Virus record (IMG/VR): IMGVR_UViG_3300042450_001700
Length of the DNA: 64,000 nucleotides
Source of the DNA: an uncultured virus (IMG/VR IMGVR_UViG_3300042450_001700)
Taxonomy: Duplodnaviria; Heunggongvirae; Uroviricota; Caudoviricetes
Strand: one strand, 5' to 3'
Shown here: positions 1 to 64,000 of the stretch, one piece after another
How the letters are laid out: every line of letters starts with the position of its first letter
How positions within the stretch are numbered: the first letter of the stretch is position 1
Translations under genes and position numbers: made by a program
Notes under the pieces: model-generated
Told to the model about the DNA's origin: nothing
What the model saw: the letters and a program-made list of their open reading frames with translations, nothing else
Databases searched by the model: none

Positions 1-56
1 TGCAAAGCCCGCTCAGTAGCAGGCGGACGAACAACAGCTTCAGGTGAAATACCCAC
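1..56 (-). CDS. 5' end of a gene running off the window (virion operon)
   Basis: AGGAG SD followed by GTG at 56; the frame is open to the window edge (MGISPEAVVRPPATERAL...). Confidence 0.45.
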   Translation of the reverse strand, partial: MGISPEAVVRPPATERAL

Positions 57-130
57 AGGACCAACTCCTACTCAGGGAACAGACCCCAACACTAGCCTGA
101 ACACACCCAACGTAGGGTGAGAGTCAACAC

Positions 131-718
131 CTAAGCACCATGCGAGTTAGCCCAATGATGAGCGCCGAAAGTCCCCGGATGGCCCGTGTGATCCTCATTA
201 CGCCGATGTCGCTCATTCCAGTAATACGGCGAAAAAGACCGTGGCGGCAACAACAAAACATCAGCCTTATCCCTAAACAAGTCGTTCACCACTTTCGGAC
301 CCGAATGCAACGCACCCAAAGGTAGGCGTTCAATCGCCAAAGAGATAGCTTCACGAACAAGCGGATGACCAGCAACAGCACCCAACACAGCATCATTCAA
401 CGACCACGGTGATTCCCAAGTAGCAAACATGTCGTAAGGCAACAAACAGTCCAACGGCCTGAACACCTCAACATCAGAATCCAAATAGATTCCACCCCAA
501 TGCCACAACGCTTCCAACCGAACCAACCCCGCCATCTGAGCGCCAGACGCACAAGCCGCCCAGTGTGGCGAAGTCAGCGGGAACTTCACCGGGTCCAACG
601 GGTCACGCAACGTCACATAATCCCAATGAGGATGCAACCCGCACGCCCCACGCCAGAACCCTTCAACCTCATCAGAAGTCACTACAGGAACAGTGCGGAT
701 CAGCCGTGCAGGAATCAT
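131..718 (-). CDS. Glycosyltransferase, GT32/OCH1-like DXD sugar-binding family
   Basis: RLEALWHWGGIYLDSDVE motif, NDAVLGAVAGHP, GP and HHW..S motifs. Confidence 0.85.
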   Translation of the reverse strand: MIPARLIRTVPVVTSDEVEGFWRGACGLHPHWDYVTLRDPLDPVKFPLTSPHWAACASGAQMAGLVRLEALWHWGGIYLDSDVEVFRPLDCLLPYDMFATWESPWSLNDAVLGAVAGHPLVREAISLAIERLPLGALHSGPKVVNDLFRDKADVLLLPPRSFSPYYWNERHRRNEDHTGHPGTFGAHHWANSHGA

Positions 719-1317
719 CGTTCAGCAATCAACTTTCGCATCGCAACAGGTTTATCAACCGCCTGCCAATACCTATTCACAAGATCACGACTCGGTTGAG
801 CGCACACCCTTGCAGCATCACAATGCCACAAAGAAACAGCCAACCCCGGATGCCTCACCAAACCAGACAAGCAAGTCGCAACCGCAACCAACTGATCGTC
901 GTCGCCGCCCCAACCCACAAGCCGCTCGTCCTGACCGCCTATCGCATCCCAACCCGTTGGAGTCACAACATGAACCCCACCGTTAGCAAGCCCCGGCGGT
1001 GAATCCGTCCCCGCATAAACACACAAATCAAACGGGATATGCAACCTGTGATCGTCAGCTTCAGCAATCGCAGCAGCCAAACCAGTCGGAGGAGGAAGCG
1101 TGTCGGCATCCGAGATGACGACGACATCAGCGCCGATCCCTGCCGCTATCTCAACCGCAGCATTTCGGCACGCCGCAAGATTGAACACCTCGTGGCCCGT
1201 ATCAACCTCAACGATCTTCGCATCCGGCACATGAACCTCATACCACGCCCGTGTGACAGCGTAAGCGGCCATACGAGCGTCCTTAGCCCGCCAAGGGAAC
1301 ATCACCGCCACATTCAC
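715..1317 (-). CDS. Glycosyltransferase, GT-A fold (GT2/GT7-like)
   Basis: PWR, FNLAACRN, DAD and IGGQDERLVGWGGDD motifs. Confidence 0.8.
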   Translation of the reverse strand: MNVAVMFPWRAKDARMAAYAVTRAWYEVHVPDAKIVEVDTGHEVFNLAACRNAAVEIAAGIGADVVVISDADTLPPPTGLAAAIAEADDHRLHIPFDLCVYAGTDSPPGLANGGVHVVTPTGWDAIGGQDERLVGWGGDDDQLVAVATCLSGLVRHPGLAVSLWHCDAARVCAQPSRDLVNRYWQAVDKPVAMRKLIAER

Positions 1318-2258
1318 TCTACAAGCCCTTCAATAGCCTTCACGAAGCGCACAGCGCCATCATACGGGTCTAACTCTGAAACCCTTGCCAACGACTTAGC
1401 AGACGCAGCAGCCCACTCAACAGGGTCCAGAAGCCTTCTCAGTTCAGACATCCACCCCTTGAAATTGTTTGCATCGACAAACACCCCCGCCGCACCCAAC
1501 GATTCTTTCAACCCCGGAGTCGGAGAAGCCAACACAGGTATCCCCGAACACATCGCCTCAACACCAACCATCCCCCAAGTCTCAGCCTTAGAAGGCATCA
1601 ACAAAACACGGGTACGCGAATACACATCAGCGCGCATATCTTGAGTCACGCCAATAGTCTCAACATTCTGACCAACCAAAGATCGTTGCTTCCCATACCC
1701 CCCTTGGACACCCAAGAAGTCCACATCCGGCATAAACCGAATCAACTTCTGAAACATCCCCGCACCTTTAGGATCAGAAATATTCACAAGCGTTACAAGA
1801 TCACCCGGTGTAGTAGCAAAGTCCTGACGATCAAAAATCGGGTGAGCCACAATATGCGGGCAACGATGCCTAGCTATCTCAGCCGACGAGTCAGAATTGA
1901 ACACAAGCAAGTCAGGCGGGTACGCAGCTAACTGCCTCAAACCATCCTGACCGATCAAACCATGAACCATCCGAACCGATGGCTTGTTGTTGAACAACGC
2001 CAGCCGGTGTGCCTGCCCCGGATCACCAAGATGCGAAATAACAACATCAGCGCCGACCACAGTTTCTTCCATGCGCGCCAAACCCGGCACCACACGAACA
2101 CCATCCAAAACGTACTCATCGCCAACACCCATCACAGGGTTAGCAACAACATCATGTCCTGCCGCCCGCAGCACTTTTAGAAACTCATGTGTTGAAAGCC
2201 AAGACCCGACACGCGACCCCGGCGGGTACATCGGGACCACAGCACCAATTCGCATCAT
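1314..2258 (-). CDS. Glycosyltransferase, GT-B fold (GT4-like)
   Basis: KG motif and PSKAETWGMVGVEAMCSGIPVLAS (EX7E) motif. Confidence 0.88.
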   Translation of the reverse strand: MMRIGAVVPMYPPGSRVGSWLSTHEFLKVLRAAGHDVVANPVMGVGDEYVLDGVRVVPGLARMEETVVGADVVISHLGDPGQAHRLALFNNKPSVRMVHGLIGQDGLRQLAAYPPDLLVFNSDSSAEIARHRCPHIVAHPIFDRQDFATTPGDLVTLVNISDPKGAGMFQKLIRFMPDVDFLGVQGGYGKQRSLVGQNVETIGVTQDMRADVYSRTRVLLMPSKAETWGMVGVEAMCSGIPVLASPTPGLKESLGAAGVFVDANNFKGWMSELRRLLDPVEWAAASAKSLARVSELDPYDGAVRFVKAIEGLVE

Positions 2259-2292
2259 CGGATACTAACAAACAACCAACACCCCAAACGCG

Positions 2293-2320
2293 GAAAAGGG
2301 GGCCGGTTTCCCGACCCCCC
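2293..2320 (-). terminator. Intrinsic terminator after the major capsid gene
   Basis: GGGGGTCGG-GAAA-CCGGCCCCC hairpin followed by TTTT on the minus strand. Confidence 0.7.
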
Positions 2321-2343
2321 AAACCGCTAACCGTTCATTCCCT

Positions 2344-4338
2344 TCAATCGCCACACACAAGCGGTGTGACAGGCTCAGGGCCAGTTCCGTCAGGGCAAAG
2401 AGTGATCTCAAGTCGCAGCGACTCAAGACCAACTTGGCAAACCTGAACCCACTGCTCAGAGAAGATTTGCAGATCGTTGGTGCCGTTGAGGATTGAATCC
2501 CGCACGATACCGACATCAAGTGTTCCACCATCAAGACGGACATAGGTGCCGGGAGCGAACATGTAACCAACCACAGAAGTTGGGAACGGGTTGATCGCAC
2601 CTGCACCCTGAGCGCCATTGAAAGCCTGCCCAGCGCCGGTTGCCGAATCGTAGTACCACGCAATGTCAAGGTTCTCAGAAGCCAACCATGCGGTGACCTC
2701 AGCCTCTCCAGCGTTCAAGAAGTTCAAGCCGAGAGCATGATCGTTCACCATGTCAACCTTGATGAACTCAACAACCCATGAAGGAAGCATCAGGGTAAGA
2801 ACCGAGTTGATTCCCATGTGCTGACGACGACGGTAGTTCGCAGCAGCCGCAAGAATCGTCTGCGTCACACCACGAGTCGCGCCATAAGCGGGAGCAGCAG
2901 TGACAGCAGTAGACGTTGCGTCGATTGCGTCAAGGTAGAAGATTTCCTTGGTTGAAGTGAAAGCCACTGCAAGGTCTTCAAGGAAAGCAGCAACCTGCTC
3001 AGGGAACACCCGATAGTTCAGGTTGCCGAACTCCACACACTGAGACACTGCGTCAACGCGGCATTCCTCAATGGGTGGGCAGTCAACATGCACGCATGGC
3101 TTGGGAGCGGTAAGGCCGGAAGCGTCGCCGTAACCGGCAGCGTCCTCAGCTTCAGTCGTGACACGAACACCCGCAAGGGCATCGGTCCAGTCTGGAGGAG
3201 TGATGAAGCGGATGCCGCCACGAGGAGCCTCAACAGTTGGGAGAGCCTGCTCAACAGGGTTGATCTGCTCGGCCAGACGGAAGAAGTCATATGAAGGAGG
3301 CAACGGTGCGCAGTTACCACCAGAAGCAACAAGCGAAGTACGCTGTTGCGACTCAAGCGCCCAGTTGGTGCGGACGGTATCGAACACTGAGAAGTTTTCC
3401 TCAGCGCCACCGGCCACCTTGTTAGGCAGATCAGACTGTGCGGTCGCAAGAACGATCCGCTCATACGAACCAGAAGAAGCGTTGTTCATACCATGACGCT
3501 TCTTAGTGATCGCAGTAGCAAGCTCCATGCGGTCAAGAGAGGTGCCTTCACTGATACCGGGAACAGCGTTCGACGCGTGCAATGCAGCACCCGTAGAAAC
3601 CGTTTCACCGATAGGTGCAACACCGTCGGGGACAAGCCGGGTCAGTGCAGAACTGGCCTCGGCACCTGTAAGGGAACTGCTGTCTTCCATGCCGCTGACC
3701 TCCGTGGACAACTCGATTGTGGAATCTTCAACCACCTCAGACACGATGTCTGCGGCGGGTACTTCAACCTCAGCCTCAACCGCTAGTTCAGCAGTCTCAA
3801 CCTCGGGTACTACTTCTTCAACAACAACAACCTCTGCTACCTCAACCTCAACGGCTTCAGCAACTTCGACTGTCTCAACAACTTCGATTACTTCAACTAC
3901 TGCTTCTTCTTCAGAAAGTTCAGCAATAGCCTCAGCAACAACCTCAACCTCAACCTCAACTACAGGTTCAGGAGTTGGTTCGACCGGAGCTTCATCAGCA
4001 GCGAACTCTACAGACTCGTCAACAGACATCGGAGCGACTTCAATAGCATCTGCCATATCTCCCTCTTCTGCGACTAACTCTGGTGTTGCTTCTGCTAAAC
4101 GGCTAAGAGCCGCATCAACTCTGTCTGCACGATCTTTCCGTTGAGCGCTCCTTGCTGCAATCTCATTTGCAACACGGTCGTAGTCCGCTACAAGTTTTTC
4201 AACCTGTGCGAGTGCCTCATCTGATGCCGCTGCGTCAGCGCCAATCATTTCAGCTTCAGTGCGAATGGAATCGCTAAGAGCAGTTAGGTCGGCATCGACC
4301 ATTGCTGTTAGGTCTTCTGGTACCACGATTTCTGCCAA
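2344..4338 (-). CDS. Major capsid protein with long acidic N-terminal scaffold-like region
   Basis: 664 aa with TTG start after GGAGG. Acidic E/V-rich N-terminus, then LVASGGNCAP..., APRGGIRF and GGTLDVGIVRDSILNGTNDLQIFSE as in actinophage capsids. Lies downstream of portal and protease. Confidence 0.85.
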   Translation of the reverse strand: MAEIVVPEDLTAMVDADLTALSDSIRTEAEMIGADAAASDEALAQVEKLVADYDRVANEIAARSAQRKDRADRVDAALSRLAEATPELVAEEGDMADAIEVAPMSVDESVEFAADEAPVEPTPEPVVEVEVEVVAEAIAELSEEEAVVEVIEVVETVEVAEAVEVEVAEVVVVEEVVPEVETAELAVEAEVEVPAADIVSEVVEDSTIELSTEVSGMEDSSSLTGAEASSALTRLVPDGVAPIGETVSTGAALHASNAVPGISEGTSLDRMELATAITKKRHGMNNASSGSYERIVLATAQSDLPNKVAGGAEENFSVFDTVRTNWALESQQRTSLVASGGNCAPLPPSYDFFRLAEQINPVEQALPTVEAPRGGIRFITPPDWTDALAGVRVTTEAEDAAGYGDASGLTAPKPCVHVDCPPIEECRVDAVSQCVEFGNLNYRVFPEQVAAFLEDLAVAFTSTKEIFYLDAIDATSTAVTAAPAYGATRGVTQTILAAAANYRRRQHMGINSVLTLMLPSWVVEFIKVDMVNDHALGLNFLNAGEAEVTAWLASENLDIAWYYDSATGAGQAFNGAQGAGAINPFPTSVVGYMFAPGTYVRLDGGTLDVGIVRDSILNGTNDLQIFSEQWVQVCQVGLESLRLEITLCPDGTGPEPVTPLVCGD

Positions 4339-4764
4339 TTTAGAACTCCTCCAGCTTGAGCGTTAGGTGTTGTACCGCAGCTACGGACTAACCGTTACCG
4401 CTCAACCCCAGTGCTTCAGGGCTGTTAGCTGGATACTTTAGAACAAGATATAACAGTTTAGGTGCATAGCTAATCAACAGAGCGTTGAGCGCCCGGTGGC
4501 CGGGGCGGAGCGGGAGTCGATCTGCCCTCTCTGAACTGCATCGTTCCAAGAGGGTTTGATTCTGTTGGTGATGGTTCAGATTCACTCGCTGACGGCATTT
4601 CATCTTCAAGTTGTTGCAGCAAAACGCTAGAAGCTTGGCCGGTAAACAAGCTATAGATCGCAACAGCACCGGCAATCCAATTTGACTTGTTGGTCCGTTC
4701 TTCGCCGCGAGCTAGTCCTGCTTTACGCCATTCTGCACGGATGCGAGCAAGGCTTGGTTTGCTA

Positions 4765-5085
4765 TCAAATTTCTTCTGGCGGGTTTGTTTGTGTCGTGAA
4801 GTTTCTAATGTCAACACTAGTTTCAATCTGTTTCCTTTTGCGTTTATAACGGTTCATCGCCCGTCGCATCTCTTTGCGTTGCCGACCAGAAGTGCCACCG
4901 TAAACACCGTCGTCCTCGTCGATGTTTGCTGTCAAACATTCTTGTTGGACTTCACAGCCTAAGCAGAATTGTTTGGCTTTGGCTACCTCGTTGACTTGCC
5001 CTTGCTTAGGGAAGAACATGCTGGGCGGTTTGCCTCGGCAGCGTGCTTTGAGTTTCCAGTCATCGGGGCCGTCTTTGATCCGGTG
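4765..5085 (-). CDS. whiB: WhiB-family Fe-S transcription factor (start uncertain)
   Basis: In-frame DWKLKARCRGKPPSMFFP...AKQFCLGCEVQQECL...DGVYGGTSGRQR gives four Cys plus the G(V/I)(W/Y)GG turn. The first Cys lies upstream of the tracked ATG at 5019. Confidence 0.85.
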   Translation of the reverse strand, partial: HRIKDGPDDWKLKARCRGKPPSMFFPKQGQVNEVAKAKQFCLGCEVQQECLTANIDEDDGVYGGTSGRQRKEMRRAMNRYKRKRKQIETSVDIRNFTTQTNPPEEI

Positions 5086-5139
5086 ATGTTATACGAATGA
5101 CACGGGTGTAGTTCGATTCTTGGTTTTGTGATTGAAAAG

Positions 5140-5200
5140 AAATCTCAAGATTGTTTGTTATTGACTTTGATTCTGTAGTTGATCGTGCTATAGTAAAGAG
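5140..5200 (+). promoter_or_regulatory. Class I promoter with 17-bp operator
   Basis: AT-rich AAAGAAAT block, TTGATT-N16-TATAGT, GTAGTTGATCGTGCTAT at 5175-5191, ATG 6 nt after the -10. Confidence 0.7.
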
Positions 5201-5368
5201 ATGAGCAAGCCTTGCAACATCGACCAGCCGCACTGCCGAAGCTGCGGTTCCACCAACGAAGAAGACATTGGCTGGAGCGCACGAGAGCAAAACGAAGGTT
5301 ACAGCGATTGCTGCAACAAAATCATCGAAATTGACAACACCCGCTGCCGCAACCATCACAACGAATAG
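5201..5368 (+). CDS. Small Cys-rich protein (55 aa, leaderless)
   Basis: MSKPCNIDQPHCRSCGSTNEED...DCCNKIIEIDNTRCRNHHNE, read manually (below the track cutoff). Confidence 0.65.
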   Translation: MSKPCNIDQPHCRSCGSTNEEDIGWSAREQNEGYSDCCNKIIEIDNTRCRNHHNE

Positions 5369-5377
5369 GAGCAAACA

Positions 5378-5476
5378 ATGCCAAACGAACCAACAACTCA
5401 AGAGGAGTGGGATCAGGAAGACGAGGAATGGGACCGCAGTTGGGAAGAAGACGAGGAAACCGATGAGCGTGGCTAA
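5378..5476 (+). CDS. Very acidic Trp-containing peptide (32 aa)
   Basis: AGGAG SD; MPNEPTTQEEWDQEDEEWDRSWEEDEETDERG. Confidence 0.6.
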   Translation: MPNEPTTQEEWDQEDEEWDRSWEEDEETDERG

Positions 5477-5501
5477 CACGCTCAGTACCAAGGAGACAAC
5501 A

Positions 5502-5771
5502 ATGACCACCACCACAATCAAGTTCACCAAGACCACCGAGGGTTACGCGACACCTGACGGGCGATTCACAATCACCCCTTGGATGAACCGCACCAACAGC
5601 ACCTCCCGTGGCTCAGGTCGCCGCAACTGGCAGATCACCGATACCAGCGGTGCCGAACCGTTCGTGTTTGGCTCACGCCGATCACGCCAACCAATCAACA
5701 CTCGCACCGTTGAAACAGTCGCAGAAGCCCGCAGCGTTATCGCTCGGGTTATCTGGATCGAAACCCAATAA
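5502..5771 (+). CDS. Hypothetical protein
   Basis: AAGGAG SD before ATG 5502; 3' part of tracked ORF 5268..5771. Confidence 0.65.
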   Translation: MTTTTIKFTKTTEGYATPDGRFTITPWMNRTNSTSRGSGRRNWQITDTSGAEPFVFGSRRSRQPINTRTVETVAEARSVIARVIWIETQ

Positions 5772-5861
5772 CCAAACAGCCTATGCGGTCAGCGCAGCAC
5801 ACGAGCCAAGCGGACCAACGTCGCCCGCACCCCGCCCAGCCTGCGACGGCGGCGAGCCAAC

Positions 5862-6206
5862 CTAGACCTCACGCCCCATCTTCCTCCGCACCAAATGCAA
5901 AGCCCCGCACCCGGCAATCAAATCCCCATCCCAAGACTGCCCCTCACACCGGGCAATCCAAGCATTCCGATTCACCCGGCGAACCACAAACTCAGACAAC
6001 CCGCAACCATCGCACTGATCGCCCGCAACAACCTGACCCTCATCCGGCTCAGACTCAGACACAAAAAACCATTCATCAGGCAACCTGTCATTCGGGCGAA
6101 ACGCCCAAACCAGATCGCCATGCTGTTTACAAAACGTGTTGTTATCAGCAGAACGAGTCTCATGCGACAACACCACACCACAACCACGATCAGCGCACCT
6201 AGACAA
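5862..6206 (-). CDS. Hypothetical Cys-containing protein
   Basis: CxxxxC and CxxC motifs; overlaps the upstream gene. Confidence 0.55.
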   Translation of the reverse strand: MSRCADRGCGVVLSHETRSADNNTFCKQHGDLVWAFRPNDRLPDEWFFVSESEPDEGQVVAGDQCDGCGLSEFVVRRVNRNAWIARCEGQSWDGDLIAGCGALHLVRRKMGREV

Positions 6207-6786
6207 CTTTAGCCACCAAACGCTTCACACGGCTAGAGAACAACACGCCCTGATCCGGCTCATGGTTCCACGGGTTAGGCAAACCCAACAGTCGTGCAAC
6301 ACGGCTATGCACCGACATCACATCGCCGCCACGAGTCCCCGGAACAGCCCAACGAGAAGGCGGCTCAGTGTTCATCCGAGCCAACCCATACATCAAAGCG
6401 AGAGCGGCACGCAGTTCGTCAATCTCAGTTCTACCACTATCAACAGAATGAACCTTGCAGATCAGCGAAGTCCAAATCGTTGTCGCAGACCCATGCTTGC
6501 CCTGAGCGAGCGTGTTCTTCTTCCGACCAGAATTGCAGATCACACCATCACGAACAGCAGAACGGAACCTCGCGCCAAGCGCGCTGTTCGCCCCCGTCGG
6601 ATTAGCAGGCAAACCCATCCGCCACACATCTTCAGAAGTGAACTCCAACGACTTCTCAGCTAACCGAAAGATGTAGTCATCAGCAAGAGACTTCCACTCC
6701 TCAAGCGCATTCCCGTCAGACCTGTCAATACCAACATCCGCCGCTTTACTAGCAGCATCCCAATCCAAACCAATCTGCTCATTCAT
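6199..6786 (-). CDS. Hypothetical protein (leaderless)
   Basis: TGTCTA-N10-TATCCT-N6-ATG at 6786 (MNEQIGLDW...). Confidence 0.65.
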   Translation of the reverse strand: MNEQIGLDWDAASKAADVGIDRSDGNALEEWKSLADDYIFRLAEKSLEFTSEDVWRMGLPANPTGANSALGARFRSAVRDGVICNSGRKKNTLAQGKHGSATTIWTSLICKVHSVDSGRTEIDELRAALALMYGLARMNTEPPSRWAVPGTRGGDVMSVHSRVARLLGLPNPWNHEPDQGVLFSSRVKRLVAKVV

Positions 6787-6844
6787 ACCAACAGGATACA
6801 CGGGCGGGTAGACACCCCAGATGACCACCCGCCCGGTCCAGCGG

Positions 6845-9800
6845 TCAGATACCTGTGTCGCAGGAGCAACCCAACTCAGCATCATTGACCGGGGAAAGCG
6901 CTGCGAACTTCGCAGCAGCAGCAGCAGCACGAACAGGTCGAAGCGCCTCACGGAACTCGGCAAGCTCAACCCGGATACCGTCCAACTCCCGACGCATATC
7001 CGACTTCTCAGTGTCCGCAGTATGGATCATTCCCGCAGCAACCAAGGCAGTCACTTCACCGGCCACAGAATCCCACACACCACGAGGTGCGGAAACCTCA
7101 GCGCCAGAAGCGACAAGACCCTCAACAATGAAGCCTGACACGTTCACTGAGAGCAGACCAACAACTTCAAGCCTGCCACCCAACTGCCGCCAGTCAGGAG
7201 AAACATCCGAGCCACGGAACTTACGAACCTGCTCCGCAGACAAACCGGGGCGCAACGCCCCAGCCGCTACGATGCCGAACTCGTTTTCATAGAGCGCAAC
7301 ATCGGCCACAGCGCAACCCGTATCGGCATAGAACGCTTGCGAGTCAGAAGCGACCAACCTCAAGTTAGGGTGAACCGTGTCCATGTAAACCGGGCCGGTA
7401 GCAACAAGTGTTCCCTCAGCAGTCAACACGTTCTTGTTACGGAAATGCTTGTAAGCACAACCGGACTTAGGAACAGGAACACAACGATCAGCGAACCCGA
7501 TGTGGCAAGAACCCCAAGCAGCGACAAGCCCGTAGCAGCGCCCGTCCGGGTGAACCGTGAACGGCTCAACGCCTGTCATGTCTCCCGGTAGGAACCATTC
7601 CATCGGCGGGTTAGCAGGAACCTCAACAGACGCAGCAGCAGAAGCAACAAGACTTGCTAAACCTTGCTCTGCGTTACCTTTACCTGAAGGCCACACACCA
7701 AGCGGTGAAGGCACACGCCACACATCGCCCAATGTTTCAGCGCCAGAAGCAACAAGAGTCACATCAACTTCAACTTCGTCGCCAATCAAGACTGTGACGA
7801 ACGCTTCTTGGAACGCAGGGAACGGGGTAAGCGTAGCGCCCATCAAACGACCCGCAACAAGCACCTCAAGTGCGTCTACCCCACCGAACATCATGTCGTC
7901 AGCAGATACAGAAGCCCCGTCATCGGTCATAAACTCGATTTTCACAGAGTCGATGTCAGCAGACACACCACGCATGGTGCCTTCTTCGAGAAGCCGGTGT
8001 GCTTCAACACCAGCAACGCCTGAGTCAAAGAAACCTCGGCCAACAATGTTCTGACCCTGACGCTCAATCTCGTGGATCGAACCGGCGATCACAGCACCAT
8101 CATGGCCTGAAGCGTTCGCAGTCTGAAGCATCAGAGGCAATGGAAGCTCACGCCATGTCAAAGCGTTCTCAGCAATCTTCCGGCCATCACCCGAGGCAAG
8201 ACCCTCAACGATCAGAACGCCTTCCCAATCGTAGAGTGAGACAGGTGTGTCAACCATTTGTGGTTCATCAGCAAGAGTCACCCCATCGGTTGCCATCAGC
8301 ATCATCGGGCCACCTTCGCCGCCCATACCGTCTTTCTCTTTATGCTCTTCTTCTTCTTCTGCGGCTTCAATCGTGATGCAAGTCCCAGCAGGCAAGGTCA
8401 CAACGATCTCATCTTCGCTTTCTTTGTCGTATCCGCCTTCTTTCATACCTTTACCGCACTCGCATTCACCTTCGCCGCATTCACATTCGATTTCAGTTTC
8501 GATCTGGATAACCTCAACTTCAACCTCAAGCAGAGGATTATCAAACTCTGCTGGCCTTTCAGCCGAAAGGTTTTCAATCGTCTTCTCAGCCCAACGGCGG
8601 GCAAGTTCTGCCATTAGCTCATCATCTGACAAACCTGACATATCGCCATCAGTGACAACGATCTCACCTTCTTCAAGTTCGACCGGCTCAAGTTCATCTG
8701 TTTCAAGCGGGTCCATTAGTTCATCCTCGTGCATGTCAAATACTTCAGTTGAACTACTAGTTGTTTCCATATCTGCATCCCATGCTTTCTGATTGGTATT
8801 AGCTAACTCGGTATTCGCTGCCATCAAAGCAACCTCGTAATCGTCCTGTGATAACAACTTTGGTGCTATCCGCTGGTCATCACGCAAGTGTCGGGCAAGG
8901 TGGTCATACACTCCCTGACGGTCTACAAGTGGGATAGTGCTGCCACCACGAGCGCCATTCAAGATACCTATGCCACTAGAACACGCAACCCGTGAAGCGC
9001 TAATAGAAGCGCCAGTGTCGGAAACGAAATGGTGGAAGAACTTGTAAGAACCTTTGACGCTTGTGTCTTTAGCGTCATCTCTCCAAGCGTAGAAATCAGC
9101 GAAGTACTCTTCGCTATTAGGGGAGATGATTCTTACTTCGGAAGCAGACGGACCCACGAACCGTTGATCGCCAACAGGGGTGCTATGCGAAGCAATCGCA
9201 CCAAACTCGGCAGACTCAGCAGTCTGTGCTTTCATCTCATTCGACTTAGCAAGAGCAACTAGGTAATCCTCTTGAGATAGAAGTTCGATTACATCACGGC
9301 CTGCGTCACGCAGGTGACGAGCAAGATGGTTGTAGACGCTTTTACGGTCAGCTTCAGGAATTGTGGTCCCAGCGCCGCCACCGTTTAGAACACTGATCCC
9401 ACCAGAACACGCGATCCGAGAAGCAGCACCCGGTGTTCCGTCAGCATCAACAAAGTGATGCCGGAACTTGTAAGACGACTTGACTTCAGTGTTTCCGTTC
9501 CTATCACGCCACGCAAAAATCTTGGCGAAGTACTCCTCTTTATTAGGGGAGATGATCCTTGTTGCTTGAGCAGCAGGACTTGAAAAACTGTCCTCGCTCA
9601 GTGCCGACGAATGCGAAGCAATAGCCCCAAGCGAAACCGCATCCTCAATTTCCGTTGAAACCGGATCGACTCCCAGTTCTGACATCGCCCCGGCGAGCAT
9701 CGCAGATAGCATCGCTTCACGGTTCACAAACCCCGCAGGAGCAGCACTGTTAGTCGCTACTTCTGGCATCTCTGGTGGGAGCGCCTCGTCGGTCAGATCA

Positions 9801-9967
9801 ACGTCAGGGTTGTCCATCTGACCGATCCACGCTTCTGCTTCAGCGGCAGTCAGGTGACACGAGTCATGGATGATTGTGCCGTCATCGGCAGCGGACACTA
9901 CGGCTACTGCGAACCCCCCGGAGGGTAGCGGGCAGTACGGGCTGTCGGGTACAACTTGAAAGCTCAT
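6845..9967 (-). CDS. Capsid maturation protease fusion protein
   Basis: 1040 aa between portal and capsid. LTWRELPLPLMLQ...GHDGAVIAGSI...GVSAD...GATLTPFPAF protease-like domain, with an internal duplicated ~120-aa domain. Confidence 0.7.
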   Translation of the reverse strand: MSFQVVPDSPYCPLPSGGFAVAVVSAADDGTIIHDSCHLTAAEAEAWIGQMDNPDVDLTDEALPPEMPEVATNSAAPAGFVNREAMLSAMLAGAMSELGVDPVSTEIEDAVSLGAIASHSSALSEDSFSSPAAQATRIISPNKEEYFAKIFAWRDRNGNTEVKSSYKFRHHFVDADGTPGAASRIACSGGISVLNGGGAGTTIPEADRKSVYNHLARHLRDAGRDVIELLSQEDYLVALAKSNEMKAQTAESAEFGAIASHSTPVGDQRFVGPSASEVRIISPNSEEYFADFYAWRDDAKDTSVKGSYKFFHHFVSDTGASISASRVACSSGIGILNGARGGSTIPLVDRQGVYDHLARHLRDDQRIAPKLLSQDDYEVALMAANTELANTNQKAWDADMETTSSSTEVFDMHEDELMDPLETDELEPVELEEGEIVVTDGDMSGLSDDELMAELARRWAEKTIENLSAERPAEFDNPLLEVEVEVIQIETEIECECGEGECECGKGMKEGGYDKESEDEIVVTLPAGTCITIEAAEEEEEHKEKDGMGGEGGPMMLMATDGVTLADEPQMVDTPVSLYDWEGVLIVEGLASGDGRKIAENALTWRELPLPLMLQTANASGHDGAVIAGSIHEIERQGQNIVGRGFFDSGVAGVEAHRLLEEGTMRGVSADIDSVKIEFMTDDGASVSADDMMFGGVDALEVLVAGRLMGATLTPFPAFQEAFVTVLIGDEVEVDVTLVASGAETLGDVWRVPSPLGVWPSGKGNAEQGLASLVASAAASVEVPANPPMEWFLPGDMTGVEPFTVHPDGRCYGLVAAWGSCHIGFADRCVPVPKSGCAYKHFRNKNVLTAEGTLVATGPVYMDTVHPNLRLVASDSQAFYADTGCAVADVALYENEFGIVAAGALRPGLSAEQVRKFRGSDVSPDWRQLGGRLEVVGLLSVNVSGFIVEGLVASGAEVSAPRGVWDSVAGEVTALVAAGMIHTADTEKSDMRRELDGIRVELAEFREALRPVRAAAAAAKFAALSPVNDAELGCSCDTGI

Positions 9968-10062
9968 ATGGACTCCGAGGCTAACACGCCACTGGCGTTA
10001 GGCATGGTTGTTCTTGAAGTCTTGGACCTTACTATGAAGAAACCCAATCTACGGACGGGTTA

Positions 10063-12060
10063 TCAAATAGCAATCGTTGTGGTGTGTGTTTCGGACCTGA
10101 TGTTAGCGAAAGACCACAACGCTTTCTGCAAAGGAACAGACATCAAATCAAGAGGCACATCACCATCCCAATTATCACCAATCTGCGCCACATAGCCTGC
10201 ATACGAATCTAAGGCCATTACTAGCGGGCCAACCACATTCCCTGTCAATGCGGGAATAGACATAGGTTCTAGACCCGTGCCGACCAACCAGTCGGTAACC
10301 AAATCTTCTGCTGAAGCAACGAATCCGTTACTAGCAGAAAGAGTGACTTGCTCATCTGGATTCAACTTTTCGCCTAAAGCCAAATTCGCTGCACTTGTCA
10401 AAGCTTCAACAAGATCGTCGATTACAGCTAAACCTTCCGATGACTTCCCATCAGGACGAGGAACCGGAGGGGCGTTACCTTCAATACCTTTTGGCGTACT
10501 TGGTTGTGCTGCCGGAGCGTTATTTGTCGCCCCCGGATCGGCAAGAGGCTGATTCACCGGATCGGCAGGCAACGCAGCAGGAACAGCAGTACCACCCGCT
10601 TCTTCAGGGATATTGACACTCAACAAGTCAAAGTCCATGAACAGCCTTGCAAGCTCAGGATACAAAGCAGGCAGAAGCCTCGGACCGAAGTTACGCGGAT
10701 CAGATAAAACAACCTTCTCCAACAGTCTTCTCTGCCGCTCATCGCCAGTCGGGTAATCTTCCATATCGAAACCATTAGCCCGCAGATATGTTGCATCAGA
10801 TAAAGCCATCCGATCCCACGCACCTGTCGCAGCCGGACCTTCATCTTGCCGGGAAGTCAAAATGCGAGAATCGAAAAGTAGTTCAAATCGCAAAACATCT
10901 TGATCTGATAGATGCTCAAACTCTGCCAACATCGGGCGCAGATAAGCGACAGTGATGAACTCTGCGATCATCTCTCCAACAGGATTCACATGCTTACCGA
11001 TCAAATCGGCATCCACGTTGTACGACGACCAATGGTTCAACCCTGCTTTGCCGCCAATGATCTCAGGTGGAGCATCTAGACCCTTAGCGAGTCTATCTAG
11101 TAGTTCCATCCGCAGGCTTTGATAGGTGACATCCAAGTCTTGTGCTAATTCAATCAGTCTAATCTTGTCACCAAATTCGGCAGCACCACGAACAACAAGC
11201 GGGACCAGACCCGCGGCGGATGTCCTATCTCTCACCGGGGCAGACATGTGTTCTACCAGTGTCCCAATGAACTCGTCGAAGTCATCCGAATCGTTCGGTG
11301 CTTCAGTCTCGTTGATAGGGCCGAAACTCATCTCCTCGGGAATGAACAACATCCCCGAAGACAGCCGTGACTTAGCGATTGAATCAACAACCTCCGATAG
11401 AACAACCAGTTCACGACAGATCGGCAACACACGCTTCATCGGGGAATCAGCACGCATCGAATACCGTGGGTCCGGTCGCCACAACCGGGCAATGAAAGCC
11501 TCAACATCAACAAACCCTGCGTCGCCATCAGAAAGCCCACTAGCGTTCCGTTTGATCTGTTGCTTGCCTTGCCCAGCGGTGACCCGAATCTCCTCGGTGG
11601 ATAAGAACTCCCACATGAACCCTGCGGCCCGGTCGAACTTATCTTTCAGCGGGGTGCCTAACAGGAAACTTTCACCTGCTATTTGCAAGTGCATAGCAGC
11701 CCTGCGTTTCAACTCCTTCTGCCCACCTTGCGGCCCTGTGAACGCAGCCATGACCCGTGCTGCACGGCCATCATTGGAATCTTCTATCTCTACACCGCTA
11801 GGGGTTATACGTCGCTCTACCACCCGTAGTTCACAAGTTGAAACCAGATTAGCTACAAGGTTGTTGAGGTAGCCGATCTCACCGATTAGCTCGTTGAAGG
11901 AGAAAGCGTCACGTTGCCATTCGTGGCCTCTTCGGGGTGGGACCATCCATGAGTCGATCCGTGACAGCGCTGCGGATGACACGGACGCAAGGTTCGGCTG
12001 GGGTGCAACCATTGCGAACTCGGCACTGTTCTGTTGGTTCCATCTTGAAGCGCGAGGCAT
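10063..12060 (-). CDS. Portal protein
   Basis: 665 aa first gene of the head operon; IAGESFL, ADSP, SRLSSGMLFIPEE, RLAKGLDAPPE and NHWS motifs typical of actinophage portals. Confidence 0.8.
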   Translation of the reverse strand: MPRASRWNQQNSAEFAMVAPQPNLASVSSAALSRIDSWMVPPRRGHEWQRDAFSFNELIGEIGYLNNLVANLVSTCELRVVERRITPSGVEIEDSNDGRAARVMAAFTGPQGGQKELKRRAAMHLQIAGESFLLGTPLKDKFDRAAGFMWEFLSTEEIRVTAGQGKQQIKRNASGLSDGDAGFVDVEAFIARLWRPDPRYSMRADSPMKRVLPICRELVVLSEVVDSIAKSRLSSGMLFIPEEMSFGPINETEAPNDSDDFDEFIGTLVEHMSAPVRDRTSAAGLVPLVVRGAAEFGDKIRLIELAQDLDVTYQSLRMELLDRLAKGLDAPPEIIGGKAGLNHWSSYNVDADLIGKHVNPVGEMIAEFITVAYLRPMLAEFEHLSDQDVLRFELLFDSRILTSRQDEGPAATGAWDRMALSDATYLRANGFDMEDYPTGDERQRRLLEKVVLSDPRNFGPRLLPALYPELARLFMDFDLLSVNIPEEAGGTAVPAALPADPVNQPLADPGATNNAPAAQPSTPKGIEGNAPPVPRPDGKSSEGLAVIDDLVEALTSAANLALGEKLNPDEQVTLSASNGFVASAEDLVTDWLVGTGLEPMSIPALTGNVVGPLVMALDSYAGYVAQIGDNWDGDVPLDLMSVPLQKALWSFANIRSETHTTTIAI

Positions 12061-12097
12061 GGTGCAACTCTACCTCTCCGGTTAGTCGCAGAACGTG

Positions 12098-12202
12098 CTA
12101 CTTCTTGAATCGGCCTTCGACTGACATTTTCCAGAACAGGAGTGCGAGCGATGCGGTGATGTATCCGATTACAAGTGCGATGCCGATGTAAGTGTTTGTC
12201 AT
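12098..12202 (-). CDS. Small single-TM peptide (34 aa, leaderless)
   Basis: TATGAT-N6-ATG; MTNTYIGIALVIGYITASLALLFWKMSVEGRFKK; paralog at 42463-42555. Confidence 0.6.
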   Translation of the reverse strand: MTNTYIGIALVIGYITASLALLFWKMSVEGRFKK

Positions 12203-12237
12203 GCCATTATCATAGCACGATCTACCACAACATCAAG

Positions 12238-12735
12238 TCAGTGTGAAAGATTGTTTGATATTTCTTCAGAACCCAACCGGCCCACCCGAAGCTTCACATT
12301 CCCATCAACCACCGGCTCAGGACACACCACCGGCTCAGCGCCCAGCCACCGGAACACCGCATCAAAACTCTCAGGATCAGACAACACTTCCTCATAGACC
12401 AACGGATACACCCTGATCCCCCGAGCAACCGCCCAAGTCAATACCCGCATCTGCGCCTGCACAATGTTCGCCTCAGCTTCCTCACGGCAAGAAGCAATAC
12501 CACGATCCACCTGCGAACTAATCGTCGCCTCAAACGACCTCAACACAAGAACAACCGCCTGCGGCCACTCCCCGCCAAAGTCAAAATCCGTCGGCCAATG
12601 CGACATCCACTTATCACCCGACGGCATCGACCAGTGCCGAGCAACCACCGCAGGATTAGCTTCCAACCAACGAGACACAAACCTCGTAGCCGACCCAGCA
12701 GGCCCGGTCACGATCACGTTCACATGGTCACTCAC
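12238..12735 (-). CDS. Sulfotransferase/P-loop-like protein
   Basis: VIVTGPAGSATRFVSRWL..NP, LVLRS...TISS and LVYEEVLSDP resemble the sulfotransferase fold; GTG overlaps the upstream stop. Confidence 0.5.
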   Translation of the reverse strand: MSDHVNVIVTGPAGSATRFVSRWLEANPAVVARHWSMPSGDKWMSHWPTDFDFGGEWPQAVVLVLRSFEATISSQVDRGIASCREEAEANIVQAQMRVLTWAVARGIRVYPLVYEEVLSDPESFDAVFRWLGAEPVVCPEPVVDGNVKLRVGRLGSEEISNNLSH

Positions 12736-13307
12736 GCAATCCACTCACCAATCCACACAGACTCAGCCCAACCCGCTTCTTGACCATACGCCATGATCTC
12801 AACCTCGGATGTCTGTCGCCAATGCACACCATCCCTGACAAGCGTACAAGCCCTGTCAGTACCAGTTTCACCGCTCACAAGCCACTCATCCAACGGTGGG
12901 TTGCAACCAGTAGGAACAGTCACAAGCAAACGCCCGCCCGGTGCAAGCAAAGACCTCAAATGTTCAATCGCCCTAACCGACCCACCCGGCTCACGAGGCT
13001 TCTCATCCCAACGAACATGCTCAACCGTTGAGATAGAAAATATCTGATCCCACGAACCAGTCACCTCAAACACATCAAGGTTCCACACACCGGCAGAATG
13101 CTCCCAGCGGTCAACGACGGCACGTTCTGGTGCTTCAGGGTAATGCGCAAGAACATTACCAAGTTCAAGTATCGACCCTTGACGATCCAACCATTGACGC
13201 ACAATCGGTATCTCAACCGCACGTTCATTCAACCGGGTGGTGTTGTACTCGAAGTCAGCGTACTCAAGTACACGACCCCAATAAGTGAATACTTCCATCC
13301 GGTTCAT
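12732..13307 (-). CDS. Class I SAM-dependent methyltransferase-like protein
   Basis: ILELGN, WDQIFSISTVEHV and LLAPGGRLLVTVP motifs. Confidence 0.7.
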   Translation of the reverse strand: MNRMEVFTYWGRVLEYADFEYNTTRLNERAVEIPIVRQWLDRQGSILELGNVLAHYPEAPERAVVDRWEHSAGVWNLDVFEVTGSWDQIFSISTVEHVRWDEKPREPGGSVRAIEHLRSLLAPGGRLLVTVPTGCNPPLDEWLVSGETGTDRACTLVRDGVHWRQTSEVEIMAYGQEAGWAESVWIGEWIA

Positions 13308-13317
13308 TCAACCTCCC

Positions 13318-13530
13318 TCAAGGTTCATCAGGTTCATCGTAGTCAGGAATATCAAGGAAACACGGCAGGACCACCATCTCCTTACCCAACACCGACTCCA
13401 GCAGTTCAAGCTCAGTGAGTTTCGCAATCACCCGCTCGTAGTCCTTCGCAGTCAAAACGATGTACGCCCCGTAGCCTGCCCAGTTGTAGAGCGCTTGTTC
13501 GATTGACCCTTCGGTTGGTTCTAAGCCCAC
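13318..13530 (-). CDS. Hypothetical protein
   Basis: Coupled ORF within the operon. Confidence 0.5.
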   Translation of the reverse strand: MGLEPTEGSIEQALYNWAGYGAYIVLTAKDYERVIAKLTELELLESVLGKEMVVLPCFLDIPDYDEPDEP

Positions 13531-13850
13531 ACGACTTCCCTTCTTAGTTGTCGGGCCACAGTAGCAACCCTGATTACATCCGCCACCCTACGCGCTGTGA
13601 CGTTCTGCCAACCGCCTCCAACAACCCAAGTGGATTCGTAGCCGCCTGCCTTAGCCAACGGGTCTACGCCGCTGTCAAGGAACGCTTCCGCCGGGAGAGA
13701 ACCCACGACCTGATCTTCGACAGTCAGATCAAAACACTCCAACACGTTCGCCCACGAGGAGTACCCCATGTCAGCAGAATAGAAACCTTCCGACTCAAGA
13801 GCATTCCACTCCTGCGCTGTCTGGCATGACACTGATATTGAAATTCCCAT
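13521..13850 (-). CDS. Hypothetical protein
   Basis: ATG 13850 overlaps the upstream TAA (MGISISVSC...). Confidence 0.6.
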   Translation of the reverse strand: MGISISVSCQTAQEWNALESEGFYSADMGYSSWANVLECFDLTVEDQVVGSLPAEAFLDSGVDPLAKAGGYESTWVVGGGWQNVTARRVADVIRVATVARQLRREVVWA

Positions 13851-14020
13851 TAGGCTTCCTTTCCGAAGTCTTCGATCTTGACACCACGAACAATTTGTCC
13901 GGTACGGTTTTTGGTTAGGTCGTAAACGAACTTGCCGTTCAGCATCCAACACCTAGCGAGTGTGTGAGTTTCCCCGTCGTACTGGAAGCGCTCACCCGTC
14001 TTTGGCATCAGATAGCTCAC
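13850..14020 (-). CDS. Hypothetical protein
   Basis: GTGA overlap with the upstream stop. Confidence 0.5.
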   Translation of the reverse strand: MSYLMPKTGERFQYDGETHTLARCWMLNGKFVYDLTKNRTGQIVRGVKIEDFGKEA

Positions 14021-14388
14021 TTGGCTACCCACCAAGGCAACATGCGGTCAGGAATCTCGCCGGTGACAGTGCCGTCAGTGTCGATAACTCCGACGACTTC
14101 TGCTCCCTGAAATGAACATAGGATGCGATGGTTGAGTGATGAGCGAATGAAGAACCGATCACCTACCGCCATGTCTGCCGAACCGTATGAGGTATAAACC
14201 CGGAGGCTCTTTGTGGCGAAGCTTCCGTTTCCTCTGCGAATGCCATCGGCATCCTTTGGTGCATGAACAAAGTCTTTCGACACGTTGATGACGTACACGG
14301 CTGACCGTGCCTGCCACTCGCGTGAAGCTCTCGCCCCGGTTGGGTTCATCTTCTCTTTGGTATTCAGTGCGAAGTGTGTCATTTGCAT
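14017..14388 (-). CDS. Hypothetical protein
   Basis: GAGGAG SD; downstream of a class II promoter. Confidence 0.65.
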   Translation of the reverse strand: MQMTHFALNTKEKMNPTGARASREWQARSAVYVINVSKDFVHAPKDADGIRRGNGSFATKSLRVYTSYGSADMAVGDRFFIRSSLNHRILCSFQGAEVVGVIDTDGTVTGEIPDRMLPWWVAK

Positions 14389-14423
14389 TCTCCTCTGTTG
14401 TGACTGAGGTTCTCAGTCGATGT

Positions 14424-14510
14424 CATGTAGATAACCCTACAGCATGGGTCTGACATTATCAAACCAATAATGGTCAATATCGAAGATTTCTTCAGATTTC
14501 TTTTTCACCC
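14424..14510 (-). promoter_or_regulatory. Class II promoter cassette (TGTCAG-N10-TAGGGT) ending in ATGACATCGAC
   Basis: Near-identical to 17518-17592, 48245-48324 and 50557-50646. Confidence 0.75.
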
Positions 14511-14550
14511 CAAACCAAGCCCGTCCACCCGACATGCAATACTTGACCCG

Positions 14551-14645
14551 TCGGGCGTGGTCCCGTTGAAGCTTGAATCTCCTCTTAGTCGATGTCAGAT
14601 CAAGCCGAGGGCGACTCTCCTTGTCGTGTTGTGAGCCACGCCCGA
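14551..14645 (+). ncRNA. Candidate small structured RNA (strand uncertain)
   Basis: Closing stem TCGGGCGTGG/CCACGCCCGA, inner GCTTGA..ATCT/AGAT.CAAGC stem; intergenic. Confidence 0.35.
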
Positions 14646-14724
14646 CAACACTCTCCACTTCCTTTCATATACCTTTCACATCTGCTGAGCTTGTAGTTGC
14701 GCAGTGGAAGGCGCAGGAGGAAAC

Positions 14725-15009
14725 ATGAAAACAACCTTGCGAAAAGCATGGTGCAAAGCCAGACGGTTAGCGCGCCGCAAACACCGCTGGGTCATCATCC
14801 GCAGAATCGTTCCATCAAGTAAAGCGCTTGTCGGCAAAGCTAGAGAAGACCGGCGAACGATGTGGCTGCTTGAAGGGATAGATACGGAATGGGAAATCAC
14901 TTCAGATAGCAGGGAAGCAAACGGAATGGTTTGTTTTTGGTGTCGTGAGCAATGGTTGTGGGATGAACCAACTGTTGAGGGTTACAGAGATTGGTTGTTA
15001 GACAACTAA
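14725..15009 (+). CDS. Hypothetical basic protein with CxxC
   Basis: GGAGG SD before ATG 14725. Confidence 0.55.
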   Translation: MKTTLRKAWCKARRLARRKHRWVIIRRIVPSSKALVGKAREDRRTMWLLEGIDTEWEITSDSREANGMVCFWCREQWLWDEPTVEGYRDWLLDN

Positions 15010-15039
15010 CTGTCACACCCCTGTAGTAGTATCTGTTAC

Positions 15040-15270
15040 ATGATCTTGATACAGGAACTTGTAGGCGACAACACGGCAACCGGATCGGTATGGGAATGCG
15101 TCACACCCGTACCCCACGATTGCACCGGGGTAGCAACGGTCGCTGTCACTCAAACCCCTTGCTGCCCCGCAGGAGCGGTCACAGAGCAGTCATGGCAAGA
15201 AGCGCAAGCTGCTGCTGAACACGCCGAGGCATTAGCTGAAGCTGCCGCTCAGAACGCTTCAGAACTTTAG
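15040..15270 (+). CDS. Hypothetical protein (leaderless)
   Basis: TGTCAC-N10-TAGTAT-N7-ATG. Confidence 0.6.
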   Translation: MILIQELVGDNTATGSVWECVTPVPHDCTGVATVAVTQTPCCPAGAVTEQSWQEAQAAAEHAEALAEAAAQNASEL

Positions 15271-15438
15271 GAAGCAGTCAGGGCAAACATCATCCACGCC
15301 CGGACGCTGACGCTCCCAGCCGTAGGTGGCGGCGGCTTCCCTGATCGCATCGGCGGCGGCGGACTCTGCGACAGGCGCACACCGTTTGCAACGATCACAC
15401 CTAACCGTCCATCCCTTTTTCTTCAACGCTGTAGTCAT
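15259..15438 (-). CDS. Small zinc-ribbon-like protein (59 aa)
   Basis: MTTALKKKGWTVRCDRCKRC...GW...DVCPDCFLKF, read manually. Confidence 0.6.
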   Translation of the reverse strand: MTTALKKKGWTVRCDRCKRCAPVAESAAADAIREAAATYGWERQRPGVDDVCPDCFLKF

Positions 15439-15447
15439 GCAAACAGC

Positions 15448-15620
15448 TTACTCAGGGTCAGGCCATTCTGTTGCATCAAACATCACTGCTGCCTCCTGAG
15501 CGCACTGCCCGCAGATACCCCCGTACTGGTTCCATTCAGACGGCCAGTACACCGGGTTGATATGACGGCAAGGCCAACCGCAACGTGGGCAGTCCAACTT
15601 GAAAGAGTCTTTGCCAACAC
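15448..15620 (-). CDS. Small zinc-finger protein (start uncertain)
   Basis: CPRCGW...ICGQC pair in the 3' part of tracked ORF 15448..15864. Confidence 0.45.
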
Positions 15621-15689
15621 TCGGGGAAGTAATTTCGTGTCTAGGTAATCTGTTAGAACGTGTTCGTACTTCGATCAAAAAGGAATCCA

Positions 15690-15881
15690 ATGGGTGATGT
15701 GAAACAAGAAGTGTACTCGGGTGATATGCGTGGCTGTGATGAATGCGGGGTCGGGCCGGAAGATGAGTGTGTTCCTGATTGCCCGTGGGTTGCTGCGGCT
15801 GAAGACGCTGCCACCACTGGGTCGCCGCCCGGTTTGCTGTTAGATGTCCTGACGGACCTTCCACCTAATGTTACAGAATGA
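15690..15881 (+). CDS. Small acidic Cys-containing protein
   Basis: AAGGA SD; CDECG...CVPDCP. Confidence 0.5.
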   Translation: MGDVKQEVYSGDMRGCDECGVGPEDECVPDCPWVAAAEDAATTGSPPGLLLDVLTDLPPNVTE

Positions 15882-15980
15882 TTGCAATGCGTCTACTTGT
15901 GCGCGTAGCCTAGACACCTAACAGCCACCCGCTCATCCAAAACGGGTGGCTGTCGTGTATCTAACCGACAACTGAAAGAG

Positions 15981-16412
15981 GTGACCATGAGGCTCAATCT
16001 CAGGTCTGTATCCATTGCCGCAATCGTGATCTTAGCTGCGGTGTCAAGCGTTAGCTGTACCCCGGAAGAAATAGCGTCTTACGCGACGATGAACCCGGCG
16101 GAGCAGGCTGCTGTGAAAGCGCATCTGCAAGCGCAGGCGAAACCTGTTGAGCAGGCTCACACGCCTCCCGGTGGTTTCCTTGCTTGTGTTCGCAGGCATG
16201 AGAGCGGTGGAAGCTACACCGCCAAGAACCCCGTGAGTACCGCTTCAGGTGCGTACCAGTTCCTTGATTCGACTTGGCGGACTATGAGCGCCCGCGCAGG
16301 CCACGGCGGTTACGGCTCGGCCCGTCACGCCCCACCCCACATCCAAGATGCGGTTGCGATCTACACCGTGAACAGCGGGTGGCGTTCAGCTTGGAACGGC
16401 ACCGGCTGCTAA
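15981..16412 (+). CDS. Secreted/lipoprotein lytic transglycosylase (Rpf-like domain)
   Basis: Signal peptide ending SVSC; CVRRHESGG.Y...ASGAYQFLDSTW...QD..A...W motifs. Confidence 0.85.
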   Translation: MTMRLNLRSVSIAAIVILAAVSSVSCTPEEIASYATMNPAEQAAVKAHLQAQAKPVEQAHTPPGGFLACVRRHESGGSYTAKNPVSTASGAYQFLDSTWRTMSARAGHGGYGSARHAPPHIQDAVAIYTVNSGWRSAWNGTGC

Positions 16413-16425
16413 CACTGGGACTGCC

Positions 16426-16460
16426 GCCCGGTGGTGTCCCTTGCGGGGTGTCACCGGGCT
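16426..16460. terminator. Hairpin between convergent genes
   Basis: GCCCGGTG...CACCGGGC inverted repeat. Confidence 0.5.
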
Positions 16461-16686
16461 AACCCAACTTGAACATGTTGGCAAGGCGCTCCGGTCCGGG
16501 CTGGCCGTCAGCGGACCGTGGGTTGTGAAGCAGGTCATGCAACTCGTTCAACTCTCGCAACCGATCAGCAACAGGGTCTAGGAGATACCATTTTGCGCCC
16601 CACCCGTCTGCGAGAAAGTCGGTGTTGTTGTGCTTGGTCTTGAGGTGGATCATTGCGTCGCTGACACTTGTGAACTGTTCGTTCAT
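16459..16686 (-). CDS. Hypothetical protein
   Basis: ATGA-coupled start (MNEQFT...). Confidence 0.55.
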   Translation of the reverse strand: MNEQFTSVSDAMIHLKTKHNNTDFLADGWGAKWYLLDPVADRLRELNELHDLLHNPRSADGQPGPERLANMFKLG

Positions 16687-16988
16687 GGTTCCATCCTTCT
16701 TACGTCGAAGCCTGCAAGCGAGACACGCCACGGTTCGCAAAGTTGCATCCCGTTCTCACGGAACATCCACACGGTCATTTGACCTTTGTCGGTATCTTCT
16801 TGGAAGCGGTCAAAGACTCGGATGCCTGCTTCTTTGAGTTGCACTCTGAGAATCTCATCGGCCCGGAACATCTCCGCTTTACGGTCTTCGCCGCCGTTAC
16901 GGTCGTAGTCTTGACACGCCCGGTTCAATGCCTGAGCAACCTCGGTTTCCCGAATTGCTTTGATGACTGAGTGAGAGATTTCGTTCAT
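16683..16988 (-). CDS. Hypothetical protein
   Basis: ATGA-coupled ORF. Confidence 0.6.
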   Translation of the reverse strand: MNEISHSVIKAIRETEVAQALNRACQDYDRNGGEDRKAEMFRADEILRVQLKEAGIRVFDRFQEDTDKGQMTVWMFRENGMQLCEPWRVSLAGFDVRRMEP

Positions 16989-17233
16989 GCTGCCACCCGC
17001 TCAAAGACAAGAGCGATGGTCGCTGACATGGTTGCCTCGGAAGGCATCCGGGTGGTTCCCGCTGCGGCGGCGATGTCTGACCAGAAGATGTCGTCACCGA
17101 TGGAGTCCATCAGCATCGACAGATCGTCGGGGGTCGGCACTGCTTTGCCTTGAGCGACAAACAGGATTGCTTCGTCGGCCATGCGGCTTGCGAGTGCGAG
17201 TCGGTTGGTTAGGTGGGCTGGATGGACTGCCAT
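16985..17233 (-). CDS. HPxHL-family small protein, copy 1
   Basis: AAGGAG SD; MAVHPAHLTNR...; paralogs at 24751 and 33699. Confidence 0.7.
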   Translation of the reverse strand: MAVHPAHLTNRLALASRMADEAILFVAQGKAVPTPDDLSMLMDSIGDDIFWSDIAAAAGTTRMPSEATMSATIALVFERVAA

Positions 17234-17310
17234 TCTTCTTTGCTCCTTGTGTTGTGATTACTTGTTTGATTATATCAAACGGGTAGGACGCTTTGTCCCA
17301 CCCGTTTGCG

Positions 17311-17520
17311 TTAGGCGTTCAACTCGTTGACCCGAGCGATTGCTCGTTCGAGCAAGTCTGCATTCCGACGCAGACTTGCGATCTGGTCAAGGGCCATCTG
17401 CGTCATCCACGCTTCGCCTTCGATGACTCGGCGTGCGAGTCCTTCGGCCATGATTGCGTCATGCTCCAAAGCTCCGGCGCTTACAACTCTTTCGTATGTG
17501 ATGTTCTCGGTCGATGTCAT
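17311..17520 (-). CDS. Hypothetical protein (leaderless, MTST start)
   Basis: TGTCAC-N10-TATCGT-N7-ATG. Confidence 0.65.
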   Translation of the reverse strand: MTSTENITYERVVSAGALEHDAIMAEGLARRVIEGEAWMTQMALDQIASLRRNADLLERAIARVNELNA

Positions 17521-17684
17521 GTAGATAACGATACAGCATGGGTGTGACATTATCAAACCAATAACGAAGATTTCTTCAGATTTCTTTTTCGCTCCACCAA
17601 ACCCGATGACCAGTCCAGCGGTTTGCGTCCACCCCTCCACCTACAATGAAGCTCGTACATAGAAGGACTAGAGCGAGGTTGAAC

Positions 17685-18365
17685 ATGGCAGCAATAAGCG
17701 AGTTTTACGCATCCCCCGGTTTGCGATTGGGTCTTCTCTTAGATGACCACCCCGAAGCAACCTACGAGTTTCGACTCGCAACCGGAGCAGAGATCGGTGT
17801 CCCCGACAAGTTCGGTGCAGACAAACCATTCTGCGTAGCAACAATCAGATTCCCTAAAGGCCGTGCTGATGTCACTGCTTGGAAACCTGTCGCAGCATCG
17901 GGAACACCAGACGAGTGGAACATCCTTTGCACCAAGACGTTGGGTCGGGCGTTGAAGCGTGCCGGATACCCTGACGACTTGAAAGACCTAAAGGCTCTTG
18001 TCTTGTGGCGGCAGCGTGACGCAGAGATCGCAGCGATCCGCGGTGGCAACACAACACATGTCATGCCGTCGGCTAATGCTATCGCAGCAGCACCTTCATC
18101 TGATCCGATGCAAGTCGCGTTGGATGAAGCAGGAGTCACGAACGAGGAAGCAACCGGCGGCGATGAGGAAGCTGACATCTTAGATGTGTCGCCTAGCGAA
18201 GTGATCGACGATGAAACGCTGAATGAGATCACTGAGTTAGTCAACGGTCTAGATAAGACTGAAGAGAAAGTGTTCGTTGCTTTCCTGAAGAAACTTGGAA
18301 TCAGTAATCTGGTTTACGCATCGGCTACGGATGCTGAAGCGATCCTCGGATGGTTCGACGCATGA
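17685..18365 (+). CDS. Putative ssDNA-annealing (Rad52/Sak-like) protein
   Basis: GAGG SD; CTKTLGRALKRAGY resembles the T.A.GRAL..G motif of SSAPs; acidic tail; clustered with SSB. Confidence 0.45.
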   Translation: MAAISEFYASPGLRLGLLLDDHPEATYEFRLATGAEIGVPDKFGADKPFCVATIRFPKGRADVTAWKPVAASGTPDEWNILCTKTLGRALKRAGYPDDLKDLKALVLWRQRDAEIAAIRGGNTTHVMPSANAIAAAPSSDPMQVALDEAGVTNEEATGGDEEADILDVSPSEVIDDETLNEITELVNGLDKTEEKVFVAFLKKLGISNLVYASATDAEAILGWFDA

Positions 18366-18754
18366 GCAAACGAGTTGAGTTCAAGGTTGTCGGGTTGACG
18401 TTCATGGAACGCTACCCACAGAACTTGCAGACCATCGAAGCGTTTGTTATCGAAGCTCAAACGAAACAGCTTGGTTGGAATGGTGAAGCAGTAGATCAAC
18501 CTGTTGAGGTTGTGCTGATCCGTAACGCCGAGAATGAGTTTGACGAAAACGCTGTTGAGGTTCACATTCCTATGTTGGGGAGAAGGTCAATGATCGGCCA
18601 TGTTCCTCGTGACCTCGCAGCGAAGCTCGCCCCGTCACTTGACCGTGGTGACTTGTGGAAATGCGAAGTTGAGACTGTGTTGGTTTCACCGGAGAACCCG
18701 GACCTACCGGGAATCCAAATTGTGATTGAGCGTGCGGCACAAGCCGCAGCGTAA
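18362..18754 (+). CDS. HIRAN domain protein
   Basis: FKVVG..F, LIRNAENEFDENAVEVH and IGHVPR motifs. Confidence 0.8.
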   Translation: MSKRVEFKVVGLTFMERYPQNLQTIEAFVIEAQTKQLGWNGEAVDQPVEVVLIRNAENEFDENAVEVHIPMLGRRSMIGHVPRDLAAKLAPSLDRGDLWKCEVETVLVSPENPDLPGIQIVIERAAQAAA

Positions 18755-18769
18755 CTAGAGAGAGAGATT

Positions 18770-19225
18770 ATGGCAGCAGGCAATGAAGTCACACTGGTAG
18801 GAAACGTCACTTCTGACCCGGAGTTGCAGATCACCCCGTCAGGTGTTTCTGTCGCCCGGTTCGGGTTGGCTTGGAACAGGCGATTCCAGAAGGACGGCGA
18901 ATGGCAGGAGGAGCCAAACTTCTTCGACATCACTTGTTGGAAGGAGACTGCGGAGAACGTGGTGGAGTCGTTCCGTAAGGGTGATCGTGTTCTTGTCTCC
19001 GGTCGTCTTGAGCATTCCCGTTGGGAAGACAAGAAGACTGGGGAGAAGCGGTCGAAGGTTGGTGTCGTAGCTGATGAGGTTGCGGGGACTACTCGTTGGG
19101 CGACGGTTGAGATGCACAAGGTTGAGCAGGCTGGCGGGCGTAGCGATGATCGTGGGCGTAGTTCTGCTCCTCGTAAGCGTGCGCCACAGCGTGAGGAATC
19201 CTATGAGAACGAGGAACCTTTCTAA
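18770..19225 (+). CDS. ssb: Single-stranded DNA-binding protein
   Basis: VTLVGNVTSDPEL, AENVVESFRKGDRVLVSGRL and C-terminal EEPF. Confidence 0.95.
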   Translation: MAAGNEVTLVGNVTSDPELQITPSGVSVARFGLAWNRRFQKDGEWQEEPNFFDITCWKETAENVVESFRKGDRVLVSGRLEHSRWEDKKTGEKRSKVGVVADEVAGTTRWATVEMHKVEQAGGRSDDRGRSSAPRKRAPQREESYENEEPF

Positions 19226-19377
19226 ACCGTTTGCGTTGTTGTTGTTGGTTGCGGCCCGCTTTCTGCTTTTGCAGGGAGCGGGTTTCAGCTTTTCCAAAGA
19301 TATTTGTGAATGGGTTTGTAATTGTCACACCCATGTGATTGACTGTAGTCGTACTCACAACACGACAGGAGCAGGAC

Positions 19378-19521
19378 ATGAAGATCAAGGAAGCAGTAAA
19401 GGCCACGAGGATCGCAGAACGCAACGCACGAGTTGCAGCCATGCGTGACGGTCGCCGCCAAACCGCCCACAAGTTTGTGGATCGTAAGAAGGAAGCTTCC
19501 CGTCGGGCTTGCCGAGGCTAA
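19378..19521 (+). CDS. Small basic protein
   Basis: AGGAG SD; ...DRKKEASRRACRG end typical of small phage proteins. Confidence 0.6.
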   Translation: MKIKEAVKATRIAERNARVAAMRDGRRQTAHKFVDRKKEASRRACRG

Positions 19522-19581
19522 CCCTTCACTGTCACACCCACCCCGTATACTGATTCACAACACAACACAAGGAGAACAGCA

Positions 19582-19920
19582 ATGAACGCACTACAAGAAC
19601 TACTCAAGTTTCTACGGTCACTACCAGAGGTTGGCCTACTCGAAGATGCCGTCAAAGAACTTGCAGCCGCAAACGGTGGTCGTGAAGACGACACCTTCTG
19701 GAGCGAGGCAGAAGACCTCACCTACGAATGCGAGTTGCGGGCTATGGACCTGCAAGAGAAGCTTGACTCGTTGGGTATCAACTACCAATCACAGTGGGGT
19801 GTAAACAACTCGTGGTCCGTGCGACTCGGCACAAACGACCGCACCCTGAACGGTCACACCTTACCCGGCCCGGTCATCGCTGACTGCCGCACCACCACCG
19901 AAAGTTACTTCACGGAATGA
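19582..19920 (+). CDS. Hypothetical protein
   Basis: Class II promoter at 19530-19551 and AAGGAG SD. Confidence 0.7.
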   Translation: MNALQELLKFLRSLPEVGLLEDAVKELAAANGGREDDTFWSEAEDLTYECELRAMDLQEKLDSLGINYQSQWGVNNSWSVRLGTNDRTLNGHTLPGPVIADCRTTTESYFTE

Positions 19921-20111
19921 CACAACTCAGATTCACCGCAGCAGACATCGACCGGCTCAAAGCCACAGCAATCCTCATGGTCGGTTTCGACTGGCCCGAG
20001 GAAACAATCTGTAGAGCAATGGCTCACAGTGTCGGCTTAGGTTGGGAAGACTTCACGATGCCAGAGCGTGACTACACACTCATGCTGATCCGTGGAACCC
20101 TGATGGTCTAA
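19917..20111 (+). CDS. Hypothetical protein
   Basis: ATGA-coupled. Confidence 0.6.
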   Translation: MTQLRFTAADIDRLKATAILMVGFDWPEETICRAMAHSVGLGWEDFTMPERDYTLMLIRGTLMV

Positions 20112-20302
20112 CCCTCAACGTCGTGGTTCGCGTACTGAACACGCGCATCAGGAAACGCAGCACGCGCTTTGCGAACCGCATGCCACTTGAACCTGAACCC
20201 CTGCTCGGCAGAACCGATCACCCGGTTGTTACCCGCGACTGCCCGCCAGCGCCACAGCCCAGTCTCGTCGGCGTAGATGACAACCTTGTTCCCTTTAGCC
20301 AT
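20108..20302 (-). CDS. DUF1508/YegP-like small protein
   Basis: IYADETGLWRWRAVAGNNRVIGSAEQGF motif; ATG overlaps the endolysin stop. Confidence 0.65.
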   Translation of the reverse strand: MAKGNKVVIYADETGLWRWRAVAGNNRVIGSAEQGFRFKWHAVRKARAAFPDARVQYANHDVEG

Positions 20303-21069
20303 TACGACTGCAAACGCTGAGACAGAAGGTTCGCTGTTGCTGTCGCGTTTTCTGCCGACGACGGTGCAGCAGCCCCGCCGCCGGTAACGACAATCGGGTT
20401 CACCGTCTTGTTCGCCGTCAACGTATTGAAAGTTGCAAGCGTAACGTCCTGAACCTTCGCCCCAAAGAAAACGAGCAGTTGTAGCTCCTCCGGTGAAAGC
20501 CAACGACGGTTGAAATCGTCGATCACTTCGACACGCCCGTGGCTAGGATCACCGGGCTGATTTACTCTTAGATAACTGCTTGCCATTTCATCCTCCGGTG
20601 TTGGGATCGGTTGCGACCCGGTTGCTATTCCTGTTGCTATCTCGGCAGGGCTTGCGACGATCTCGTAGTGCATCGCATCTTTGTTGCCTGAGTAATCCCC
20701 GCCCCAACGGAACACGTTGACCCCGTTGTTTGTTCTGATCGCTTTGATCTCATCGACCATTCCGCGAGGCATGTCTGTTATCAGGACCGGCCCGTAGGGG
20801 TTCTGCTGCCAGTTGATGTCTGCCGCTATCCCGTAGGCGTGCAGGGAGTACTGCGTGCCGCCCGTTATGGCACGACAGTTGTACGCACCACAGTCGGGTG
20901 GGGTTGCCTTGTAGTTCCACTTGATGAGTACAGCGTTGAGTGCTTGCCATGCGTCAACGGTTGAAGCACGAACACTGATCGACGCACCGCCAAACAGGGG
21001 GACGGAAGCGAACGGCCCAGTGCAGGCGGGTTCCCAGAGGACTCGGAGTTGTGCTGTCGTCCGGCTCAT
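20302..21069 (-). CDS. Endolysin, M15 family peptidase
   Basis: R...SLHAYGIAADIN (SxHxxGxAxD) and WGG...DAMHYE motifs. Confidence 0.88.
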   Translation of the reverse strand: MSRTTAQLRVLWEPACTGPFASVPLFGGASISVRASTVDAWQALNAVLIKWNYKATPPDCGAYNCRAITGGTQYSLHAYGIAADINWQQNPYGPVLITDMPRGMVDEIKAIRTNNGVNVFRWGGDYSGNKDAMHYEIVASPAEIATGIATGSQPIPTPEDEMASSYLRVNQPGDPSHGRVEVIDDFNRRWLSPEELQLLVFFGAKVQDVTLATFNTLTANKTVNPIVVTGGGAAAPSSAENATATANLLSQRLQS

Positions 21070-21215
21070 ATCATTTCTTCTTCATCGTTCATGCCGTGCG
21101 GGGCGTTGTCGTCGGGGAATGCCCCGGCGTGGATGACGATTCCTTGTCGGGCGTATAGCTCGTGGTCAACAAGATCGACGTAGCGATCTAGGTCTTCTGC
21201 GGTGGGGTCGTCCAT
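21066..21215 (-). CDS. Small acidic protein (49 aa)
   Basis: MDDPTAEDLDRY..., ATGA overlap with endolysin; TACGAT-N7-ATG leaderless start. Confidence 0.5.
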   Translation of the reverse strand: MDDPTAEDLDRYVDLVDHELYARQGIVIHAGAFPDDNAPHGMNDEEEMI

Positions 21216-21284
21216 GTGGTTGATCGTAGTCGTGTGGTTGTGGGTTGGCAGGGTGGTATTGGCGATGTGACAAGAGTCACAAAC

Positions 21285-21334
21285 AAATAGTAGTTATTGA
21301 CTTGATTAGTGTAGAACCATCAACTACATTCATA
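21285..21334 (+). promoter_or_regulatory. Class I promoter with operator
   Basis: TTGATT(21302)-N17-TACATT(21325); operator GTAGAACCATCAACTAC at 21311-21327. Confidence 0.75.
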
Positions 21335-22015
21335 GGGGTAGGAGCAACCAACAGCAAGGAGCAACATCACTGAAGCAACCAAAACAAACAGAGAACGACC
21401 GCCACCCGAGCCAGACCCAAGGCTCCATCAAGACAGTTCGCTTGAGTCTTGAAAGGGTGAGGCGGCAGTAGCGCACCACTACAAATCACGGTGACGGTTC
21501 CAGCCGAGGAACAGAAAGTAACGGCAAAGCCTGAGAAACAACAGGCAACTCAGCTAGTCAAGCTGAAAGCGAAGCGTGCGCAATCCTTGGCACTTGAGGT
21601 GAAGAATCAAACGGCCACCGAGTAACCCATACAACCACAGCTCTTGGAATAGAGCCACGGAACTCATCGTACTCCTCTCCCTTGCAACATATCTAAGGGT
21701 TGCGCACACTTCGCTTCCAGTCCGACTAGCTACACAGAAACCGCAGAGACATCAGGGCAACCCTTGCAGGGTTGTAAACCTGTGACAGGTCACGGACCCG
21801 GCAAGAGTCCACTCAAGGCATTGAGGACCACACAGGCGACTGCGCCTGATGTACTGACTGCGGCGAGGTAGTTGGATAACGACCTGTGACAGGGTGCTAG
21901 TAGAGATTCACTCATTGGCTTGCCGCCAGACTGAGGCCCGAGCTAGATCACACCCCGAGCTTTTCCTGTCCTATACCGGCAGAACAGCCCCGCCTAGCGC
22001 GGGGCTTTCTGCTTT
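21335..22015 (+). ncRNA. Large structured ncRNA candidate A (~680 nt)
   Basis: No ORF >=60 aa in any frame; bounded by promoter and terminator; long helix 21552-21590/21694-21731; 5'/3' end pairing. Confidence 0.7.
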
Positions 22016-22017
22016 TT
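21979..22017 (+). terminator. Intrinsic terminator (possibly bidirectional)
   Basis: AGCCCCGC-CTAGC-GCGGGGCT hairpin followed by TTCTGCTTTTT. Confidence 0.8.
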
Positions 22018-22444
22018 AGTCAGCCATCGGCTCAGGAATAACCACAGCCGGAAGCAACGCAGCCGACTCCGGGTCACCAACCCGCCGAGCGCCTTCCGCC
22101 TTCAACGCCGCCACAGCGCCCACAGCCCCAGCCCCAAGCGCCGCCTTCCAGAAGTCACCCGACTGAACGTCCAACACGGGTGCCATCACCATGAACGCAA
22201 GGAACGCAGACGCACCTGACCGGGCGACACGCAACGTAAGGTCAGTGTAGAACGGCATACCCACCGGGATCACAGCGGAGTTGACTGAGTTGAGCGCAAG
22301 AGTGATAACCGCTGACACCCCAGCCAACGCTGCGCACTGAACAGCGGTCCAACCGAAAGCCATACCGCCGAACAACGCCACGACAAAAGCTTGAATAAAC
22401 TGAGCTAAAACCTTTTCAACGATTGGTGCAAGTAGCTGTTTCAT
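22016..22444 (-). CDS. Holin-like membrane protein
   Basis: Multiple TM segments, ...FIQAF and VGDPESAALLP ending, near the endolysin. Confidence 0.7.
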   Translation of the reverse strand: MKQLLAPIVEKVLAQFIQAFVVALFGGMAFGWTAVQCAALAGVSAVITLALNSVNSAVIPVGMPFYTDLTLRVARSGASAFLAFMVMAPVLDVQSGDFWKAALGAGAVGAVAALKAEGARRVGDPESAALLPAVVIPEPMAD

Positions 22445-22815
22445 TCTTCTCCTTCATCAGTTTTCCGGGTGCGTGCGGTCCGCTTGTAATCTACAAGCGA
22501 ATCCGGCATCGGCACGTTTACCTGTTTGAGATGTTCGACCAGTGCGACAAACCTGCGTTCCAACTCGTTACACCGAGCAGCCTCAGCAGCCGACTTCGCT
22601 TCAAGCCGGTCATACCGAGATTCGCTCTTACCAAGATCAACTTCTAACGCCGCCAGACGCTTGCCGAGCATCTCCGCTGCGGGGACTGTTGCGTTCAACA
22701 ACCTTTCCGCATAGTCAGCCTGCGAAGGTCTACGACCCGCAATATAAGTGAGGACAGTTGTTAGCGCGCCAAGACCAATCGCCACTAGCGTTGTCACTCC
22801 AAACTGTTCAGCCAC
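22441..22815 (-). CDS. Membrane-anchored coiled-coil protein (lysis region)
   Basis: N-terminal TM helix followed by a coiled coil. Confidence 0.65.
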   Translation of the reverse strand: MAEQFGVTTLVAIGLGALTTVLTYIAGRRPSQADYAERLLNATVPAAEMLGKRLAALEVDLGKSESRYDRLEAKSAAEAARCNELERRFVALVEHLKQVNVPMPDSLVDYKRTARTRKTDEGEE

Positions 22816-23144
22816 GCGTCGCCCCGTTCTATCTGTTCCATCAGTTCAGCCTGCTTTTTCATCAGCAGAGTTTCAAGCGAAGCGGACAACGCCACACAAC
22901 AAATCCCGAACGCTATACAAACAGCAAACGCCACAGAGATTGAAAGTTCGTAGCTCTCAGCAACAAACCCGTGTGCGAATAATACGGCACCGATAGCAAT
23001 TCCCCATGATGCTAAAGCAATCATTGTGAAACCGAACCGGGCGAGACGAGTCAAGTAAGCGTGAAGCACAACACTGCACACCAAAAGACCTACACCGCCC
23101 CATACAACAAAAATCAGACCCGCCGCTAACCACAAACCGTTCAT
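22794..23144 (-). CDS. Multi-pass membrane protein
   Basis: Three hydrophobic segments. Confidence 0.65.
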   Translation of the reverse strand: MNGLWLAAGLIFVVWGGVGLLVCSVVLHAYLTRLARFGFTMIALASWGIAIGAVLFAHGFVAESYELSISVAFAVCIAFGICCVALSASLETLLMKKQAELMEQIERGDAWLNSLE

Positions 23145-24067
23145 GCTTCTTCAGCCTCCAACAAGTCTGTCATCAGCAACGTGAACTTCCCGACGTTCGA
23201 CCCTGCCCAACTGCTACCTGTCTGAACTTGAATATGAGGTTGCAACGGTTTCGTAGGATCATTGTTTGTAAAGCCTGAACGGTCGATGATCCTCAACCCG
23301 TACAACGCAGCAGCCTCAGCAAGCGAACGGCACTCACCGCCAAGAGCAACCATCTGCTGATATGAACCAGACCCACGATCCAACACCAACTTCCCCCCGG
23401 CTCGTGGGCCAGTGGTAAGCGTCCCGTCGCAACCAACGTAATCCGGTAGGACAATCGCTAAGTCATGCGGGTCATCATGCGACCACGGGGTCCACAAGTG
23501 CATGTGATGGGCGTAACCGGTAGCGGTGCATGGTTTACCCTGAACGCACACACCGTCCAACCAGCGGCCCCACATGAGCGCCTGATTAGGTATAGGCGGT
23601 AACGCAGGGGCAGCAACCGGGTCGAACTGGATTAGCTCGTGAACCGTTCCATCCGGCGAGGTAATAACCTCGTGTCTGTCCCAGCTTGGGGTCGGCCAGC
23701 CTCGTGTGTAGTACTCGCCTGAGGCAGGCAACGGAATCACCGTCCGGGTTTGTTCCCACTTTCCGTACCCGCCGCCGTAAGTAAGAACCCTGTTCTGGTT
23801 CAACCCTTGTTGCATGAATGTTCCGGTTGAAATACCTGACGGGCCGACAACATCCGGGGAGAACGGGCGTGTTGTCAAACCGATGTACCAGTTAGGCCAT
23901 TGAACCGGCCCTGATGGGATAGCAACCGTTCTAGCTTTGGTTACTTCAACCCGACTACAAACAGGAAGCGTAAAGTACTTCCATTGGGTCGCCCTGTGTG
24001 CGAGGCGTGACCAAGTGTTGACGTTCTGCCCCCAAACCAGCCGCTCTAACGCGTTAGGTGTCGCCAT
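23141..24067 (-). CDS. Hypothetical protein (308 aa, leaderless)
   Basis: TACAAT-N6-ATG; long ORF rich in W/P/G. Confidence 0.7.
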   Translation of the reverse strand: MATPNALERLVWGQNVNTWSRLAHRATQWKYFTLPVCSRVEVTKARTVAIPSGPVQWPNWYIGLTTRPFSPDVVGPSGISTGTFMQQGLNQNRVLTYGGGYGKWEQTRTVIPLPASGEYYTRGWPTPSWDRHEVITSPDGTVHELIQFDPVAAPALPPIPNQALMWGRWLDGVCVQGKPCTATGYAHHMHLWTPWSHDDPHDLAIVLPDYVGCDGTLTTGPRAGGKLVLDRGSGSYQQMVALGGECRSLAEAAALYGLRIIDRSGFTNNDPTKPLQPHIQVQTGSSWAGSNVGKFTLLMTDLLEAEEA

Positions 24068-24107
24068 CCGCTAATTGTAAACCAGACTCTCAGGAATGTC
24101 GGGAGGG

Positions 24108-24380
24108 TTACGGGCAGACTTCCTCAAAGAACGCTTCTGCCACATCGGGGTCTACGTTGTTTTCGATAGCCGTTGATCTTGCGAGTGACGGGTCGATGTC
24201 GATAGCCATGCACACGTTTGCTTGACTTTCAATGTCTTCCTCGTCCCATGATTCTTGCAACCCGGCGTATTCGCTCAAGTCGGAACCGGTTATGCCGCTG
24301 TCGAAGCTGTTGCCGTCGTAGCTGTCAGAGCCGCACCCAGCGGCAGCGAACAAAGCGACGATTAGTAGTAGTTTCCTCAT
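24108..24380 (-). CDS. Acidic lipoprotein
   Basis: MRKLLLIVALFAAAGC lipobox. Confidence 0.7.
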   Translation of the reverse strand: MRKLLLIVALFAAAGCGSDSYDGNSFDSGITGSDLSEYAGLQESWDEEDIESQANVCMAIDIDPSLARSTAIENNVDPDVAEAFFEEVCP

Positions 24381-24415
24381 AGCGTCACCATATCCTCTGA
24401 GGTAGACAGAAAGCT

Positions 24416-24754
24416 TTAGTAGGCATCTAGGTTCACCCACCGTGCGACAACCGCTAACAAGTTGTCGTAGTCGCCGCCTGTTGCGTCATTGTTGAAATCG
24501 GTTGTCTGTTCCTTGGTTGCGCCTGCTGAATGCAGTGCTTGTGTCACAGCGCCGAGGATGTAGAAGGCGTTTCCTTCTGGCCCGTTCAAGTCGATTTCGA
24601 TTTCAACTTCAGGGAACATCGGAACCGTGTGTGTCGCTACGAACTGTTCGGCTTCTTGTTCAGTTGCGAACGTGCCGACGAGTGTGTCGTCTTCTGTTCG
24701 CACCATGAACGGAAGCGATGCCGAGGATTCAAGTTTGCTGATCGTGAGTGTCAT
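24416..24754 (-). CDS. Conserved phage hypothetical protein
   Basis: DLNGPEGNAFYILG.V..AL..AG...GDYDNLL motif; ATGA-coupled. Confidence 0.7.
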   Translation of the reverse strand: MTLTISKLESSASLPFMVRTEDDTLVGTFATEQEAEQFVATHTVPMFPEVEIEIDLNGPEGNAFYILGAVTQALHSAGATKEQTTDFNNDATGGDYDNLLAVVARWVNLDAY

Positions 24755-24975
24755 GCCGCCACCTGCCGAGCGGCAACGATTGCGACAGCGGCGGCGATTG
24801 TATCGACCGAGGGGCGGGTGGTGCAGCCTGCTCCTTCTGCGATGCGGGTCCAGATCAACCCGTCCAATGGGAAGTCGAACAGGTAACGGTTGGGGATTTC
24901 CCACTCAGCGGCGGAGTCCGCAATGCGGATCGCAAGTTCGATTCGGTTCTTCAGGTGTTCTGGATGTAGTGCCAT
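24751..24975 (-). CDS. HPxHL-family small protein, copy 2
   Basis: GAGGAG SD; MALHPEHLKNR...; class II promoter at 25010-25031. Confidence 0.7.
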   Translation of the reverse strand: MALHPEHLKNRIELAIRIADSAAEWEIPNRYLFDFPLDGLIWTRIAEGAGCTTRPSVDTIAAAVAIVAARQVAA

Positions 24976-25034
24976 GTTCTGTTCTCCTCGTTGTTGTGAC
25001 TTGTTAGTGATTGTAGCTAGGGGGTGGGACAGTA

Positions 25035-25238
25035 TTACTCTGCCCGCTCCCATTGTTCTGCTTGGCGGATGGCGATGACCCTGCGCAACATGTCACGCTT
25101 CAATTCGTGGTCCATAGCCTCGCTTTTCAATCCGCACTTGGATGCCATCTGGAACATTGCGTCCTCAAATGCTTCTTCGCGAATCATCTGATCGGTCGTG
25201 TTCTTGCGGATGTATTCTTGGATTGCTGTTTCTTTCAT
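25035..25238 (-). CDS. Hypothetical protein
   Basis: AAGGAG SD and its own class II promoter at 25273-25294. Confidence 0.65.
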   Translation of the reverse strand: MKETAIQEYIRKNTTDQMIREEAFEDAMFQMASKCGLKSEAMDHELKRDMLRRVIAIRQAEQWERAE

Positions 25239-25304
25239 CTTGGTTCTCCTTGGTTGTGATTACTTGTTAGTTATTGTAGTTGGGGGGTGTGACAGTAAGT
25301 TGGA

Positions 25305-25607
25305 TCAGCGAACGTGCTTGATGATCGCTCGGCGGGCTGCGGCGACTGTTGTGTAGTCCCGCTCGGTATCGTCAGGGAACTGAACCCGGACCATCTTGGT
25401 GCCGGGGTTCATCATGGAGCGCATCATCTCAGCGTCGGCTCCGAAGCGGATGACGTTCAAGTCCCACACCATGTAGTTGTCGAATGCTGGTCCGTAGGCG
25501 GTGAAAAGGCAGGCGGCGATTCCGTCGCGGTTGGTGATTCCTTCGCCGTCGGAGAAGCGAATCTGGAAGCCGGTTGCTGATGTTGCGAAGGTGTCGGTGT
25601 TGCTCAT
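25305..25607 (-). CDS. Hypothetical protein
   Basis: AGGAG SD; ~130-nt leader from the class II promoter at 25747-25768. Confidence 0.65.
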   Translation of the reverse strand: MSNTDTFATSATGFQIRFSDGEGITNRDGIAACLFTAYGPAFDNYMVWDLNVIRFGADAEMMRSMMNPGTKMVRVQFPDDTERDYTTVAAARRAIIKHVR

Positions 25608-25889
25608 GGTGCTTCTCCTAGATCGTTGTGTTGGGTTGGGAGCCTCGGTGTCTCCCGTGGGGGTGTCTCATCCTCCCCTGCGATGGCCTCGGATTTGTTA
25701 CAAGCTTTGACTCCGGTGCCGATCAACTGCTCGCTTGTGTAGATAACCATACAGCATGTCTGTGACAGTGAGTGACCAAAACGGAACATTTCTTCAAATT
25801 CTTTTCCAAACCCCAAACCCGACCCCGCCGATGAGCGCCCAACAGCGGGTTCCACGACCCGAGTCCATCACGCAAGGTAGACTCCGCCG

Positions 25890-26729
25890 ATGAGCAAACT
25901 TGTAGGGCTATCCCCATCCAGTGTTCAGCTATGGGAACAATGCCCACGCAAGTTCAAGGAAGAAAAGATGATGGGCCGATCAGGTGGCACAGGTGAAGCC
26001 GCGCTACTCGGCACGTTCGTCCATCTCGCACTCGAACATCTCATGCAACTACCAACCGAAGAACGAGTCATCGAAACAGCCCGCATGATCGCGCGTTCCT
26101 CGTGGGAAGAATTTGCTGCATCACGAGAATGGATCGGATGGGTTTCCGAAACAGGGTTTGATGATGAGCAAGCGTTTCGTCGTCGGGGCTGGGCAAGCAT
26201 CTGCGGCTATTTCCAAATGGAGAATCCGCAACAGGTTGAGGTTGTTGCAACCGAGCGTTTCATTTCGGCAACTCTTGAAGGTGTTCCTGTCAGGGGGATT
26301 GTTGACAGGCTTGATCGTGATGTGTTCGGCAATGTTGTGATCGTTGATTACAAGACAGGCAAGGTTCCATCCCCGTGGTTCCGCGCACCGAAGATGCAAC
26401 AACTCAACATCTATGCGGCGCTCGTTGAAGAGGTTGACGGGGTGCGACCTGATGAGGGCCGGTTGTTGTTCACTTCGTTCTCGGAGACTATTGCTACGGA
26501 TGTGACTGCGGAGTCTGTGTGGTCTGCGGTTGAGGTGTTGAAGAATGCGTGGGCGGCGATTGACCGGGCGGCGAACGATGATGTGTTCCCTGCGAAGGTT
26601 GGACCGTTGTGTGGTTGGTGTCCGTTTGTTGGTGAGTGTGTTGATGGGTTGGCTGAGGTGAAGTCTCGGCGGTCTGCGGGGAAGTTGAAGAAGACTGCTC
26701 CGGCTTGGGAGTTAGCGGCGGGCGAGTGA
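25890..26729 (+). CDS. PD-(D/E)XK RecB/Cas4-like exonuclease
   Basis: LSPSS...CP, GTFVH, RGIVDRLD, IVDYKTG, QLNIY and CGWCPF...C motifs; leaderless TAGACT-N6-ATG. Confidence 0.9.
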   Translation: MSKLVGLSPSSVQLWEQCPRKFKEEKMMGRSGGTGEAALLGTFVHLALEHLMQLPTEERVIETARMIARSSWEEFAASREWIGWVSETGFDDEQAFRRRGWASICGYFQMENPQQVEVVATERFISATLEGVPVRGIVDRLDRDVFGNVVIVDYKTGKVPSPWFRAPKMQQLNIYAALVEEVDGVRPDEGRLLFTSFSETIATDVTAESVWSAVEVLKNAWAAIDRAANDDVFPAKVGPLCGWCPFVGECVDGLAEVKSRRSAGKLKKTAPAWELAAGE

Positions 26730-26734
26730 CCCTG

Positions 26735-26800
26735 AAAAGGAATATCAAACAATCCGCTTTATTGAATTGACATGTGTAGTCGATGGGACTATCTTGATGG
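26735..26800 (+). promoter_or_regulatory. Class I promoter with operator
   Basis: TTGACA(26767)-N17-TATCTT(26790). Confidence 0.8.
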
Positions 26801-27197
26801 GGGTAAGGCAATACATCCGAAACGAACCGGCGCAACCGGGGGTCAAGGCGGGGGGACAACCGTAGCAAAAGGGTTCCAACAAGCACCAAGGTCAACGGCC
26901 CGCTAGTGGACATCAGACACTCAGCAGGGATACGGCAACGCATCCCCAACGCAAGCCAGCACGCATTAGCGGGAACACGAGTCTTGATGGCAGAAGCAAC
27001 GCACGAGCAATCTTGCATCGTTGAGAAACGAACAGACAAGAGGTTCAATCGTGACGTAAGAGCTACCGAAAGTAGTTCTGAATGTGAGGCGTGCCTGAGT
27101 TCGTGGATTGCGCATCTAGTAGCAAAAGCGCAGTAAGGGGTTTGGTGAATCAAACTTGTTGGAACCGGATTACGGTCCCCCCGCCCTTTTCGGTTTT
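26801..27197 (+). ncRNA. Structured ncRNA candidate B (~395 nt)
   Basis: Perfect long-range stems 26847-26857/27175-27185 and 26872-26883/27155-27166; many GNRA-type hairpins; U-rich 3' end. Confidence 0.75.
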
Positions 27198-27412
27198 TAC
27201 ACCGTCATCCGACGGGACTCCACCCGCACGCCCTGTTGCTCTGCGAAGACGCGTGCTTCACGCAGCGTGTAGAACACTGATTCTTCTCCGGCGGCAGTCA
27301 CGACGAACATCACTTTGGACCTAGCTACGCCACGCTCAAACGCCGCAGCCTGTAACTGGGTAGGCGCTGCCGTGGCTGTTGTACGTTTGGCTTTGCCGCA
27401 TCCGCATCCCAT
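27197..27412 (-). CDS. Small MGCGC-type protein
   Basis: MGCGCGKAKR...; ATG overlaps the upstream stop. Confidence 0.65.
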   Translation of the reverse strand: MGCGCGKAKRTTATAAPTQLQAAAFERGVARSKVMFVVTAAGEESVFYTLREARVFAEQQGVRVESRRMTV

Positions 27413-27648
27413 TAGGCGGGAACCTCGTCTGGTTCGGATCGTCCTTCGATGATCCAGCCCGGACCCTTCTGCCGTTGTGCGTACCAGCGGGCTTCGCGTA
27501 GTAGGTAGAACCGTACTGGTTCTAGTCCTGTGTGTTCTGGTGGGATTGCGTAGAACCAGACATGGGTTGGTTGGCCGGTGGTGGTTGGCGCTGATCTTGC
27601 TCCGCTGACTGGTGGGAGCCGTTTGTTCTTTCCGCAGTTGCAGGCCAT
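27412..27648 (-). CDS. Small MACNC-type protein
   Basis: MACNCGKNKR...FYLLREAR; paralog of the adjacent gene (FYTLREAR). Confidence 0.65.
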   Translation of the reverse strand: MACNCGKNKRLPPVSGARSAPTTTGQPTHVWFYAIPPEHTGLEPVRFYLLREARWYAQRQKGPGWIIEGRSEPDEVPA

Positions 27649-27807
27649 TGGGTGATGGTAGTTGGTGTCGGGTGTTGGGGGATAGCGTTGTCGGGTTTTG
27701 GGGGTCGAAAAGAAATCTGAAGAAATATCCTATTTGGACTTGCGGGCTGTAGTCGTATCGACTATCTTGATGGGGGTAAGGCAATTCACAACAAAGGAGC
27801 AAGGCAC

Positions 27808-28038
27808 ATGGGAATCGAAATCGAAGTACGGAACGGAATGGTCATCGAAGTTGATGAAGACTTCAACACAGAGTCCAATGACATAACCGTATGGGTGCTG
27901 GAAGTCGAAGTATTCGACCCTCAAGCGTCACCATGCTTTTCAAGCATCACCGAATACGGTGTCTTTGAGACATCCGCTGAGGCTGAGGCTGACGCACCTG
28001 AAGATGCGAAGCTTTACGAGGCGGAGGTGACAGCGTAA
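27808..28038 (+). CDS. Acidic hypothetical protein
   Basis: Class I promoter at 27740-27768, AAGGAG SD; paralog at 48690. Confidence 0.7.
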   Translation: MGIEIEVRNGMVIEVDEDFNTESNDITVWVLEVEVFDPQASPCFSSITEYGVFETSAEAEADAPEDAKLYEAEVTA

Positions 28039-28343
28039 TGGCAAAACACGCGGCACTCCCGATGAAGCCACTGTGGGACATCGCTCGCAGCATGAGTGAT
28101 GACCCGATGTTCAACCAGCGTGACTTCGCCCGAGCAGTCAACCATTCCACACGGGCCGTGACCCGTTGGATCACGGCAGGCGAAACCCTTTCGTGGGTGT
28201 CGGCAGACGAGGCGGCTATCGCACTCGGTTTGCATCCGATCCTTGTTTGGGGCGAAGCATGGTTGAACGTACGTGGCGAGTTGACTGATCTGGAAGCCGA
28301 AGTGATTGGCGATCTGGAAACGGAAGCACTCACCGATCTATAA
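28038..28343 (+). CDS. HTH-like DNA-binding protein
   Basis: NQRDFARAVNHSTRAVTRW...ADEAAIALGLHP..VWG pattern. Confidence 0.6.
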   Translation: MAKHAALPMKPLWDIARSMSDDPMFNQRDFARAVNHSTRAVTRWITAGETLSWVSADEAAIALGLHPILVWGEAWLNVRGELTDLEAEVIGDLETEALTDL

Positions 28344-28440
28344 ACAATCTGAGTTATAGGTGGTGTGGCGCTCAATAGTGTCACACCACCTAGATACACT
28401 TATCAAACAAGCAAGTCACAACTACCAAGGAGCGAGAGCA

Positions 28441-28671
28441 ATGGCAAAGAAGAAGGATTACCCGGCGATCAGCAAAGAGCAGAGGATCGAAGTCCTCTCG
28501 GTGTACCTCACCAAGATTGAATCAGGTCTTTCCGATCTGATCGCCAAGCGTGACAAGCTTCAAGACACCCCCGAGTCGGAATGGGCGCAACGCAACGTGC
28601 GAAACGCGACAGCACACATCGAAGTGACTCGCAACGAGCTTCACGCTCTCCTCGCAGAGGTGGCAGTCTGA
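28441..28671 (+). CDS. Hypothetical coiled-coil protein
   Basis: Class II promoter at 28379-28400, AAGGAG SD. Confidence 0.65.
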   Translation: MAKKKDYPAISKEQRIEVLSVYLTKIESGLSDLIAKRDKLQDTPESEWAQRNVRNATAHIEVTRNELHALLAEVAV

Positions 28672-29105
28672 TGGGGTCAGCAAACTTCCGCACAATCAAC
28701 ACAGGCGTGAACGCAGAAGCAGCATTCGATCAAGCCGTAGCTCAGGCATACGACGAGTACGGCTACGAGGGTTACACCGGCAGCATCGCTGAGAAAGACA
28801 GTTTCATAATCGTCCACCTCCCGCTCCACGCCGAAGCAGAACTGGTTGTAGGCGCTCTGGATCTCTCACAGTGCGCAGACTCCTACTACCCGACCGACAG
28901 AGAAGAAGCCGCTGCCGCCAAAACGTTACTCAACGCATACTTCGGTGAAAGCGACGCAGACCGGCTGATCGCCACCTACCTCAACAAGTGGGGACCGGCG
29001 CTCTGCTTCAAGCTTCGCCCACCCGAAATCGTCCAATGGGGCAGATACAACACGCTCCCAACTCACCAAGATGTGTTCTTGTTCGCAGGGTACGCATCCG
29101 AATGA
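28671..29105 (+). CDS. Conserved phage hypothetical protein
   Basis: MGSANF...AF..AV..A..EYG..GYTGSIAEK...KWGPA...FAGYASE. Confidence 0.75.
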   Translation: MGSANFRTINTGVNAEAAFDQAVAQAYDEYGYEGYTGSIAEKDSFIIVHLPLHAEAELVVGALDLSQCADSYYPTDREEAAAAKTLLNAYFGESDADRLIATYLNKWGPALCFKLRPPEIVQWGRYNTLPTHQDVFLFAGYASE

Positions 29106-29461
29106 ACCCACACACACTCGCCACCGGCAAAACCCCCGACCAAGCATTCAACAAAGCAACCCGCCAACCCGGAACCCACCTCACAAAAAAAGCGGGCTAC
29201 ACACACATCCCCCTCCCACCCAAAGTCATGGCACACAAAGTCCTAGCCGCCATCCAAGACACACAACACACAAACAACCCCAACGCAGACAACCGAGACA
29301 AACGAGCAGCCCAAAAAGCCGCCCAATGGCTCCAAACCCTCCCAACACCACCCCCACCCAACACCACCATCTGCCTACAACTAACAGGCCGACCCCTCAA
29401 CCAATACATCAACCAACACGGACCCCTCCCCAAAAACCACAACCTCTACATCTTCACCTAA
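29102..29461 (+). CDS. Diverged tandem paralog of the upstream gene, extremely C/A-skewed
   Basis: TGKTPDQAFNKA aligns with TGVNAEAAFDQA; ATGA-coupled. Confidence 0.55.
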   Translation: MNPHTLATGKTPDQAFNKATRQPGTHLTKKAGYTHIPLPPKVMAHKVLAAIQDTQHTNNPNADNRDKRAAQKAAQWLQTLPTPPPPNTTICLQLTGRPLNQYINQHGPLPKNHNLYIFT

Positions 29462-29632
29462 CCCCAAACCCAAACCCCCCCGAACAAACCCCACCCCCAA
29501 AACACAGGTCAGGAGTTTCAACCCACCACCTGTAGAAACATCGACTACAACAACATTTCGGATATACACAAACCGAACCACCCGGACTCAAAAAGAACCC
29601 ACAAAAAAAGATTGGGAGTTTCAAGTTGTCAA

Positions 29633-29822
29633 CTTTTCCAAAAAGTTATCCACAGGTTTTTCCACAGAGTTATCCACAGAACACCTGTTCGACGAACATT
29701 TGTTCGGAAAAGTTGTCCACAGGTTGTCCACAGGTTGTCCACAGCTTTATCCACAGAAAAGTTTTCCACAGGTTTTCCACAGGCAAAAGTTATCCACAGT
29801 TTGTCCACAGGTTTATCCCCAA
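29633..29822 (+). repeat. DnaA-box array with LexA-like boxes (left)
   Basis: TTATCCACA x4, TTGTCCACA x4 and TTTTCCACA x3, co-oriented at ~11-12 bp spacing; GAAC-N4-GTTC at 29679 and 29694. Confidence 0.85.
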
Positions 29823-29825
29823 CCT

Positions 29826-30602
29826 TGTTCGCTGTTCTCGGCTCGTGGTCGGCGCTCGTGGTCGGCTCTCGCTCTCTTGTTCTCGGCTCGTTCTCGGCTC
29901 TCGCTCTCGCTCTCATGTGGCTCTCATGTTGTGGCAATAGGTGAGACAGTAGGCGCGCGCTATCGGCTCTCTCTGTTCGCTCTCGTTCGTGTGGTCGGCG
30001 CGCTCTCGGCTCTCTCGTTCGTGCCGCTCGTGTTCGCTCTCGGCTCGTGGTCGGCTCTCTCTGTTCGTGGTTCGTTCGTGCCGCTCTCGCTCGTTCTCTT
30101 GGCTCGTGTTCGTGTGCGGCTCGTGGTCGGCTCTCTCTGTTCGTGGTTCGTTCGTGCCGCTCTCGCTCGTTCTCTTGGCTCGTGTTCGTGTGCCGCTCGT
30201 GGTCGGCTCTCGTGTTCGTGTGGCTCGTTCGCTCGTGTGGCTCGTGTGCCGCTCGTGTGGCTCTCTCTCGGCTCTCGTGTGCCGCTCTCGTGGCCCAGCA
30301 GCGCGTGCCGCTCTCGGCTCGTGGTTCGTGTGGCTCTCGTTCGTGTTCGTTCGCTCTCGTGGCTCTCGTGGCGCTCTCGTTCGTGGTCGGCGCTCATGGC
30401 TCTCTCGTGTGTTCTCTGTTCGCTCTCGGCTCTCGCTCTCGTGTGGCGCTCTCTCGCTCGTTCTCGTGGCTCGTGGTCGGCTCTCGTTGGCTCTCGCTCG
30501 TGGTGCCGCTCTCGTTCTCTCTCGTGGCTCGTGGCTCTCGCTCATGGCACTCACCCAGCAGCTCGTGCCGCTCGTGCCGCTCGTGCCGCTCGTTCTCGTT
30601 CT
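29826..30602. repeat. Adenine-free low-complexity tract 1
   Basis: Mosaic of GCTCTC/GCTCGTG/GTTC/GCC/GGTCG units. Confidence 0.9.
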
Positions 30603-30605
30603 CCC

Positions 30606-30646
30606 CAAAAACTAGAACGAGAGCCGACCGTTTTGGTCGGCTCTCG
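30606..30646 (-). terminator. Cassette terminator
   Basis: GAGAGCCGACC-AAAAC-GGTCGGCTCTC hairpin then GTTCTAGTTTTT; repeated at ~31641-31682, 32686-32728 and 33646-33684. Confidence 0.75.
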
Positions 30647-30657
30647 TTCTCGGCTCG

Positions 30658-30984
30658 TCAGTCCTTGAATATTGCTTTTAGCTCGGCAGTGATTGCCCGC
30701 TGAAGCGCTGGAATTTCGCGCACAAGAGCGTTGTACGTTTTCGGCTCAACCGCCAAAGTGTGAGTGCCAACACCTTGAGCGTTGAGAGTGCGAACCCACT
30801 TAGGCGTTCCGGCGTATCCTTCGTCAGTTGTGATGACTTTCGTGCCGTTCTCGTTGTAACCAACGAACACCCGGCGAGGATTTCCATGTACGTTGTTTGT
30901 TGTTGTGTAGTAGCCGATCGAACGGATGTTGAGCAGTAGCTCGTGTGCGGTCATTTGGTTGGCGAGTACTTCGTGGATTGCCAT
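30658..30984 (-). CDS. Cassette gene 1, hypothetical (108 aa)
   Basis: Normal-complexity ORF between the conserved leader and terminator. Confidence 0.75.
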   Translation of the reverse strand: MAIHEVLANQMTAHELLLNIRSIGYYTTTNNVHGNPRRVFVGYNENGTKVITTDEGYAGTPKWVRTLNAQGVGTHTLAVEPKTYNALVREIPALQRAITAELKAIFKD

Positions 30985-31172
30985 GATTTTTCTCTCATTC
31001 CCGAGCGGCTCGTGCCGCTCGTGTTGTTGGTGTGACTACATTCAACCAAAGATTGGAACAGAACGCAATAGCAAAACACCAGATTCTTTTTCTGACAGCG
31101 ATTTAGCCGCTAGAACTAGGGGGTTTTGCCCCAAAAGAAATATTTTGGAATCGCTCCAAAACGGTCGTTTTG
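30985..31172 (-). promoter_or_regulatory. Conserved ~185-bp cassette upstream block (4 copies)
   Basis: Homologous to 31961-32146, 33022-33208 and 33999-34180; includes TTGCGT, GTAGTCACACCAACAACACGAG and a hairpin before GAGAG. Confidence 0.75.
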
Positions 31173-31635
31173 GCGCTCTCGGCTCATGTTGCTCTCGGCT
31201 CTCGTGGTGCCGCTCATGTTGCTCTCGTGCCGCTCTCGCTCTCGGCTCTCGCTTGCCGCTCATGGCGCTCTCGTGTGGTCGGCGCTCGTGGCTCTCGGCT
31301 CGTGGTCGGCGCTCTCACCCAGCAGCGCTCTCGCGCGCTCTCGTGGCTCGTGGTCGGCGCTCGGCTCATGGTCGGCTCGTGCCGCTCTCACCCAGCGCTC
31401 GTGTGGCGCTCGTGTGGTGCCGCTCTCGGCTCGTTCTCTCTCGTGGTCGGCTCTCGTGCCGCTCGTGCCGCTCGTGGCGCTCTCGTGGCTCGTGGTGCCG
31501 CTCTCTCGGCTCTCGGCTCGTGTGCTTGCTCTCGCTCTCTCTCGTGCCGCTCTCGGCTCGTGTGGTGCCGCTCGTGGCTCATGCCGCTCTCGGCTCTCGC
31601 CCAGTCTTGTGTGGCGCTCGTGGCGCTCTCTCGTT
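31173..31635. repeat. Adenine-free low-complexity tract 2
   Basis: Same unit vocabulary as tract 1. Confidence 0.9.
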
Positions 31636-31693
31636 GGATCCAAAAACTAGAACGAGAGCCGACCGTTTTGGTCGGCTCTCGCTCTCGCTCGTT

Positions 31694-31960
31694 CTAGCCT
31701 AGTTGATCCTCTCGTTTTGGCAGTAGTTGGAGTTCTTCCCGATCTCCGGCGAGAGCGTCACAACATTCGCACAAGTTGCGGCTGAATGATCCCGAGAACC
31801 AATCCGAAGCCGGAACCAGATCAAAATCCTTGCTTAGTTCTTCGATCCCTTTTTGGCATGCAATCGAATCGGCTTCGCTCATTCCCGAGTCATCGCCATC
31901 AGCGATCATTTGGAGGCAGTTGAGGCAAACTCGGATGGTGATGATGTCTGACAGCTTCAT
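31694..31960 (-). CDS. Cassette gene 2, acidic Zn-binding-like (88 aa)
   Basis: VCLNC...FS...CECC...GDR motif. Confidence 0.75.
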   Translation of the reverse strand: MKLSDIITIRVCLNCLQMIADGDDSGMSEADSIACQKGIEELSKDFDLVPASDWFSGSFSRNLCECCDALAGDREELQLLPKREDQLG

Positions 31961-32146
31961 TTTTTTCTCTCATTCCCGAGCGGCTCGTGCCGCTCGTGTT
32001 GTTGGTGTGACTACATCAAAGCAAACATTTTGACTATACGCAATAGCAAAATGCGAGATTCTTTTTCTGACCGGGGTTTTGCCGCTAGTTCTAGGGGTTT
32101 TCACGCCAAAAGAAATATTTTGGAATACGTCCAAAACGGACGTTTT

Positions 32147-32685
32147 GCCGCTCTCGGCTCTCTTGTGCCGCTCGTGTTCTCGTGGTTCTCGCTCTCTCGT
32201 TCTCTCGGCTCGTGTGGCGCTCGTGTGGTCGGCTCATGGCGCTCTCGCTCGTGGTTCGTCCTAGTGCCGCTCTCGTGGCTCGTGGCGCTCGTGTGTGGCT
32301 CTCTCGTGGTTCTCGTGGCGCTCTCGTGTGGCGCTCGTTCTCATGCCGCTCTCGTGGCTCTCGTGTGGCTCGTGGTTCGTGCCGCTCGTGGTTCTCGGCT
32401 CTCACCCAGCAGCGCGCTCGTGTGGCTCGTGTGGTGCCGCTCGTGTTCGTTCGTGGTTCGTGGTCGGCGCTCGTGTTCTCTGTTCGCTCTCGTGGCTCGT
32501 GTGGCGCTCTCGTGGCGCTCATGGTGCCGCTCTCGTTCGTGGTCGGCTCATGTGGCTCTCTCGTGGCTCGTGGTTGCTCGTTCGTGGTTGCTCTCGGCTC
32601 ATGGCGCTCTCGTGTTCGTTCGTGCCGCTCTCGGCTCTCTCGTGGCTCTCACCCAGCGCTCGTGGTGCCGCTCTCGGCTCGTGCC
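32147..32685. repeat. Adenine-free low-complexity tract 3
   Basis: Same unit vocabulary. Confidence 0.9.
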
Positions 32686-32736
32686 AAAAACGGCAACAAG
32701 CGCCGACCGTTTTGGTCGGCGCTCGTTGCTCGTTTT

Positions 32737-33021
32737 CTAGAACGCTTGGAACAGAATCCCGTCGCAAAATTCGACTGCAAAAGTCATATCGTTGAGAGCG
32801 TCAAGCGAGTCGAAATTTTCGCCGTAGTTCTCGTTGATCTCTTCCAAGTCTGCCGCAAACATCCATTCTTGATCGAATGCGATTGGATCGAATTCAACCC
32901 CTTGGCCTTCTTCTTCTGCCGCTTCGATAAGCTCAAACAGTGCGTAGGATGCGTTGATCGGCCAGTTGCAAAGTGTGCGCATTGTTTGGGCAAACGTGCA
33001 GGCTGTCAGTAGTTCGTACAT
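32737..33021 (-). CDS. Cassette gene 3, very acidic protein (94 aa)
   Basis: SYALFELIE...EFDPIAFDQEW...LDALNDMT; D/E-rich. Confidence 0.75.
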   Translation of the reverse strand: MYELLTACTFAQTMRTLCNWPINASYALFELIEAAEEEGQGVEFDPIAFDQEWMFAADLEEINENYGENFDSLDALNDMTFAVEFCDGILFQAF

Positions 33022-33208
33022 TTTCTTTTCTCATTTCCCGAGCAGTTGGTGCCGCTCGTGTTGTTGGTGTGACTACATCAAAGCAAAGATTTGAAAGATA
33101 CGCAATAGCAAAACACGAGATTCTTTTTTCGACCGGGGTTTTCGCCCTAGAACTAGCGGGTTTTGCACCAAAAGAAATATTTTGGAATCGCTCCAAAACG
33201 GCAGTTTT

Positions 33209-33645
33209 CGCGCTCTCGCTCGTTCTCTCGTGTTGCTCGTTCTCGGCTCTCGGCTCATGGTTCTCTCGGCTCTCGTGTGGTGCCGCTCTCGCTCTCGGCT
33301 CTCGCTCTCGGCTCGTGTGCCGCTCTCGCCCAGCAGCGCGCTCGTGTGCCGCTCTCGTGTGGTTCGTGGTCGGCTCTCGGCTCTCGCTCATGGTTGCTCT
33401 CGTGTGCCGCTCGTGTTCGTGGCAGATACCCAGCGGCGCGTGCCGCTCTCGTGGCTCGTGTTTGCTCTCGGCTCATGCCGCTCTCGTGGTTGCTCTCTCG
33501 TGGCTCTCTCGGCTCGTGGTTGCTCTCTCGCTCGTGCCGCTCATGGTCGGCTCGTGGTGCCGCTCTCGGCTCTCGTGGTCGGCTCTCGTGCCGCTCTCGT
33601 TCTCGTGGCTCTCCCAGCCGCTCGTGGCGCTCGTGTGGCGCTCGC
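33209..33645. repeat. Adenine-free low-complexity tract 4
   Basis: Same unit vocabulary. Confidence 0.9.
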
Positions 33646-33698
33646 AAAAACGAGAATGAGCGCCGACCTTTTTGGTCGGCGCTCGTGGCTCGTGTGGT

Positions 33699-33998
33699 TC
33701 AGTCGTATTCAACCTCACCCCATTGATTTGTTCGTGAATGACAGAACTCTTCAACATAGTAAGAGTTGAGATCAACGTATTTTGGTGCCGCTTCAGCCGC
33801 TTCAGCCGCTTCAGCGATTTCCATGACTAGCGCCCTAGTCGAAACTGACGGAACCGATTTGCCGCCAGCGTTTTTGGCGATTTCAGTCCACTCAGAATCG
33901 GTCAAGTACTCGGGGTTTTTGCCGATAGTGGCGATTTCTGTCGCCATCTTCTTAGCAAGCTTTGCCCGATTTGCTAGGTGTGCCGGATGTGCTTTCAT
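33699..33998 (-). CDS. Cassette gene 4, HPxHL-family copy 3
   Basis: MKAHPAHLANR...W..IA..AG...PS..T. Confidence 0.75.
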   Translation of the reverse strand: MKAHPAHLANRAKLAKKMATEIATIGKNPEYLTDSEWTEIAKNAGGKSVPSVSTRALVMEIAEAAEAAEAAPKYVDLNSYYVEEFCHSRTNQWGEVEYD

Positions 33999-34180
33999 TC
34001 TGCTCTCTCTTCCCGAGCCGCTCGGCTCGTGTTGTTGGTGTGACTACATCAAAGCAAAGATTCCACACATAAGCAATAGCAAAATGCGAGATTCTTTTTG
34101 GAACAGCGGTTTTACCCCTAGAACTAGGGGGTTTTGCACCAAAAGAAATCTTTTGGAATCAGCCCAAAACGGTCGTTTTG

Positions 34181-34528
34181 GCTCTCGGCTCGCTCTCTCA
34201 TGGTCGGCTCTCGGCTCGTGTTCTCATGGCTCTCTCATGGCGCTCTCATGGTTCTCTCTCTCTTGTGCCGCTCTCGCTCTCTCATGCCGCTCTCGTGGTC
34301 GGCTCGTGGCTCGTGGCGCTCTCTCTTGCTCTCGGCTCTCGTGTGGCGCTCTCGTGGCTCGTGTGGTTGCTCTCTGTTCTCGTGGCGCTCTCTGTTCTCT
34401 CTCGGCTCGTGTTCTCTCTCTCATGGCGCGCTCGTTCTCGTGGTCGGCTCGTGGTCGGCTCGTGGTTGCTCTCGCTCTCTCGCTCTCGGCTCTCTCATGG
34501 TCGGCTCGTGTGGCGCTCTCGGCTCATG
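34181..34528. repeat. Adenine-free low-complexity tract 5
   Basis: Same unit vocabulary. Confidence 0.9.
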
Positions 34529-34614
34529 CAAAACATCTGCCGAACTCGTGACAGAAAACCGCCACTAGCGCGCGCGGTCGATTCCAAAACGACCAACACG
34601 AAAACGCCCGCGAG

Positions 34615-34846
34615 TTATCCCCAACCACACCAACCAGACGAGCCAAAAACAGCCAAAAGTTTTCCACAGGTTTTCCACAGGTTTTCCACAACTTTTTCCA
34701 CAGAACACCCGTTCCCCAAACGAATGTTCGATCAAAGTTATCCACAAGTTATCCACAGGTTTATCCACAGAACACCTGTTCGATCCGGTTATCCCCAGAG
34801 TTATCCACAGGTTTATCCACAGGTTTATCCACAGCCTGTGGATAAC
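34615..34846 (+). repeat. DnaA-box array with LexA-like boxes (right)
   Basis: TTATCCACA x6 plus one inverted copy (34837), TTTTCCACA x4; GAAC-N4-GTTC at 34703 and 34770. Confidence 0.85.
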
Positions 34847-35068
34847 CCAGCCCAGCCCAGCCCAGCCCCAAGCGGGCGGCGGCGGGCGGGCGGCAGCGGC
34901 GGCCCAGCCAGCGCGAGTTTTCCGGGCGGCGGGCGGCGGCGGCCAGCGCGAATTTCCGGGCGGGTGGGCGGCCCAGTCCGGCCCAGTCCGGCCCCGGATA
35001 AACGGCGGCCCAGCCAGCGCGAGTTTTCTAGGGGGCGGCGGGGCGGCGGGCCAGCGCGAATTTTCTAA
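34847..35068. repeat. GC-rich repeat block
   Basis: CCCAG tandem repeats, GGGC/GGC runs and four CCAGCGCGA(G/A)TTT units. Confidence 0.8.
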
Positions 35069-35074
35069 TTCGGA

Positions 35075-35461
35075 TTACCTATAAGGCGAAAGCGTCCCCG
35101 CAGCAGGAAACCCCCGTGATAACCACCCGCAAACCAAAAGCTCAATCGACGGGCGCACAACCAGAGCCGAAACCCCGGCAGCAGCCAGATCGTCTAGCCA
35201 TTCACGTTGTTCGACGGAAAGACGACCGACTTCCCGTTTGAGTTCAAGACATGCGAAACCGAAACGCGGGTGGACGAGCGCGAGGTCGGGGAACCCTTTA
35301 GCGTCTGCGTCACCGACGAAAACGCCTGCTGAGACTTGTCGTCGTGAATCGTGGAAGTGTGCGACACGCCATCCGTATAAACGGGCGAAAGTCATTATCC
35401 GGTTTTGTAGGTCTTTCTCGGTGATCTCTCGGAATGCTTTCTCTTCATTCGTAAGTCGCAT
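35075..35461 (-). CDS. VRR-NUC domain nuclease
   Basis: TEKDLQ, GFPDL, ELK...GRLS.EQ..WL motifs. Confidence 0.85.
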   Translation of the reverse strand: MRLTNEEKAFREITEKDLQNRIMTFARLYGWRVAHFHDSRRQVSAGVFVGDADAKGFPDLALVHPRFGFACLELKREVGRLSVEQREWLDDLAAAGVSALVVRPSIELLVCGWLSRGFPAAGTLSPYR

Positions 35462-35630
35462 TGTTATCCGTTCTGAACGCGTTGAAAGCCCCGAGGAGTG
35501 TTGCGAGTCCTCTGGTTTTGCAGATACCGCTTTTCACGATTCGTGGTCCACGCCAAACAACCCATACCCACTTTCGGTTGCTTCGCCGTTTCGTATCAAA
35601 CCAAATCCGATCAGTTGATGTATCTGTCAT
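35445..35630 (-). CDS. Hypothetical small protein
   Basis: Overlapping ORF within the operon. Confidence 0.45.
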   Translation of the reverse strand: MTDTSTDRIWFDTKRRSNRKWVWVVWRGPRIVKSGICKTRGLATLLGAFNAFRTDNNATYE

Positions 35631-35976
35631 TGCGTGAACCTAACTGTTCCCATTCTTCATCTCCTTCACGAACAACTAATACTTGACCAAACAGGTCACG
35701 AATCAGTTTTGGGTTGTCTTCGATGAACCCGTTTGACCAGTTACATGCAGGGATCAGGTTATTCGGGTTGATAAGGCTTCCACCTGCTGATCGTTTACGT
35801 CGTTCGTGTAAACCTTGGATTCCTGCGCATTGAGTTCGTATTGACTCGTCTTGTAACAGCGGGCAAATCAGGCAACCTATACCTGATTTGATTAGTGATT
35901 GGATAAGAGGAACCCTTGTTTCTTTCATCAGTGTTGAACGTTTTTCAGAACGTGGTCTGAGTTTGCGACCCTTCAT
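35611..35976 (-). CDS. HNH endonuclease-like protein
   Basis: CLIC, HERRKRSAGGS...NLIPACNWSN motif. Confidence 0.7.
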   Translation of the reverse strand: MKGRKLRPRSEKRSTLMKETRVPLIQSLIKSGIGCLICPLLQDESIRTQCAGIQGLHERRKRSAGGSLINPNNLIPACNWSNGFIEDNPKLIRDLFGQVLVVREGDEEWEQLGSRNDRYIN

Positions 35977-36070
35977 TGGCGACCGTTCATTGGCGACCGT
36001 CTAGGCTTGGCGACCGCCCATTGGCGACCGCCCAAGATTGGCGACCGATACCCCCTACTGGCGACCGATA
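35976..36070 (+). repeat. Six direct repeats of (T/C)TGGCGACCG
   Basis: Copies at 35976, 35990, 36007, 36021, 36038 and 36058. Confidence 0.85.
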
Positions 36071-36088
36071 CCGGTACAGCACATCTGC

Positions 36089-36316
36089 TCATTCGGCAGC
36101 GTCTTCCTCGTAGGCTAATAAGAGTATTTCTGATACCTGAACGGCAGTGAACGACACATTCATTACCCCACCAACTTTGCCCATCAGTTGCCCTTCGACC
36201 CCGTAAAGATTCGTTTGATTCAACGCAAGGATAACGCCATGCCCTTCGTTCTCTGCGTTTAGCAATGCCTCTTCAATCGTGTCAGGCGCTAACTTGAATT
36301 TGTTCTTCACGACCAA
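36089..36316 (-). CDS. Hypothetical protein
   Basis: AAGGAGG SD. Confidence 0.6.
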   Translation of the reverse strand: MVVKNKFKLAPDTIEEALLNAENEGHGVILALNQTNLYGVEGQLMGKVGGVMNVSFTAVQVSEILLLAYEEDAAE

Positions 36317-36368
36317 CCTCCTTGTTGTAGGAGATGCTACCTGTGGGGTTAGACCCGAATATGTCTAT

Positions 36369-36635
36369 ATGGGCAGTTATGGTTTACGGATGGATGAAGA
36401 ATCGTTTGACTACCCTGAAGACCCTTATCAGCTTGATGAGGTAGGTATAGGGACGGTTACGTCTTTAGAGGATGACGGGGTTGGAACCTACTTGTCTGTG
36501 TTGATTTCTGCGCATAACTCTTATGAGGGAGGTGCGTTCCACTTTGTTGTATCTCCTGAAGACGCGTTGAAGGTCGCCGCTTTGATTCTTGACTCTGTTG
36601 TGCTTATAAAGGCTTCTCTGACTGAGACTGAATAA
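36369..36635 (+). CDS. Acidic hypothetical protein (start 36369 or 36390)
   Basis: 3' part of tracked ORF 36279..36635. Confidence 0.55.
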   Translation: MGSYGLRMDEESFDYPEDPYQLDEVGIGTVTSLEDDGVGTYLSVLISAHNSYEGGAFHFVVSPEDALKVAALILDSVVLIKASLTETE

Positions 36636-36637
36636 GC

Positions 36638-36902
36638 GGCTTGGTCCAGTCCCGTCACGGCTGGGCGAAGCCGGTATCGGGTTTCAGTAAATGCGAAAGG
36701 ACCGGAAGTCTGTGCTTCAGTGCTTCGCTCCTGCGGAGCTTCTCTGTCGCTCACTTCTCCGGTCCTTTGTAGCTTGAGCTTCTCTATCCTCGTTCCTACG
36801 GAACTTCAGTGCTTCGCTCAGTTGCTTTGTAGCTAGTGGCTAGGCCGTCCGTTCCCGGTTTCATTCCCGGACTTGACCGCTTTGCGCAGGTACTCGCTAC
36901 CC
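36638..36902 (-). ncRNA. Structured ncRNA candidate F (~265 nt)
   Basis: Class I promoter TTGCGC-N17-TACGGT at 36908-36936; closing stem GGTC-A-AGTCC/GGACT-G-GACC; duplicated internal motifs. Confidence 0.65.
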
Positions 36903-37033
36903 CCATTACCGTATCAGGGTTTACTACAGTGCGCAAGTCAATAACGAAACAATCTCAGATTTCTTTTTGACCACCATCGGGCCACCACCACCAGTTTCCT
37001 GTTTGCGTCCATAGAGAATGTTATTGTTGAAGT

Positions 37034-37420
37034 ATGGAATCAGAAACAGTACAACCAATGAAGCAACGCAAGTCAGGCCGTCCCCTCAAAACAGACGAAC
37101 CACTCAAGACCTACTCGTTCAGTCTGAGCGAAAACCAGATCGCACTTCTTGACGGTTGGGCTAAAGCGAAGGGCGAGTCGCGATCCGCAGTGTTGCGTTC
37201 ACTCGTTATGCGTTTGGAAGCAGCGCCGGTGGTTGAGCCTAAGCCGCTTCAACTGAACCCGGTTGAAGTGCAGCCTGTAGCAGATGCGCCTCGCCCGCCG
37301 AGCGACATCGCTGTTGAAGCAGCAGTAGCGGCTGTTGAGTACGATGCGGCAGTTGAGCCTCCGGTTGAACTGACTGTTGCTCAACGCATCGCAGCAGCTC
37401 TTGCATCTCTTGATGCGTAG
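37034..37420 (+). CDS. Ribbon-helix-helix (CopG-like) DNA-binding protein
   Basis: GRP...YSFSLS....LLD.WA...GESRSAVLR pattern; leaderless. Confidence 0.75.
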   Translation: MESETVQPMKQRKSGRPLKTDEPLKTYSFSLSENQIALLDGWAKAKGESRSAVLRSLVMRLEAAPVVEPKPLQLNPVEVQPVADAPRPPSDIAVEAAVAAVEYDAAVEPPVELTVAQRIAAALASLDA

Positions 37421-37611
37421 TGGAACCTGAACCTCCTGTAGAGGTTGACCCTCCGGTTGATAACCCGATGCTTGACGTTTATAAAGCGGCTACCGAGTTG
37501 TTGCGGCGGAACCGTCCTGTGAAACAGAACCGTGAGCAGCGGCGTGCAGCGTTACGGGCGAAGAAGTCTAAAGGTCGTTGACCGCTGGGTCTGAGTTGTG
37601 GGGTCACCGTA

Positions 37612-37688
37612 AAATGGAAGAAGCCCGGTGCGTAAGGGGGAGCTTCTTGATGCTCAACCCCCGACAACCGGGCTTGCGTTCCTATGTG
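37612..37688 (-). ncRNA. Small hairpin RNA candidate G (~77 nt)
   Basis: Class I promoter TTGATA-N17-TACAGT; AAGCCCGGT/ACCGGGCTT closing stem followed by a U-rich tail. Confidence 0.5.
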
Positions 37689-37752
37689 TCTTTGACTGTA
37701 GTTGATGGTTCTACAGTTATCAAGTCTATTTGCAAATAGTTTTCGGATTTCT

Positions 37753-38529
37753 TTACAACCCCAAAACCGTGTACTCAACCACACACTGACAATTCACTGA
37801 CTCAGCAGCAGGCAAAGCAATATCCCCCGGATACTCAGCAAAGAACCCACCAACAACAAACAACTCACCCGGACCCACCACCTGCCCATTAGCAGCAGCA
37901 TGAGACTCCCTACTATCCACCAACTGGCAAATCCAAACCTTCGACCCCTCAACACCAACAGCGATCAACTCATCAGGAATATCAACATCGTCCAACTCCG
38001 CCAACAAATCAAAAGCAGAACCAGCCGCAGCGTTCAACCCGCTGTTCGTTTCAGTAACAGTCATAACCCGTGCCACCCCCTGAGACAACGGTCCAGACAC
38101 ACCACCATCAAACAACCCCAGCCGGTCTAACAGCCAACCCGGAGCCTGACCAGATGCCTCCGTTGAAGCAACCGCAACCCGCCCATCAACAGTTGCGCCA
38201 ACCTTGTAAATCACAACCATCCGTGCAGCCAACATCTCCTCAGCCGCACTCTCCACAACATTAGAACGCAACAACCACACCAACCCCAAAGCAATCGCAG
38301 CATCACGAGCAATCTCCCGATACATCCGATCCAAAACAGGCTTCACTTCAGAATCAACAGCCTCAACCCACCAGCCCTGATCCCACAAGTCCTCATACAT
38401 CCCATCAGACTTCGTGACTCTCGCCCTCAACTTCGCTCTCACATCATCAAACGCAAAGCCAATAGCACGCCCAACCCTATAATTCCACAACGCACGGTCA
38501 GCATCAGATAACAGATACGACCCGGCCAT
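37753..38529 (-). CDS. MuF-like minor head protein
   Basis: TETN, KVW...SRESH...NGQ...F.VGG...YPGD...ESVNCQC motifs. Confidence 0.8.
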   Translation of the reverse strand: MAGSYLLSDADRALWNYRVGRAIGFAFDDVRAKLRARVTKSDGMYEDLWDQGWWVEAVDSEVKPVLDRMYREIARDAAIALGLVWLLRSNVVESAAEEMLAARMVVIYKVGATVDGRVAVASTEASGQAPGWLLDRLGLFDGGVSGPLSQGVARVMTVTETNSGLNAAAGSAFDLLAELDDVDIPDELIAVGVEGSKVWICQLVDSRESHAAANGQVVGPGELFVVGGFFAEYPGDIALPAAESVNCQCVVEYTVLGL

Positions 38530-39056
38530 CAGATAGATTCGATCTGTCTAAGGCGTGCATCTGCCCAAGTCTTACCCGGATCGCCACCCCACAACGCCCA
38601 AGCGATACGCCCAGCCGATGGGTAACCTTCTTCTCCACGACGGAACCCTTCAGCATCCTTATCAACCTCATGCCGAGCGAAGAACGATGCCATCCTGCGA
38701 ACAGTGTCAGGTGACAACCGAACCCTATTGGAAATATCGCGCGCTCGTGCAACACCAACCGCAGTGCCACCCCGCTTGAACTCAGCCCGCCAAGCCAAAC
38801 CCCTCTCAGCTTCAGCAACCATCGCGTCCGTAGGATTCAAGTCCAGATCAGCAAGCGAAACATAAGCAGCGAGCGCCGATAGCGCAGCGCCAGACAAACG
38901 GCCCTGAAGGTTTTCATTAGCGTGCAACGCAGCCACCTGAGCTAACGCATCACGCTTCGACCCATGACACGACAACAACCGACCTGTCTCTAAACGAACA
39001 CCCCACGGGGTAGATACCGGGCAACCCTGATCGTTACCAACAATATCCCAAGGCAT
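38529..39056 (-). CDS. Conserved phage head-associated hypothetical protein
   Basis: AERGLAWR..GGT.VG..RA...RMASFFARH...GYPSAGRIAWALWGGD motif common in phage head loci. Confidence 0.7.
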   Translation of the reverse strand: MPWDIVGNDQGCPVSTPWGVRLETGRLLSCHGSKRDALAQVAALHANENLQGRLSGAALSALAAYVSLADLDLNPTDAMVAEAERGLAWRAEFKRGGTAVGVARARDISNRVRLSPDTVRRMASFFARHEVDKDAEGFRRGEEGYPSAGRIAWALWGGDPGKTWADARLRQIESI

Positions 39057-39289
39057 CAGAAACTAAACATCCACTTCGCAACAGTCCACACCAACCACAC
39101 CGCAGGCATCAACATGGCTATAACAAACAACCATGTTGCGAAGACAGTGAAAAATGAGACAGCCATCTTCGCCCCAGCGGGGGTTTCCCTTTTCAGGGGG
39201 GAAGGCGTGGCAGCAGGAAAGCTTTCACCGGTCATCTCGTCAAATATCCTTGACTGTTGTTCATAGTCCCACTCTCGCCCATTACTCAT
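39056..39289 (-). CDS. Small membrane protein
   Basis: C-terminal hydrophobic segment. Confidence 0.6.
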   Translation of the reverse strand: MSNGREWDYEQQSRIFDEMTGESFPAATPSPLKRETPAGAKMAVSFFTVFATWLFVIAMLMPAVWLVWTVAKWMFSF

Positions 39290-39320
39290 AGTCGTACCCT
39301 TGTCTGCTGTTCAGAGTCCA

Positions 39321-40595
39321 TCAGTACGGCACCTCTTCATCCCAATGGTCTTTCGGTTGTTGCCATCCCGAGTCTAGTTCCCAAACACCTTTCCAAGGCC
39401 ACGGTGTGGAACGCTCAATCACATCAGGCCAATCATTCTCCAGACGGTCGCCACGCCAACGCCCAACCTGCATGATCTCATTGCCATCTTCTTTCGATTC
39501 CAGCTTCAACCCGATCTCAGGCCACCGCAACCACAGGCTCGAACCATACGGCATCAAGTCACGAGTACCGCCTGACCCTTTCGGTGCGTGATGCTCAAGG
39601 ATCAGCCCGAACCCGTAACGGACACGCAGATCGTCAAACACAGACATCACCTCAGAAGAAGCCTGCTCATCGGATTCTCGTGCTTCCACCCGGTACGCCT
39701 TGTAGATCGGCCCCAAGCAAACGAGTGTGGGGCGCACATGGGCGATCACAGCTTCCAGTTCAGACCTGTCACGCCTTGACCGCAGATTCACACCACCGGG
39801 CCGGTGCCATAGCCATGCTCTATCAGGATCGTATTCTTCAGCAACCGAACCAACTTGTGTTCTGATCGGATTACAAACGTCGATAATCGAATCATCAGGA
39901 TTCTCAAGATCAACAATCAGCGTCCTACAAGGCGGTATCGGCGTGAACCGCAAAGGATGAATCCCCTGCGCAGCAGCAATACCCAACTGCCGCAGCAGAA
40001 CCGTCTTACCGATCCCCTCCTGAGCAACAACCATCACCCGCCACCCGACACGCATCAAACCCGGAATCACCCAAGCAGGACGCTCCGAAACAGGCCGATC
40101 CAAGAACCCGTCAATCGTCCACACATCCCCCGGCACCTCAACCACATCCGACTTATGAATATCCAGCACCGCAGCATTCAACATGTCACCAAGCTCAGAT
40201 GGATCACCGTCCTGCCCGTAAGACCGTTCCCCTATTTCCTTGCAAGCGCTAATCAGCTTCCTGTACGCAGCGCACTTCACAACCCTTGTCGCATACGCAG
40301 ACACGTTTGACACGAACCCAGCGTTCGCCACCAATGACATAATCCCCGCAGCACCCCCATAAGCGCCTTCCCCCTCAGACAGCGTGAGCGCCCCCGTAAG
40401 CGTCGTAGCGTCCACAGGCTCCCCACGCCCATACATCCCCGCAATCGTCGCATACAGCACCCTCAGACGAGGCGTGTAGAGGTCTTCAGCGGAACACAGC
40501 GGCAATACCTCACCGATAGCCTCGTTATTCAAGATCATCGCACCAACAAGCGCTTCCTCAGCCTGCTCGTCATACGGCGGCGATTGTTCCTTCAT
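39321..40595 (-). CDS. Replicative helicase (DnaB N-terminal domain plus RecA-like/AAA_25 ATPase)
   Basis: PPYDEQAEEALVGAM N-domain; Walker A EGIGKT; LILEHH..K and YGSS motifs. Confidence 0.85.
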   Translation of the reverse strand: MKEQSPPYDEQAEEALVGAMILNNEAIGEVLPLCSAEDLYTPRLRVLYATIAGMYGRGEPVDATTLTGALTLSEGEGAYGGAAGIMSLVANAGFVSNVSAYATRVVKCAAYRKLISACKEIGERSYGQDGDPSELGDMLNAAVLDIHKSDVVEVPGDVWTIDGFLDRPVSERPAWVIPGLMRVGWRVMVVAQEGIGKTVLLRQLGIAAAQGIHPLRFTPIPPCRTLIVDLENPDDSIIDVCNPIRTQVGSVAEEYDPDRAWLWHRPGGVNLRSRRDRSELEAVIAHVRPTLVCLGPIYKAYRVEARESDEQASSEVMSVFDDLRVRYGFGLILEHHAPKGSGGTRDLMPYGSSLWLRWPEIGLKLESKEDGNEIMQVGRWRGDRLENDWPDVIERSTPWPWKGVWELDSGWQQPKDHWDEEVPY

Positions 40596-41029
40596 GCTTC
40601 CAACTCCTTCAACCCGGACAACTTGCCCTGAACCAGCGCTTCATACGAACCCTTGAACCGTGATTGCCAACCAAACATCCCCGCAGACAAACCAGCACAC
40701 GACTCAATGACCAGATCATGCACGACAGGACGGACGGGAACATGCCCCGAACCATTCACAAACCGCATCTGCTCCCGATAAGCCAACCAGCGCTCGGCAC
40801 CAGCCAACGCCGCAGCTTCATCCGGCGCTCCAGTAGCAGCACGACACACAGCAGCCACAGACGGACGGAACTCCTCAGTCCTCAACATTGCCTGAACACC
40901 CATATTGGTTGGCCCAAACGGAAGACCCCTCAAACACTCCACATAGATCAACGCCATCTCAGGAGGGAACTTCTGCGACCACCCAAACTCCAACAACCGG
41001 ACAACCTGCCCTGCCTCACCAAGGTTCAT
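40592..41029 (-). CDS. Putative helicase loader/inhibitor (G39P-like)
   Basis: Position between initiator and helicase; FRPSVA motif. Confidence 0.5.
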   Translation of the reverse strand: MNLGEAGQVVRLLEFGWSQKFPPEMALIYVECLRGLPFGPTNMGVQAMLRTEEFRPSVAAVCRAATGAPDEAAALAGAERWLAYREQMRFVNGSGHVPVRPVVHDLVIESCAGLSAGMFGWQSRFKGSYEALVQGKLSGLKELEA

Positions 41030-41973
41030 CCCTGCTCCTGAGCGTACAAAGCCATCACCTGATCCGTAGCCGACATCTTCCCGCGTTCCCCTCCAGCCTC
41101 AAAGATGTCCCTAAACCGCTCAACCCGCTCACCATCCCTGATCGCAACAAGCAGATCATCAAACTTCTTCCCATCAGGGTTATCCCCTGTATGCCACGCA
41201 GACAACGCAATCCCCCGTGCAGCAGCCACCAAGTCCTCCTCGGTGTAACCCTCGCGCAAACGGGCAGCAACAGCAGACCTCCGTTTCGCGTTCAACTTCA
41301 CTTTCCCCGGTGCGCGCCCAGTCGCCAGCACCCACGCTTCCATCACCCGCTCCGCCGTCCCCGCGTTTTTCGTTATCTGCCCTGCGTCAACGAGTTGAAG
41401 TTCAGAACGAGGCGGTAAAGAAACGGATTCCGTTTCCGCGTTTTCTGTTTCGTTGACATAAGTCTTTATAGTCTTTTTATAGTCTTGACTCTTAGTACTG
41501 ATAATAGGGCCTGAAAAACCGGAACCCGTTTCTCCGGCTCCGGTTATCCGGCGACGGGTTTCCAGTCCCCGGTCAATATGACTATCAGATAAGTCGTCGT
41601 CTGTTTCGACCAGTGGCCGCTCCCGAACCACAGCTTCATTCACCCAACGCCCATCCGGGCCACGATACTTTTCACGCGTGATATAGCCAGCTTCTTCAAG
41701 CTCCGCTAACGCAGCACGAACAGCATCACGACCCTCCTTGCATCGTTTACTGATCTCTATTGAGTTGATCCGCCAACCATCAGGCTTGTCCAAAAGCCAC
41801 ACGAGCAGCCCAGTGGCACGCAACGACAAGGCTTCATCGTTGATAGTCCGTGAGTCAATGACTGTGAACTGTTTGCGGTGTTCAACTCTGATCGTCACTT
41901 CAGTCCTTCCCTGCCGGACCCGAAGTGTGCAACCTTGACCAAGTGCTGTATGCTTGGACTCAGGAACTGACAC
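41026..41973 (-). CDS. Replication initiator-like protein with N-terminal HTH (start may be GTG 41898)
   Basis: FTVI...LSLRATGLLVWLL..PDGW...EGRDAVR.AL.ELE.AGY; C-terminal ARLREGYT..DL domain. Confidence 0.75.
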   Translation of the reverse strand: MSVPESKHTALGQGCTLRVRQGRTEVTIRVEHRKQFTVIDSRTINDEALSLRATGLLVWLLDKPDGWRINSIEISKRCKEGRDAVRAALAELEEAGYITREKYRGPDGRWVNEAVVRERPLVETDDDLSDSHIDRGLETRRRITGAGETGSGFSGPIISTKSQDYKKTIKTYVNETENAETESVSLPPRSELQLVDAGQITKNAGTAERVMEAWVLATGRAPGKVKLNAKRRSAVAARLREGYTEEDLVAAARGIALSAWHTGDNPDGKKFDDLLVAIRDGERVERFRDIFEAGGERGKMSATDQVMALYAQEQG

Positions 41974-42103
41974 GCCAAATGGGTATGGCGGAGGTGTCTT
42001 AGAAGAGTCGGGCGAGTACTAATCGTCCGGCTTCTTCGCGTATTGGGCTACCGACCCCATGAGTGTTTTGGACCCGGTAGCGGCAAGTGTACCAGATGGG
42101 TGT

Positions 42104-42466
42104 TCAGATTTCTTTCTCCACATAAACCACTCTGCCGTCAATGATGACGATGCCTTCTGGCAATATCGCATGATCCAGTATCGCCCCACGCAGATCAGCT
42201 CCGAATAGGCTTGCTCCGAATAGGTGTGCGTTCGTGAGGTTCGCTCTGCGTAGGTCGGCTCTGCGTAGGTCGGCGTTATGCAGGTTTGCGCAGATGAGGT
42301 CGGCTCCGATGAGGTTCGATCCGAATAGGTCGGCGTTTGTCAGGTTCGCTCCGAACAGAACGGCTCCCATTAGGTTTGTGTCGGATAGGTCTGCCCCGTA
42401 GAGGTTCACTCCGGTTAGGTCGGCTCGTTCCATGTTGCGGACTTCGTGTCCGATGATTGTGGTCAT
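42104..42466 (-). CDS. Pentapeptide repeat protein
   Basis: A(D/N)Lxx repeats throughout. Confidence 0.9.
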   Translation of the reverse strand: MTTIIGHEVRNMERADLTGVNLYGADLSDTNLMGAVLFGANLTNADLFGSNLIGADLICANLHNADLRRADLRRANLTNAHLFGASLFGADLRGAILDHAILPEGIVIIDGRVVYVEKEI

Positions 42467-42555
42467 CCTTCGACCCATATTCTCCAGCAGAGCATTCCTA
42501 CGCTTGCGATGTTTCCTACGATTGCGATTGCTATGTGAATCTCGGTCTGTGTCAT
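42463..42555 (-). CDS. Small single-TM peptide (30 aa, leaderless)
   Basis: TTGATT-N16-TATACT-N6-ATG; MTQTEIHIAIAIVGNIASVGMLCWRIWVEG. Confidence 0.6.
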   Translation of the reverse strand: MTQTEIHIAIAIVGNIASVGMLCWRIWVEG

Positions 42556-42656
42556 ACCCCTAGTATAGTCATATGAACTACAGAATCAAGTCAATATCAA
42601 ACAAATATCAAGATTTCTTTCAGCACCAAACACCACACAACGGCTACCCTAAACAT

Positions 42657-44228
42657 GTGGAACCACTCGTAGTAATCCCATCGGAACTACTTGCACTCGC
42701 AACAGACCACGAACGCGAGCAATACCGCCTATACCTAATCGACGCAGCAGTCACCACCGACGACTGGGAAACATGGCTACTCGGAATGGCCCCCGGCTAC
42801 GCATCAGCCCCATTCGGTGACCACCACAAACAATTCTGGAACTGGGCATGGGAAGTAGAAACAGGTGAACGACCCCGACCGTTCGTCGCTATCTGGCCCC
42901 GAGGCGGCGCAAAGAGTACCAGCGCCGAGATGTGCGTCGTCGCTCTCGGCGCACGACAGAAACGCCACTACTGCCTATACGTCAGCGAAACACAAGATCA
43001 GGCAGACGACCACGTTGCCAACATCGCATCACTACTCGAAGACACCGAAATCGGATTCGCATACCCCGAACTAGGCGAACGAATGATGGGTAAGTTCGGA
43101 TCAGCAAAAGGTTGGCGGCGCAACCGAATCCGAACCGGAACCGGGTTCACCGTTGACGCTGTAGGACTTGACTCAGCATCACGAGGCATCAAACTCGAAA
43201 ACCTGCGACCCGACCTAATGGTCTTCGATGACATCGACAGCGAATCCGACGGGCCATCAGCCACAGACAAAAAGATCCGAACCATCACCCGCAAACTTCT
43301 CCCAGCGGGATCAAACGCTTGCGCTGTTATCGCCATCCAGAACAAGGTCCACGACAACTCCATCTTCGCACGACTCGCAGACGGACGAGCAGACTTTCTC
43401 CGTGACCGAATTGTGTCCGGGCCAATCCCATCAGTATGGAACCTTGAATGGGTAGAACAAGAAGGCTTGTTCAACATCGTCACAGGGCAAGCGGCATGGG
43501 AAGGCCAGCCACTCGAATCGTCACAAGCGCTCCTCAACGACATCGGACTAACAGCGTTCCTCGCAGAGTGCCAACACGCGACAGTCACGATGACCGGCGG
43601 GATGTTCGACCACATCAACTGGCCGAACCTTCATGTCACCGAAGCAGAACTACCAGTTATGAAACGCGTAGTCGTCTGGTTGGACCCTGCTGTCACCTCA
43701 AACGACCAATCAGACTGCCAAGGCATCCAATGCGATGGGCTGGGTTCCGACGGTTTGATCTACCGTCTTTGGTCATGGGAGGGGCGCACCACACCACTTG
43801 ACGCTGTGATGCGTGGAATCAGAATCGCTCTTCAATGGAACGCCGACACGCTCGGAGTTGAATCCGACCAAGGCGGCGATACATGGCAAACGGTTTACCA
43901 TCAGGCTTGCGAGAACTTGCGTGACGCAGGGGAACTTGAAGGATCAGCACCACGGTTCGCTTCAGCGAAAGCAGGCGCAGGGCATGGATCGAAGATGGCT
44001 CGTGCGCAACGGATGCTTGTCGATTACGAACGGAACCAGATCAGGCATCTCCTTGGCACACACCAAGTGTTAGAACTTGGACTCATGCGTTTCCCTAAGA
44101 TCAAACCATACGATCTTGTTGACGCAGCGTACTGGGCGTGGGCGGACATCTCGAAGAAGACGAACAGGTCGAAGTCTCGTATCGGGTCTGCGGCTAACTC
44201 AACTATCGGTGCGTTCAACTTCAACTAA
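42657..44228 (+). CDS. terL: Terminase large subunit
   Basis: WPRGGAKST Walker A, RPDLMVFDDID Walker B, WLDPA and DLVDA nuclease motifs; probable leaderless GTG 42657. Confidence 0.9.
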   Translation: MEPLVVIPSELLALATDHEREQYRLYLIDAAVTTDDWETWLLGMAPGYASAPFGDHHKQFWNWAWEVETGERPRPFVAIWPRGGAKSTSAEMCVVALGARQKRHYCLYVSETQDQADDHVANIASLLEDTEIGFAYPELGERMMGKFGSAKGWRRNRIRTGTGFTVDAVGLDSASRGIKLENLRPDLMVFDDIDSESDGPSATDKKIRTITRKLLPAGSNACAVIAIQNKVHDNSIFARLADGRADFLRDRIVSGPIPSVWNLEWVEQEGLFNIVTGQAAWEGQPLESSQALLNDIGLTAFLAECQHATVTMTGGMFDHINWPNLHVTEAELPVMKRVVVWLDPAVTSNDQSDCQGIQCDGLGSDGLIYRLWSWEGRTTPLDAVMRGIRIALQWNADTLGVESDQGGDTWQTVYHQACENLRDAGELEGSAPRFASAKAGAGHGSKMARAQRMLVDYERNQIRHLLGTHQVLELGLMRFPKIKPYDLVDAAYWAWADISKKTNRSKSRIGSAANSTIGAFNFN

Positions 44229-44263
44229 AAATGCAAGAAGCCCCTCCGTTGTGGAGGGGCTGA
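44227..44263 (-). terminator. Intrinsic terminator between terL and ncRNA C
   Basis: AGCCCCTCC-N5-GGAGGGGCT hairpin followed by TCTTGCATTTT on the minus strand. Confidence 0.75.
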
Positions 44264-45007
44264 AGCCATCTTGCTGACTAACCGAGAAGGCAATACGTCC
44301 TTCTGTCGGCATCGGTTGATACCGCCAAATTTTTGCACCATTGGGGGTGCCTGCAACCGCCCTTGCAGGTGGGTTCCTATCTTCTGTCACCCGAGGTCTA
44401 CAACCCTTGGAACACCGGAAGATTCGTTCAGCGGCGGGACTTTGTTTCAGGCGATATTCCCTGTGCTGCTTTTTGCCTGTACTGCTTGTTGATCGCAGAA
44501 CCGTTGAGTTAGCAGGAAGAGCGGCGGGAGAGATGCACCAACAACGCGCCCATCTTCGCTTCACATCAGAAGCTCGTTACCTAGCCGGGAGGGGAGAGAT
44601 GCACCAACAACGCTCCACCGGGTAGGGAATGGCTAACTGGCGGGAAGTATATCTTCCCGCTAACTCAACGGTCCTACGAATCAAGTTCTTAGAAGATGCT
44701 CTTGGACCGGCTACTTGCTTTCGTTCTTACTACTCCACGGATTGTGCGCACGCACCGCTTCACCTCAGAACTAGTTGCTTTCACCGTTCTCCGCATTCAC
44801 TCGCGCTATGTCAACATCCATCCACCACCTTCATAAGCACATCTCTGTGTGCCGTAGGGCGCTTCACTTGGCGATCAGCCCGGTACTTCTGCGGTTCCAA
44901 GTTCATCATCTAAGAACTTGATTCCTGTACTTGAGAGTCTTTGGTGTGCGGACCCTAGCCGCCATGCTCCCCGGTCGTTCCGGTTCTTTAGGTTGTATTG
45001 CCTTACC
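44229..45007 (-). ncRNA. Large structured ncRNA candidate C (~780 nt)
   Basis: Promoter TTGACA-N17-TATCTT at 45014-45042; 5'/3' stem 44995-45004/44287-44296; perfect 16-bp stem 44678-44693/44909-44924; stem 44498-44520/44652-44674. Confidence 0.75.
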
Positions 45008-45077
45008 CCCATAAAGATAGTCGATGCGACTACACATGTCAAGTCAATAATCAAGATTGTTTGATATTTCTTTTCGG

Positions 45078-45981
45078 CACCAACCCCAGCCTTCACGACT
45101 GGCACTGAATGACTGGTCAAGCTCCATTGGATGCCACACGCCCATTTCACCGTCAAGCTCAACGGTCCGGTAGGTCAACTTCCGGTGTGGACTCACCCTT
45201 CTGCTCTCCGCCAGTCGGCGGTGTTGCTCAAACTGCACCTGCTTTCTCTAGTTGGAATGATCTAAACGAATGTGTGGGGAATCCGGTTTTCCGGGCTACA
45301 GTCCAGCGGCGGTCTCTCCCTTGCGCACGACACGCGGGCTAGGTGCTTGTCTGCGGAATACCGGCCTAACCGGACTCCCCTTGAATCTTGAGTTGACGCT
45401 TGGATCGTTTGGGAGTGACCCGACGAACTCCGCATATCTCATCAAGATTCAGTACTTGACCGTTTCGCAATGAACAGCATTTCTGCTGTCGCCTAATGGC
45501 CGTCCGGTCAAGATCGCTTGGCATTGAATGCCTTATAGGTTACTCACGCTCCGGGTAATTAGTCCGTTTGATTAGCGTAGGGCGGTATGGATCGGTGTCA
45601 GCTAAAGACTTCAGTGTTTATCACCCTTCCAGTTTCGATCCGCAGCGTTCGAGGAGAACTCGTAAACCCCGGAACCATCTTGGTTTCCGCACTGTCGTAG
45701 CTGCTGTTCAGGTACCTAACTCAGGTTCCTACTGCCAGTCGCCGCTGCCGACAGTTTCCGACTTGCGGACATCTGCTGAACTTTGACTGGTGCTGCTAAT
45801 TGCGTGAGCGACCTATAAGACGCTCATTGCTTTCTTGAGAGCTAAGAGTCTGTTGAAGGTTTGTCACGTTGTTACCGGTTTGGAATGTCCCGTTCTTTGC
45901 GTGGGGGCCTTGCTGATCTCTTAGCCGCTCAAGCTTGTCTCTGTTTTCAAGTTGCTGTTGTGAGGCTGTTGCTCCCCCACA
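45078..45981 (-). ncRNA. Large structured ncRNA candidate D (~900 nt)
   Basis: Promoter TTGCGG-N17-TACTGT at 45988-46016; 5' TGTGTGGGG pairs with 45271-45279; many internal stems; no credible ORF. Confidence 0.65.
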
Positions 45982-46047
45982 CACAAGACAGTAGTCGATA
46001 CGACTACAGTCCGCAAGTCGAAACAGAAGATTGTTTGATATTTCTTT

Positions 46048-46599
46048 TGGTTGGTCAGTGAAACCGATGTTCTGAATAAGAGCTGCAAGTTTCTATCCCT
46101 GTGACGCAACATCGGGCTGCCTTGCTCCCCGACCGAATACGCTTCGGTGATTACGCTCTTGACGACGCTTTCACTTGACTCTGTGTGCCTGTCTGTCTCC
46201 AGACGATTCCACTGACCAACCACTCAAGTTGCTGCGGAGGTGCCGTACTAGGGATGTGTTGGGAGAGCAAGGCTTACGTCTTTCGACTACTTGGTCACCT
46301 CAATCGTCTTGGGTCCGATACCGCAAGTTTCAACTTGAGTCATTCTAGTTACTGTTGAGGAAGCCGTACTGAGGATGTCTTAGGAGAGGAAGGCTTACAC
46401 CCGAGGGCTACTTCTTGCACTTCAATCGTCTTCTGGTATCAAACAGAATCTAACTAGCACTCGCTGTTTCTGTTGCTGAGTGTGCAACCGTCACATTTCC
46501 TTGAGGTGGTGTGTCACCCGGAATCCGCTACACGCTTTGTGCGTCTTGCTGCGATTCGCCCCCGGTTGTGTCTCCGGTTCGTACTGCTCACTTCCTTAT
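46048..46599 (-). ncRNA. Large structured ncRNA candidate E (~550 nt)
   Basis: Class II promoter at 46607-46629; duplicated ~77-nt domain; stem GGTTGGTCAGTG/CACTGACCAACC at the 3' end. Confidence 0.7.
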
Positions 46600-46746
46600 G
46601 TAGATAAAGATACTACAGGTGTCTGACATTATGCGAATCCAAATGGTGTGACTCTTGTCACACGCCAAATCGGAGCCGCCAGCACACCCAGCCGACACGC
46701 GACAAAGGGACCGGAGCTACCCGGTCCCCTCATCACCAACAACAAC

Positions 46747-47736
46747 TCACAAGCCGTTACGAGCAGACTCAGCGAACACCGCCTGAGTCACCTTCTGGTC
46801 ATCAAGGTCAATCGCACCCGACAGGAAGTCAGTCATCGTGCGACCAAGACGAGAAGTTGAACCAGCAGTACCGTTCGCACGGAACGGACGCTCGTGCTGA
46901 CGGTAGGTGTTGAACGCCTGCACAACTCCCCATCCGGTTCCACGGAAGTCACCGACACGCTCATCGTTGCGATAGATGTTGGACACCGACTCCACACGGT
47001 TCTCCCAACGAGTACGAGCAGCCTCGGTTGCGGACTCAGGTGGCATCGGAGCCAAGCGGTTCACGATCCGGTAGAACTCGGTGTCGGTCACCGAAAGGTT
47101 GATTAGCGTGTTGACTTCCTCGTTGAACGACTCAGCCTGCTTCCACATCAGACCGAGAGTGTTGCGAGCGGTCGTGAAGTTCATCGACGAGTTGAGCGTG
47201 TGACGCAACTTGAACACGTTGTCGCTTTTGCGTCGGAGAGCGCCGATCTGGTTTGAGCAGATGAAGCGGAACATTCCCATCCGGTATGAAGTCGCAAGCG
47301 AACCATCGTGCGAGGATGCGAGTGTGAGTGTTGGTGCAACGTCACCCTCACCGGCTTCCAAGCATGGTGCCTGAACCTGAACCCATCCGACCGCACCGTT
47401 CTTCAGCAGGCCCGCACCCGAAACCTGAAGGTCGGTGTCGGACGCATCCAAGAGTGTGAACAGGTTGTCCACGAGTACGTCGCTGAACTGGTGAAGTCCG
47501 TGTGACTTGGACACCGTGTTGAGAACCATGCCCGTGTCGGTTCGGCGGATGGCTTGCTTGTTCTCAAGCGCCACCATCGAATCGGAACCCGAGTCGTGTG
47601 TGTAGAGCGGGGTGTACTCCACAGTGAAGTTGAACAGGTCACGCACCCGCTCAAACGGAACAGGTCCGGCGTGCTTCTCGTTTGCGTGGACGCTTCCACC
47701 ATTGCCGAGGATTGTGATGTCTGTGTTGTTTGCCAT
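46747..47736 (-). CDS. DUF932 family protein
   Basis: AGLLKNG, LASSHDGS, RFICSNQ and RHT motifs; GT.WG..QA...Y..H. Confidence 0.85.
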   Translation of the reverse strand: MANNTDITILGNGGSVHANEKHAGPVPFERVRDLFNFTVEYTPLYTHDSGSDSMVALENKQAIRRTDTGMVLNTVSKSHGLHQFSDVLVDNLFTLLDASDTDLQVSGAGLLKNGAVGWVQVQAPCLEAGEGDVAPTLTLASSHDGSLATSYRMGMFRFICSNQIGALRRKSDNVFKLRHTLNSSMNFTTARNTLGLMWKQAESFNEEVNTLINLSVTDTEFYRIVNRLAPMPPESATEAARTRWENRVESVSNIYRNDERVGDFRGTGWGVVQAFNTYRQHERPFRANGTAGSTSRLGRTMTDFLSGAIDLDDQKVTQAVFAESARNGL

Positions 47737-48008
47737 TGTGATTGCCTCCGTGTTAGTTGTTGCTGTTGGTTGTTGTACGACTCACTATATAGATCGGTGT
47801 GGACGCTAAATGACTTTCCACTAAACTTTTCTTTGGATTCGTTTACAAACCTAAACCCTCAACCACTACTTCACCCCCGCACCACCAACCCCGACGCTGG
47901 GCAAACCCTCAACCTCAACCACAGGTTTACAGTTAGACACTCGGAACCGGAACGCCGCCCAGTACGTCGAAGGTTTGCGTCCACACTGCTCTATAGACTG
48001 TTGAACAT

Positions 48009-48245
48009 ATGACTACTGAACAAGAAGTGAGCAGCAACTACACGCCTGCACAGCAATGGCTTGCAGCACTAGACCTTATGGTCAAGGCCACCGAGGAACT
48101 GGGCGTGAACCATGCCGAGTATCCGCGGGCGGCGGTTGAGTGTGGGCCGGAGATGGTTCGTGAGATTGACCGTGTGATTCGGATTGCTCAACGGTTGACT
48201 GATGGTTGTGATGTTGAGTTTCAGCGGAAGCGTTTGAGCGTCTAA
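48009..48245 (+). CDS. Hypothetical protein
   Basis: CGTCCA-N10-TAGACT promoter just upstream. Confidence 0.6.
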   Translation: MTTEQEVSSNYTPAQQWLAALDLMVKATEELGVNHAEYPRAAVECGPEMVREIDRVIRIAQRLTDGCDVEFQRKRLSV

Positions 48246-48313
48246 AAAGAAATATCAAACAATCTTGGTTATTGACTTGATAATGTCCCACAGGTGCAGT
48301 AACTTGATCTACA

Positions 48314-48606
48314 TGACATCGACCGAGATCATCCAGACAATCAACAACAACTACTGCAACCGTGCGACCATCGCAGCGGATGCCGCTGCGAACAACACCG
48401 ACGAGGCATTCGCCATCCGAGCGATTGCAACGCGCCGGACAAACGCACAGGAGACAGTGTTCGCACTGTTCATCGCAATGAGCGGCGGAACTTGCACCCG
48501 AGCGATTCACTCGGATCGCATCGACCGGGAGATCGCAGCTTGCGCCGGATTCACGCAAGCGGAGATTGACTTCGCTCGTCGGGCCAACGCCGAGTGCGTC
48601 AACTAA
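48314..48606 (+). CDS. Hypothetical protein (leaderless, MTST start)
   Basis: TGTCCC-N10-TAACTT-N7-ATG. Confidence 0.65.
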
Positions 48607-48689
48607 AACCTCAAGCGGGTGTGGCACGACAAAGTGTCACACCCACCCATTACAATCACAACCAAGTTCACAACCAAGGAGCAAGCAAG

Positions 48690-48929
48690 ATGACAACGAT
48701 CAAAGTAAACACACCACGGTTCACAGTGACCACAGAGGTCAGCCGCCACTTCGATATTGAGTCAAACGACATTCACGTTTGGTTCTCCAACTGCGAGTAC
48801 GGGGTCTTCGACACCAAAGCCGCAGCGGAGCGCAGCGCACCTGCACGAGCGAAGGTTGAGCGTGCAATCGACATCACGATCAACGGCAACACTTCACTTT
48901 TGATTCCAGTAACCGAGGTGATCTTCTAA
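48690..48929 (+). CDS. Hypothetical protein, paralog of 27808-28038
   Basis: ESNDI.VW...EYGVF.T.A.AE..AP shared; AAGGAG SD. Confidence 0.7.
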   Translation: MTTIKVNTPRFTVTTEVSRHFDIESNDIHVWFSNCEYGVFDTKAAAERSAPARAKVERAIDITINGNTSLLIPVTEVIF

Positions 48930-49153
48930 TGGAAACAGCAGCATATTCAGCAACAGCAACAGCAACAGCAACATTGCATTTCACAGCGAGGGTTAGCGGC
49001 TCATCGTTCGCCGGTTTCGATGTGCCAATAGGCTACTTCGCCAATGCCGACCAAGCTACGCAGTACGCAGATCAGCTCTTTCCGTGCGGTATGCCCTACT
49101 CAGGGTCTAACGGGACACTTGATTTTGTGTTTCTCACAGCGGCAGCGGGCTGA
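48929..49153 (+). CDS. Hypothetical protein (tandem paralog a)
   Basis: HFTARVSGS...G.F.NA..A.Q.A.Q...GTL.FVFLTA. Confidence 0.7.
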   Translation: METAAYSATATATATLHFTARVSGSSFAGFDVPIGYFANADQATQYADQLFPCGMPYSGSNGTLDFVFLTAAAG

Positions 49154-49359
49154 TGGAACCCTCATACGGAATCTTCCCATCCGAACCAGCAGCAGTTCAC
49201 TTCACTGCGAGGGTCAGCGGTTCAGACATGCCGCTCGGTTTCTTCTCCAACGCCGCTGAAGCACAACAGTTCGCAGAGCAGTTCATCGGACGAGGCAACG
49301 CCGACGGCTACAATGTTGGGACACTTGAGTTTGTGTTCCTCACAGCAGGAGCATTCTGA
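49153..49359 (+). CDS. Hypothetical protein (tandem paralog b)
   Basis: Same motif as the preceding ORF. Confidence 0.7.
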   Translation: MEPSYGIFPSEPAAVHFTARVSGSDMPLGFFSNAAEAQQFAEQFIGRGNADGYNVGTLEFVFLTAGAF

Positions 49360-49688
49360 TGATGGTGAGAGACTGGAACATCGACACACTCCGGGAGGAG
49401 TGGAACAAGGTTGACGACCAACGCCTTGAAGCGATACGCGACGAGAACCTTGAAATGGAAATCATCGCGATGGCACAGCTAGACGTTTTGGAAGACCAGA
49501 TCGAAAGAAGGATGGCGAAGATGGAACAACAGGATCGCTCACGAGGTTTCATCACGTTCGACGGTCGCTACCAGTGGAACTATCGGAACGCTGACGGACC
49601 GATTACTAAGGGTGCTTCTGAGGGTTACGCGTCGCACGCCGAAGCAGCTATCGGTCTTGTCGCTTTCATCGAAAGCCTTGACGACTGA
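49359..49688 (+). CDS. Hypothetical protein
   Basis: Coupled ORF. Confidence 0.65.
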   Translation: MMVRDWNIDTLREEWNKVDDQRLEAIRDENLEMEIIAMAQLDVLEDQIERRMAKMEQQDRSRGFITFDGRYQWNYRNADGPITKGASEGYASHAEAAIGLVAFIESLDD

Positions 49689-49838
49689 TGGGTGTTGAAC
49701 GGTTGGCTCGTGAGATCGTTGCGAACTCGGATGGCAAGGTGTCGTGGGAGGAAGCTTTGCGTGAAGCGTGGTGGACCACAATGGCAGGCTGGGGCGAGAT
49801 CGAAAACCCTGAACCTGTAGTTGAGGTTGAGGGTTAGG

Positions 49839-50570
49839 GTGAACCACACGACTCATAACATCGACTGCATCAACCTGCCATCACTGGGACTTGAACCAGT
49901 CCAACTTGTTTACGCTGACCCACCGTTCAACACAGGCAGAGACTTCGGAGAATGGGCCGACAACCACTGGGCCACAACGAGCGATTACATCCGGTGGCTT
50001 ACCCCACGCCTTGAAGCGTGTTGGGAGCAGCTTTCGCCTAACGGCAATCTGGTCTTGCATTTGGATTGGCGGACAGCGCACAGAGCGAAGATCGCTTTGG
50101 ACGACATCGCTGGGGAGCAGAACTTCTTGAATGAGATTGTGTGGGCGTACCGTTCTGGCGGTGCGTCGAAGCGGCATCTGTCTAGGAAGCATGACACGTT
50201 GTTGTGGTATGCGAAGGGTGATGGTTACACGTTCAATCCGCAGCGTGTGCCGTATGCGCCGGGGACTGATGTGAGCAGGCCGGGGTTTCATCCTGATGGG
50301 AAGTTGATGACTGATGTGTGGGACATCTCTTTCATTTCGACTAGCTCGCATGAGCGCACTGGGTGGCCTACGCAGAAGCCGGTGACGTTGTTGTCTCGTG
50401 TGGTTGAGTTGTTTAGCAATCGGGGTGATGTTGTGTTGGACCCGTTTTGTGGTTCTGGTACGACTGGGGTTGCGGCGAAGCGGTTGGGGCGTGGTTCGGT
50501 GTTGTTGGATGTGAACCCGGATGCGACTGCGTTGGCGGGGGAGCGTGTTTGGGGTGAAAAAGAAATCTGA
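49839..50570 (+). CDS. N6-adenine/N4-cytosine DNA methyltransferase (beta class)
   Basis: DPPF, PTQKP and VLDPFCGSGTT motifs. Confidence 0.9.
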   Translation: MNHTTHNIDCINLPSLGLEPVQLVYADPPFNTGRDFGEWADNHWATTSDYIRWLTPRLEACWEQLSPNGNLVLHLDWRTAHRAKIALDDIAGEQNFLNEIVWAYRSGGASKRHLSRKHDTLLWYAKGDGYTFNPQRVPYAPGTDVSRPGFHPDGKLMTDVWDISFISTSSHERTGWPTQKPVTLLSRVVELFSNRGDVVLDPFCGSGTTGVAAKRLGRGSVLLDVNPDATALAGERVWGEKEI

Positions 50571-50635
50571 AGAAATGTTCCATATTGGGCATTATTGGTT
50601 TGATAATGTCATACCCATGCTGTAGGGTTATCTAC

Positions 50636-50803
50636 ATGACATCGACCTTCTACACCATCTTCCACAAGCCAACCAACTGCAACGTGCGCTTGACCCACGA
50701 GGTCACCGAGCGAGAGTGGCAAGCAGCTATGGACTGGATGGTCGGTCAGGCCAACCCGGTTCTGTCAGGCAGCGAGTACAGCCCACTCGTCTTCGAGAAA
50801 TAA
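50636..50803 (+). CDS. Hypothetical protein (leaderless, MTST start)
   Basis: TGTCAT-N10-TAGGGT-N7-ATG. Confidence 0.6.
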   Translation: MTSTFYTIFHKPTNCNVRLTHEVTEREWQAAMDWMVGQANPVLSGSEYSPLVFEK

Positions 50804-50829
50804 ACCAACTCACAACAACAGGAGCAGAC

Positions 50830-50994
50830 ATGACAAACGACGAGTTCACCAAAATCGTAGAGAAGGTACAGGCCACACACGCTGCCGACGCAGCAACCTG
50901 CACCGAATGCGAGTCCGTAAAAGGACTTGTTGCTACCACCACGTTCTGCACGATCTGCTTCCTCAAAGCAGTAGAGAAAGAAGACGCACTGTGA
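50830..50994 (+). CDS. Small zinc-finger protein
   Basis: AGGAG SD; CTEC...CTIC. Confidence 0.6.
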   Translation: MTNDEFTKIVEKVQATHAADAATCTECESVKGLVATTTFCTICFLKAVEKEDAL

Positions 50995-51170
50995 ACATCG
51001 AAGCCCTACTCCAAGAAGCAACCAAATCCGGTGAAACCGACATCTGCCCCGACTGCCAATGGGACCGACACCTAGTCCCCGAAACCGGGCGTTGCGTGGA
51101 CTGCGAAATCGCAGCAGAGCAATTCCGCATCATGCAGGCATCGTGTGACGGCTACCAGCCGATCTACTAA
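50991..51170 (+). CDS. Small zinc-finger protein
   Basis: GTGA-coupled; CPDC...CVDC. Confidence 0.6.
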   Translation: MNIEALLQEATKSGETDICPDCQWDRHLVPETGRCVDCEIAAEQFRIMQASCDGYQPIY

Positions 51171-51203
51171 CCACCTACTAATCAAAGTCAAATTAGGAGC
51201 AAC

Positions 51204-51452
51204 ATGACCGCACCAACCTTCACACCGATCAAAGCAACAGGGCAACGCCACGCCACCACCGAACCCCACACATGGTGGAACGCCAACATCGAAAACGGCG
51301 CACGCATCATCATCTTCCCAAGGCCAAGCGGATACCAGATCGCTGTTACCCGACCAGCCGGAGCAGGCCAGTCATACGGCATGTACCCAACACTTGAAGC
51401 CGCCTACCTAGAAGCCTGCGTGATCCACACCGAAATCCTCGCAGACAACTGA
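51204..51452 (+). CDS. Hypothetical protein
   Basis: AGGAG SD. Confidence 0.65.
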   Translation: MTAPTFTPIKATGQRHATTEPHTWWNANIENGARIIIFPRPSGYQIAVTRPAGAGQSYGMYPTLEAAYLEACVIHTEILADN

Positions 51453-51614
51453 GCGGTGACCGGCCCTTACCGGGCAGGGACAGAACCGGCCACCACAACC
51501 AAAACCCGCTTACCCGCCGGTGGACGACCCGCACTTCGCCCAGCAACGGCGCGGGTTTCCAAAACCAGACACCACCAAAACCACCCAAAACAGCCCTAAA
51601 CCAAATAGGAAACC

Positions 51615-52112
51615 CTACTCAAGTTCGGTCGAATCAGCCTCAACAGCACGACGACGAGACTCCAACTTCATAGCCAAACTCTCAATCGCAGACGAGTCAA
51701 CACCTAACGTAACCCGCATATCAACAGGGCCACCGTCAGCGCCAGTAACTTCAATCTTCGATGCGTCCCTACGCCCCCACCGTTCAGGGTTCTTGCGTTC
51801 ACGAATCCATGCGGCGGCTTGCCATTGTCCGTCTTGGGCGGATCTGCGGATGAGGGCTATGTCTGCGACTTCTGCGTCGGCTTCTGCTTTTTCTATTGCG
51901 GCTAAGAATGCTAGGTATTCTGGTGGTGCGTCGGGGTTTTCGGCTTGTTTCAACCAGTTTCGGAGTGTTTGGTTGCTTATGCCTGCGTAGCGGCAGGCTA
52001 CTTCTCGGTAGTTGCCTGCTTGGAGTGCGGTGATTATTTTGTCGCAGCGTTCTTTGTTGAACTTGGTTGGTCTGCCGGGGTGGTCGTATGAGGTTATAGG
52101 GGGCGTTGGCAT
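51615..52112 (-). CDS. terS: Terminase small subunit-like protein
   Basis: GRPTKF...ACRYAGIS..T..NW, WQAAAW..ER..PE.WGR and EVTGADGGP motifs. Confidence 0.75.
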   Translation of the reverse strand: MPTPPITSYDHPGRPTKFNKERCDKIITALQAGNYREVACRYAGISNQTLRNWLKQAENPDAPPEYLAFLAAIEKAEADAEVADIALIRRSAQDGQWQAAAWIRERKNPERWGRRDASKIEVTGADGGPVDMRVTLGVDSSAIESLAMKLESRRRAVEADSTELE

Positions 52113-52585
52113 GTGGGGCAGTTTCCTTGTCCGTGTTCTGTGTTGTCTTTTTCTGGTGGTTGGAAGGCGGCGGGGTTGTCGGTGGTTTGGAGGAGGGCTT
52201 GGAGGTCTTCGGGTGTGAAGCTTGTTGCTTCTAGGAGTTGGGTGTTGTTGTTTGAGATGTTGGTGAGCATTGTTGTGAGTTCTTTGTTGTCCCAGCGGGA
52301 GAGGTCGGAGGTGTGGTTATCGGCTATTGCGAATGCTTGTGCTTCTTCTAGGGTGAGGTTGACTGTGATGGCGGCGATGTGGTCCCAGCCGAGTTGGACG
52401 GCGGCGGCGTGGGTGTGGTTCCCTGCGAGGATTTGTCCGTCTTGGTTTACGACTAACGGTTTGAGTTGCCCGAATTGGGTGAGGCTTGCTTTGATTGCGT
52501 TGACGTTGCCGCGGCGGGGGTTGTGGTGTAGGGGTGTGAGGGTTTCGATTGGGACGAGTAGTTCTTGGAGGTCGTCTGCAATCAT
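52094..52585 (-). CDS. ParB/Srx N-terminal domain protein
   Basis: NPRRG, SL..FGQ.KP, ILAGNHT..AA and ADN motifs. Confidence 0.85.
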   Translation of the reverse strand: MIADDLQELLVPIETLTPLHHNPRRGNVNAIKASLTQFGQLKPLVVNQDGQILAGNHTHAAAVQLGWDHIAAITVNLTLEEAQAFAIADNHTSDLSRWDNKELTTMLTNISNNNTQLLEATSFTPEDLQALLQTTDNPAAFQPPEKDNTEHGQGNCPTCQRPL

Positions 52586-52640
52586 GGTTGTGATTCTACC
52601 ATACGTTTAGGCATTATTTGGGGTATGATCGGTTTTCTAT

Positions 52641-53312
52641 TTGGAGGTTGTTGTGTCGAATGTTGTTCCGCAGTTGCAGGGGTTGTGTGTTCCTGTTGAG
52701 GGGTTGAGAACGATGACTGGTAATCCGCGTCGGGGTGATGTGGATGCGGTGATGCGTTCGTTGGATGCTTTTGGTCAGCGGAAACCGATTGTTGCTCGTG
52801 AGAGTACGGGCGAGGTGATCGCTGGGAACCATACGTTTATGGCGGCGGTGAAGTTGGGTTGGTCTGAGATTGCGGTTGTGTGGGTTGATGATGATGATGC
52901 GACGGCTAAGGCGTTTGCGTTGGCTGATAATCGGACTGCCGAGTTGGGTGGTTATGATGATGAGTTGTTGGCGGGGATGATCGCTGAGGTGATGTCTGCT
53001 GACTTGGGGTTGTTGGCTGCGGCTTCGTATACGGCTGACGATTTGGATGCGTTGTTGGCGGATACTTTGCCTGTTGAGGAGTTGCCGGTTCCTGAGACTC
53101 GTAAGGCCCCGGTGAAGTTGGCTGAACGGTTTGTTGGTTTGCCTGTGAGTGTGTTGAACAGTCGTGAGGGTTGGTGGCAGGATCGGAAACGGGCGTGGAC
53201 TGATCTTGGGATTGAGTCTGAGTTGGGTCGTGATGGTAAACCGTTGACTTGGAATGTTGCTGTGCCGCAGGGTCACGGCCATCAGGCGACGGATATGGTG
53301 CAAAATGGTTGA
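52641..53312 (+). CDS. ParB/Srx domain protein carrying the N-terminal segment of a DNA methyltransferase
   Basis: NPRRG...IAGNHT...LADNRTAE; ends with LAERF..P.SVL..R.GWWQDRKRAW..LGI.SELGR. Confidence 0.8.
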   Translation: MEVVVSNVVPQLQGLCVPVEGLRTMTGNPRRGDVDAVMRSLDAFGQRKPIVARESTGEVIAGNHTFMAAVKLGWSEIAVVWVDDDDATAKAFALADNRTAELGGYDDELLAGMIAEVMSADLGLLAAASYTADDLDALLADTLPVEELPVPETRKAPVKLAERFVGLPVSVLNSREGWWQDRKRAWTDLGIESELGRDGKPLTWNVAVPQGHGHQATDMVQNG

Positions 53313-54876
53313 ACCTGTTGTTGAGGTTGAGGGTTACGGTGAGGGTTCAACTTCTTTGTTTGACCCGGTTTTGTGTGAACTGGTTTATAGGTGGTTTTGT
53401 CCACCGGGCGGTCAGGTGTTGGACCCGTTCGCCGGGGGTTCTGTTCGTGGGGTTGTTGCGTCGAAGTTGGGTCGGGAGTACACGGGGATTGACGTTCGCC
53501 CGGAGCAGGTTGAGGCGAACAGGTTGCAGGGTGAAAGGCTTTGCCGCGGGTTGTCGTTTGTGCCGGATGTCCCTGAGGATCACATGCCTGAGCTGACACC
53601 GGTTGAAACTCATGGTGACATCTGGTTGAAACGTGAGGATCATTATGTTTTTGGTGGGGTGAGGGGTGCGAAAGTTCGGACTTGTATGCTTCTGGTTGAG
53701 CGTGCGCGTGAACAAGGGGTTGGGGTTGTCACGGCTGGGTCACGGCAGTCGCCGCAGGTGAACTTTGTGGCTCAGATTGCAGCGGCGTTGGGTGTGAAGT
53801 GTCGGGCGCATGTGCCTTCTGGCGATTTGACACCGGAGCTTCTTGCGGCTCGTGGCGCTGGTTGCGAGTTGATTCAACATCAGGCGGGGTATAACACGGT
53901 GATCGTTGCGCGTGCGCGTGAGGATGCGTTGCAGTCTGGTTGGGTTGAGATTCCGTATGGGATGGAAGCGCCGGAGGCGGTTGAGTTTACGAAACCGCAG
54001 GTTGCGAATATCCCTGACGGGGTTCAGCGGATTGTGAACAGTGTCGGGTCAGGAATGACTCTTGCGGGCATCCTGTGGGGTCTAGTTGAGTCGGGGAGGG
54101 ATATTCCGGTAGTTGGTGTGTGTGTCGGTCATCCGCCGTTAGAACGCCTTGAGAGGCACGCACCACCGGGTTGGCAGGAAATGGTGACGATTGTGGACCA
54201 CCCGTCCGATTACCACGACGAGGCAGCGGTGACTGTGTTCCGTGGGGTGCAGTTGGACCCGTGGTACGAGGCGAAGTGCATTCCGACTTTGGAACCGGGT
54301 GACTTGTTATGGGTGAGCGCTATCCGACCGTCAGTTGTTCTCGCCGCAGCACCGTTACCCCAGTGGGTTGAGGGTGACGCTTCAGAGGTGGGCGAGTTGT
54401 GTCAAGGTTTAGAAGCCGATTTGTGGTTTTCTTGTCCGCCTTATGGTGATCTTGAAGTGTACTCGGATGATCCGCGTGATCTTTCAACGATGGATTACTC
54501 AACTTTTATTGAGTCATTCCGACAGATTGTTGATACGTCAACAAAACTGTTGAAGGACGACAGGTTCGCTGTTGTTGTTGTCGGTGACTTCCGTGGCCCC
54601 GACGGGAACTACCGCAACTTTGTTTCAGATACGATCAGCGCTTTCCAAGACGCAGGACTCAGCTTGTATAACGAGGCGATCCTTGTAACGAATCTTGCTT
54701 CACTGATTCTGCGTGTCGGTAAACAGTTTGATGTGTCCCGCAAGATGGGCAAGTCGCATCAGAATGTTCTTGTGTTCTTGAAGGGTGACGCACGCGCAGC
54801 GACACGCGCTTGCGGTCCGGTGCAGGCCGGTGATCTGACGGCTGAGGCCACGGAAAGCGTCCAACCGGAATCGTAG
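53305..54876 (+). CDS. DNA methyltransferase with inserted PLP-dependent (fold type II) domain
   Basis: TSLFDPVLCE...VLDPFAGGSVRG; insert LTPVE...LKRED...GAKVR...VGSGMTLAGI...DPWYEAK; then FSCPPY...K.HQNVLVF.KG. Confidence 0.85.
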   Translation: MVEPVVEVEGYGEGSTSLFDPVLCELVYRWFCPPGGQVLDPFAGGSVRGVVASKLGREYTGIDVRPEQVEANRLQGERLCRGLSFVPDVPEDHMPELTPVETHGDIWLKREDHYVFGGVRGAKVRTCMLLVERAREQGVGVVTAGSRQSPQVNFVAQIAAALGVKCRAHVPSGDLTPELLAARGAGCELIQHQAGYNTVIVARAREDALQSGWVEIPYGMEAPEAVEFTKPQVANIPDGVQRIVNSVGSGMTLAGILWGLVESGRDIPVVGVCVGHPPLERLERHAPPGWQEMVTIVDHPSDYHDEAAVTVFRGVQLDPWYEAKCIPTLEPGDLLWVSAIRPSVVLAAAPLPQWVEGDASEVGELCQGLEADLWFSCPPYGDLEVYSDDPRDLSTMDYSTFIESFRQIVDTSTKLLKDDRFAVVVVGDFRGPDGNYRNFVSDTISAFQDAGLSLYNEAILVTNLASLILRVGKQFDVSRKMGKSHQNVLVFLKGDARAATRACGPVQAGDLTAEATESVQPES

Positions 54877-54885
54877 AATGGTCGT

Positions 54886-55362
54886 ATGTCAGACCATTAC
54901 GATCCGAGAACAGCCCGACCTGCTAGGCACGTTGACCAGCGCGCACGAAACGGGCGGACAAGAGACAACGGGGGGCAGATGCTTCCCGAGCTTCCGTCGC
55001 TAGGCGAGGTGGAGCGGCGGATCATGCGGGTGGATGACGAGTTGGCTGATCTGGTTGAGCAGCATTACTCGGCGGCGGAGCAAGCGGCTGGGGCAGAAGC
55101 GGATTGGAAAAGCCATCGTGATCGGATACTGGTTGGGATCGCTGATCGGGGCGATAAGGAAGCGGCGGATATTCGTGAGGCTCGTGCGAAGCGTGCGAGG
55201 GTTGATCCGTCTGATCCTGATTCTGCGATTGGTGATGACTTGTACCGGCTATACAAGATTTTTGAGGCTCGTGAGAAGTCGATTGACCGGCATATCCGTG
55301 CTGTTCAGACGAGAGCAACAGCTTTGATGTCGGTCGCCAAGGGCATCCGTGGTGTGACTTGA
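54886..55362 (+). CDS. Hypothetical coiled-coil protein (leaderless)
   Basis: CGTCCA-N10-TAGAAT-N6-ATG. Confidence 0.7.
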   Translation: MSDHYDPRTARPARHVDQRARNGRTRDNGGQMLPELPSLGEVERRIMRVDDELADLVEQHYSAAEQAAGAEADWKSHRDRILVGIADRGDKEAADIREARAKRARVDPSDPDSAIGDDLYRLYKIFEAREKSIDRHIRAVQTRATALMSVAKGIRGVT

Positions 55363-55442
55363 TACGCCTTTCTATTAGTAATCTGATTTGTCGTCCATCA
55401 TGCGATGTAAGATACTCAAACAGCTAAAGGAAAGGGGCAGAC

Positions 55443-56315
55443 ATGCTACTCACCAAGAAGAACATGAAGGCAATCCGAGCAGAACAAGAAGAAAAACACC
55501 GTGAAGCTACGCGCAGTCTTCGCAAATTGCGTGTAGAACAAATGTACGAACAGCGCGCCAGCGGCATGTCTTTCCAAGAGATCGCCACAAACTTTGGTGT
55601 GACCCGTGAACGTGTCCGGCAGATACTCGCTGAGTTCCCTGAACTAAAAGCCGAATCCACTAAAGCAAGAGAAGCTGAGAAGTGGGCTGAAGTCTTAGAT
55701 CATGCAGACGAGATCGACGCATCGTTTATGCGAACCCACAAGAAGTCAAAGGTGATTGAGGAGTTCCCTTTCATCACTGCTGCAAGAATGAACCGCTACT
55801 TGACTGAACGGTTTCCTCTGCATCCATCTAGCAGATCGAATGCGGGACACTGGTCTGTTGAAGAGTTGGTTGGGTTTCTTCAAGAGGCAGCGGCCTCACG
55901 GCATTCACTTTCTGTCAACGACTACAGAAAGTGGAGCGAACGTGTCCGTAGCGAAGGTCGTAGAGTCCCCGTTGTGCTAACCGTTGTGACCCGATTCGGG
56001 CAATGGAATGAAGCAATCCGGCAGGCAGGTTTAGAACCAAAAGAACGGTATAACGAATACCGTGTCTGGAGTGATGAAGATGTAGAGAGCATTATGCGCT
56101 CGTTCATCTCTTATCAGATTGAACACGCTGAACGAATCAGCATTAGCAACCTTGACAAGTGGCTCTTGGAGCAACCTGTCGGGAGTGTTCCTTCTGAGGG
56201 GTTGTTCAGGAATCGAATCCCGAATTGGGCGGAGTACGTTGACGTTGCCTTAGCGGAAATGCAAACAACAGATCAAACAAACAAACAGAAAGCGGAAGCA
56301 AATGACCACATTTAG
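55443..56315 (+). CDS. Sigma70 region-4-like HTH protein with homing-endonuclease-associated repeats
   Basis: GMSFQEIATNFGVTRERVRQI; WS.EE...L..A...S...Y...P......RFG.WNEA...AGL. Confidence 0.7.
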   Translation: MLLTKKNMKAIRAEQEEKHREATRSLRKLRVEQMYEQRASGMSFQEIATNFGVTRERVRQILAEFPELKAESTKAREAEKWAEVLDHADEIDASFMRTHKKSKVIEEFPFITAARMNRYLTERFPLHPSSRSNAGHWSVEELVGFLQEAAASRHSLSVNDYRKWSERVRSEGRRVPVVLTVVTRFGQWNEAIRQAGLEPKERYNEYRVWSDEDVESIMRSFISYQIEHAERISISNLDKWLLEQPVGSVPSEGLFRNRIPNWAEYVDVALAEMQTTDQTNKQKAEANDHI

Positions 56316-56529
56316 TATCCAGACCGAACAGAAGTTCAGTGTTACTTACGAAATCGTTGCAGACAGTGCCAGCGAAGCGTGGGAGTTGCTGACAGGCAAT
56401 GCAGAACTGAACTGCGAACCTTCAGCCCGTGGGTGGTACTTGACCTGCGTCGATCAGCAGCCAAGTGACATCATTGCCACAATGGAAGAATCAACAATTC
56501 AGGTCTTGAAAGGACAAGCAGATGACTAA
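56302..56529 (+). CDS. Hypothetical protein
   Basis: Coupled ORF. Confidence 0.6.
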   Translation: MTTFSIQTEQKFSVTYEIVADSASEAWELLTGNAELNCEPSARGWYLTCVDQQPSDIIATMEESTIQVLKGQADD

Positions 56530-56830
56530 CAAAGAAATGGTTTCTCGAAAGCACCGAGGGGCAAGGACAAACCTTGAGTTTCTTGACAAGCTGAAGTGGC
56601 ACGATGCCCAAGCGAAACGCTTTGATCGGGCTGTCAAGAATCACCCGACTGCGACGCACTGGACGCGTTCGATACCCGGACTGCCGTCAGCTTGGCAGGA
56701 CAGCAATCAAGGTGGCACCGACCTGTGGGACGACTACTACATCCATCACGCCGACGGGAGCTTTGAGTACATCCAAGCTTTGCCGTTCGTTGAAGAATGG
56801 GAAACAGAACGCCCCGCTCCTCATAACTGA
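56522..56830 (+). CDS. Hypothetical protein
   Basis: Coupled ORF. Confidence 0.6.
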   Translation: MTNKEMVSRKHRGARTNLEFLDKLKWHDAQAKRFDRAVKNHPTATHWTRSIPGLPSAWQDSNQGGTDLWDDYYIHHADGSFEYIQALPFVEEWETERPAPHN

Positions 56831-56842
56831 GCGGGACTAGTC

Positions 56843-57056
56843 CTCGGCACCACCTCTCCTTTCCATCTCCACCTCGTGGTGCCGGGGCAATCTTTCTAAC
56901 TGAACGATCAGGTGGTGGTCGGGCCACCGTCCCTTCTCAGAGGGTTAGTAGTGGTCCCTCGCAGCAACGCACCGCACCACAGTGTCACGCCTTTAGGCTT
57001 TCGCAGGAGCAACGCCGAGCTAACACGCACCACACGCCCGGTCACCTCCTGATCTT
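56843..57056. ncRNA. Candidate structured intergenic RNA
   Basis: CTCGGCACCAC/GTGGTGCCGGG hairpin with a C/T loop; GATCAGG.GGTG/CACC.CCTGATC long-range stem. Confidence 0.35.
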
Positions 57057-57107
57057 TCAAGTCCACACCGTGTGGCAGCATGTAAACATTCAACAAGGGA
57101 GAAGATA

Positions 57108-57536
57108 ATGAATAAGAAAATTGGTTTAGCTTTGATCGTGATGATCGCAGCAAGCGGATGCGGTTCAACAATCGCAAGCGACGAACCCTACGCAGCGCCC
57201 GCGCCGCAAAGCATGAAGGATTACTTCAACGCTGAACCATCCTTCATGGATGACCTAAGCGGAGTCCAAGCAGACATGAGCGGAGTCAGCGCAGCAACAA
57301 AGACCGGCAACGTCGGAGTGGTTGACATAGCTTGCGAGAATCTGAGCGAGTCCGCATCTGAAGCGCTCGCCAAGTACAGTGACGCACCGGTGCAGCCGAT
57401 GCTTGACGCATTCCAAAACCTTGTTGACTCAGCAGCAGCGTGCATGGCAGGCGACTACGATAGCGCCACCACCTACGTCAACCAAGCAAGTGACAACTTC
57501 ACCGCGGCCACCGCTCAGATCAACGCCGCCGGTTAG
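57108..57536 (+). CDS. Lipoprotein
   Basis: MNKKIGLALIVMIAASGC lipobox; GGGAG SD. Confidence 0.75.
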   Translation: MNKKIGLALIVMIAASGCGSTIASDEPYAAPAPQSMKDYFNAEPSFMDDLSGVQADMSGVSAATKTGNVGVVDIACENLSESASEALAKYSDAPVQPMLDAFQNLVDSAAACMAGDYDSATTYVNQASDNFTAATAQINAAG

Positions 57537-57724
57537 ACAGGTTGCAACCAGCCCGCTTGTATCATGCCGGGAACGTGCGAACCACGCACCCAAGTAAGTT
57601 CCCCCGCCCGAGCGCCTAGCACCGCGACAGTGGCCCTAACGTGTTGTGTGTCGCCAACGTCATCACCGAGGATCGACGGGTTCGCTTCAGTAGCGGCTTT
57701 GCCTTGGTTGCATGAACAGGCCAT
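57533..57724 (-). CDS. Small MACSC-type protein
   Basis: MACSCNQGK...; end of the tail operon. Confidence 0.6.
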   Translation of the reverse strand: MACSCNQGKAATEANPSILGDDVGDTQHVRATVAVLGARAGELTWVRGSHVPGMIQAGWLQPV

Positions 57725-58107
57725 CAGTCAGACAGGTTCCAAGAAGTCATCACCGACGAGGGGGCTTCAACCGTGATCGTGTCAGGCTGGGCAGGCGTGG
57801 CGGCGGTTTCGTCTGAACCCTCAACCTGTACTTGAGGGTTAGGGTTAGGAGTCTCAACCTGTGGTTCAGGCTTCTTGCGGGCCGCACGTTTCTTAGGAGC
57901 AGGCGCAACTTCAACCGGAGCAACTTCAACCGGTGCTTCCACAGGCGCTTCAGTGGCCCACACAGGCGTTGTTGCGCCCGCCGGGGTAACGGCTACTAGC
58001 ATCCCCGATTTGACCCGCTGGGCGACCACAGGGTCCGCAGGGTCAAGGTCTTGGACTGTTCCGAACGGATGTTTGGGGAGACTGAACATTGCTTTGTAGA
58101 GAGTCAT
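57724..58107 (-). CDS. Hypothetical Pro/Ala-rich protein
   Basis: AGGA SD before ATG 58107; PKKRAARKK motif. Confidence 0.6.
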   Translation of the reverse strand: MTLYKAMFSLPKHPFGTVQDLDPADPVVAQRVKSGMLVAVTPAGATTPVWATEAPVEAPVEVAPVEVAPAPKKRAARKKPEPQVETPNPNPQVQVEGSDETAATPAQPDTITVEAPSSVMTSWNLSD

Positions 58108-58115
58108 GTTTGGTC

Positions 58116-58637
58116 CTAGAGGATGATGTTGACGAGGTTGCCGTTGATTGTTTGCACACCCGGTGTGAGCGTAGCCACATATGCTACCGCCTCGGGTTGC
58201 ACAAAGACGAGTTGCGCGCAGATCGTGTCGCAATCCGCTTGCGACCATCCATTCCAAAGAATGCAATCTCTGGTTGCTTGCTCAGGGAACGTCAAGTACC
58301 CCAAGTAGAAACCGACCAGCAAGTCTACGGGTTTGATCGGAGCGAGGATGTCGGGGTCCAACCCGAGTTCCCTTATCGCTTCTCGTTGGGCCAAGTACTC
58401 AGCCGATGGCAGTAACAGCGGATTAGGGTTGTTGACATAAAATTCCAGTGATGCAGCCGAATCAGTTGGTTGGTCTTCAGGCTGAACTGATCTTTTCAGT
58501 GATGTTGCAATCCTGTCCGCAAAGAAAGCAACAACACCGGGAATGGTGTCTGGCAGCGTTTCCCATGTTTGCGTTGTAGGTACCGTGTCAGCGTCAGCAT
58601 TTTCGCTTGTCATTGGTTCATCTCCGTTATCACTCAT
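58116..58637 (-). CDS. Hypothetical tail-region protein
   Basis: ATGA-coupled within the tail operon. Confidence 0.6.
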   Translation of the reverse strand: MSDNGDEPMTSENADADTVPTTQTWETLPDTIPGVVAFFADRIATSLKRSVQPEDQPTDSAASLEFYVNNPNPLLLPSAEYLAQREAIRELGLDPDILAPIKPVDLLVGFYLGYLTFPEQATRDCILWNGWSQADCDTICAQLVFVQPEAVAYVATLTPGVQTINGNLVNIIL

Positions 58638-59611
58638 ATCAGCGTCAACATTGTGAATCCATAAGAACCTTCAAATAGCGACGAGTAGCTCGCAGTCCAC
58701 GGCGGATTAGGAAAACCACTCGGAGGTAAAGGGAAGACGTTTGCGAAACCTGTTACTGCGTTCAGCCCAAAACTGACTCTTACCGACTCGCCCGGTTGAA
58801 GGGTGATGAAGCCGGTTGTTGTTCCAAGTTCAGTGATGGCGGCAACAAGACCCGTACCGCCGCCATCCAAGTTGTATCCAGAAAGATCAGGTGTTGCCCA
58901 ACCAGAACCCATTAGATCGCCACCGTAAGGGAAGACGAATGGGTAGCCCACAGAGTTCGTGTTATTGCTCGCTACTTGGTATGCGGTAGCAAACGGAACA
59001 TGGGTAACTGTCATGGATGGTTTGTTGGACATTGCGACGGGTGGTGGAGCGGCTGTTGGAAAAATCTGGAAGTAGGTCTTACCAACGATCTCTACCCACG
59101 GTGACTGCAAAGTCACATAATCTTGTACCCGTGGATATTTTATATCTATTAGAACCCTACGGGCAATCGGAGAAGTGTTAGCAATCGTTGCATGATTGCC
59201 AACATTGTCAGGGTCTATCATCTTGAAGTTTGCCCTCTGACTCAAAGCAACGTATGCCCGATTCCACCATATGCAATGTCTGCCCTCATACGGGCTTGTC
59301 TGAAACTGCCAGTAACCAGCCACATCAGGAGTCACAACAGGGACCACCTGAACAATGGAATGGTTGGTACAGGACTCAGGTCGCGCCCACACCTTACATT
59401 TCGCAGCATCCCAATAGAGTCCGTTCCCGCTAGGTGAACCAGCATCTATGTTGGCGGGGGCAGCAAAGAAACCCCTCGCAGGAACCTGTGTAGACATCCC
59501 CGGTTCAACCCAAAACTTGTTCGTCGTGTCATCCCAATGCAAACCGTTATTGAGGTCAACATCACCACACGCAAACGGCCACGCCGCTGTTGGTACACCA
59601 CACTGTGCCAT
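58634..59611 (-). CDS. Putative minor tail/fibre protein
   Basis: 325 aa, beta-rich, in the tail operon. Confidence 0.55.
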   Translation of the reverse strand: MAQCGVPTAAWPFACGDVDLNNGLHWDDTTNKFWVEPGMSTQVPARGFFAAPANIDAGSPSGNGLYWDAAKCKVWARPESCTNHSIVQVVPVVTPDVAGYWQFQTSPYEGRHCIWWNRAYVALSQRANFKMIDPDNVGNHATIANTSPIARRVLIDIKYPRVQDYVTLQSPWVEIVGKTYFQIFPTAAPPPVAMSNKPSMTVTHVPFATAYQVASNNTNSVGYPFVFPYGGDLMGSGWATPDLSGYNLDGGGTGLVAAITELGTTTGFITLQPGESVRVSFGLNAVTGFANVFPLPPSGFPNPPWTASYSSLFEGSYGFTMLTLI

Positions 59612-59622
59612 TCAGAATCCTC

Positions 59623-60180
59623 TCAAGGGAGCGTCGCAAGATAAGTAGTCGTCGCCGCTTGCGCCGCAGCAAAGTTGACTGCGCCTTCAACCGCTTGCAG
59701 CCATGTCTTGAAGGCGGGTCCACCGGCGATCAAACCAGTTGCACCGCAAGTCAAAATGTTCCCCGTCGAAAACGGGACAACAGGTTGCGCAAGTAGCGGA
59801 TTAGCAATAGTCCCATCGCCGCTCAGAAGAATGCACTGAGTGTCACCAACGCCCGCAACAGGAACGTTTGACCCATCAACAAACAAGCCCGCGATACCGC
59901 ATTCCAAAATGTTGTCAAGATCAGGGTCGATCACAGGAGTAATCACATACGGGTCAGCCTCGGTTCCCAACCCGCCAACCTCAATGCAAGAAGTGTTCTC
60001 AACTACAAGCGGCACCGCCAACAAACCATCAGGACCACAAGTCAACGTGTTACTAACCACAGGGTCAATAATCGGTGCGAGTACAAACGGCGCGCCCGTC
60101 GAACCATTACCAGAAACAGTAATGCAAGCTGAAGGACTAATACTGCAAACACAAGTAGAGGAACAACCGCAACGTGCCAT
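59623..60180 (-). CDS. Putative minor tail protein with repeated G.G...P..P motifs
   Basis: MARCGC...; three C-I-x-V/L-x-G-x-G-T..P repeats. Confidence 0.6.
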   Translation of the reverse strand: MARCGCSSTCVCSISPSACITVSGNGSTGAPFVLAPIIDPVVSNTLTCGPDGLLAVPLVVENTSCIEVGGLGTEADPYVITPVIDPDLDNILECGIAGLFVDGSNVPVAGVGDTQCILLSGDGTIANPLLAQPVVPFSTGNILTCGATGLIAGGPAFKTWLQAVEGAVNFAAAQAATTTYLATLP

Positions 60181-60194
60181 ATCAGAATCCTAAC

Positions 60195-60383
60195 TCATTG
60201 ACTACCAATAATCGGTCCGTACACCCCAGTTGGGACGTACAGGTATTTGAGGTCCGTGCCGACCTGAGCGAGAATCCAACCCCTGTCAGGCGGCAACGCC
60301 CCCGGCTGTTCTAGCGCACGAACACGCGCTTCCAATACTTCGATCCGGTGACCAAGATTGCGTTCATCATCACGAAAAGACAT
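60195..60383 (-). CDS. Small tail-associated coiled-coil protein
   Basis: LEARVRALE; directly after the minor tail gene. Confidence 0.6.
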   Translation of the reverse strand: MSFRDDERNLGHRIEVLEARVRALEQPGALPPDRGWILAQVGTDLKYLYVPTGVYGPIIGSQ

Positions 60384-62305
60384 CAGGTGCCAACCGTTCC
60401 AAGAGGTTGCAAGTCGATAGACACGCTACCATCAAACCCGACTTTCACAGACTTCAACCGGAAGTCCGCTACAACTTGACGGCATGAAGCACTGCTGTCA
60501 ACTCGCACTCTGATTCCCGGTATCAACTCCGGCAGCGTGATCGGCGCTGTTGGTTTCAGACCACCGCCAGAACCAGAGTCAATGTATAACTGGTCTTGCA
60601 GCAGAGCGAGTCGTGTGTTTGCCGCAGCTTGCGCAGACGCAACATCTTCGATTTCTGTTTCGCTGAAGGTTCGCACGAGGAGGCCGTAGAAGTCCGTATA
60701 AGGCGTGGTAGCAGTCGCGATGCCCGTAACGCCTTTCCCTAGAACGATCACCTGTGTGGCTTGATCGTTGCCTCTAGCGCTGATCGTGGGTGGCTGAACC
60801 CAGAACTCGTCCGTCAGAACAACGTATGGGTCAGCGGGGACTTGCTCGCCGCCGCAAAGAATGGTCCGCCCGTATGCCGAGTAGTCAATTCCTGTCTTAG
60901 CTAGTTCAGATAAAAGATCAGACGCATACTTGTAATCTGTTTGTAAATAGGTTCGTGAACCGAGGATGCCTGTCGGAGTCGTCGTGATACTAAAGTTCGC
61001 AACCGGATCAGTAGACATCGCAGAAGTAACAACAGACTCAAAAATCGTCGCAAGGTCCACGTTCACAAAGTTCAGATCGGCAGGCAACACACGCCTATCC
61101 CACCACGCGGTAAGATCAGCAGCAGTAACCTTGACCGTCCCGTAACCAAACTCCACGCCCGTCACTGGGCCGCACCACGCGTCTCGCCCGTCACGGTAAA
61201 CGATGATCTCGGTATTCCACGGGTACACTTCTTCCCAATTATCGCAGCAGGATTCTCCGAGTAGACCAGAAGTTACGCCGGTCATTTCTAGGGTTGAAGT
61301 TGCGTCAACGTCGCGGGTGAAGGAACCGGATACGGGGTTGAGTTCTGCGATGACACTTCCGCCGCCGCGGGTCATTAGTAGGACTTGTATGTCCTCGCCT
61401 ACGCCGAGTGTTGCACCGGGCAGACAGGTCGGGGTGAGAACGGATTGAAACGGTGGGATCAACACGCCCGCAACAACTTGTCCTGCGAAAGCATCTTCAG
61501 GGGGGCTATCGAAAGCGCTGAACATGGCTGTCAGCAGCACATGTACTTCTTCGACCGTAGGTATCGTGGCCGAGGTAACAACAACATCACCGGGAGCCAA
61601 CGCACTGTCGTTCGTCCAAGCATCACCAAACGGTGGAGGCCCTGAAGGAGTGAAGCTTGTCGCAGTACTAGAAATTGCAGCCGTGACCAATGGGCCGACC
61701 GTTGTTGGGCTAACCCACGGGGGAACCGCATCAGCAGAAAATGTTGCGGCACCTGTTGCCCAGTAGCCGTCGGGGTCCATCGGCAAGGTCATCGTTGTGG
61801 TTGTTTCCAAGTACATACCACCGGGAACAACGGTTGCTGTTGTCACACAGGTTGCACCGGAGAAAGACCACGAGAATGGGTTGCCGTAATCAGGTGCGAA
61901 GAAACCGTCCAAACTATTGTTGCAAACACCCGCATCGCTGGACTTGCCAAACTCAACAACCTCGCCAAACTGATTCGGCACAGACCCCGTAAAAACCTCA
62001 TACGGTTGTATGCGTACAAGTCCTTGAATGAGTTGTGTGTTGCCAAGAGAATCTTCAAGCAGACAAGTAACTGATTCGCAGCCCGGACTTGTAACAGGGC
62101 CACAAGTGTAAGCCTGCGGTAACGCATCAAACACGACGAGCGGGTTAGGAGAAAATCCTCCCCCCGAGTAAGTCCACTTGACTATCGGGTTGGTAGATGA
62201 GGTGACTGCACCTGTTACTTGTACGACAGCGCCGGGGTAACCAACCTCTGTGTAGCTGATTGAGAGTGCGGAGTAGTCAACTTGTATCTGACCGCTGATC
62301 GGCAT
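60383..62305 (-). CDS. Minor tail protein (ReqiPepy6 Gp37-like baseplate hub in the C-terminal half)
   Basis: PW..EIIVYRDG..AWCGPV, AADL.AWWDRR and LIPG motifs. Confidence 0.7.
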   Translation of the reverse strand: MPISGQIQVDYSALSISYTEVGYPGAVVQVTGAVTSSTNPIVKWTYSGGGFSPNPLVVFDALPQAYTCGPVTSPGCESVTCLLEDSLGNTQLIQGLVRIQPYEVFTGSVPNQFGEVVEFGKSSDAGVCNNSLDGFFAPDYGNPFSWSFSGATCVTTATVVPGGMYLETTTTMTLPMDPDGYWATGAATFSADAVPPWVSPTTVGPLVTAAISSTATSFTPSGPPPFGDAWTNDSALAPGDVVVTSATIPTVEEVHVLLTAMFSAFDSPPEDAFAGQVVAGVLIPPFQSVLTPTCLPGATLGVGEDIQVLLMTRGGGSVIAELNPVSGSFTRDVDATSTLEMTGVTSGLLGESCCDNWEEVYPWNTEIIVYRDGRDAWCGPVTGVEFGYGTVKVTAADLTAWWDRRVLPADLNFVNVDLATIFESVVTSAMSTDPVANFSITTTPTGILGSRTYLQTDYKYASDLLSELAKTGIDYSAYGRTILCGGEQVPADPYVVLTDEFWVQPPTISARGNDQATQVIVLGKGVTGIATATTPYTDFYGLLVRTFSETEIEDVASAQAAANTRLALLQDQLYIDSGSGGGLKPTAPITLPELIPGIRVRVDSSASCRQVVADFRLKSVKVGFDGSVSIDLQPLGTVGT

Positions 62306-62309
62306 TAGG

Positions 62310-64000
62310 TCAGCCGCCCGAGGCTAGGAACTTGCCCGCCGCACCAATCGTCACCCACGCACTATCAGACACCCGTGCATCAACCGAAATAATGAAACAC
62401 AACGTCGCGCACTGCGGCAGATCAAACCACTGAAACCCGGCGAACCCCGCCGACCCAACAATGCCCTGACCAGAGGTGTAAGTACCGCCCGCAAGTTCCA
62501 ACGAAACAATCCGGGTACGAGAGTCAATCGTCAGCGTCGAACCCGACGGGAGTTGCGAAACGGTTAGCTCCTGACACGGGACAATACATTTCCAATATTC
62601 ATCGTCTGCGATAATTCCACAAGGGCAAGGAATAGGCGGATCAAGATCAGCACGAGGATTCTCGTAAGCCGAGATTTTGAGGTTCCGCAGATCGGTAGCG
62701 CCCGCAAAAATTTGGATGAAAGAAGTCGCACTATTCCAGTCGGAAACATTTGTGTAAGACGCGCATATCTGTTTCGTTACCCACGGCTCGCACCAACAAT
62801 CATCGTCAGGAATGAACGGCAACGGTGGCGGGGTACGAACTACACCGCAGTCCGGTATGAACGAAATCGGTTCAATCTCAGGGCAGTCAATGCAGTCAGT
62901 AAAACACTTTTCATAAAGTTCAGCAGGGAACGGTTCCTCAAACACAGGGAACGTCAGATCAGAAAAGATGTACGGCAACTCAGATGCAATCGTGAACTGA
63001 ACCTTCAACGTCGTGTACCCGCACTGATCGCAGCAGGTGCCGAACTTGTCCACGACCTTCGGACCGTCTACTAGCCCTGTGCGGTGCAGGACACGACCGT
63101 AGTCCAACGGGTCAGCCTCAGCGGGTGGGCAGCACTTCAACATGAAGAAGTCACCCAACGCGCAATCAAAGCACCCAGTGGCACCGATCAGCGCTTCGTT
63201 CAACCAGTGCAGCCCGTACTCTGAACCACAACAAGTCTTTGCAAACAGGTAACCCGTTACGGTTAGTGTTCGTGGCCCCAACTTTAGTGGCCCCAAACTT
63301 CCACCATAGATGGAAGCGGGAGCTAGATCGCGTTGCACAACAGAATCAAAACCGGTTATGTCTTCAACGAACAGACCGTAGAAGTCACCTGACTCAGGCA
63401 CCTCTGGATCAAACCACGCAGGGCTATCAACGCCGCCTGTCAGATCAAGCTCATAGATTCCCGACGGCCCGGTCACTTCCCATATCCAAGTCCACCCCGT
63501 TGCAGAGATACTTACCGGGGCGATACCACTGCCGAAATCAAAGCAAACAAAACTAACTGCCGGAAACGATGCACCCACGATAGGTGTGTCCCAACGAAAC
63601 TCAACATCAACCGCGCCCGCAGGTTGAGACACAACTTGCGACGCTGTTCCTGATGGAAAGAAGTTCCAGCCCGCAGAACCAGTACCAGTCACAGATGTTG
63701 AACCCGGCAGCGGATTAGTAAAATCGTCAACCGACCACAAGTACATTCCCGAATCTGCTGAAGTCCACAAACCCGTGTCAACGGTGATGCAACTAATTCT
63801 GCAACCAACAAGAACCGCCCCCGGCACAGGTGGAACTACCGGCATCGGAACACCCGCACCCATAAAATCTGAAGCAAAAGGCAGAGGAAACGTATCGAAC
63901 AGCAAATTGAGTGAAGCAGGATTGAGACTTGAACCGGGCAGCAGCGGGATACCACCAAAGTCGCCTGCGTCGATCAAGTCGTCCGTCTGCTCAACCTCAA
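62310..64000 (-). CDS. Minor tail / distal tail protein (5' end probably beyond the window)
   Basis: SPAWFDPEVPES.DF.G, CCGSEYGL.WL and IDSRTR motifs; frame open to the window edge. Confidence 0.65.
   Translation of the reverse strand, partial: EVEQTDDLIDAGDFGGIPLLPGSSLNPASLNLLFDTFPLPFASDFMGAGVPMPVVPPVPGAVLVGCRISCITVDTGLWTSADSGMYLWSVDDFTNPLPGSTSVTGTGSAGWNFFPSGTASQVVSQPAGAVDVEFRWDTPIVGASFPAVSFVCFDFGSGIAPVSISATGWTWIWEVTGPSGIYELDLTGGVDSPAWFDPEVPESGDFYGLFVEDITGFDSVVQRDLAPASIYGGSLGPLKLGPRTLTVTGYLFAKTCCGSEYGLHWLNEALIGATGCFDCALGDFFMLKCCPPAEADPLDYGRVLHRTGLVDGPKVVDKFGTCCDQCGYTTLKVQFTIASELPYIFSDLTFPVFEEPFPAELYEKCFTDCIDCPEIEPISFIPDCGVVRTPPPLPFIPDDDCWCEPWVTKQICASYTNVSDWNSATSFIQIFAGATDLRNLKISAYENPRADLDPPIPCPCGIIADDEYWKCIVPCQELTVSQLPSGSTLTIDSRTRIVSLELAGGTYTSGQGIVGSAGFAGFQWFDLPQCATLCFIISVDARVSDSAWVTIGAAGKFLASGG

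Follow-up and report, generated by a model that had tools for sequence, protein, structure and literature searches.

About 3.6 kb of the genome of an uncultured lake phage is occupied by five large and two small candidate noncoding RNA genes. We put at roughly 78% the probability that the units named A to E, and in all likelihood F as well, encode stable, structured noncoding RNAs, each in a self-contained cassette of the phage. All units were found in a single stretch of 64,000 nucleotides, here called the window, and with the corrected length of F the seven sum up to 3603 nt (Table 1). A preliminary description of this DNA had proposed at least six large noncoding RNAs covering roughly 3.6 kb; the total stands, as do five large RNAs (A-E), while F and G are small.

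Table 1. Candidate RNA units, predicted promoters and associated elements of the window. Positions are counted from its first nucleotide; for training sites and training sequences the score reflects their use in building the model.
Feature	Position	Strand	Characteristics
Unit A	21335..22015	+	681 nt; conserved blocks and swappable domains; intrinsic terminator 21986-22015
Helix-closed domain inside A	21565..21718	+	from alignments; relative L011 has an E-type domain at the same position
Unit B	26801..27197	+	397 nt; long-range closing helices; ends in U-tract
Unit C	44229..45007	-	779 nt; convergent with large terminase gene; terminator 44261-44229
Unit D	45078..45981	-	904 nt; without own terminator
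Unit E	46048..46599	-	552 nt; 96-98% identical across relatives
E domain copy 1	46345..46457	-	113 nt, helix-closed; consensus fold; model R1 134 bits (training sequence)
E domain copy 2	46223..46339	-	117 nt; model R1 116 bits (training sequence)
Unit F	36690..36902	-	~213 nt; terminator hairpin and U-tract
Unit G	37612..37688	-	77 nt; essentially one terminator hairpin; opposite 3' end of + strand operon
Promoter of A	21271..21334	+	class I; -35 TTGATT, 17 nt, -10 TACATT; profile E 6e-12 (training site)
Promoter of B	26735..26800	+	TTGACA, 17 nt, TATCTT; profile E 1e-13 (training site); consensus matches 10/12
Class I promoter and 5' leader before protein genes	27708..27775	+	ATG at 27808; profile E 3e-16 (training site)
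Promoter of F	36903..36967	-	profile E 3e-11 (training site)
Promoter of G	37692..37753	-	profile E 2e-10 (training site); consensus matches 9/12
Promoter of C	45008..45074	-	TTGACA, 17 nt, TATCTT; profile E 2e-16 (training site); consensus matches 10/12
Promoter of D	45982..46048	-	7-bp palindrome (stem-loop) in spacer; profile E 4e-15 (training site)
Promoter of E, second class	46600..46661	-	overlaps TGTGA-N6-TCACA palindrome 46647-46662; profile E 4e-8 (training site)
16-bp palindrome TGTGA-N6-TCACA	21266..21281	.	centre ~61 bp upstream of inferred A start

Judged by their predicted promoters and start sites, the units are probably transcribed, and they may be co-regulated, as the preliminary description proposed. 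All seven begin 5-8 nt behind the -10 hexamer of a repeated promoter, in agreement with the preliminary description, and the terminators or U-tracts it had placed at the ends of A, B, C and G are all present. Units D and E have no terminator, and both run into the next promoter. The interval previously assigned to F (36638-36902) had to be corrected, since a terminator hairpin and U-tract of its own near 36690 shorten this unit from 265 nt to approximately 213 nt, and G is a small hairpin RNA. The sense strands of the units are rich in A and poor in U (28% and 18%, compared to 22% and 24% in genes).

The promoters are shared, but they are not specific for RNA genes. A profile trained on eight sites, namely the seven unit promoters and the site at 27708-27775, which all match by construction, reveals 15 matches in the window with E values up to 10, and for 13 of these the value is below 0.01. 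Class I comprises the promoters of A, B, C, D, F, and G, whereas the promoter of E represents another class; just three of the seven unit promoters pass a generic sigma-70 scan. Class I also precedes codon-periodic genes (p 9e-7 for the ORFs downstream of 27708-27775), and its copies contain a 7-bp palindrome, GTAGTCG-N3-CGACTAC, in the spacer. A second palindrome, TGTGA-N6-TCACA, which we take to resemble CRP/FNR-type sites, occurs twice without mismatch in the window, once ahead of A and once ahead of E, with the same orientation relative to the unit. Relatives, too, carry it upstream of A and E.

The units are distinct from one another, as had been stated: a search for inter-unit pairing or common blocks found nothing except a 14-nt leader shared by B and C. 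The further proposal that they constitute one system was not supported. Complementarity between units is absent, the units are present, absent, or relocated independently of each other in relatives, and the promoters are the general ones of the phage, which drive protein genes as well. The units need not act jointly.

Five of the six large units, with F counted among them, fold better than every coding control. The MFE z-scores are -6.17, -4.63, -4.26, and -3.22 for A, B, C, and D, respectively, and -4.00 for the 265-nt stretch of F, as compared to a mean of -0.17 and a minimum of -2.41 in 12 coding windows. The exception is E, which as a whole folds no better than its shuffles (z-score -1.56).

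The covariation check suggested earlier was carried out on small sets of 4-6 sequences from few close lineages, with structures derived from the same alignments that were used for the pair counts. Compensatory changes were found in the D core, both C domains, the A 5' domain, and the tandem domains of E. In the D core (45520-45833, 314 nt), 10 of 96 pairs show double changes and 97% of the cells are paired; 18 double-change cells compare to 6.5 in shuffles, the score was reached in 0 of 500, and slid controls contain 0-3 double-change pairs. The covariation term is -3.18 for the sense fold versus +1.82 for the antisense fold, and the antisense fold is worse. Double changes affect 7 of 71 pairs in the C middle domain, 4 of 67 in the C 3' domain (with a covariation score exceeded by 0 of 500 shuffles), 3 of 32 in the A 5' domain, and 4 of 22 in the E domains, where in addition a tetraloop is swapped together with a matching stem change (the copy 2 hairpin GUC-GAAA-GAC reads GCC-UUCG-GGC in L009 and L010). 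The description of the units as structured is therefore upheld for domains of A, C, D, and E. In B, a single one of 101 consensus pairs is compensatory, which is not significant (shuffles 127 of 500), and its covariation is anecdotal; an optional 38-nt hairpin bears a paired change of its own. F is without comparative support: the sole variant found has five differences, four of them unpaired and one turning A-U to G-U, no independent homolog was found, and the unit is missing together with its promoter from the relatives L100 and L106. The transcript region of G is identical in L005, behind a different promoter, and shows no variation.

As far as the alignments tell, the units are under purifying selection, with base-pair covariation that is specific for one strand. 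Variable sites make up 5-17% of the covered positions in units versus 14-49% in coding controls, which corresponds to 26-155 sites per unit (A 68, B 26 of 397, C 88, D 155, E 28 of 552). Compared to the relative G002, the E/D stretch is 94% identical, while the flanking DUF932 gene and the large terminase gene reach 81% and 77%, respectively. Constraint need not account for all of this identity, part of which could stem from recent transfer among co-occurring phages.

Units A to E are conserved in related lake phages of IMG/VR, where their variation is modular. Entire helix-closed domains are exchanged, inserted, or missing among relatives, and the places of the units vary; in G002 and G003 units are relocated or inverted with respect to the window, and 5' leaders are exchanged, as in L015, where the D body lies behind another leader. 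No named phage relative was found at the DNA level, and the large terminase protein is 20-27% identical to those of named phages. A search with this protein yielded 53 metagenome loci of 33-84% identity, among which only L026 (the L009 contig) carries units or promoter, so that the covariation rests on a narrow clade. The pattern of B occurs in three stretches of IMG/VR, all of them already known. Two runs recorded as RNA contain 10-13% of the sampled words; the short contigs obtained from them are spread across the genes as well as the units.

Alternatively, the units might matter mainly as DNA, as mobile PeSL-like promoter/terminator cassettes that mediate recombination and insulate transcription, with filler in between whose apparent conservation is due to recent exchange. 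In favor of this improbable reading, the rearrangement breakpoints between the window, G002, and G003 are the repeated promoters, contigs from DNA runs end or branch at these promoters, F behaves as an insertion, and the units are more alike than the flanking genes, as recent transfer would also give. Mere filler, however, would neither keep its pairing via double changes in the D, C, A, and E domains nor favor one strand nor fold far better than shuffles, and the helices are kept even where the homologs of D, C, and A differ and are only 77-89% identical.

The neighborhood of some units raises the question whether they are cis or antisense regulators (C of the terminase, A of the lysis genes, and G of a + strand regulator operon) instead of trans-acting RNAs. 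In the window as well as in L005, G002, G003, and L011, C immediately follows the large terminase gene in convergent orientation, A shares its terminator with the convergent gene 22016-22444, and G lies opposite the 3' end of the operon 37034-37581. Yet C ends at 44229, immediately next to the stop codon of the terminase gene (44228), and A at 22015, and thus neither overlaps a neighboring ORF unless terminators leak. Moreover, a conserved multi-domain structure of 400-900 nt far exceeds the needs of an antisense RNA, and D and E have no convergent partner. For the set as a whole we consider this reading quite unlikely; for G it is as good as any.

Units A to E are noncoding. The preliminary description had named codon-type conservation as a sign against its proposal, and no three-base periodicity was detected: the substitutions relative to the relatives are distributed evenly over the three codon positions (p 0.63, 0.96, 0.41, 0.88, and 0.33 for A to E, respectively), whereas each of the 11 coding controls for which sequences could be compared shows periodicity (p 9e-7 to 4e-56). 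Of the 12 controls chosen, the portal gene was without homolog coverage and hence uninformative. The ORFs in or across units are short (up to 121 aa), and the five unit-overlapping ORFs scanned gave no PHROG family. A, C, D, and E contain at least three stop codons in each of the six frames. In B, one antisense frame is open as part of the ORF 26494-27153, which is broken by a 38-nt indel in G002 and G003, and a 44-aa ORF in A is interrupted by an insertion of ~170 nt in the same relatives; the indels, which disrupt the longest ORFs, are not multiples of 3. Stop-codon reassignment was rejected as the cause of the ORF poverty, since stops of several kinds occur in all frames and a changed genetic code would not open the units. 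A micro-ORF of less than ~25 aa inside a unit is possible. An SD-like motif, TGAGGTGA, is present on the sense strand of A, C, and E (9 occurrences in the window versus 2.9 expected); the 7-mer is not enriched overall (14 versus 10), and an interpretation as ribosome sponge was dropped as unsupported. It is very unlikely that the units serve as mRNAs of very small proteins or represent protein genes in decay: the short ORFs, an SD-like AAGGAG conserved near the 5' end of A, and the use of the same promoters by real genes are outweighed by the even substitution pattern, the broken ORFs, the missing families, and stops that no altered code removes.

Unit E contains its domain in two tandem copies. 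A single E-type domain (~115 nt) also resides inside the A-like and the C-like unit of L011; model R1 matches L011 at 214-330 (a training sequence), not the domain 21565-21718 of A in the window, and reveals no further copy in A or C of the window. A pattern search of IMG/VR returned eight stretches, all in already known relative contigs. Among 185,579 bacterial and archaeal genomes one stretch was found, in a Crocinitomicaceae MAG, and is regarded as a chance match because model R1 did not confirm it. The E-type domain comprises about 50 invariant, apparently unpaired nucleotides, and these long stretches look like a binding or tertiary core. Antitoxin RNAs of type III toxin-antitoxin systems consist of tandem repeats of a few tens of nucleotides beside an endoribonuclease toxin gene. 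Unit E departs from this pattern: its repeats measure 113 and 117 nt, it is flanked by the gene of a DUF932 protein and by unit D, and the protein matches include no toxin family.

If the units are genes for structured RNAs, a copy of the repeated sigma-70-type promoter would fire the transcript of each. The transcripts of B, C, and E would start with the hairpin GAACCGG-N-ACCGGGG, which is found at the 5' start of these three units, and each transcript would then form at least one domain that long-range helices close. Intrinsic terminators would end the transcripts of A, B, C, F, and G, whereas those of D and E would end at the next cassette. The cassettes would behave as morons or PeSL-type mobile regulatory cassettes with an RNA instead of an ORF as payload, which related phages place differently, lose in part, and use to trade helix-closed domains between units. 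The folded RNAs may act in trans, most likely as scaffolds or decoys binding a host or phage factor during infection. More tentatively, the clade may possess a toolkit of large folded RNAs that belong to several new classes and arose by shuffling of helix-closed domains between the promoter-bounded cassettes. In this toolkit, the E-type domain could be a ribozyme or a new core for the binding of a ligand or protein, and could serve in host takeover or counter-defence. If true, such a toolkit would be the RNA counterpart of protein domain shuffling.

Large structured RNAs without a known function are rare, and every new class of them has taught new RNA biology and new structures; with this small phage clade, at least five candidates absent from Rfam 15 become available. 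The natural domain-swap variants in the clade mark the domain borders. Together with ends defined by promoters and terminators, they make these RNAs directly accessible to in vitro transcription, chemical probing, and cryo-EM, even before a host is at hand.

The Rfam library comprises GOLLD, ROOL, OLE, raiA, HEARO, RNase P, tmRNA, group I/II introns, and ribozymes. Its covariance models (Rfam 15), which the preliminary description had recommended as a check, gave no match in the 64-kb window at gathering scores, and even at E<=1 no unit matches a family; the single hit over 21000-47000 at this threshold is an irrelevant microRNA model at 30610-30657 (E 0.54). Fremin et al. (2023) predicted candidate structured RNAs comparatively from IMG/VR, a collection that includes relatives of this phage; none of the relatives' contig numbers occurs in the six supplementary files searched of nine (PMC10690425), and an overlap with these candidates is possible.

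According to PMC12286853, GOLLD and ROOL are large RNAs linked to phages and prophages, partly derived from lakes and of unknown function, and ornate RNAs of this kind form homo-oligomeric RNA-only assemblies. Our units resemble them as phage-borne, multi-domain RNAs of hundreds of nucleotides with long-range closing helices. They differ in that several unrelated RNAs of 0.4-0.9 kb occur per genome instead of one type, each with its own copy of a repeated promoter, that domains are swapped between units, and that tRNA genes are missing nearby (ARAGORN found neither tRNA nor tmRNA). G alone recalls the OOP RNA of phage lambda, a 77-nt transcript that consists of a terminator hairpin right behind its promoter and faces the 3' end of an operon of regulators. 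The likeness is one of anatomy: promoter directly before terminator hairpin, the same length, and a position across from the 3' end of the operon 37034-37581.

PeSL cassettes of T4-type phages are described in PMC2839356 and PMC4122927 as scattered promoter and stem-loop/terminator repeats, copies of which delimit the segments that have been inserted, deleted, or replaced among close relatives. The window shares with them a repeated promoter with stem-loop (15 profile matches, eight of them training sites), copies of which lie at the borders of relocations, inversions, the absence of F, and leader exchanges in relatives. In contrast to PeSL cassettes, the payload is structured RNA without codon periodicity rather than ORFan genes, the palindrome is inside the promoter spacer, and the phage is unrelated to the T4 type as judged by the PHROG matches, which include no T4-type marker genes. 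Morons of lambdoid phages are reportedly, following Hendrix and co-workers, independent transcription units with their own promoter and terminator, and classical morons encode proteins. A, B, C, F, and G have a predicted promoter and terminator of their own, and the units are set between genes and absent in some relatives; D and E, which have a promoter but no terminator, depart from the moron plan, and so does the RNA payload, by which the idea of the moron or mobile regulatory cassette would be extended from proteins to RNA.

The preliminary description regarded the units A to G, each of which lies behind a copy of a repeated phage promoter, as noncoding, and for A to E this reading is upheld by their substitutions. 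Substitutions against relatives were pooled by window position modulo 3 and set beside 12 coding controls, of which the portal gene lacked homolog coverage. Codon periodicity was strong in 11 of the 11 covered controls (p from 9e-7 to 4e-56) and absent in A, B, C, D, and E (p = 0.63, 0.96, 0.41, 0.88, and 0.33, from 68, 26, 88, 155, and 28 variable sites, respectively). Since A, C, D, and E contain stops of more than one kind in all six frames, a changed genetic code does not help and was ruled out for these four units. B has a single open antisense frame, which a 38-nt indel disrupts in the related phage contigs G002 and G003, and a 44-aa ORF in A is interrupted in the same two contigs by an insertion of about 170 nt. 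Five scanned ORFs that overlap the units gave no match to PHROG families.

Features of the window, with positions counted along the whole stretch
Feature	Position	Strand	Remark
Unit A	21335-22015	+	
Unit B	26801-27197	+	
Unit C	44229-45007	-	
Unit D	45078-45981	-	core 45520-45833
Unit E	46048-46599	-	
Unit F	~36690-36902	-	
Unit G	37612-37688	-	
Class I promoter copy	27708-27775		then SD and ATG at 27808
Two further promoter classes	14431-14504	-	
	17524-17588	-	
	48245-48310	+	
	5135-5196	+	
	12204-12266	-	
Palindrome TGTGACAAGAGTCACA	21266-21281		upstream of A
Palindrome TGTGACAAGAGTCACA	46647-46662		upstream of E
Three glycosyltransferase-like genes	131-2255	-	adjoin the major head protein gene
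Major head protein	2344-4335	-	PHROG match
Portal	10063-12057	-	PHROG match
Pentapeptide-repeat protein, 124 aa	42104-42478	-	between replication genes and large terminase gene
Large terminase	42573-44225	+	PHROG match
540-aa ORF	53254-54873	+	unusually fuses a DNA methylase segment to a PALP (pyridoxal-phosphate-dependent enzyme) domain
Array of TTATCCACA 9-mers	29646-29821		12 copies
Array of TTATCCACA 9-mers	34615-34845		13 copies

With the large terminase protein, 17 IMG/VR loci were found. A to E recur in loci whose large terminase protein is 77-85% identical, at a nucleotide identity of 77-99% for the units. Compared with the 67-kb relative G002, identity is 77-88% in coding blocks and 94% both in the E/D stretch and in the part of C that is matched; between 5% (E) and 17% (D) of unit positions are variable, versus 14-49% in the coding controls. 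Among 53 metagenome loci, the more distant phages (terminase at most 55% identical) lack both the units and the promoter.

That one repeated promoter stands behind the units was borne out by aligning the eight proposed upstream regions, which form a single family with an A-rich upstream block, a TTGAC-type -35, a 17-nt spacer, and a TAnnnT -10. A profile trained on these eight detects 15 sites across the window at E<=10 (E below 0.01 for 13); its eight training sites are bound to be recovered. One class (class I), represented by A, B, C, D, F, G, and the copy at 27708, carries the spacer palindrome GTAGTCG-N3-CGACTAC. The predicted first transcribed bases, GGGG(G)TARGG, are common to A, B, C, and the 27708 copy, and a 5' hairpin motif, GAACCGG-N-ACCGGGG, is common to B, C, and E (3 matches versus 0.01 expected). 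Protein genes also follow the same promoters, as at the 27708 copy and likewise in relatives. E lies behind a second class, which elsewhere precedes an ATG. A 16-bp palindrome, TGTGACAAGAGTCACA, occurs in two identical copies, one upstream of A and the other upstream of E, at about 55-62 bp from their inferred starts; both are kept there in relatives and match TGTGA-N6-TCACA, the consensus of CRP/FNR-family regulators.

In two further promoter classes an ATG lies about 7 nt past the -10 hexamer, which suggests that their mRNAs are leaderless. The ATG at 48313 opens a 97-aa ORF but that at 14426 only 15 codons, and for this reason the conserved ATGACATCGAC may be a leader and not a start.

The proposed unit ends hold in part. 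G is a 77-nt unit running from promoter to terminator hairpin, and a generic sigma-70 scan, which among the unit promoters lists only those of B, C, and G, contains the terminators of A and C only. F is shorter than described, at about 213 nt, because a hairpin with U-tract ends it near 36690. No terminator was found for D and E.

Structure was assessed on consensus foldings derived from the very alignments used for the pair counts, which cover few lineages. In the D core (6 sequences), 10 of 96 consensus pairs changed on both sides, with 97.0% of cells paired; the 18 double-change cells compare with 6.5 in shuffles, none of 500 shuffles reached 18, and slid controls gave 0-3 such pairs. On the same columns the proposed strand folds at -100.1 kcal/mol versus -91.2 for the opposite one, with covariation terms of -3.18 versus +1.82. 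Double changes occur in 4 of 67 pairs of the C 3' domain (4 sequences; 0/500 shuffles reach its covariation score), in 7 of 71 pairs of the C middle domain (5 sequences, counted without shuffle control), which is closed by a 24-bp long-range helix, and in 3 of 32 pairs of the A 5' domain (4 sequences). E is nearly invariant, and the evidence for its structure resides in two tandem helix-closed domains of about 115 nt: 4 of their 22 pairs show double changes, both closing helices, outer and inner, covary from one copy to the other, and the hairpin GUC-GAAA-GAC becomes GCC-UUCG-GGC in the contigs L009 and L010. By compensatory changes the claim of structured RNAs is supported for the D core, both C domains, the A 5' domain, and the E domains but not for B, where 1 of 101 pairs is compensatory (4 sequences) and covariation does not exceed shuffles (127/500); a second paired change in B lies inside the optional 38-nt hairpin. 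MFE z-scores are -6.17 (A), -4.63 (B), -4.26 (C), -4.00 (F), -3.22 (D), and -1.56 (E), whereas twelve 400-nt coding windows averaged -0.17 and went no lower than -2.41.

The units are distinct from one another, as first described: beyond a 14-nt leader of B and C, no likeness or complementarity between them was detected. Relatives differ by whole blocks. Besides the insertion in A, one block of A is deleted in G003; in L011, A's own helix-closed domain is replaced by an E-type domain and an insertion of about 210 nt in C contains another; L009 and L010 have a replaced 3' domain of E, and L015 has a D body behind a B/C/E-type leader. Apart from the copies on which it was trained, a covariance model of the E domain recovers one further copy (L011 5425-5539, E 8e-5), and none in A or C of the window. 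F is missing together with its promoter from two relatives (L100, L106), while in G002 and G003 the units occupy other positions and orientations, with breakpoints at promoters. Two RNA runs yielded short contigs that fall on genes and units alike. We read the units best as a set of independent RNA-payload cassettes, the products of which might act, we infer, as folded scaffolds or decoys.

Contigs from two independent runs of lake DNA break off at repeated promoters (37693, 44997-45074) and go on with the 5' ends of other units; either the assembly branches at repeats, or cassettes have truly recombined. The relatives L015 (4046-4105, -) and L099 (G003, about 49775-49832, +) have an additional promoter with a D-like 5' end (..GCACGCAACTTGAAAACAG) after it; thus the clade may hold more RNA cassettes than are seen in the window.

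The window represents the genome of a tailed phage and has about 54% G+C. Further PHROG matches are a small terminase, a DnaB-like helicase, a replication initiator, an exonuclease, and an endolysin; matches to Pfam include glycosyltransferases, the pentapeptide-repeat protein, and DUF932. Neither tRNA nor tmRNA genes were detected. Megablast gave no close named phage, its sole match being an irrelevant 49 nt, and among the matches listed the large terminase protein shares 20-27% identity with those of named phages. Public runs containing the stretch are labeled lake water metagenome. An encoded Rpf-type transglycosylase domain (Pfam) and the actinophage terminases among the best named terminase matches hint weakly that the host is an actinobacterium.

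A 5.5-kb block (29600-35100), missing from G002 and G003, is nearly A-free on the + strand. Four small ORFs on its - strand are unrelated to one another (8-23% identity). A conserved 199-nt block precedes each of them, and after each come a hairpin and about 650 nt of ACGAG/AGAGC-word sequence that lacks T. Arrays of DnaA-box-like TTATCCACA 9-mers lie on either side (35 in the window versus 10 expected). The block may represent an origin, an iteron region, or a region that titrates DnaA.

In agreement with the preliminary description, which had assigned the units by eye to no known family, a search of Rfam 15 returned no match to them, whether at gathering scores or with the cutoff relaxed to E<=1. 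In IMG/VR, 10,006 candidate structured RNAs have been predicted by a survey (PMC10690425); the contig numbers of the relatives do not appear in six of its supplementary files. The kinds closest to our units include GOLLD and ROOL, large orphan phage-linked RNAs (PMC12286853), and the PeSL cassettes of T4-type phages (PMC2839356, PMC4122927).

What the first reader, a model, noticed from the sequence alone, without database searches (positions are those of the whole stretch)
21335..22015. RNA A sits antisense inside the lysis module
Seen: a 680-nt gap with no ORF of 60 aa or more in any frame, between holin and endolysin, on the opposite strand. It has a ~38-nt interrupted helix (21552-21590 with 21694-21731), nested stems (CCGCCACCC/GGGTGAGGCGG, CATCAGG/CCTGATG, CGGCAAAGCC/GGCTTGCCG) and 5'/3' end pairing. 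Inference: an independent RNA gene whose terminator may also uncouple holin from endolysin transcription.
Basis: partly seen in the sequence, partly recalled or inferred. Interest (0 to 1): 0.75.

Follow-up and report, generated by a model that had tools for sequence, protein, structure and literature searches.

The report
New large structured phage RNA gene
A lake-water phage carries a roughly 680-base gene, next to its cell-bursting genes, that makes a folded RNA instead of a protein; it matches no catalogued RNA family and most resembles the large phage RNAs whose job is still unknown.

Summary
Window 21137-22015 is the largest ORF-free stretch of the window and folds far better than shuffles (z -5.8). 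It is a separate + strand transcription unit. Its promoter (about 21297-21330) carries a box found 7 times in the window against 0.26 expected by chance. A + strand intrinsic terminator lies at 21986-22015.

Eleven related viral contigs hold the same RNA in one place, between a holin-like gene and a 49-aa ORF plus M15 endolysin. Two cores are 88-99% identical, while the flanking genes are 76-95%. Helices keep pairing through compensatory changes, and G-U pairs fit the + strand only. Long hairpin arms and the 3' domain are swapped as modules.

Rfam gives no match (no GOLLD, ROOL, 6S, RNase P or intron). There is no tRNA nearby and no sign of coding.

Best reading: a new class of large structured phage RNA that acts through its fold. 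It is probably made from an early-type promoter, and its function is unknown. An antisense role in lysis timing is the main rival. The idea that its terminator uncouples holin from endolysin got no support, because the terminator scan flags the RNA strand only. Expression was not shown. The family is narrow: 7 distinct sequences.

The parts
21267..21280 (.). Perfect palindrome GTGAC-AAGA-GTCAC just upstream of the RNA promoter; possible operator for a dimeric repressor (inference).
   Evidence: Read from the sequence. The same palindrome stands upstream of a promoter of this family in G001 (L003) and in L007.
21297..21330 (+). Promoter of the RNA: conserved box TTGACTTG-N5-TGTAG, with -35 TTGATT (21302-21307), a 17-nt spacer and -10 TACATT (21325-21330). 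Predicted start near 21337.
   Evidence: The box ACTTG-N4-5-TGTAG occurs 7 times in the window against 0.26 +/- 0.48 in 100 shuffles. Alignment of the family members. In two other members the TAnnnT hexamer is followed 6 nt later by the ATG of a small ORF (sequence), which fits leaderless mRNAs. The -10 and start assignments are inference. The generic sigma-70 scan did not flag the site.
21337..22015 (+). RNA A transcript, about 680 nt (predicted ends).
   Evidence: Promoter and terminator as listed in the other rows; fold z -5.8; conserved in 11 related contigs.
21337..21394 (+). A/C-rich, weakly structured 5' leader with a Shine-Dalgarno-like AAGGAG (21356-21361) that no conserved start codon follows.
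   Evidence: A(A/G)GGAG is kept in all 10 aligned sequences while the flanking leader varies. It is unpaired in the centroid fold. It resembles the leader of the mRNA driven by the family promoter at 27738.
21395..21469 (+). 5' domain helix (CGACCGCCACCC with GGGTGAGGCGG) enclosing hairpin 21408-21425 with the invariant loop AGACCCAA. Its inner part varies: relatives carry an insert or a deletion here.
   Evidence: Compensatory changes: pair GAGCC/GGCTC becomes GAGTC/GACTC in 3 of 7 sequences. One search counts 4 and 3 compensatory cells in the two helices.
21467..21548 (+). 5' core: three small hairpins (loop AGCCGA among them) and single-stranded CGGCAAAG. Nearly invariant.
   Evidence: Window 21436-21547 (a slightly wider segment than this row) is 93-99% identical over 81-112 aligned nt in 6 relatives, against 81-85% for the holin gene in the five of them that reach it. 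Invariant columns are listed.
21550..21733 (+). Long hairpin arm 'A' (about 185 nt, 35-pair interrupted stem). It is a swappable module.
   Evidence: Present in the window, L008/L009 and L011/L012. L010 has a variant with a different apex. L006, L007 and L015/L016 have an unrelated 180-nt hairpin 'B' instead. L008 and L012 carry B and A in tandem.
21741..21863 (+). 3' core: a closed multi-helix domain (7 helices, 46 pairs) with loops GGCAA (21800-21804) and GGCA.
   Evidence: 98.4% of 322 cells are paired. 5 pairs change on both sides, against 1.6 +/- 1.0 in shuffles (0 of 500 reach it) and 0-1 when partners are slid. Model R1 scores 165-185 bits in all homologues.
21892..21955 (+). 3' extension: a nested long hairpin topped by the invariant loop TTGCC (21920-21924). 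It exists in two sequence types with the same architecture.
   Evidence: Type 1 is in the window and L015/L016; type 2 is in L006-L012. Type 2 has 5 of 62 pairs changed on both sides among 4 sequences. The stem under the loop is GGC/GCC in type 1 and GAC/GTC in type 2.
21986..22015 (+). Intrinsic terminator of the RNA (8-pair GC stem, then a T tract). It ends where the stop codon of the convergent holin-like gene begins.
   Evidence: flags the + strand only. The equivalent hairpin in L008 is flagged on the RNA strand only. L016 is not flagged.
22016..22444 (-). Holin-like membrane protein gene (142 aa), convergent with the RNA.
   Evidence: phrog_443 holin at E 1e-4. The homologue in L058 hits Pfam Phage_r1t_holin at E 2.5e-4, below cut-off.
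20302..21215 (-). 49-aa acidic ORF (21066-21215) overlapping, by ATGA, the start of the M15 endolysin gene (20302-21069). This unit diverges from the RNA gene.
   Evidence: Pfam Peptidase_M15_4 at E 8e-12 and PHROG endolysin families. The ATGA overlap is read from the sequence. The ORF is 87-93% identical in relatives.

Best explanation
RNA A is a stand-alone gene for a large (about 680 nt here, up to about 900 nt in relatives), highly structured noncoding RNA. It belongs to a narrow clade of lake-water tailed phages, probably phages of Actinobacteria.

Transcription. The RNA is transcribed rightwards from a host-type promoter. The same promoter family stands upstream of the phage's replication genes and two small RNA candidates, so it is probably made early or in mid infection. 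Transcription stops at its own intrinsic terminator, back to back with the holin-like gene.

Mode of action. The RNA acts through its three-dimensional fold, not through complementarity. Two nearly invariant cores (5' core and 3' core) carry the function. Long hairpin arms and the 3' extension are interchangeable modules that keep their architecture. An accessible Shine-Dalgarno-like leader may bind 30S subunits to stabilise the RNA or to engage ribosomes. The most likely role is a scaffold, decoy or self-assembling RNA of the GOLLD/ROOL kind that serves the phage during infection.

What is shown: the gene's anatomy, its conservation, its structure and its strand. What is inferred: the timing, the ribosome contact, the loop-loop contact (TTGCC with GGCAA) and the role.
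For: Own transcription signals.
- The promoter box occurs 7 times in the window against 0.26 expected; 0 of 100 shuffles reach 7.
- The copy at 42578-42591 (- strand) points towards the replication genes at 39321-42478.
- A + strand terminator is present.

Structure.
- Fold z is -5.8, -6.8 and -8.1 in three variants.
- In the 3' core, 98.4% of cells are paired and 5 pairs change on both sides, against 1.6 in shuffles (0 of 500 reach it) and 0-1 in slid controls.
- In the type-2 3' extension, 5 of 62 pairs are compensatory. The 5' hairpin has one more.

Strand. 15 of 322 cells in the 3' core are G-U or U-G, which would be A-C on the other strand. Only 1 cell is A-C. The type-2 3' extension has a further 26 G-U cells.

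Selection on the sequence itself. The cores are 88-99% identical. The endolysin gene is 85-90%, the holin gene 81-85% and the next ORF 76-95%.

Modularity with kept architecture.

Not coding.
- The longest ORF is 51 aa, and there are 1- and 2-nt indels in the cores.
- The open frame in hairpin-B variants has dN/dS 1.2-1.5 against L016 and no family hit.

One copy per genome in 3 of 3 long relatives.
Against: - Expression is not shown. The RNA-library contigs that could be laid did not cover the RNA gene, which is no evidence either way.
- The alignment is shallow: 7 distinct sequences from one clade.
- Most core pairs never vary: 35 of 46 in the 3' core, and hairpin B has 0 of 61 compensatory pairs. 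Much of the proposed structure therefore rests on thermodynamics.
- Shuffle controls can be exceeded by related sequences without any structure (caveat stated by the tool).
- The promoter is not flagged by the generic sigma-70 scan. The -10 and start site are my reading.
- No partner, ligand or target is identified.
- The fixed position next to the lysis genes would fit a local, cis or antisense role equally well.
Confidence: 0.55

Rival explanations
1. Antisense or convergent-transcription timer of lysis. RNA A matters because its transcription runs head-on into lysis-strand transcription coming from the holin operon. Its transcript can also pair with any read-through RNA that must cross about 800 nt to reach the 49-aa ORF and the endolysin. 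Early RNA A synthesis would hold endolysin back, and late transcription would override it.
For: - In all 11 contigs that hold the RNA and reach that far, it lies in the same slot and orientation between holin and endolysin.
- No lysis-strand terminator is flagged after the holin gene.
- No family promoter box stands on the - strand between 21216 and 21336 in the window, so the endolysin may depend on read-through.
- The promoter class looks early.
- A possible operator lies upstream.
- Long near-perfect helices would be RNase III substrates (established knowledge).
Against: - Complementarity comes for free on opposite strands. It does not explain compensatory changes, + strand-specific G-U pairs, invariant loops, or cores more conserved than the neighbouring genes.
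- The RNA does not overlap either coding region or a ribosome-binding site.
- Relatives carry an additional element upstream of the RNA promoter, so the intergenic region may hold an undetected endolysin promoter.
Confidence: 0.2
2. A known RNA class missed by the models (group I or II intron, RNase P-like, 6S-like or another ribozyme), or a - strand element of the lysis mRNA such as an intron or a processing site.
For: Size and ornate structure. Optional peripheral hairpins are typical of introns and RNase P (established knowledge). The - strand also folds well, z -5.2.
Against: - No Rfam family reaches gathering score in the window.
- Nothing relevant appears at E up to 10 in 21000-22300, or at E up to 1 in three relatives with the other modules.
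- Both flanking ORFs are complete, so no exons need joining.
- G-U pairs fit the + strand.
- The promoter and terminator are on the + strand.
Confidence: 0.05
3. No functional RNA: a mosaic junction of decayed or short coding sequence, for example the 44-aa ORF at 21491-21625 or the 100-135-codon open frame in hairpin-B variants.
For: - A stop-free frame of 101-135 codons exists in 8 of the 10 intergenic sequences examined (the 5 distinct variants L006, L007, L008, L012, L016 and their duplicates).
- The region is a recombination hot spot.
Against: - The frame has no ribosome-binding site at its candidate starts.
- dN/dS is 1.2-1.5 against L016, no better than the other frames. One pair (L008/L006) gives 0.3, from only 9 changes.
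- There is no Pfam or PHROG hit.
- The frame is cut to 44 aa with a different tail in the window.
- The RNA strand has only 16% T, so long open frames are expected by chance.
- The cores are more conserved than the coding neighbours.
Confidence: 0.05

Closest known systems
[quoted passage not shown]
   Same: Both are phage or prophage encoded, several hundred to over 800 nt and very elaborately structured, first seen in lake or marine metagenomes. Both have conserved parts beside poorly conserved or variable parts, and function unknown. GOLLD expression rises during phage lysis and ribosomes were pulled down with it (PMC12286853, passages read). RNA A lies next to lysis genes and has a Shine-Dalgarno-like leader.
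   Different: RNA A does not match the Rfam models. GOLLD is often found near tRNA islands, but the window has no tRNA gene. RNA A has two conserved cores separated by a swappable arm, not a conserved 3' half. Multimer formation is unknown for RNA A.
ROOL RNA (Rumen-Originating, Ornate, Large)
   Same: Both are phage or prophage encoded large ornate RNAs with a variable internal linker, no known protein partner and unknown function (PMC12286853).
   Different: RNA A has no Rfam match, no tRNA neighbourhood and a different habitat: lake-water metagenomes.
Phage 'moron' cassettes (a gene with its own promoter and terminator inserted between genes of a phage operon)
   Same: RNA A has its own promoter and terminator, lies in opposite orientation between late-strand genes, and is present in some relatives of the flanking genes and absent in others. 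The concept is recalled from the phage literature, not read here.
   Different: The cargo is a large structured RNA, not a protein.
Convergent type I toxin-antitoxin RNAs of prophages (antitoxin RNA overlapping the 3' end of the mRNA of a small membrane toxin)
   Same: An RNA gene is convergent with a gene for a small membrane-damaging protein, and their 3' ends meet at one hairpin. The class is recalled, not read here.
   Different: RNA A is 3-4 times longer, has a conserved ornate fold, and does not overlap the holin coding sequence.

Membership tests
GOLLD RNA (Rfam model) | Match to the family covariance model | tested here: not met
   No match at gathering score in the whole window. None at E up to 10 in 21000-22300. 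None at E up to 1 in three relatives.
GOLLD / ROOL RNAs | Frequent position beside tRNA genes or tRNA islands | tested here: not met
   ARAGORN finds 0 tRNA or tmRNA genes in the 64-kb window.
GOLLD / ROOL RNAs | RNA-only homo-oligomeric cage | not testable with these tools
   This needs in vitro transcription with native sizing or cryo-EM. The only hint is an invariant loop TTGCC complementary to two invariant GGCAA sites, with no covariation to support it.
ROOL RNA (Rfam model) | Match to the family covariance model | tested here: not met
   no match.
Group I / group II introns | Interrupts a gene whose exons join into one reading frame; match to intron models | tested here: not met
   The holin-like ORF ends with its own stop at 22016-22018, and the 49-aa ORF and endolysin have their own starts. 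There is no + strand ORF on either side. No Rfam intron hit.
6S RNA / RNase P RNA / tmRNA | Match to family models | tested here: not met
   Rfam; tmRNA.
Independent structured ncRNA gene (generic criteria) | Own promoter and terminator on one strand | tested here: met
   The promoter box family occurs 7 times against 0.26 expected. A + strand terminator is present. Both are sequence predictions only.
Independent structured ncRNA gene (generic criteria) | Conserved secondary structure with compensatory changes | tested here: met
   5 of 46 pairs; 0 of 500 shuffles reach it; 5 of 62; 1 of 26. The data are shallow: 7 distinct sequences.
Independent structured ncRNA gene (generic criteria) | Transcript detected | tested here: inconclusive
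   Three RNA-library runs held only short contigs over the flanking genes, and the contigs cannot show absence.
Type I toxin-antitoxin antisense RNA | Sequence overlap with the toxin mRNA | tested here: inconclusive
   The RNA terminator ends at 22015 and the holin stop codon is at 22016-22018. Overlap exists only if the holin mRNA runs into the hairpin, and transcript ends are unknown.

The most novel reading that the evidence does not exclude
RNA A is the founding member of a third, unrelated class of self-assembling 'ornate' phage RNAs. The invariant TTGCC loop of the 3' extension kisses the invariant GGCAA loop or strand of another copy. The swappable 180-nt arms set the geometry of an RNA-only multimer, and the Shine-Dalgarno-like leader brings ribosomes to it early in infection of freshwater Actinobacteria.
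Probability: 0.12. Interest if true: 0.85.

Novelty: new variant of a known kind. Interest (0 to 1): 0.62.

Why it matters
Only a handful of bacterial and phage RNAs above 500 nt with elaborate conserved folds are known. Two of them (GOLLD, ROOL) were recently shown to build RNA-only cages whose purpose is still open. RNA A would be an unrelated further example, and it offers three practical handles:
- It has clear transcription signals.
- It has natural variants in which whole arms and the 3' domain are exchanged.
- It has a fixed place next to lysis genes.

Together these give a new test case for what such RNAs do for phages. The swapped modules act as natural domain-swap experiments, showing which parts are essential. 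The RNA also shows that phage 'moron' slots can carry large RNA cargo.

Tried and rejected
Searches that found nothing:
- BLASTN of the region against 50,697 phage records and 72,556 plasmid records: no match.
- Degenerate core pattern in metagenome contigs and genome contigs: 0 hits each.
- A second genome-contig scan with a 3' core pattern: 0 hits.

Two scans wasted by my own errors:
- The second metagenome-contig scan was mis-specified. I gave a 10-base spacer where the sequences have 8-9, so it could not match even the window and says nothing.
- One viral scan was off by one base and says nothing. The corrected pattern was checked on the fetched loci. It returned the same clade: 10 contigs.

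Other viral scans returned the same 11 and 10 contigs. Model R1 found nothing in the more distant endolysin loci L013-L014 and L017-L027, in G001 (L001-L003), or in L054/L058 (filters off, best E 0.38).

Expression. Of 24 runs listed, 3 were RNA libraries with small shares. Laid together with one DNA run, their contigs covered parts of the endolysin and holin genes but not the RNA gene. Contigs cannot show absence, so this is no evidence.

The window's own assembly is not held. Earlier notes of this scan: three look-ups, nothing returned.

Literature:
- A search for a noncoding or antisense RNA in lysis cassettes listed nothing relevant (listing only).
- The catalogue of over ten thousand candidate structured RNAs in viruses and phages (PMC10690425) has no mention of lysis, holin or endolysin in its text.
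- Four of the IMG sample numbers of the RNA-bearing contigs do not occur in the 6 supplementary files that could be searched. Three further files were not searched, so the RNA could still be listed there.

Readings considered and dropped:
- The window-specific 12-pair helix 21779-21791 / 21881-21893 of the MFE: 26 of 72 cells are broken in relatives.
- The 5'/3' end pairing: 23 of 45 cells are broken.
- A link between the RNA leader and the A-free repeat blocks at 29.8-34.5 kb: the best match is 20 nt at 90%, E 0.13.
- RNase P-like motifs, which I noticed by eye: no model support.

Full report
**What is there**

The window is a tailed-phage genome segment with major head, portal, terminase, tail, replication and methylase genes.

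The finding lies in the largest ORF-free stretch of the window, 21137-22015. It is one of only four such stretches of 250 nt or more at a 70-aa threshold. Inside 21335-22015 the longest ORF is 51 aa.

On the - strand the stretch is bordered on the right by a 142-aa membrane protein with weak holin similarity (22016-22444). On the left it is bordered by a 49-aa acidic ORF (21066-21215). That ORF's stop overlaps the start of a Peptidase_M15_4 endolysin (20302-21069).

**Is the structure more than chance?**

Yes. The + strand 21320-22015 folds at -256.1 kcal/mol, against -207.9 +/- 8.3 for 20 dinucleotide shuffles (z -5.8). The complementary strand gives z -5.2. Two natural variants give z -6.8 (724 nt) and -8.1 (925 nt).

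**A transcription unit of its own**

A + strand intrinsic terminator lies at 21986-22015.

Upstream, 21297-21330 carries a box (ACTTG, 4-5 nt, TGTAG) that occurs 7 times in the window. Shuffles give 0.26 +/- 0.48, and none of 100 reach 7.

Aligning these copies and their surroundings shows three shared parts:
- a TTG-type -35;
- a 17-nt spacer;
- a TAnnnT -10, which here is TTGATT 21302-21307 with TACATT 21325-21330.

In two other members an ATG follows the -10 hexamer after 6 nt. That is what leaderless mRNAs look like, and it puts the RNA's start near 21337. The -10 and start assignments are my inference, and the generic sigma-70 scan did not flag the site.

One family member (42578-42591, - strand) points into the replication module: an initiator-like protein and a DnaB-like helicase at 39321-42478. 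Two others precede short ORF-free, terminator-ended units. The RNA therefore shares its promoter type with early or middle functions, which is also an inference.

In the window a perfect palindrome (21267-21280) precedes the promoter. In most relatives a different upstream element (AAAGAAATCTGAAGAAAT) stands there, as it does at other promoters of the family.

**Relatives**

A search with the endolysin found 24 viral-contig loci.
- BLASTN of the 800-nt intergenic region hit 11 of them (L004-L012, L015, L016). It also hit the promoter alone in G001.
- Of the 16 loci with 88% or more endolysin identity, 11 have the RNA.
- Two (L013, L014) have an unrelated upstream region with other small genes.
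- Three (L017-L019) end too close to the gene to tell.
- Pattern scans of the viral collection returned only the same contigs.
- The covariance model of the 3' core found the same set at 165-185 bits and nothing else.
- It found one copy in each of three long relatives of 49-67 kb.
- A search with the holin found two further contigs (L054, L058). There the holin is followed by a convergent terminase large-subunit gene instead of the RNA, the small ORF and the endolysin.

The slot after the holin is therefore a mosaic boundary, and the RNA behaves like a cassette.

**Anatomy from the alignment**

From 5' to 3':
1. An A/C-rich leader. A(A/G)GGAG is kept in all 10 sequences, but no conserved start codon follows it.
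2. A 5' helix with a hairpin whose loop is invariant.
3. A nearly invariant 5' core (21467-21548).
4. A long hairpin arm. The window has arm A. L006, L007 and L015/L016 have an unrelated arm B of 180 nt. L008/L009 and L011/L012 have B and A in tandem. L010 has arm A with another apex. Every variant has at least one arm.
5. A 3' core (21741-21863) closed by a 16-pair helix.
6. A 3' extension in two sequence types that share one architecture: a nested long hairpin topped by the invariant loop TTGCC.
7. The terminator.

The modules are recombined among contigs. L012 shares the window's promoter and 5' end at 99-100%. L016 shares its 3' extension at 95% but has arm B.

**Evidence that the fold is selected**

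In the 3' core (7 distinct sequences, 46 pairs, 322 cells):
- 98.4% of cells form standard pairs.
- 5 pairs show changes on both sides, against 1.6 +/- 1.0 in 500 shuffles (none reach 5). With partners slid by 1-3 columns the count is 0-1.
- 35 of the 46 pairs never vary, and the sequences are related, so this is supportive and not conclusive.

Elsewhere:
- The type-2 3' extension adds 5 compensatory pairs of 62 among 4 sequences.
- The 5' hairpin adds one: CG in 4 sequences, UA in 3.
- Arm B adds none of 61.
- The stem under the TTGCC loop is GGC/GCC in type 1 and GAC/GTC in type 2.
- The 6-nt complementarity CGGCAA/TTGCCG is invariant, and a second invariant GGCAA sits in a 3' core loop (21800-21804). 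A loop contact, within or between molecules, is therefore possible but untested.

**Which strand?**

In the 3' core, 15 of 322 cells are G-U or U-G, which would be A-C mismatches on the other strand. Only one cell is A-C. The type-2 extension has 26 more G-U cells. Together with the promoter and terminator, this puts the function on the + strand.

**Selection on the sequence**

The cores are 88-99% identical to the window in six relatives. The endolysin gene is 85-90%, the holin gene 81-85% and the next ORF 76-95%.

**Not coding**

- One- and two-base indels occur inside the cores.
- Variants with arm B do have a stop-free frame of 101-135 codons.
- That frame lacks a ribosome-binding site at its possible starts.
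- It shows dN/dS of 1.2-1.5 against L016, no better than the other frames. One pair (L008/L006) gives 0.3 on only 9 changes.
- It hits no Pfam or PHROG family.
- It is cut to 44 aa with a different tail in the window.
- With 16% T on this strand, long open frames are expected by chance.

**Known families**

Rfam 15 gives nothing at gathering score in the window. It gives nothing relevant at E up to 10 around the region (the best is a plant microRNA precursor model at E 0.16, a long-hairpin artefact). It gives nothing at E up to 1 in three relatives with the other modules. There is no tRNA or tmRNA in the window. There is no DNA similarity in the phage and plasmid collections.

**Habitat and host**

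Runs holding the stretch are labelled lake water metagenome: 21 DNA runs with at least half of the sampled words. Seven of them may be the source.

The major head protein's relatives among cultured phages are actinobacteriophages: 858 records, mostly Mycobacterium, Gordonia and Microbacterium phages, at 31-36% identity. Together with the leaderless-looking starts, this suggests an actinobacterial host. This is weak inference.

**How it most likely works**

The pattern consists of a stand-alone unit, invariant cores, covarying helices, strand-specific wobble pairs, and exchangeable arms that keep their shape. Such a pattern is what a trans-acting folded RNA shows, and it is not needed for a mere antisense transcript.

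I therefore favour a structural RNA (scaffold, decoy or self-assembling particle) made from an early-type promoter. Its Shine-Dalgarno-like leader may bind 30S subunits. That could protect the 5' end, as known for SD-type stabilisers in Gram-positive bacteria (recalled, not read here), or it could engage ribosomes. Ribosomes were reported to bind GOLLD (PMC12286853, discussion passage).

The main rival is a lysis timer working through head-on transcription and pairing with read-through lysis mRNA:
- No lysis-strand terminator is flagged after the holin gene.
- No family promoter box lies on the - strand before the 49-aa ORF in the window.
- So the endolysin may need to be read through the RNA gene.

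The two roles are not exclusive.

**Limits**

- No transcript was observed.
- The RNA-library contigs that could be laid covered only the neighbouring genes.
- The family is narrow: 11 contigs, 7 distinct sequences.
- Two of my collection scans were mis-specified and carry no information.
- R-scape and a model search over whole collections could not be run.

**Verdict**

The terminator-uncoupling idea is not. The RNA is a new class within the known kind of large ornate phage RNAs, and its function is open.

Noticed in passing
window 29823-34496 (flanks 29634-29834 and 34638-34846): Five blocks of about 400-750 nt whose + strand has almost no A (runs of up to 334 nt without a single A). They are built of degenerate CTCG/TGG/GCTC words and alternate with spacers of normal composition that share a 199-nt repeat, with a period of about 975-1060 nt. 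Both ends carry arrays of GTTATCCACAG (DnaA-box-like) repeats at 11-12 nt spacing. The many 'ORFs' there are artefacts of the missing A or T. Very unusual and not explained.
   Followed up: partly
window 36688-36940, - strand: A candidate small RNA of about 225 nt. It has a family promoter box at 36924-36938, the same GGGGGTAG start region as other members, no ORF above 46 aa, and ends in a GC hairpin plus T tract. Fold z is -2.7. It contains CACUGAAG twice, a word also found in the RNA A leader.
   Followed up: partly
window 37606-37728, - strand: A candidate RNA of about 85 nt. Its promoter is the closest copy of the RNA A promoter (the copy found). It is followed by one long hairpin and a T tract, with fold z -4.5.
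   Followed up: partly
window 12246-12267, 14482-14503, 17566-17587, 25784-25805, 27709-27730, 37733-37754, 42599-42620, 45052-45073, 46026-46047, 48246-48267, 50559-50580: A repeated element of about 22 nt (AAAGAAAT-TGAAGAAAT type, read in the direction of transcription) lies just upstream of the promoters on either strand. It may be an UP-like or activator site. In most relatives it also precedes the RNA A promoter, but the window has a palindrome instead.
   Followed up: partly
window about 42553-42555 and about 12.2 kb, - strand: Small hydrophobic ORFs whose ATG lies 6 nt after the TAnnnT hexamer of a family promoter. This suggests leaderless mRNAs, which fits an actinobacterial host.
   Followed up: no
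L054 3442-5013 and L058 1756-3327: In two relatives with 80-90% identical holin, the gene after the holin is a convergent terminase large subunit (phrog_38, E 7e-44), followed by a PAPS-reductase-like gene. The holin therefore sits at a module boundary with different neighbours in different phages.
   Followed up: yes
L008 3282-3686 (- strand) and equivalents in L006, L007, L012, L016: A stop-free frame of 101-135 codons runs through the 5' core and hairpin B of the RNA. It shows no coding signature and no family hit.
   Followed up: yes
L014 2300-3730: A contig with a 94% identical endolysin has, upstream, small opposite-strand genes. Each is preceded by a repeated motif of the CCCGACAAGCTTATTGTAGCACAC type, perhaps a phage-specific promoter. 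This is a different phage type sharing the endolysin.
   Followed up: no

Follow-up and report, generated by a model that had tools for sequence, protein, structure and literature searches.

Positions 26801-27197 on the plus strand of the window (the whole 64-kb stretch of phage DNA that was analysed here) appear to constitute a stand-alone gene for an RNA of about 395 nt, provided that the transcript starts and ends where promoter and T-run would place it. This RNA, in the following called RNA B, carries a structure signal, is conserved, does not encode a protein and has its fold preferentially on the plus strand. It represents a family that is apparently undescribed, the 'B-type' modular lake-phage RNA; the kind to which it belongs, the large structured phage RNAs, is known, and within this kind RNA B is closest to GOLLD and ROOL, being a member of neither.

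Fold and anatomy of RNA B

How are the two ends of RNA B held together? The preliminary description had pointed to two long-range helices, and both are perfect complements exactly where it had placed them, GGCGGGGGGAC (26847-26857) pairing with GTCCCCCCGCC (27175-27185) and GGTTCCAACAAG (26872-26883) with CTTGTTGGAACC (27155-27166). No other perfect Watson-Crick helix of at least 8 bp exists in 26801-27197; the two measure 12 bp and 11 bp. Among 200 dinucleotide shuffles a helix of at least 11 bp was found in a single one, and two such helices in none. The entire region folds at -144.5 kcal/mol as compared to -121.1 ± 5.05 kcal/mol for shuffled sequences (z = -4.63), none of 100 shuffles being as stable, and an independent repeat of this calculation yielded z = -4.05 for the plus strand and -3.40 for the reverse complement. 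As a control, z-values of -0.73 and +0.03 were obtained for two equally long coding regions. Helices and fold energy thus bear out the original proposal of a compact structured RNA closed by long-range helices.

The loops had been characterized as GNRA loops in large number, which holds in part. In the minimum-energy fold, on which the loop count is based, two of the six loops are GNRA tetraloops (GCAA and GAGA) and two more are pentaloops that contain a GNRA sequence (CGCAA and CGAAA), that is four of six at most. The hairpin GGGATACG-GCAA-CGCATCCC (26927-26946) does have the GCAA cap ascribed to it, but its stem contains one A-C mismatch (26932/26941), which is an A-U pair in the relative L169 and an A-C mismatch in three of the four sequences that have this hairpin. 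Similarly, the second hairpin singled out earlier, AGAGCTAC/CGAAA/GTAGTTCT (27059-27079), contains GAAA, but within a five-base loop and not as a clean tetraloop. The antisense fold has no GNRA sequence among its five tetraloops.

Relatives of RNA B were searched for with sequence patterns in IMG/VR and JGI metagenomes, revealing four further distinct full-length versions (L172, L169, L165 and L179), one fragment identical to RNA B of the window and one 5' fragment. Together with the window there are five distinct full-length sequences, all of them in contigs of uncultured lake phages; as the patterns were derived from the RNA itself, this sample leans towards conserved forms. With wider patterns 8 of 21 viral loci and 7 of 12 metagenome loci were chance matches that were set apart by reading, the viral ones being coding DNA, and a pattern made of 14 bases of the leader was discarded as too unspecific (at least 119 loci). 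The parts of the gene, as far as they can be delineated from the consensus fold and from the sequence around it, are the following:

26739..26754, plus strand: upstream element GGAATATCAAACAATC of the promoter cassette, with recurring matches in the window
26767..26795, plus strand: sigma-70-like promoter, TTGACA, 17-nt spacer and TATCTT, by match to the consensus
26801..26821, plus strand: predicted transcript start, placed by the distance to the -10 box, and 5' tail GGGGTAAGGCAAT...
26815-26821 with 27188-27194, plus strand: outermost helix P0 of the consensus fold
26827..26839, plus strand: 5' hairpin CCGG-CGCAA-CCGG with 4 pairs, invariant in all five sequences
26845-26856 (P1), 26860-26865 (P1b), 26872-26883 (P2) and 26884-26893 (P3), plus strand: 5' strands of the closing stem in the consensus fold
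26899..26973, plus strand: arm 1, helix P4 (26899-26908 with 26964-26973) around the GCAA-capped hairpin 26927-26946, in the consensus fold
26976..27105, plus strand: arm 2, helices P6, P6b and P7 around the hairpins P7a (26999-27057) and P5 (27059-27079), in the consensus fold
27107..27134, plus strand: arm 3, hairpin P8 with the 14-nt loop ATCTAGTAGCAAAA, stem and loop identical in all five sequences
27138..27197, plus strand: 3' strands of P3, P2, P1b, P1 and P0 in the consensus fold, followed by the T-run (27193-27197) as predicted transcript end

This arrangement could be described as 'rod and head', whereby a composite closing stem would join both ends of the RNA and carry a three-armed head. 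The closing stem, composed of P0, P1, P1b, P2 and P3, comprises about 47 bp in total. Within P2 the pair 26878/27160 is A-U in two sequences and G-C in three, and P3 switches between G-U, G-C and A-U among the sequences. The 5' hairpin is part of a module, GAACCGG..CCGGGG..CA.GGCGG, that is common to a larger RNA encoded at 45005-44235 (all eight A-type sequences of it). In arm 1 of L179 the GCAA hairpin is swapped for a helix-closed domain that is about 86 nt longer. The tip of P7a in arm 2 is a 38-nt insert with a GAGA loop, flanked on both sides by the 5-nt direct repeat CAATC; it is missing in three of the five sequences, which have CACGA-GCAA-TCGTG instead. Inside this tip the pair T27013/A27039 is replaced by C/G in L172 and in one contig of an RNA library. 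The 14-nt loop of P8 contains the palindrome CTAG, and the 10-mer GTAGCAAAAG has exactly two copies in the 64-kb window, in P8 and at 26862, both within RNA B. Of the repeated words considered as candidate protein-binding sites only those containing CTAG are conspicuous, the remainder of the genome having few of them. A search for pseudoknots outside the dispensable 38-nt tip revealed no conserved complementarity of at least 5 nt between unpaired stretches.

Constraint on the fold and predicted transcription of the gene

The consensus fold of the five sequences consists of 107 pairs in 16 helices, and 98.1% of its cells are paired, as compared to 33-42% when the partners are slid by one to three columns. 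Its covariation score is 0.074 versus 0.057 for shuffles, 3 of 500 of which reach 0.074. Only three pairs are changed on both sides, a number reached by 105 of 500 shuffles, and one of the three (columns 23/486) is situated in the ambiguously aligned 3' tail. Covariation is thin because the five sequences are too close to each other. The type of change found in paired positions speaks to the strand. Variable paired columns number 19; Watson-Crick alternates with G-U in 12 of them and with A-C in one, and 7 show another non-standard mismatch; when the antisense strand is folded alone, 9 Watson-Crick/G-U switches are found versus 6 of the A-C type. G-U pairing is tolerated only in RNA of the given strand. 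The ratios of 12 to 1 in sense and 9 to 6 in antisense orientation therefore argue for an RNA of the plus strand and against a DNA palindrome. Moreover, all variation in length of RNA B is located at hairpin tips. Contigs of RNA libraries add 22 differences inside RNA B (19 substitutions and 3 indels), most of which, according to our own mapping onto the fold, keep pairs, keep the GNRA loop or lie in unpaired positions. Examples are 27013/27039, which are changed together, a G-U pair turned into G-C at 26966, the A-C mismatch turned into A-U at 26941, GCAA turned into GAAA and hence still GNRA at 26936, and changes in the bulge 27148-27154.

RNA B is 94.4-96.5% identical to its relatives at aligned positions, and the features that define it, the 5' hairpin module, the closing stem P1-P3 and the three-armed head with the invariant P8 loop, are present in all five full-length sequences. 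Over the 423 nt downstream of RNA B, the closest relative has 87.6% identity and the remaining three have 73.4-74.4%. Conservation above the flanks could reflect strong constraint or a recent exchange of the cassette. The relatives differ from each other by indels of 38 nt and 86 nt, and the RNA-library contig with the C/G pair at 27013/27039 is devoid of 16 nt at 27018, the known forms spanning about 360-450 nt. The long open frames of the window in this region, including a minus-strand frame of 219 codons, are broken in three of the five sequences. Given the length differences of 38 and 86 nt, no reading frame survives, indicating that RNA B is not coding. Beyond the lake-phage contigs, blastn of all three large RNAs of the window, which are introduced below, against 50,697 GenBank phage records gave no match, and a scan of 185,579 species genomes with the pattern of the 5' module found 14 loci, not one of which was family-like by profile.

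The promoter TTGACA-17-TATCTT agrees with the consensus at 10 of 12 positions and is the only promoter-like site in 25500-28500. A site of the type TTGAC...TACATT is found at equal distance in all four relatives, despite differing surrounding sequence. It seems to belong to a larger cassette, extending from about 60 nt upstream of the -35 box to about +17. The element GAAATATCAAACAATC in its upstream part has six matches in the window with up to three mismatches (5149, 12249, 26739, 45055, 46029 and 48249), with 0.42 expected, and the cassette with its upstream element precedes the larger RNA gene (45055-45070, minus strand) as well as protein-coding genes. Judged by this distribution, GAAATATCAAACAATC may mark a set of co-regulated transcription units composed of RNA genes and protein genes. 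The leader ATGGGGGTAAGGCAAT belongs in part to the promoter cassette as well, for it is found again at 27770, where a protein gene with a Shine-Dalgarno sequence follows, and on the minus strand at 44997.

Transcription of RNA B is predicted to start near 26801 and would end at the T-run 27193-27197, which lies immediately next to the stop codon (27197-27199) of the convergent gene on the minus strand. At the 3' end no compact local terminator hairpin is present, so termination would depend on the long-range stem. Relatives of RNA B are found in contigs of three RNA libraries from two studies, with a depth of up to 534 (in a contig of 523 nt). These contigs extend beyond the predicted start by 70-201 nt on its upstream side and contain flanking genes as well; with promoter DNA and neighbouring genes included, they are no proof of a discrete transcript.

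The phage and its further structured RNAs

The window encodes a major head protein, two portal-like proteins, the large subunit of terminase and tail proteins, indicating a tailed phage, and in addition a DnaB-like helicase, a replication initiator and methylases. With the head protein as query 858 GenBank phage records were matched at identities of at most 36%; grouped by the first word of the organism name, 496 of these belong to Mycobacterium, 198 to Gordonia and 115 to Microbacterium. The host of the phage is likely actinobacterial, because nearly all of the matches stem from phages of Actinomycetota. Seventeen DNA runs labelled as lake water contain 87-100% of the sampled words of the window.

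The gene for RNA B is situated between a nuclease gene and convergent small genes. The latter are two overlapping paralogous genes on the minus strand (27648-27197) for proteins of 71 and 78 aa that are 33% identical, both begin with M-x-C-x-C-G-K and carry an LREAR motif; a search against Pfam gave only matches to DUF7196 below threshold. This pair is kept beside RNA B in all four relatives, the upstream neighbour is not. No reverse transcriptase and no recognizable RNA-binding domain was found among 88 ORFs scanned against Pfam, nor in four further small ORFs scanned, nor in 25 entries compared with PHROGs.

Several other regions of the window caught our attention. A stretch of about 5 kb (29600-34900) is strongly skewed towards T over A and contains four to five tandem units, each about 1 kb long and built from the short words CTCG, GCTCG and GGTCGG. 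It is flanked on both sides (29634-29834 and 34638-34846) by arrays of GTTATCCACAG-type repeats, which we take to resemble DnaA boxes, and the ORFs called within it are devoid of a family match. Two intergenic regions, 47737-48081 and 58267-58633, fold beyond shuffles on the plus strand only, with z-values of -3.4 and -3.0 as compared to +0.1 and +0.2 on the minus strand; by these predicted folds they may be smaller structured RNAs or leaders. At 53254-54876 on the plus strand an ORF of 540 aa joins a fragment of an N6_N4_Mtase methylase (residues 46-88) to the pyridoxal-phosphate enzyme domain PALP (119-314), which is possibly an unusual fusion or an artefact of crude ORF calling.

Folding predictions suggest that RNA B is not the only large structured RNA of this phage and that the window carries at least three of them, RNA B and the two following:

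45005-44235, minus strand: larger structured RNA gene of about 770 nt, fold z -4.3
about 21335-22017, plus strand: candidate for a third RNA gene of about 680 nt, fold z -6.3, with no ORF of 60 aa or more

All three genes face the 3' end of a convergent operon. The larger RNA shares its promoter cassette and its 5' module with RNA B, and its gene is convergent with that for the terminase large subunit. Eight distinct versions of it were found that differ at fixed sites by whole helix-closed modules of 100-330 nt, and an insert of about 300 nt is bounded by a perfect inverted repeat of 16 bp. Its consensus fold contains 138 pairs, 16 of which show compensatory changes, some of them originating from swapped domains. 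Watson-Crick/G-U switches outnumber switches to A-C by 20 to 1 in the larger RNA, and by 17 to 10 in its antisense strand. Furthermore, a 222-nt module of the larger RNA is found again, 85% identical, in another phage (L205, IMG/VR contig 3300034051_000989), within a different structured RNA, about 1 kb long, that occupies the same site next to the terminase gene and has another 5' core; both RNAs also share a block of 56-59 nt and the terminator. Among 17 loci of terminase relatives, the larger RNA lies downstream in nine, the L205 form in one and protein genes in five, and two loci end at the gene. Repeats of the modules elsewhere in the 64-kb window were not found.

Is RNA B related to the larger RNA? 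In a profile search only the first 58 nt match, with an E-value of 2.6e-6 when the leader is included and of 0.02-0.75 without it, and the blocks of the RNA B core are not significant (E 0.3-1.4). As only these first 58 nt match, we claim a shared 5' module, homology not being proven; a distant paralogy of the two RNAs is possible. The third RNA is preceded by a promoter-like site, TTGACT..TACATT, at about 21299-21327 and ends in a canonical hairpin with T-run at about 21985-22017. Four of five related records contain homologues of it in blocks of 94-98% identity, with an insert between blocks. For pairing among the three RNAs the best signal was between the P8 loop and the third RNA (z -2.9), which is not convincing since it is driven by the CTAG palindrome.

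Known RNA families and possible roles of RNA B

With the covariance models of Rfam 15 (4227 families) the whole window yielded no match at gathering score, and nothing credible appeared around RNA B (26300-27700) at E<=10; a permissive search of the larger RNA, the third RNA and six related loci, including the variable modules, returned rows at chance level only. ARAGORN detected no tRNA and no tmRNA genes in the 64-kb window. A match to a known family, named in the preliminary description as an outcome that would speak against its proposal, is therefore absent, and RNA B is not GOLLD, ROOL, RNase P RNA, tmRNA or a catalogued ribozyme or intron. For GOLLD, the covariance model of its conserved 3' domain did not match at gathering score or at E<=10, and the position next to tRNA genes that is frequent in this family does not apply in 64 kb devoid of them. 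ROOL, presumably Rfam RF03087, did not match by its Rfam covariance model. Bacterial RNase P RNA and tmRNA resemble RNA B in length and in having their two ends paired, and the preliminary description, which noted the similar size, had found none of their signature motifs. RNA B is neither of them: the Rfam model of RNase P RNA with its P4 core did not match and no long-range pairing of the P4 type was seen in the sequence, and for tmRNA there is neither an Rfam nor an ARAGORN match nor a tRNA-like end. Group I and group II introns were likewise rejected, as their models did not match and the gene has its own promoter, lies intergenic between the nuclease gene and the convergent small genes and has no exons. 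In the literature on lake or actinobacterial phages no description of such an RNA was found.

What could RNA B be compared with? The pRNA of phage phi29 is structured, small to mid-size and transcribed from its own promoter, and it functions in trans in the form of an oligomeric ring. RNA B is like it in being a structured phage RNA with its own promoter, and the larger sister RNA adjoins the gene for the terminase large subunit. However, RNA B lies away from the packaging genes, the phage has a classical terminase and not a phi29-type motor, and there is no similarity to pRNA in sequence or by model. Only few classes of large structured phage RNAs are well described, among them GOLLD and ROOL, and their roles are unknown (PMC12286853). 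GOLLD is often found near tRNA islands in phages or prophages and many of its members exceed 800 nt (PMC12286853). RNA B resembles GOLLD in being phage-borne, large and ornate, in coming first from lake metagenomes and in having a conserved and a variable part (PMC12286853), but it differs by its length of about 395 nt and by a window without tRNA genes. ROOL, an example of which has 659 nt, is described with multiple pseudoknots (PMC12286853). RNA B shares with ROOL the occurrence in phages or prophages, a complex fold, the lack of a known protein partner and a function that is unknown (PMC12286853), and differs in being smaller, in having no tRNA island and in its rod-and-head fold, in which no pseudoknot was detected.

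On balance we lean towards the view that RNA B is a free-standing phage RNA of about 395 nt, belonging to an undescribed modular family, that acts in trans as scaffold or decoy. Briefly, host RNA polymerase would start at the sigma-70-like promoter and the transcript would fold into a rod, the closing stem of about 47 bp, and a head with arms mostly capped by GNRA-type loops, the U-run after the last strand of the closing stem ending transcription. The folded particle would then bind a host or phage factor in trans during infection. Fold and stability would come from the constant core, variable functions being tolerated or carried by the tips. In the larger RNA and at two tips of RNA B, helix-closed modules are swapped, added or lost between close phages, with the core staying near invariant.

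Alternatively, RNA B might assemble with itself. GOLLD, ROOL and OLE were found to be homo-oligomers by cryo-EM (PMC12286853), and RNA B could, in the manner of the nanocages of GOLLD and ROOL or of the dimer of OLE, form a protein-free homo-oligomer by loop-loop and A-minor contacts. It would be suited to do so as a large, ornate, GNRA-rich and phage-encoded RNA with no partner protein nearby and with an invariant 14-nt loop in P8 that holds the palindrome CTAG. A palindrome of 4 nt is, however, a weak contact, with about 395 nt RNA B is well below ROOL (659 nt) and many GOLLD members (>800 nt; PMC12286853), and it has no sequence or model match to GOLLD, ROOL or OLE, so that we consider homo-oligomerization unlikely. 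It could also be imagined that the element acts in cis, as a stop or insulator at the convergent gene pair 27648-27197 or as antisense read-through controlling this pair, in which case the structure would chiefly serve termination and stability. Each of the three large RNA genes aims at the 3' end of a convergent operon, the T-run of RNA B directly abuts the stop codon of the convergent gene, and it is this neighbour that is kept in all four relatives and not the upstream one. A terminator or insulator would not need an RNA of 395 nt with 94-96.5% identity and invariant loops, though, and RNA B does not overlap the convergent coding sequence, which makes a role in cis quite improbable in our judgement.

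A more sceptical reading would see no functional RNA at all and take the region for nested inverted repeats at the level of DNA, the remains of small palindromic mobile elements or of recombination; the modules would be insertions bounded by terminal inverted repeats, and recent mobility would explain the high identity. Modules are bounded by long perfect inverted repeats, such as the 16 bp around the insert of about 300 nt in the larger RNA, the 222-nt module has a counterpart of 85% identity in another phage, within a different RNA gene, RNA B is conserved above its flanks, and the direct repeat CAATC on both sides of the 38-nt tip would fit as well. Yet such elements would not account for the asymmetry of the strands (12 versus 1 in RNA B and 20 versus 1 in the larger RNA, as compared to 9 versus 6 and 17 versus 10 for the antisense strands), for GNRA-type loops confined to the sense strand, or for a promoter and T-run that are kept; neither is there a repeat of the modules elsewhere in the 64-kb window or, by the 5'-module pattern, a copy in 185,579 species genomes. 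We hold this origin to be very unlikely. Least of all would we expect a ribozyme, be it self-cleaving, self-processing or acting on another RNA, a possibility raised in the preliminary description. The features that recall one are of a general nature, a compact multi-helix fold, GNRA loops and invariant unpaired stretches, and they are opposed by the lack of a match to any Rfam ribozyme or intron model even at E<=10, of exons and of a conserved pseudoknot among the unpaired stretches. More generally, the setting of RNA B with convergent genes, own promoter and no exons holds no pointer to catalysis or splicing.

A bolder proposal, which we put forward tentatively and regard as doubtful, is that lake phages carry a kit of at least three large RNAs, at least the larger ones combining constant cores with exchangeable helix-closed modules and RNA B being the smallest one seen, and that these RNAs assemble alone or together into RNA particles active during infection. 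If this were true, they would constitute a new class of ornate phage RNA that evolves by module exchange. A further unrelated family would in any case widen the small set of large structured phage RNAs. With forms of about 360-450 nt RNA B is small enough for probing and cryo-EM, its natural indel variants mark dispensable parts, and sister RNAs are available in the same genome, making it a tractable case for asking what phages use such RNAs for and whether formation of multimers is general. The swapping of modules between close phages suggests fast evolution at the periphery of these RNAs, which would fit a role in the conflict between host and phage.
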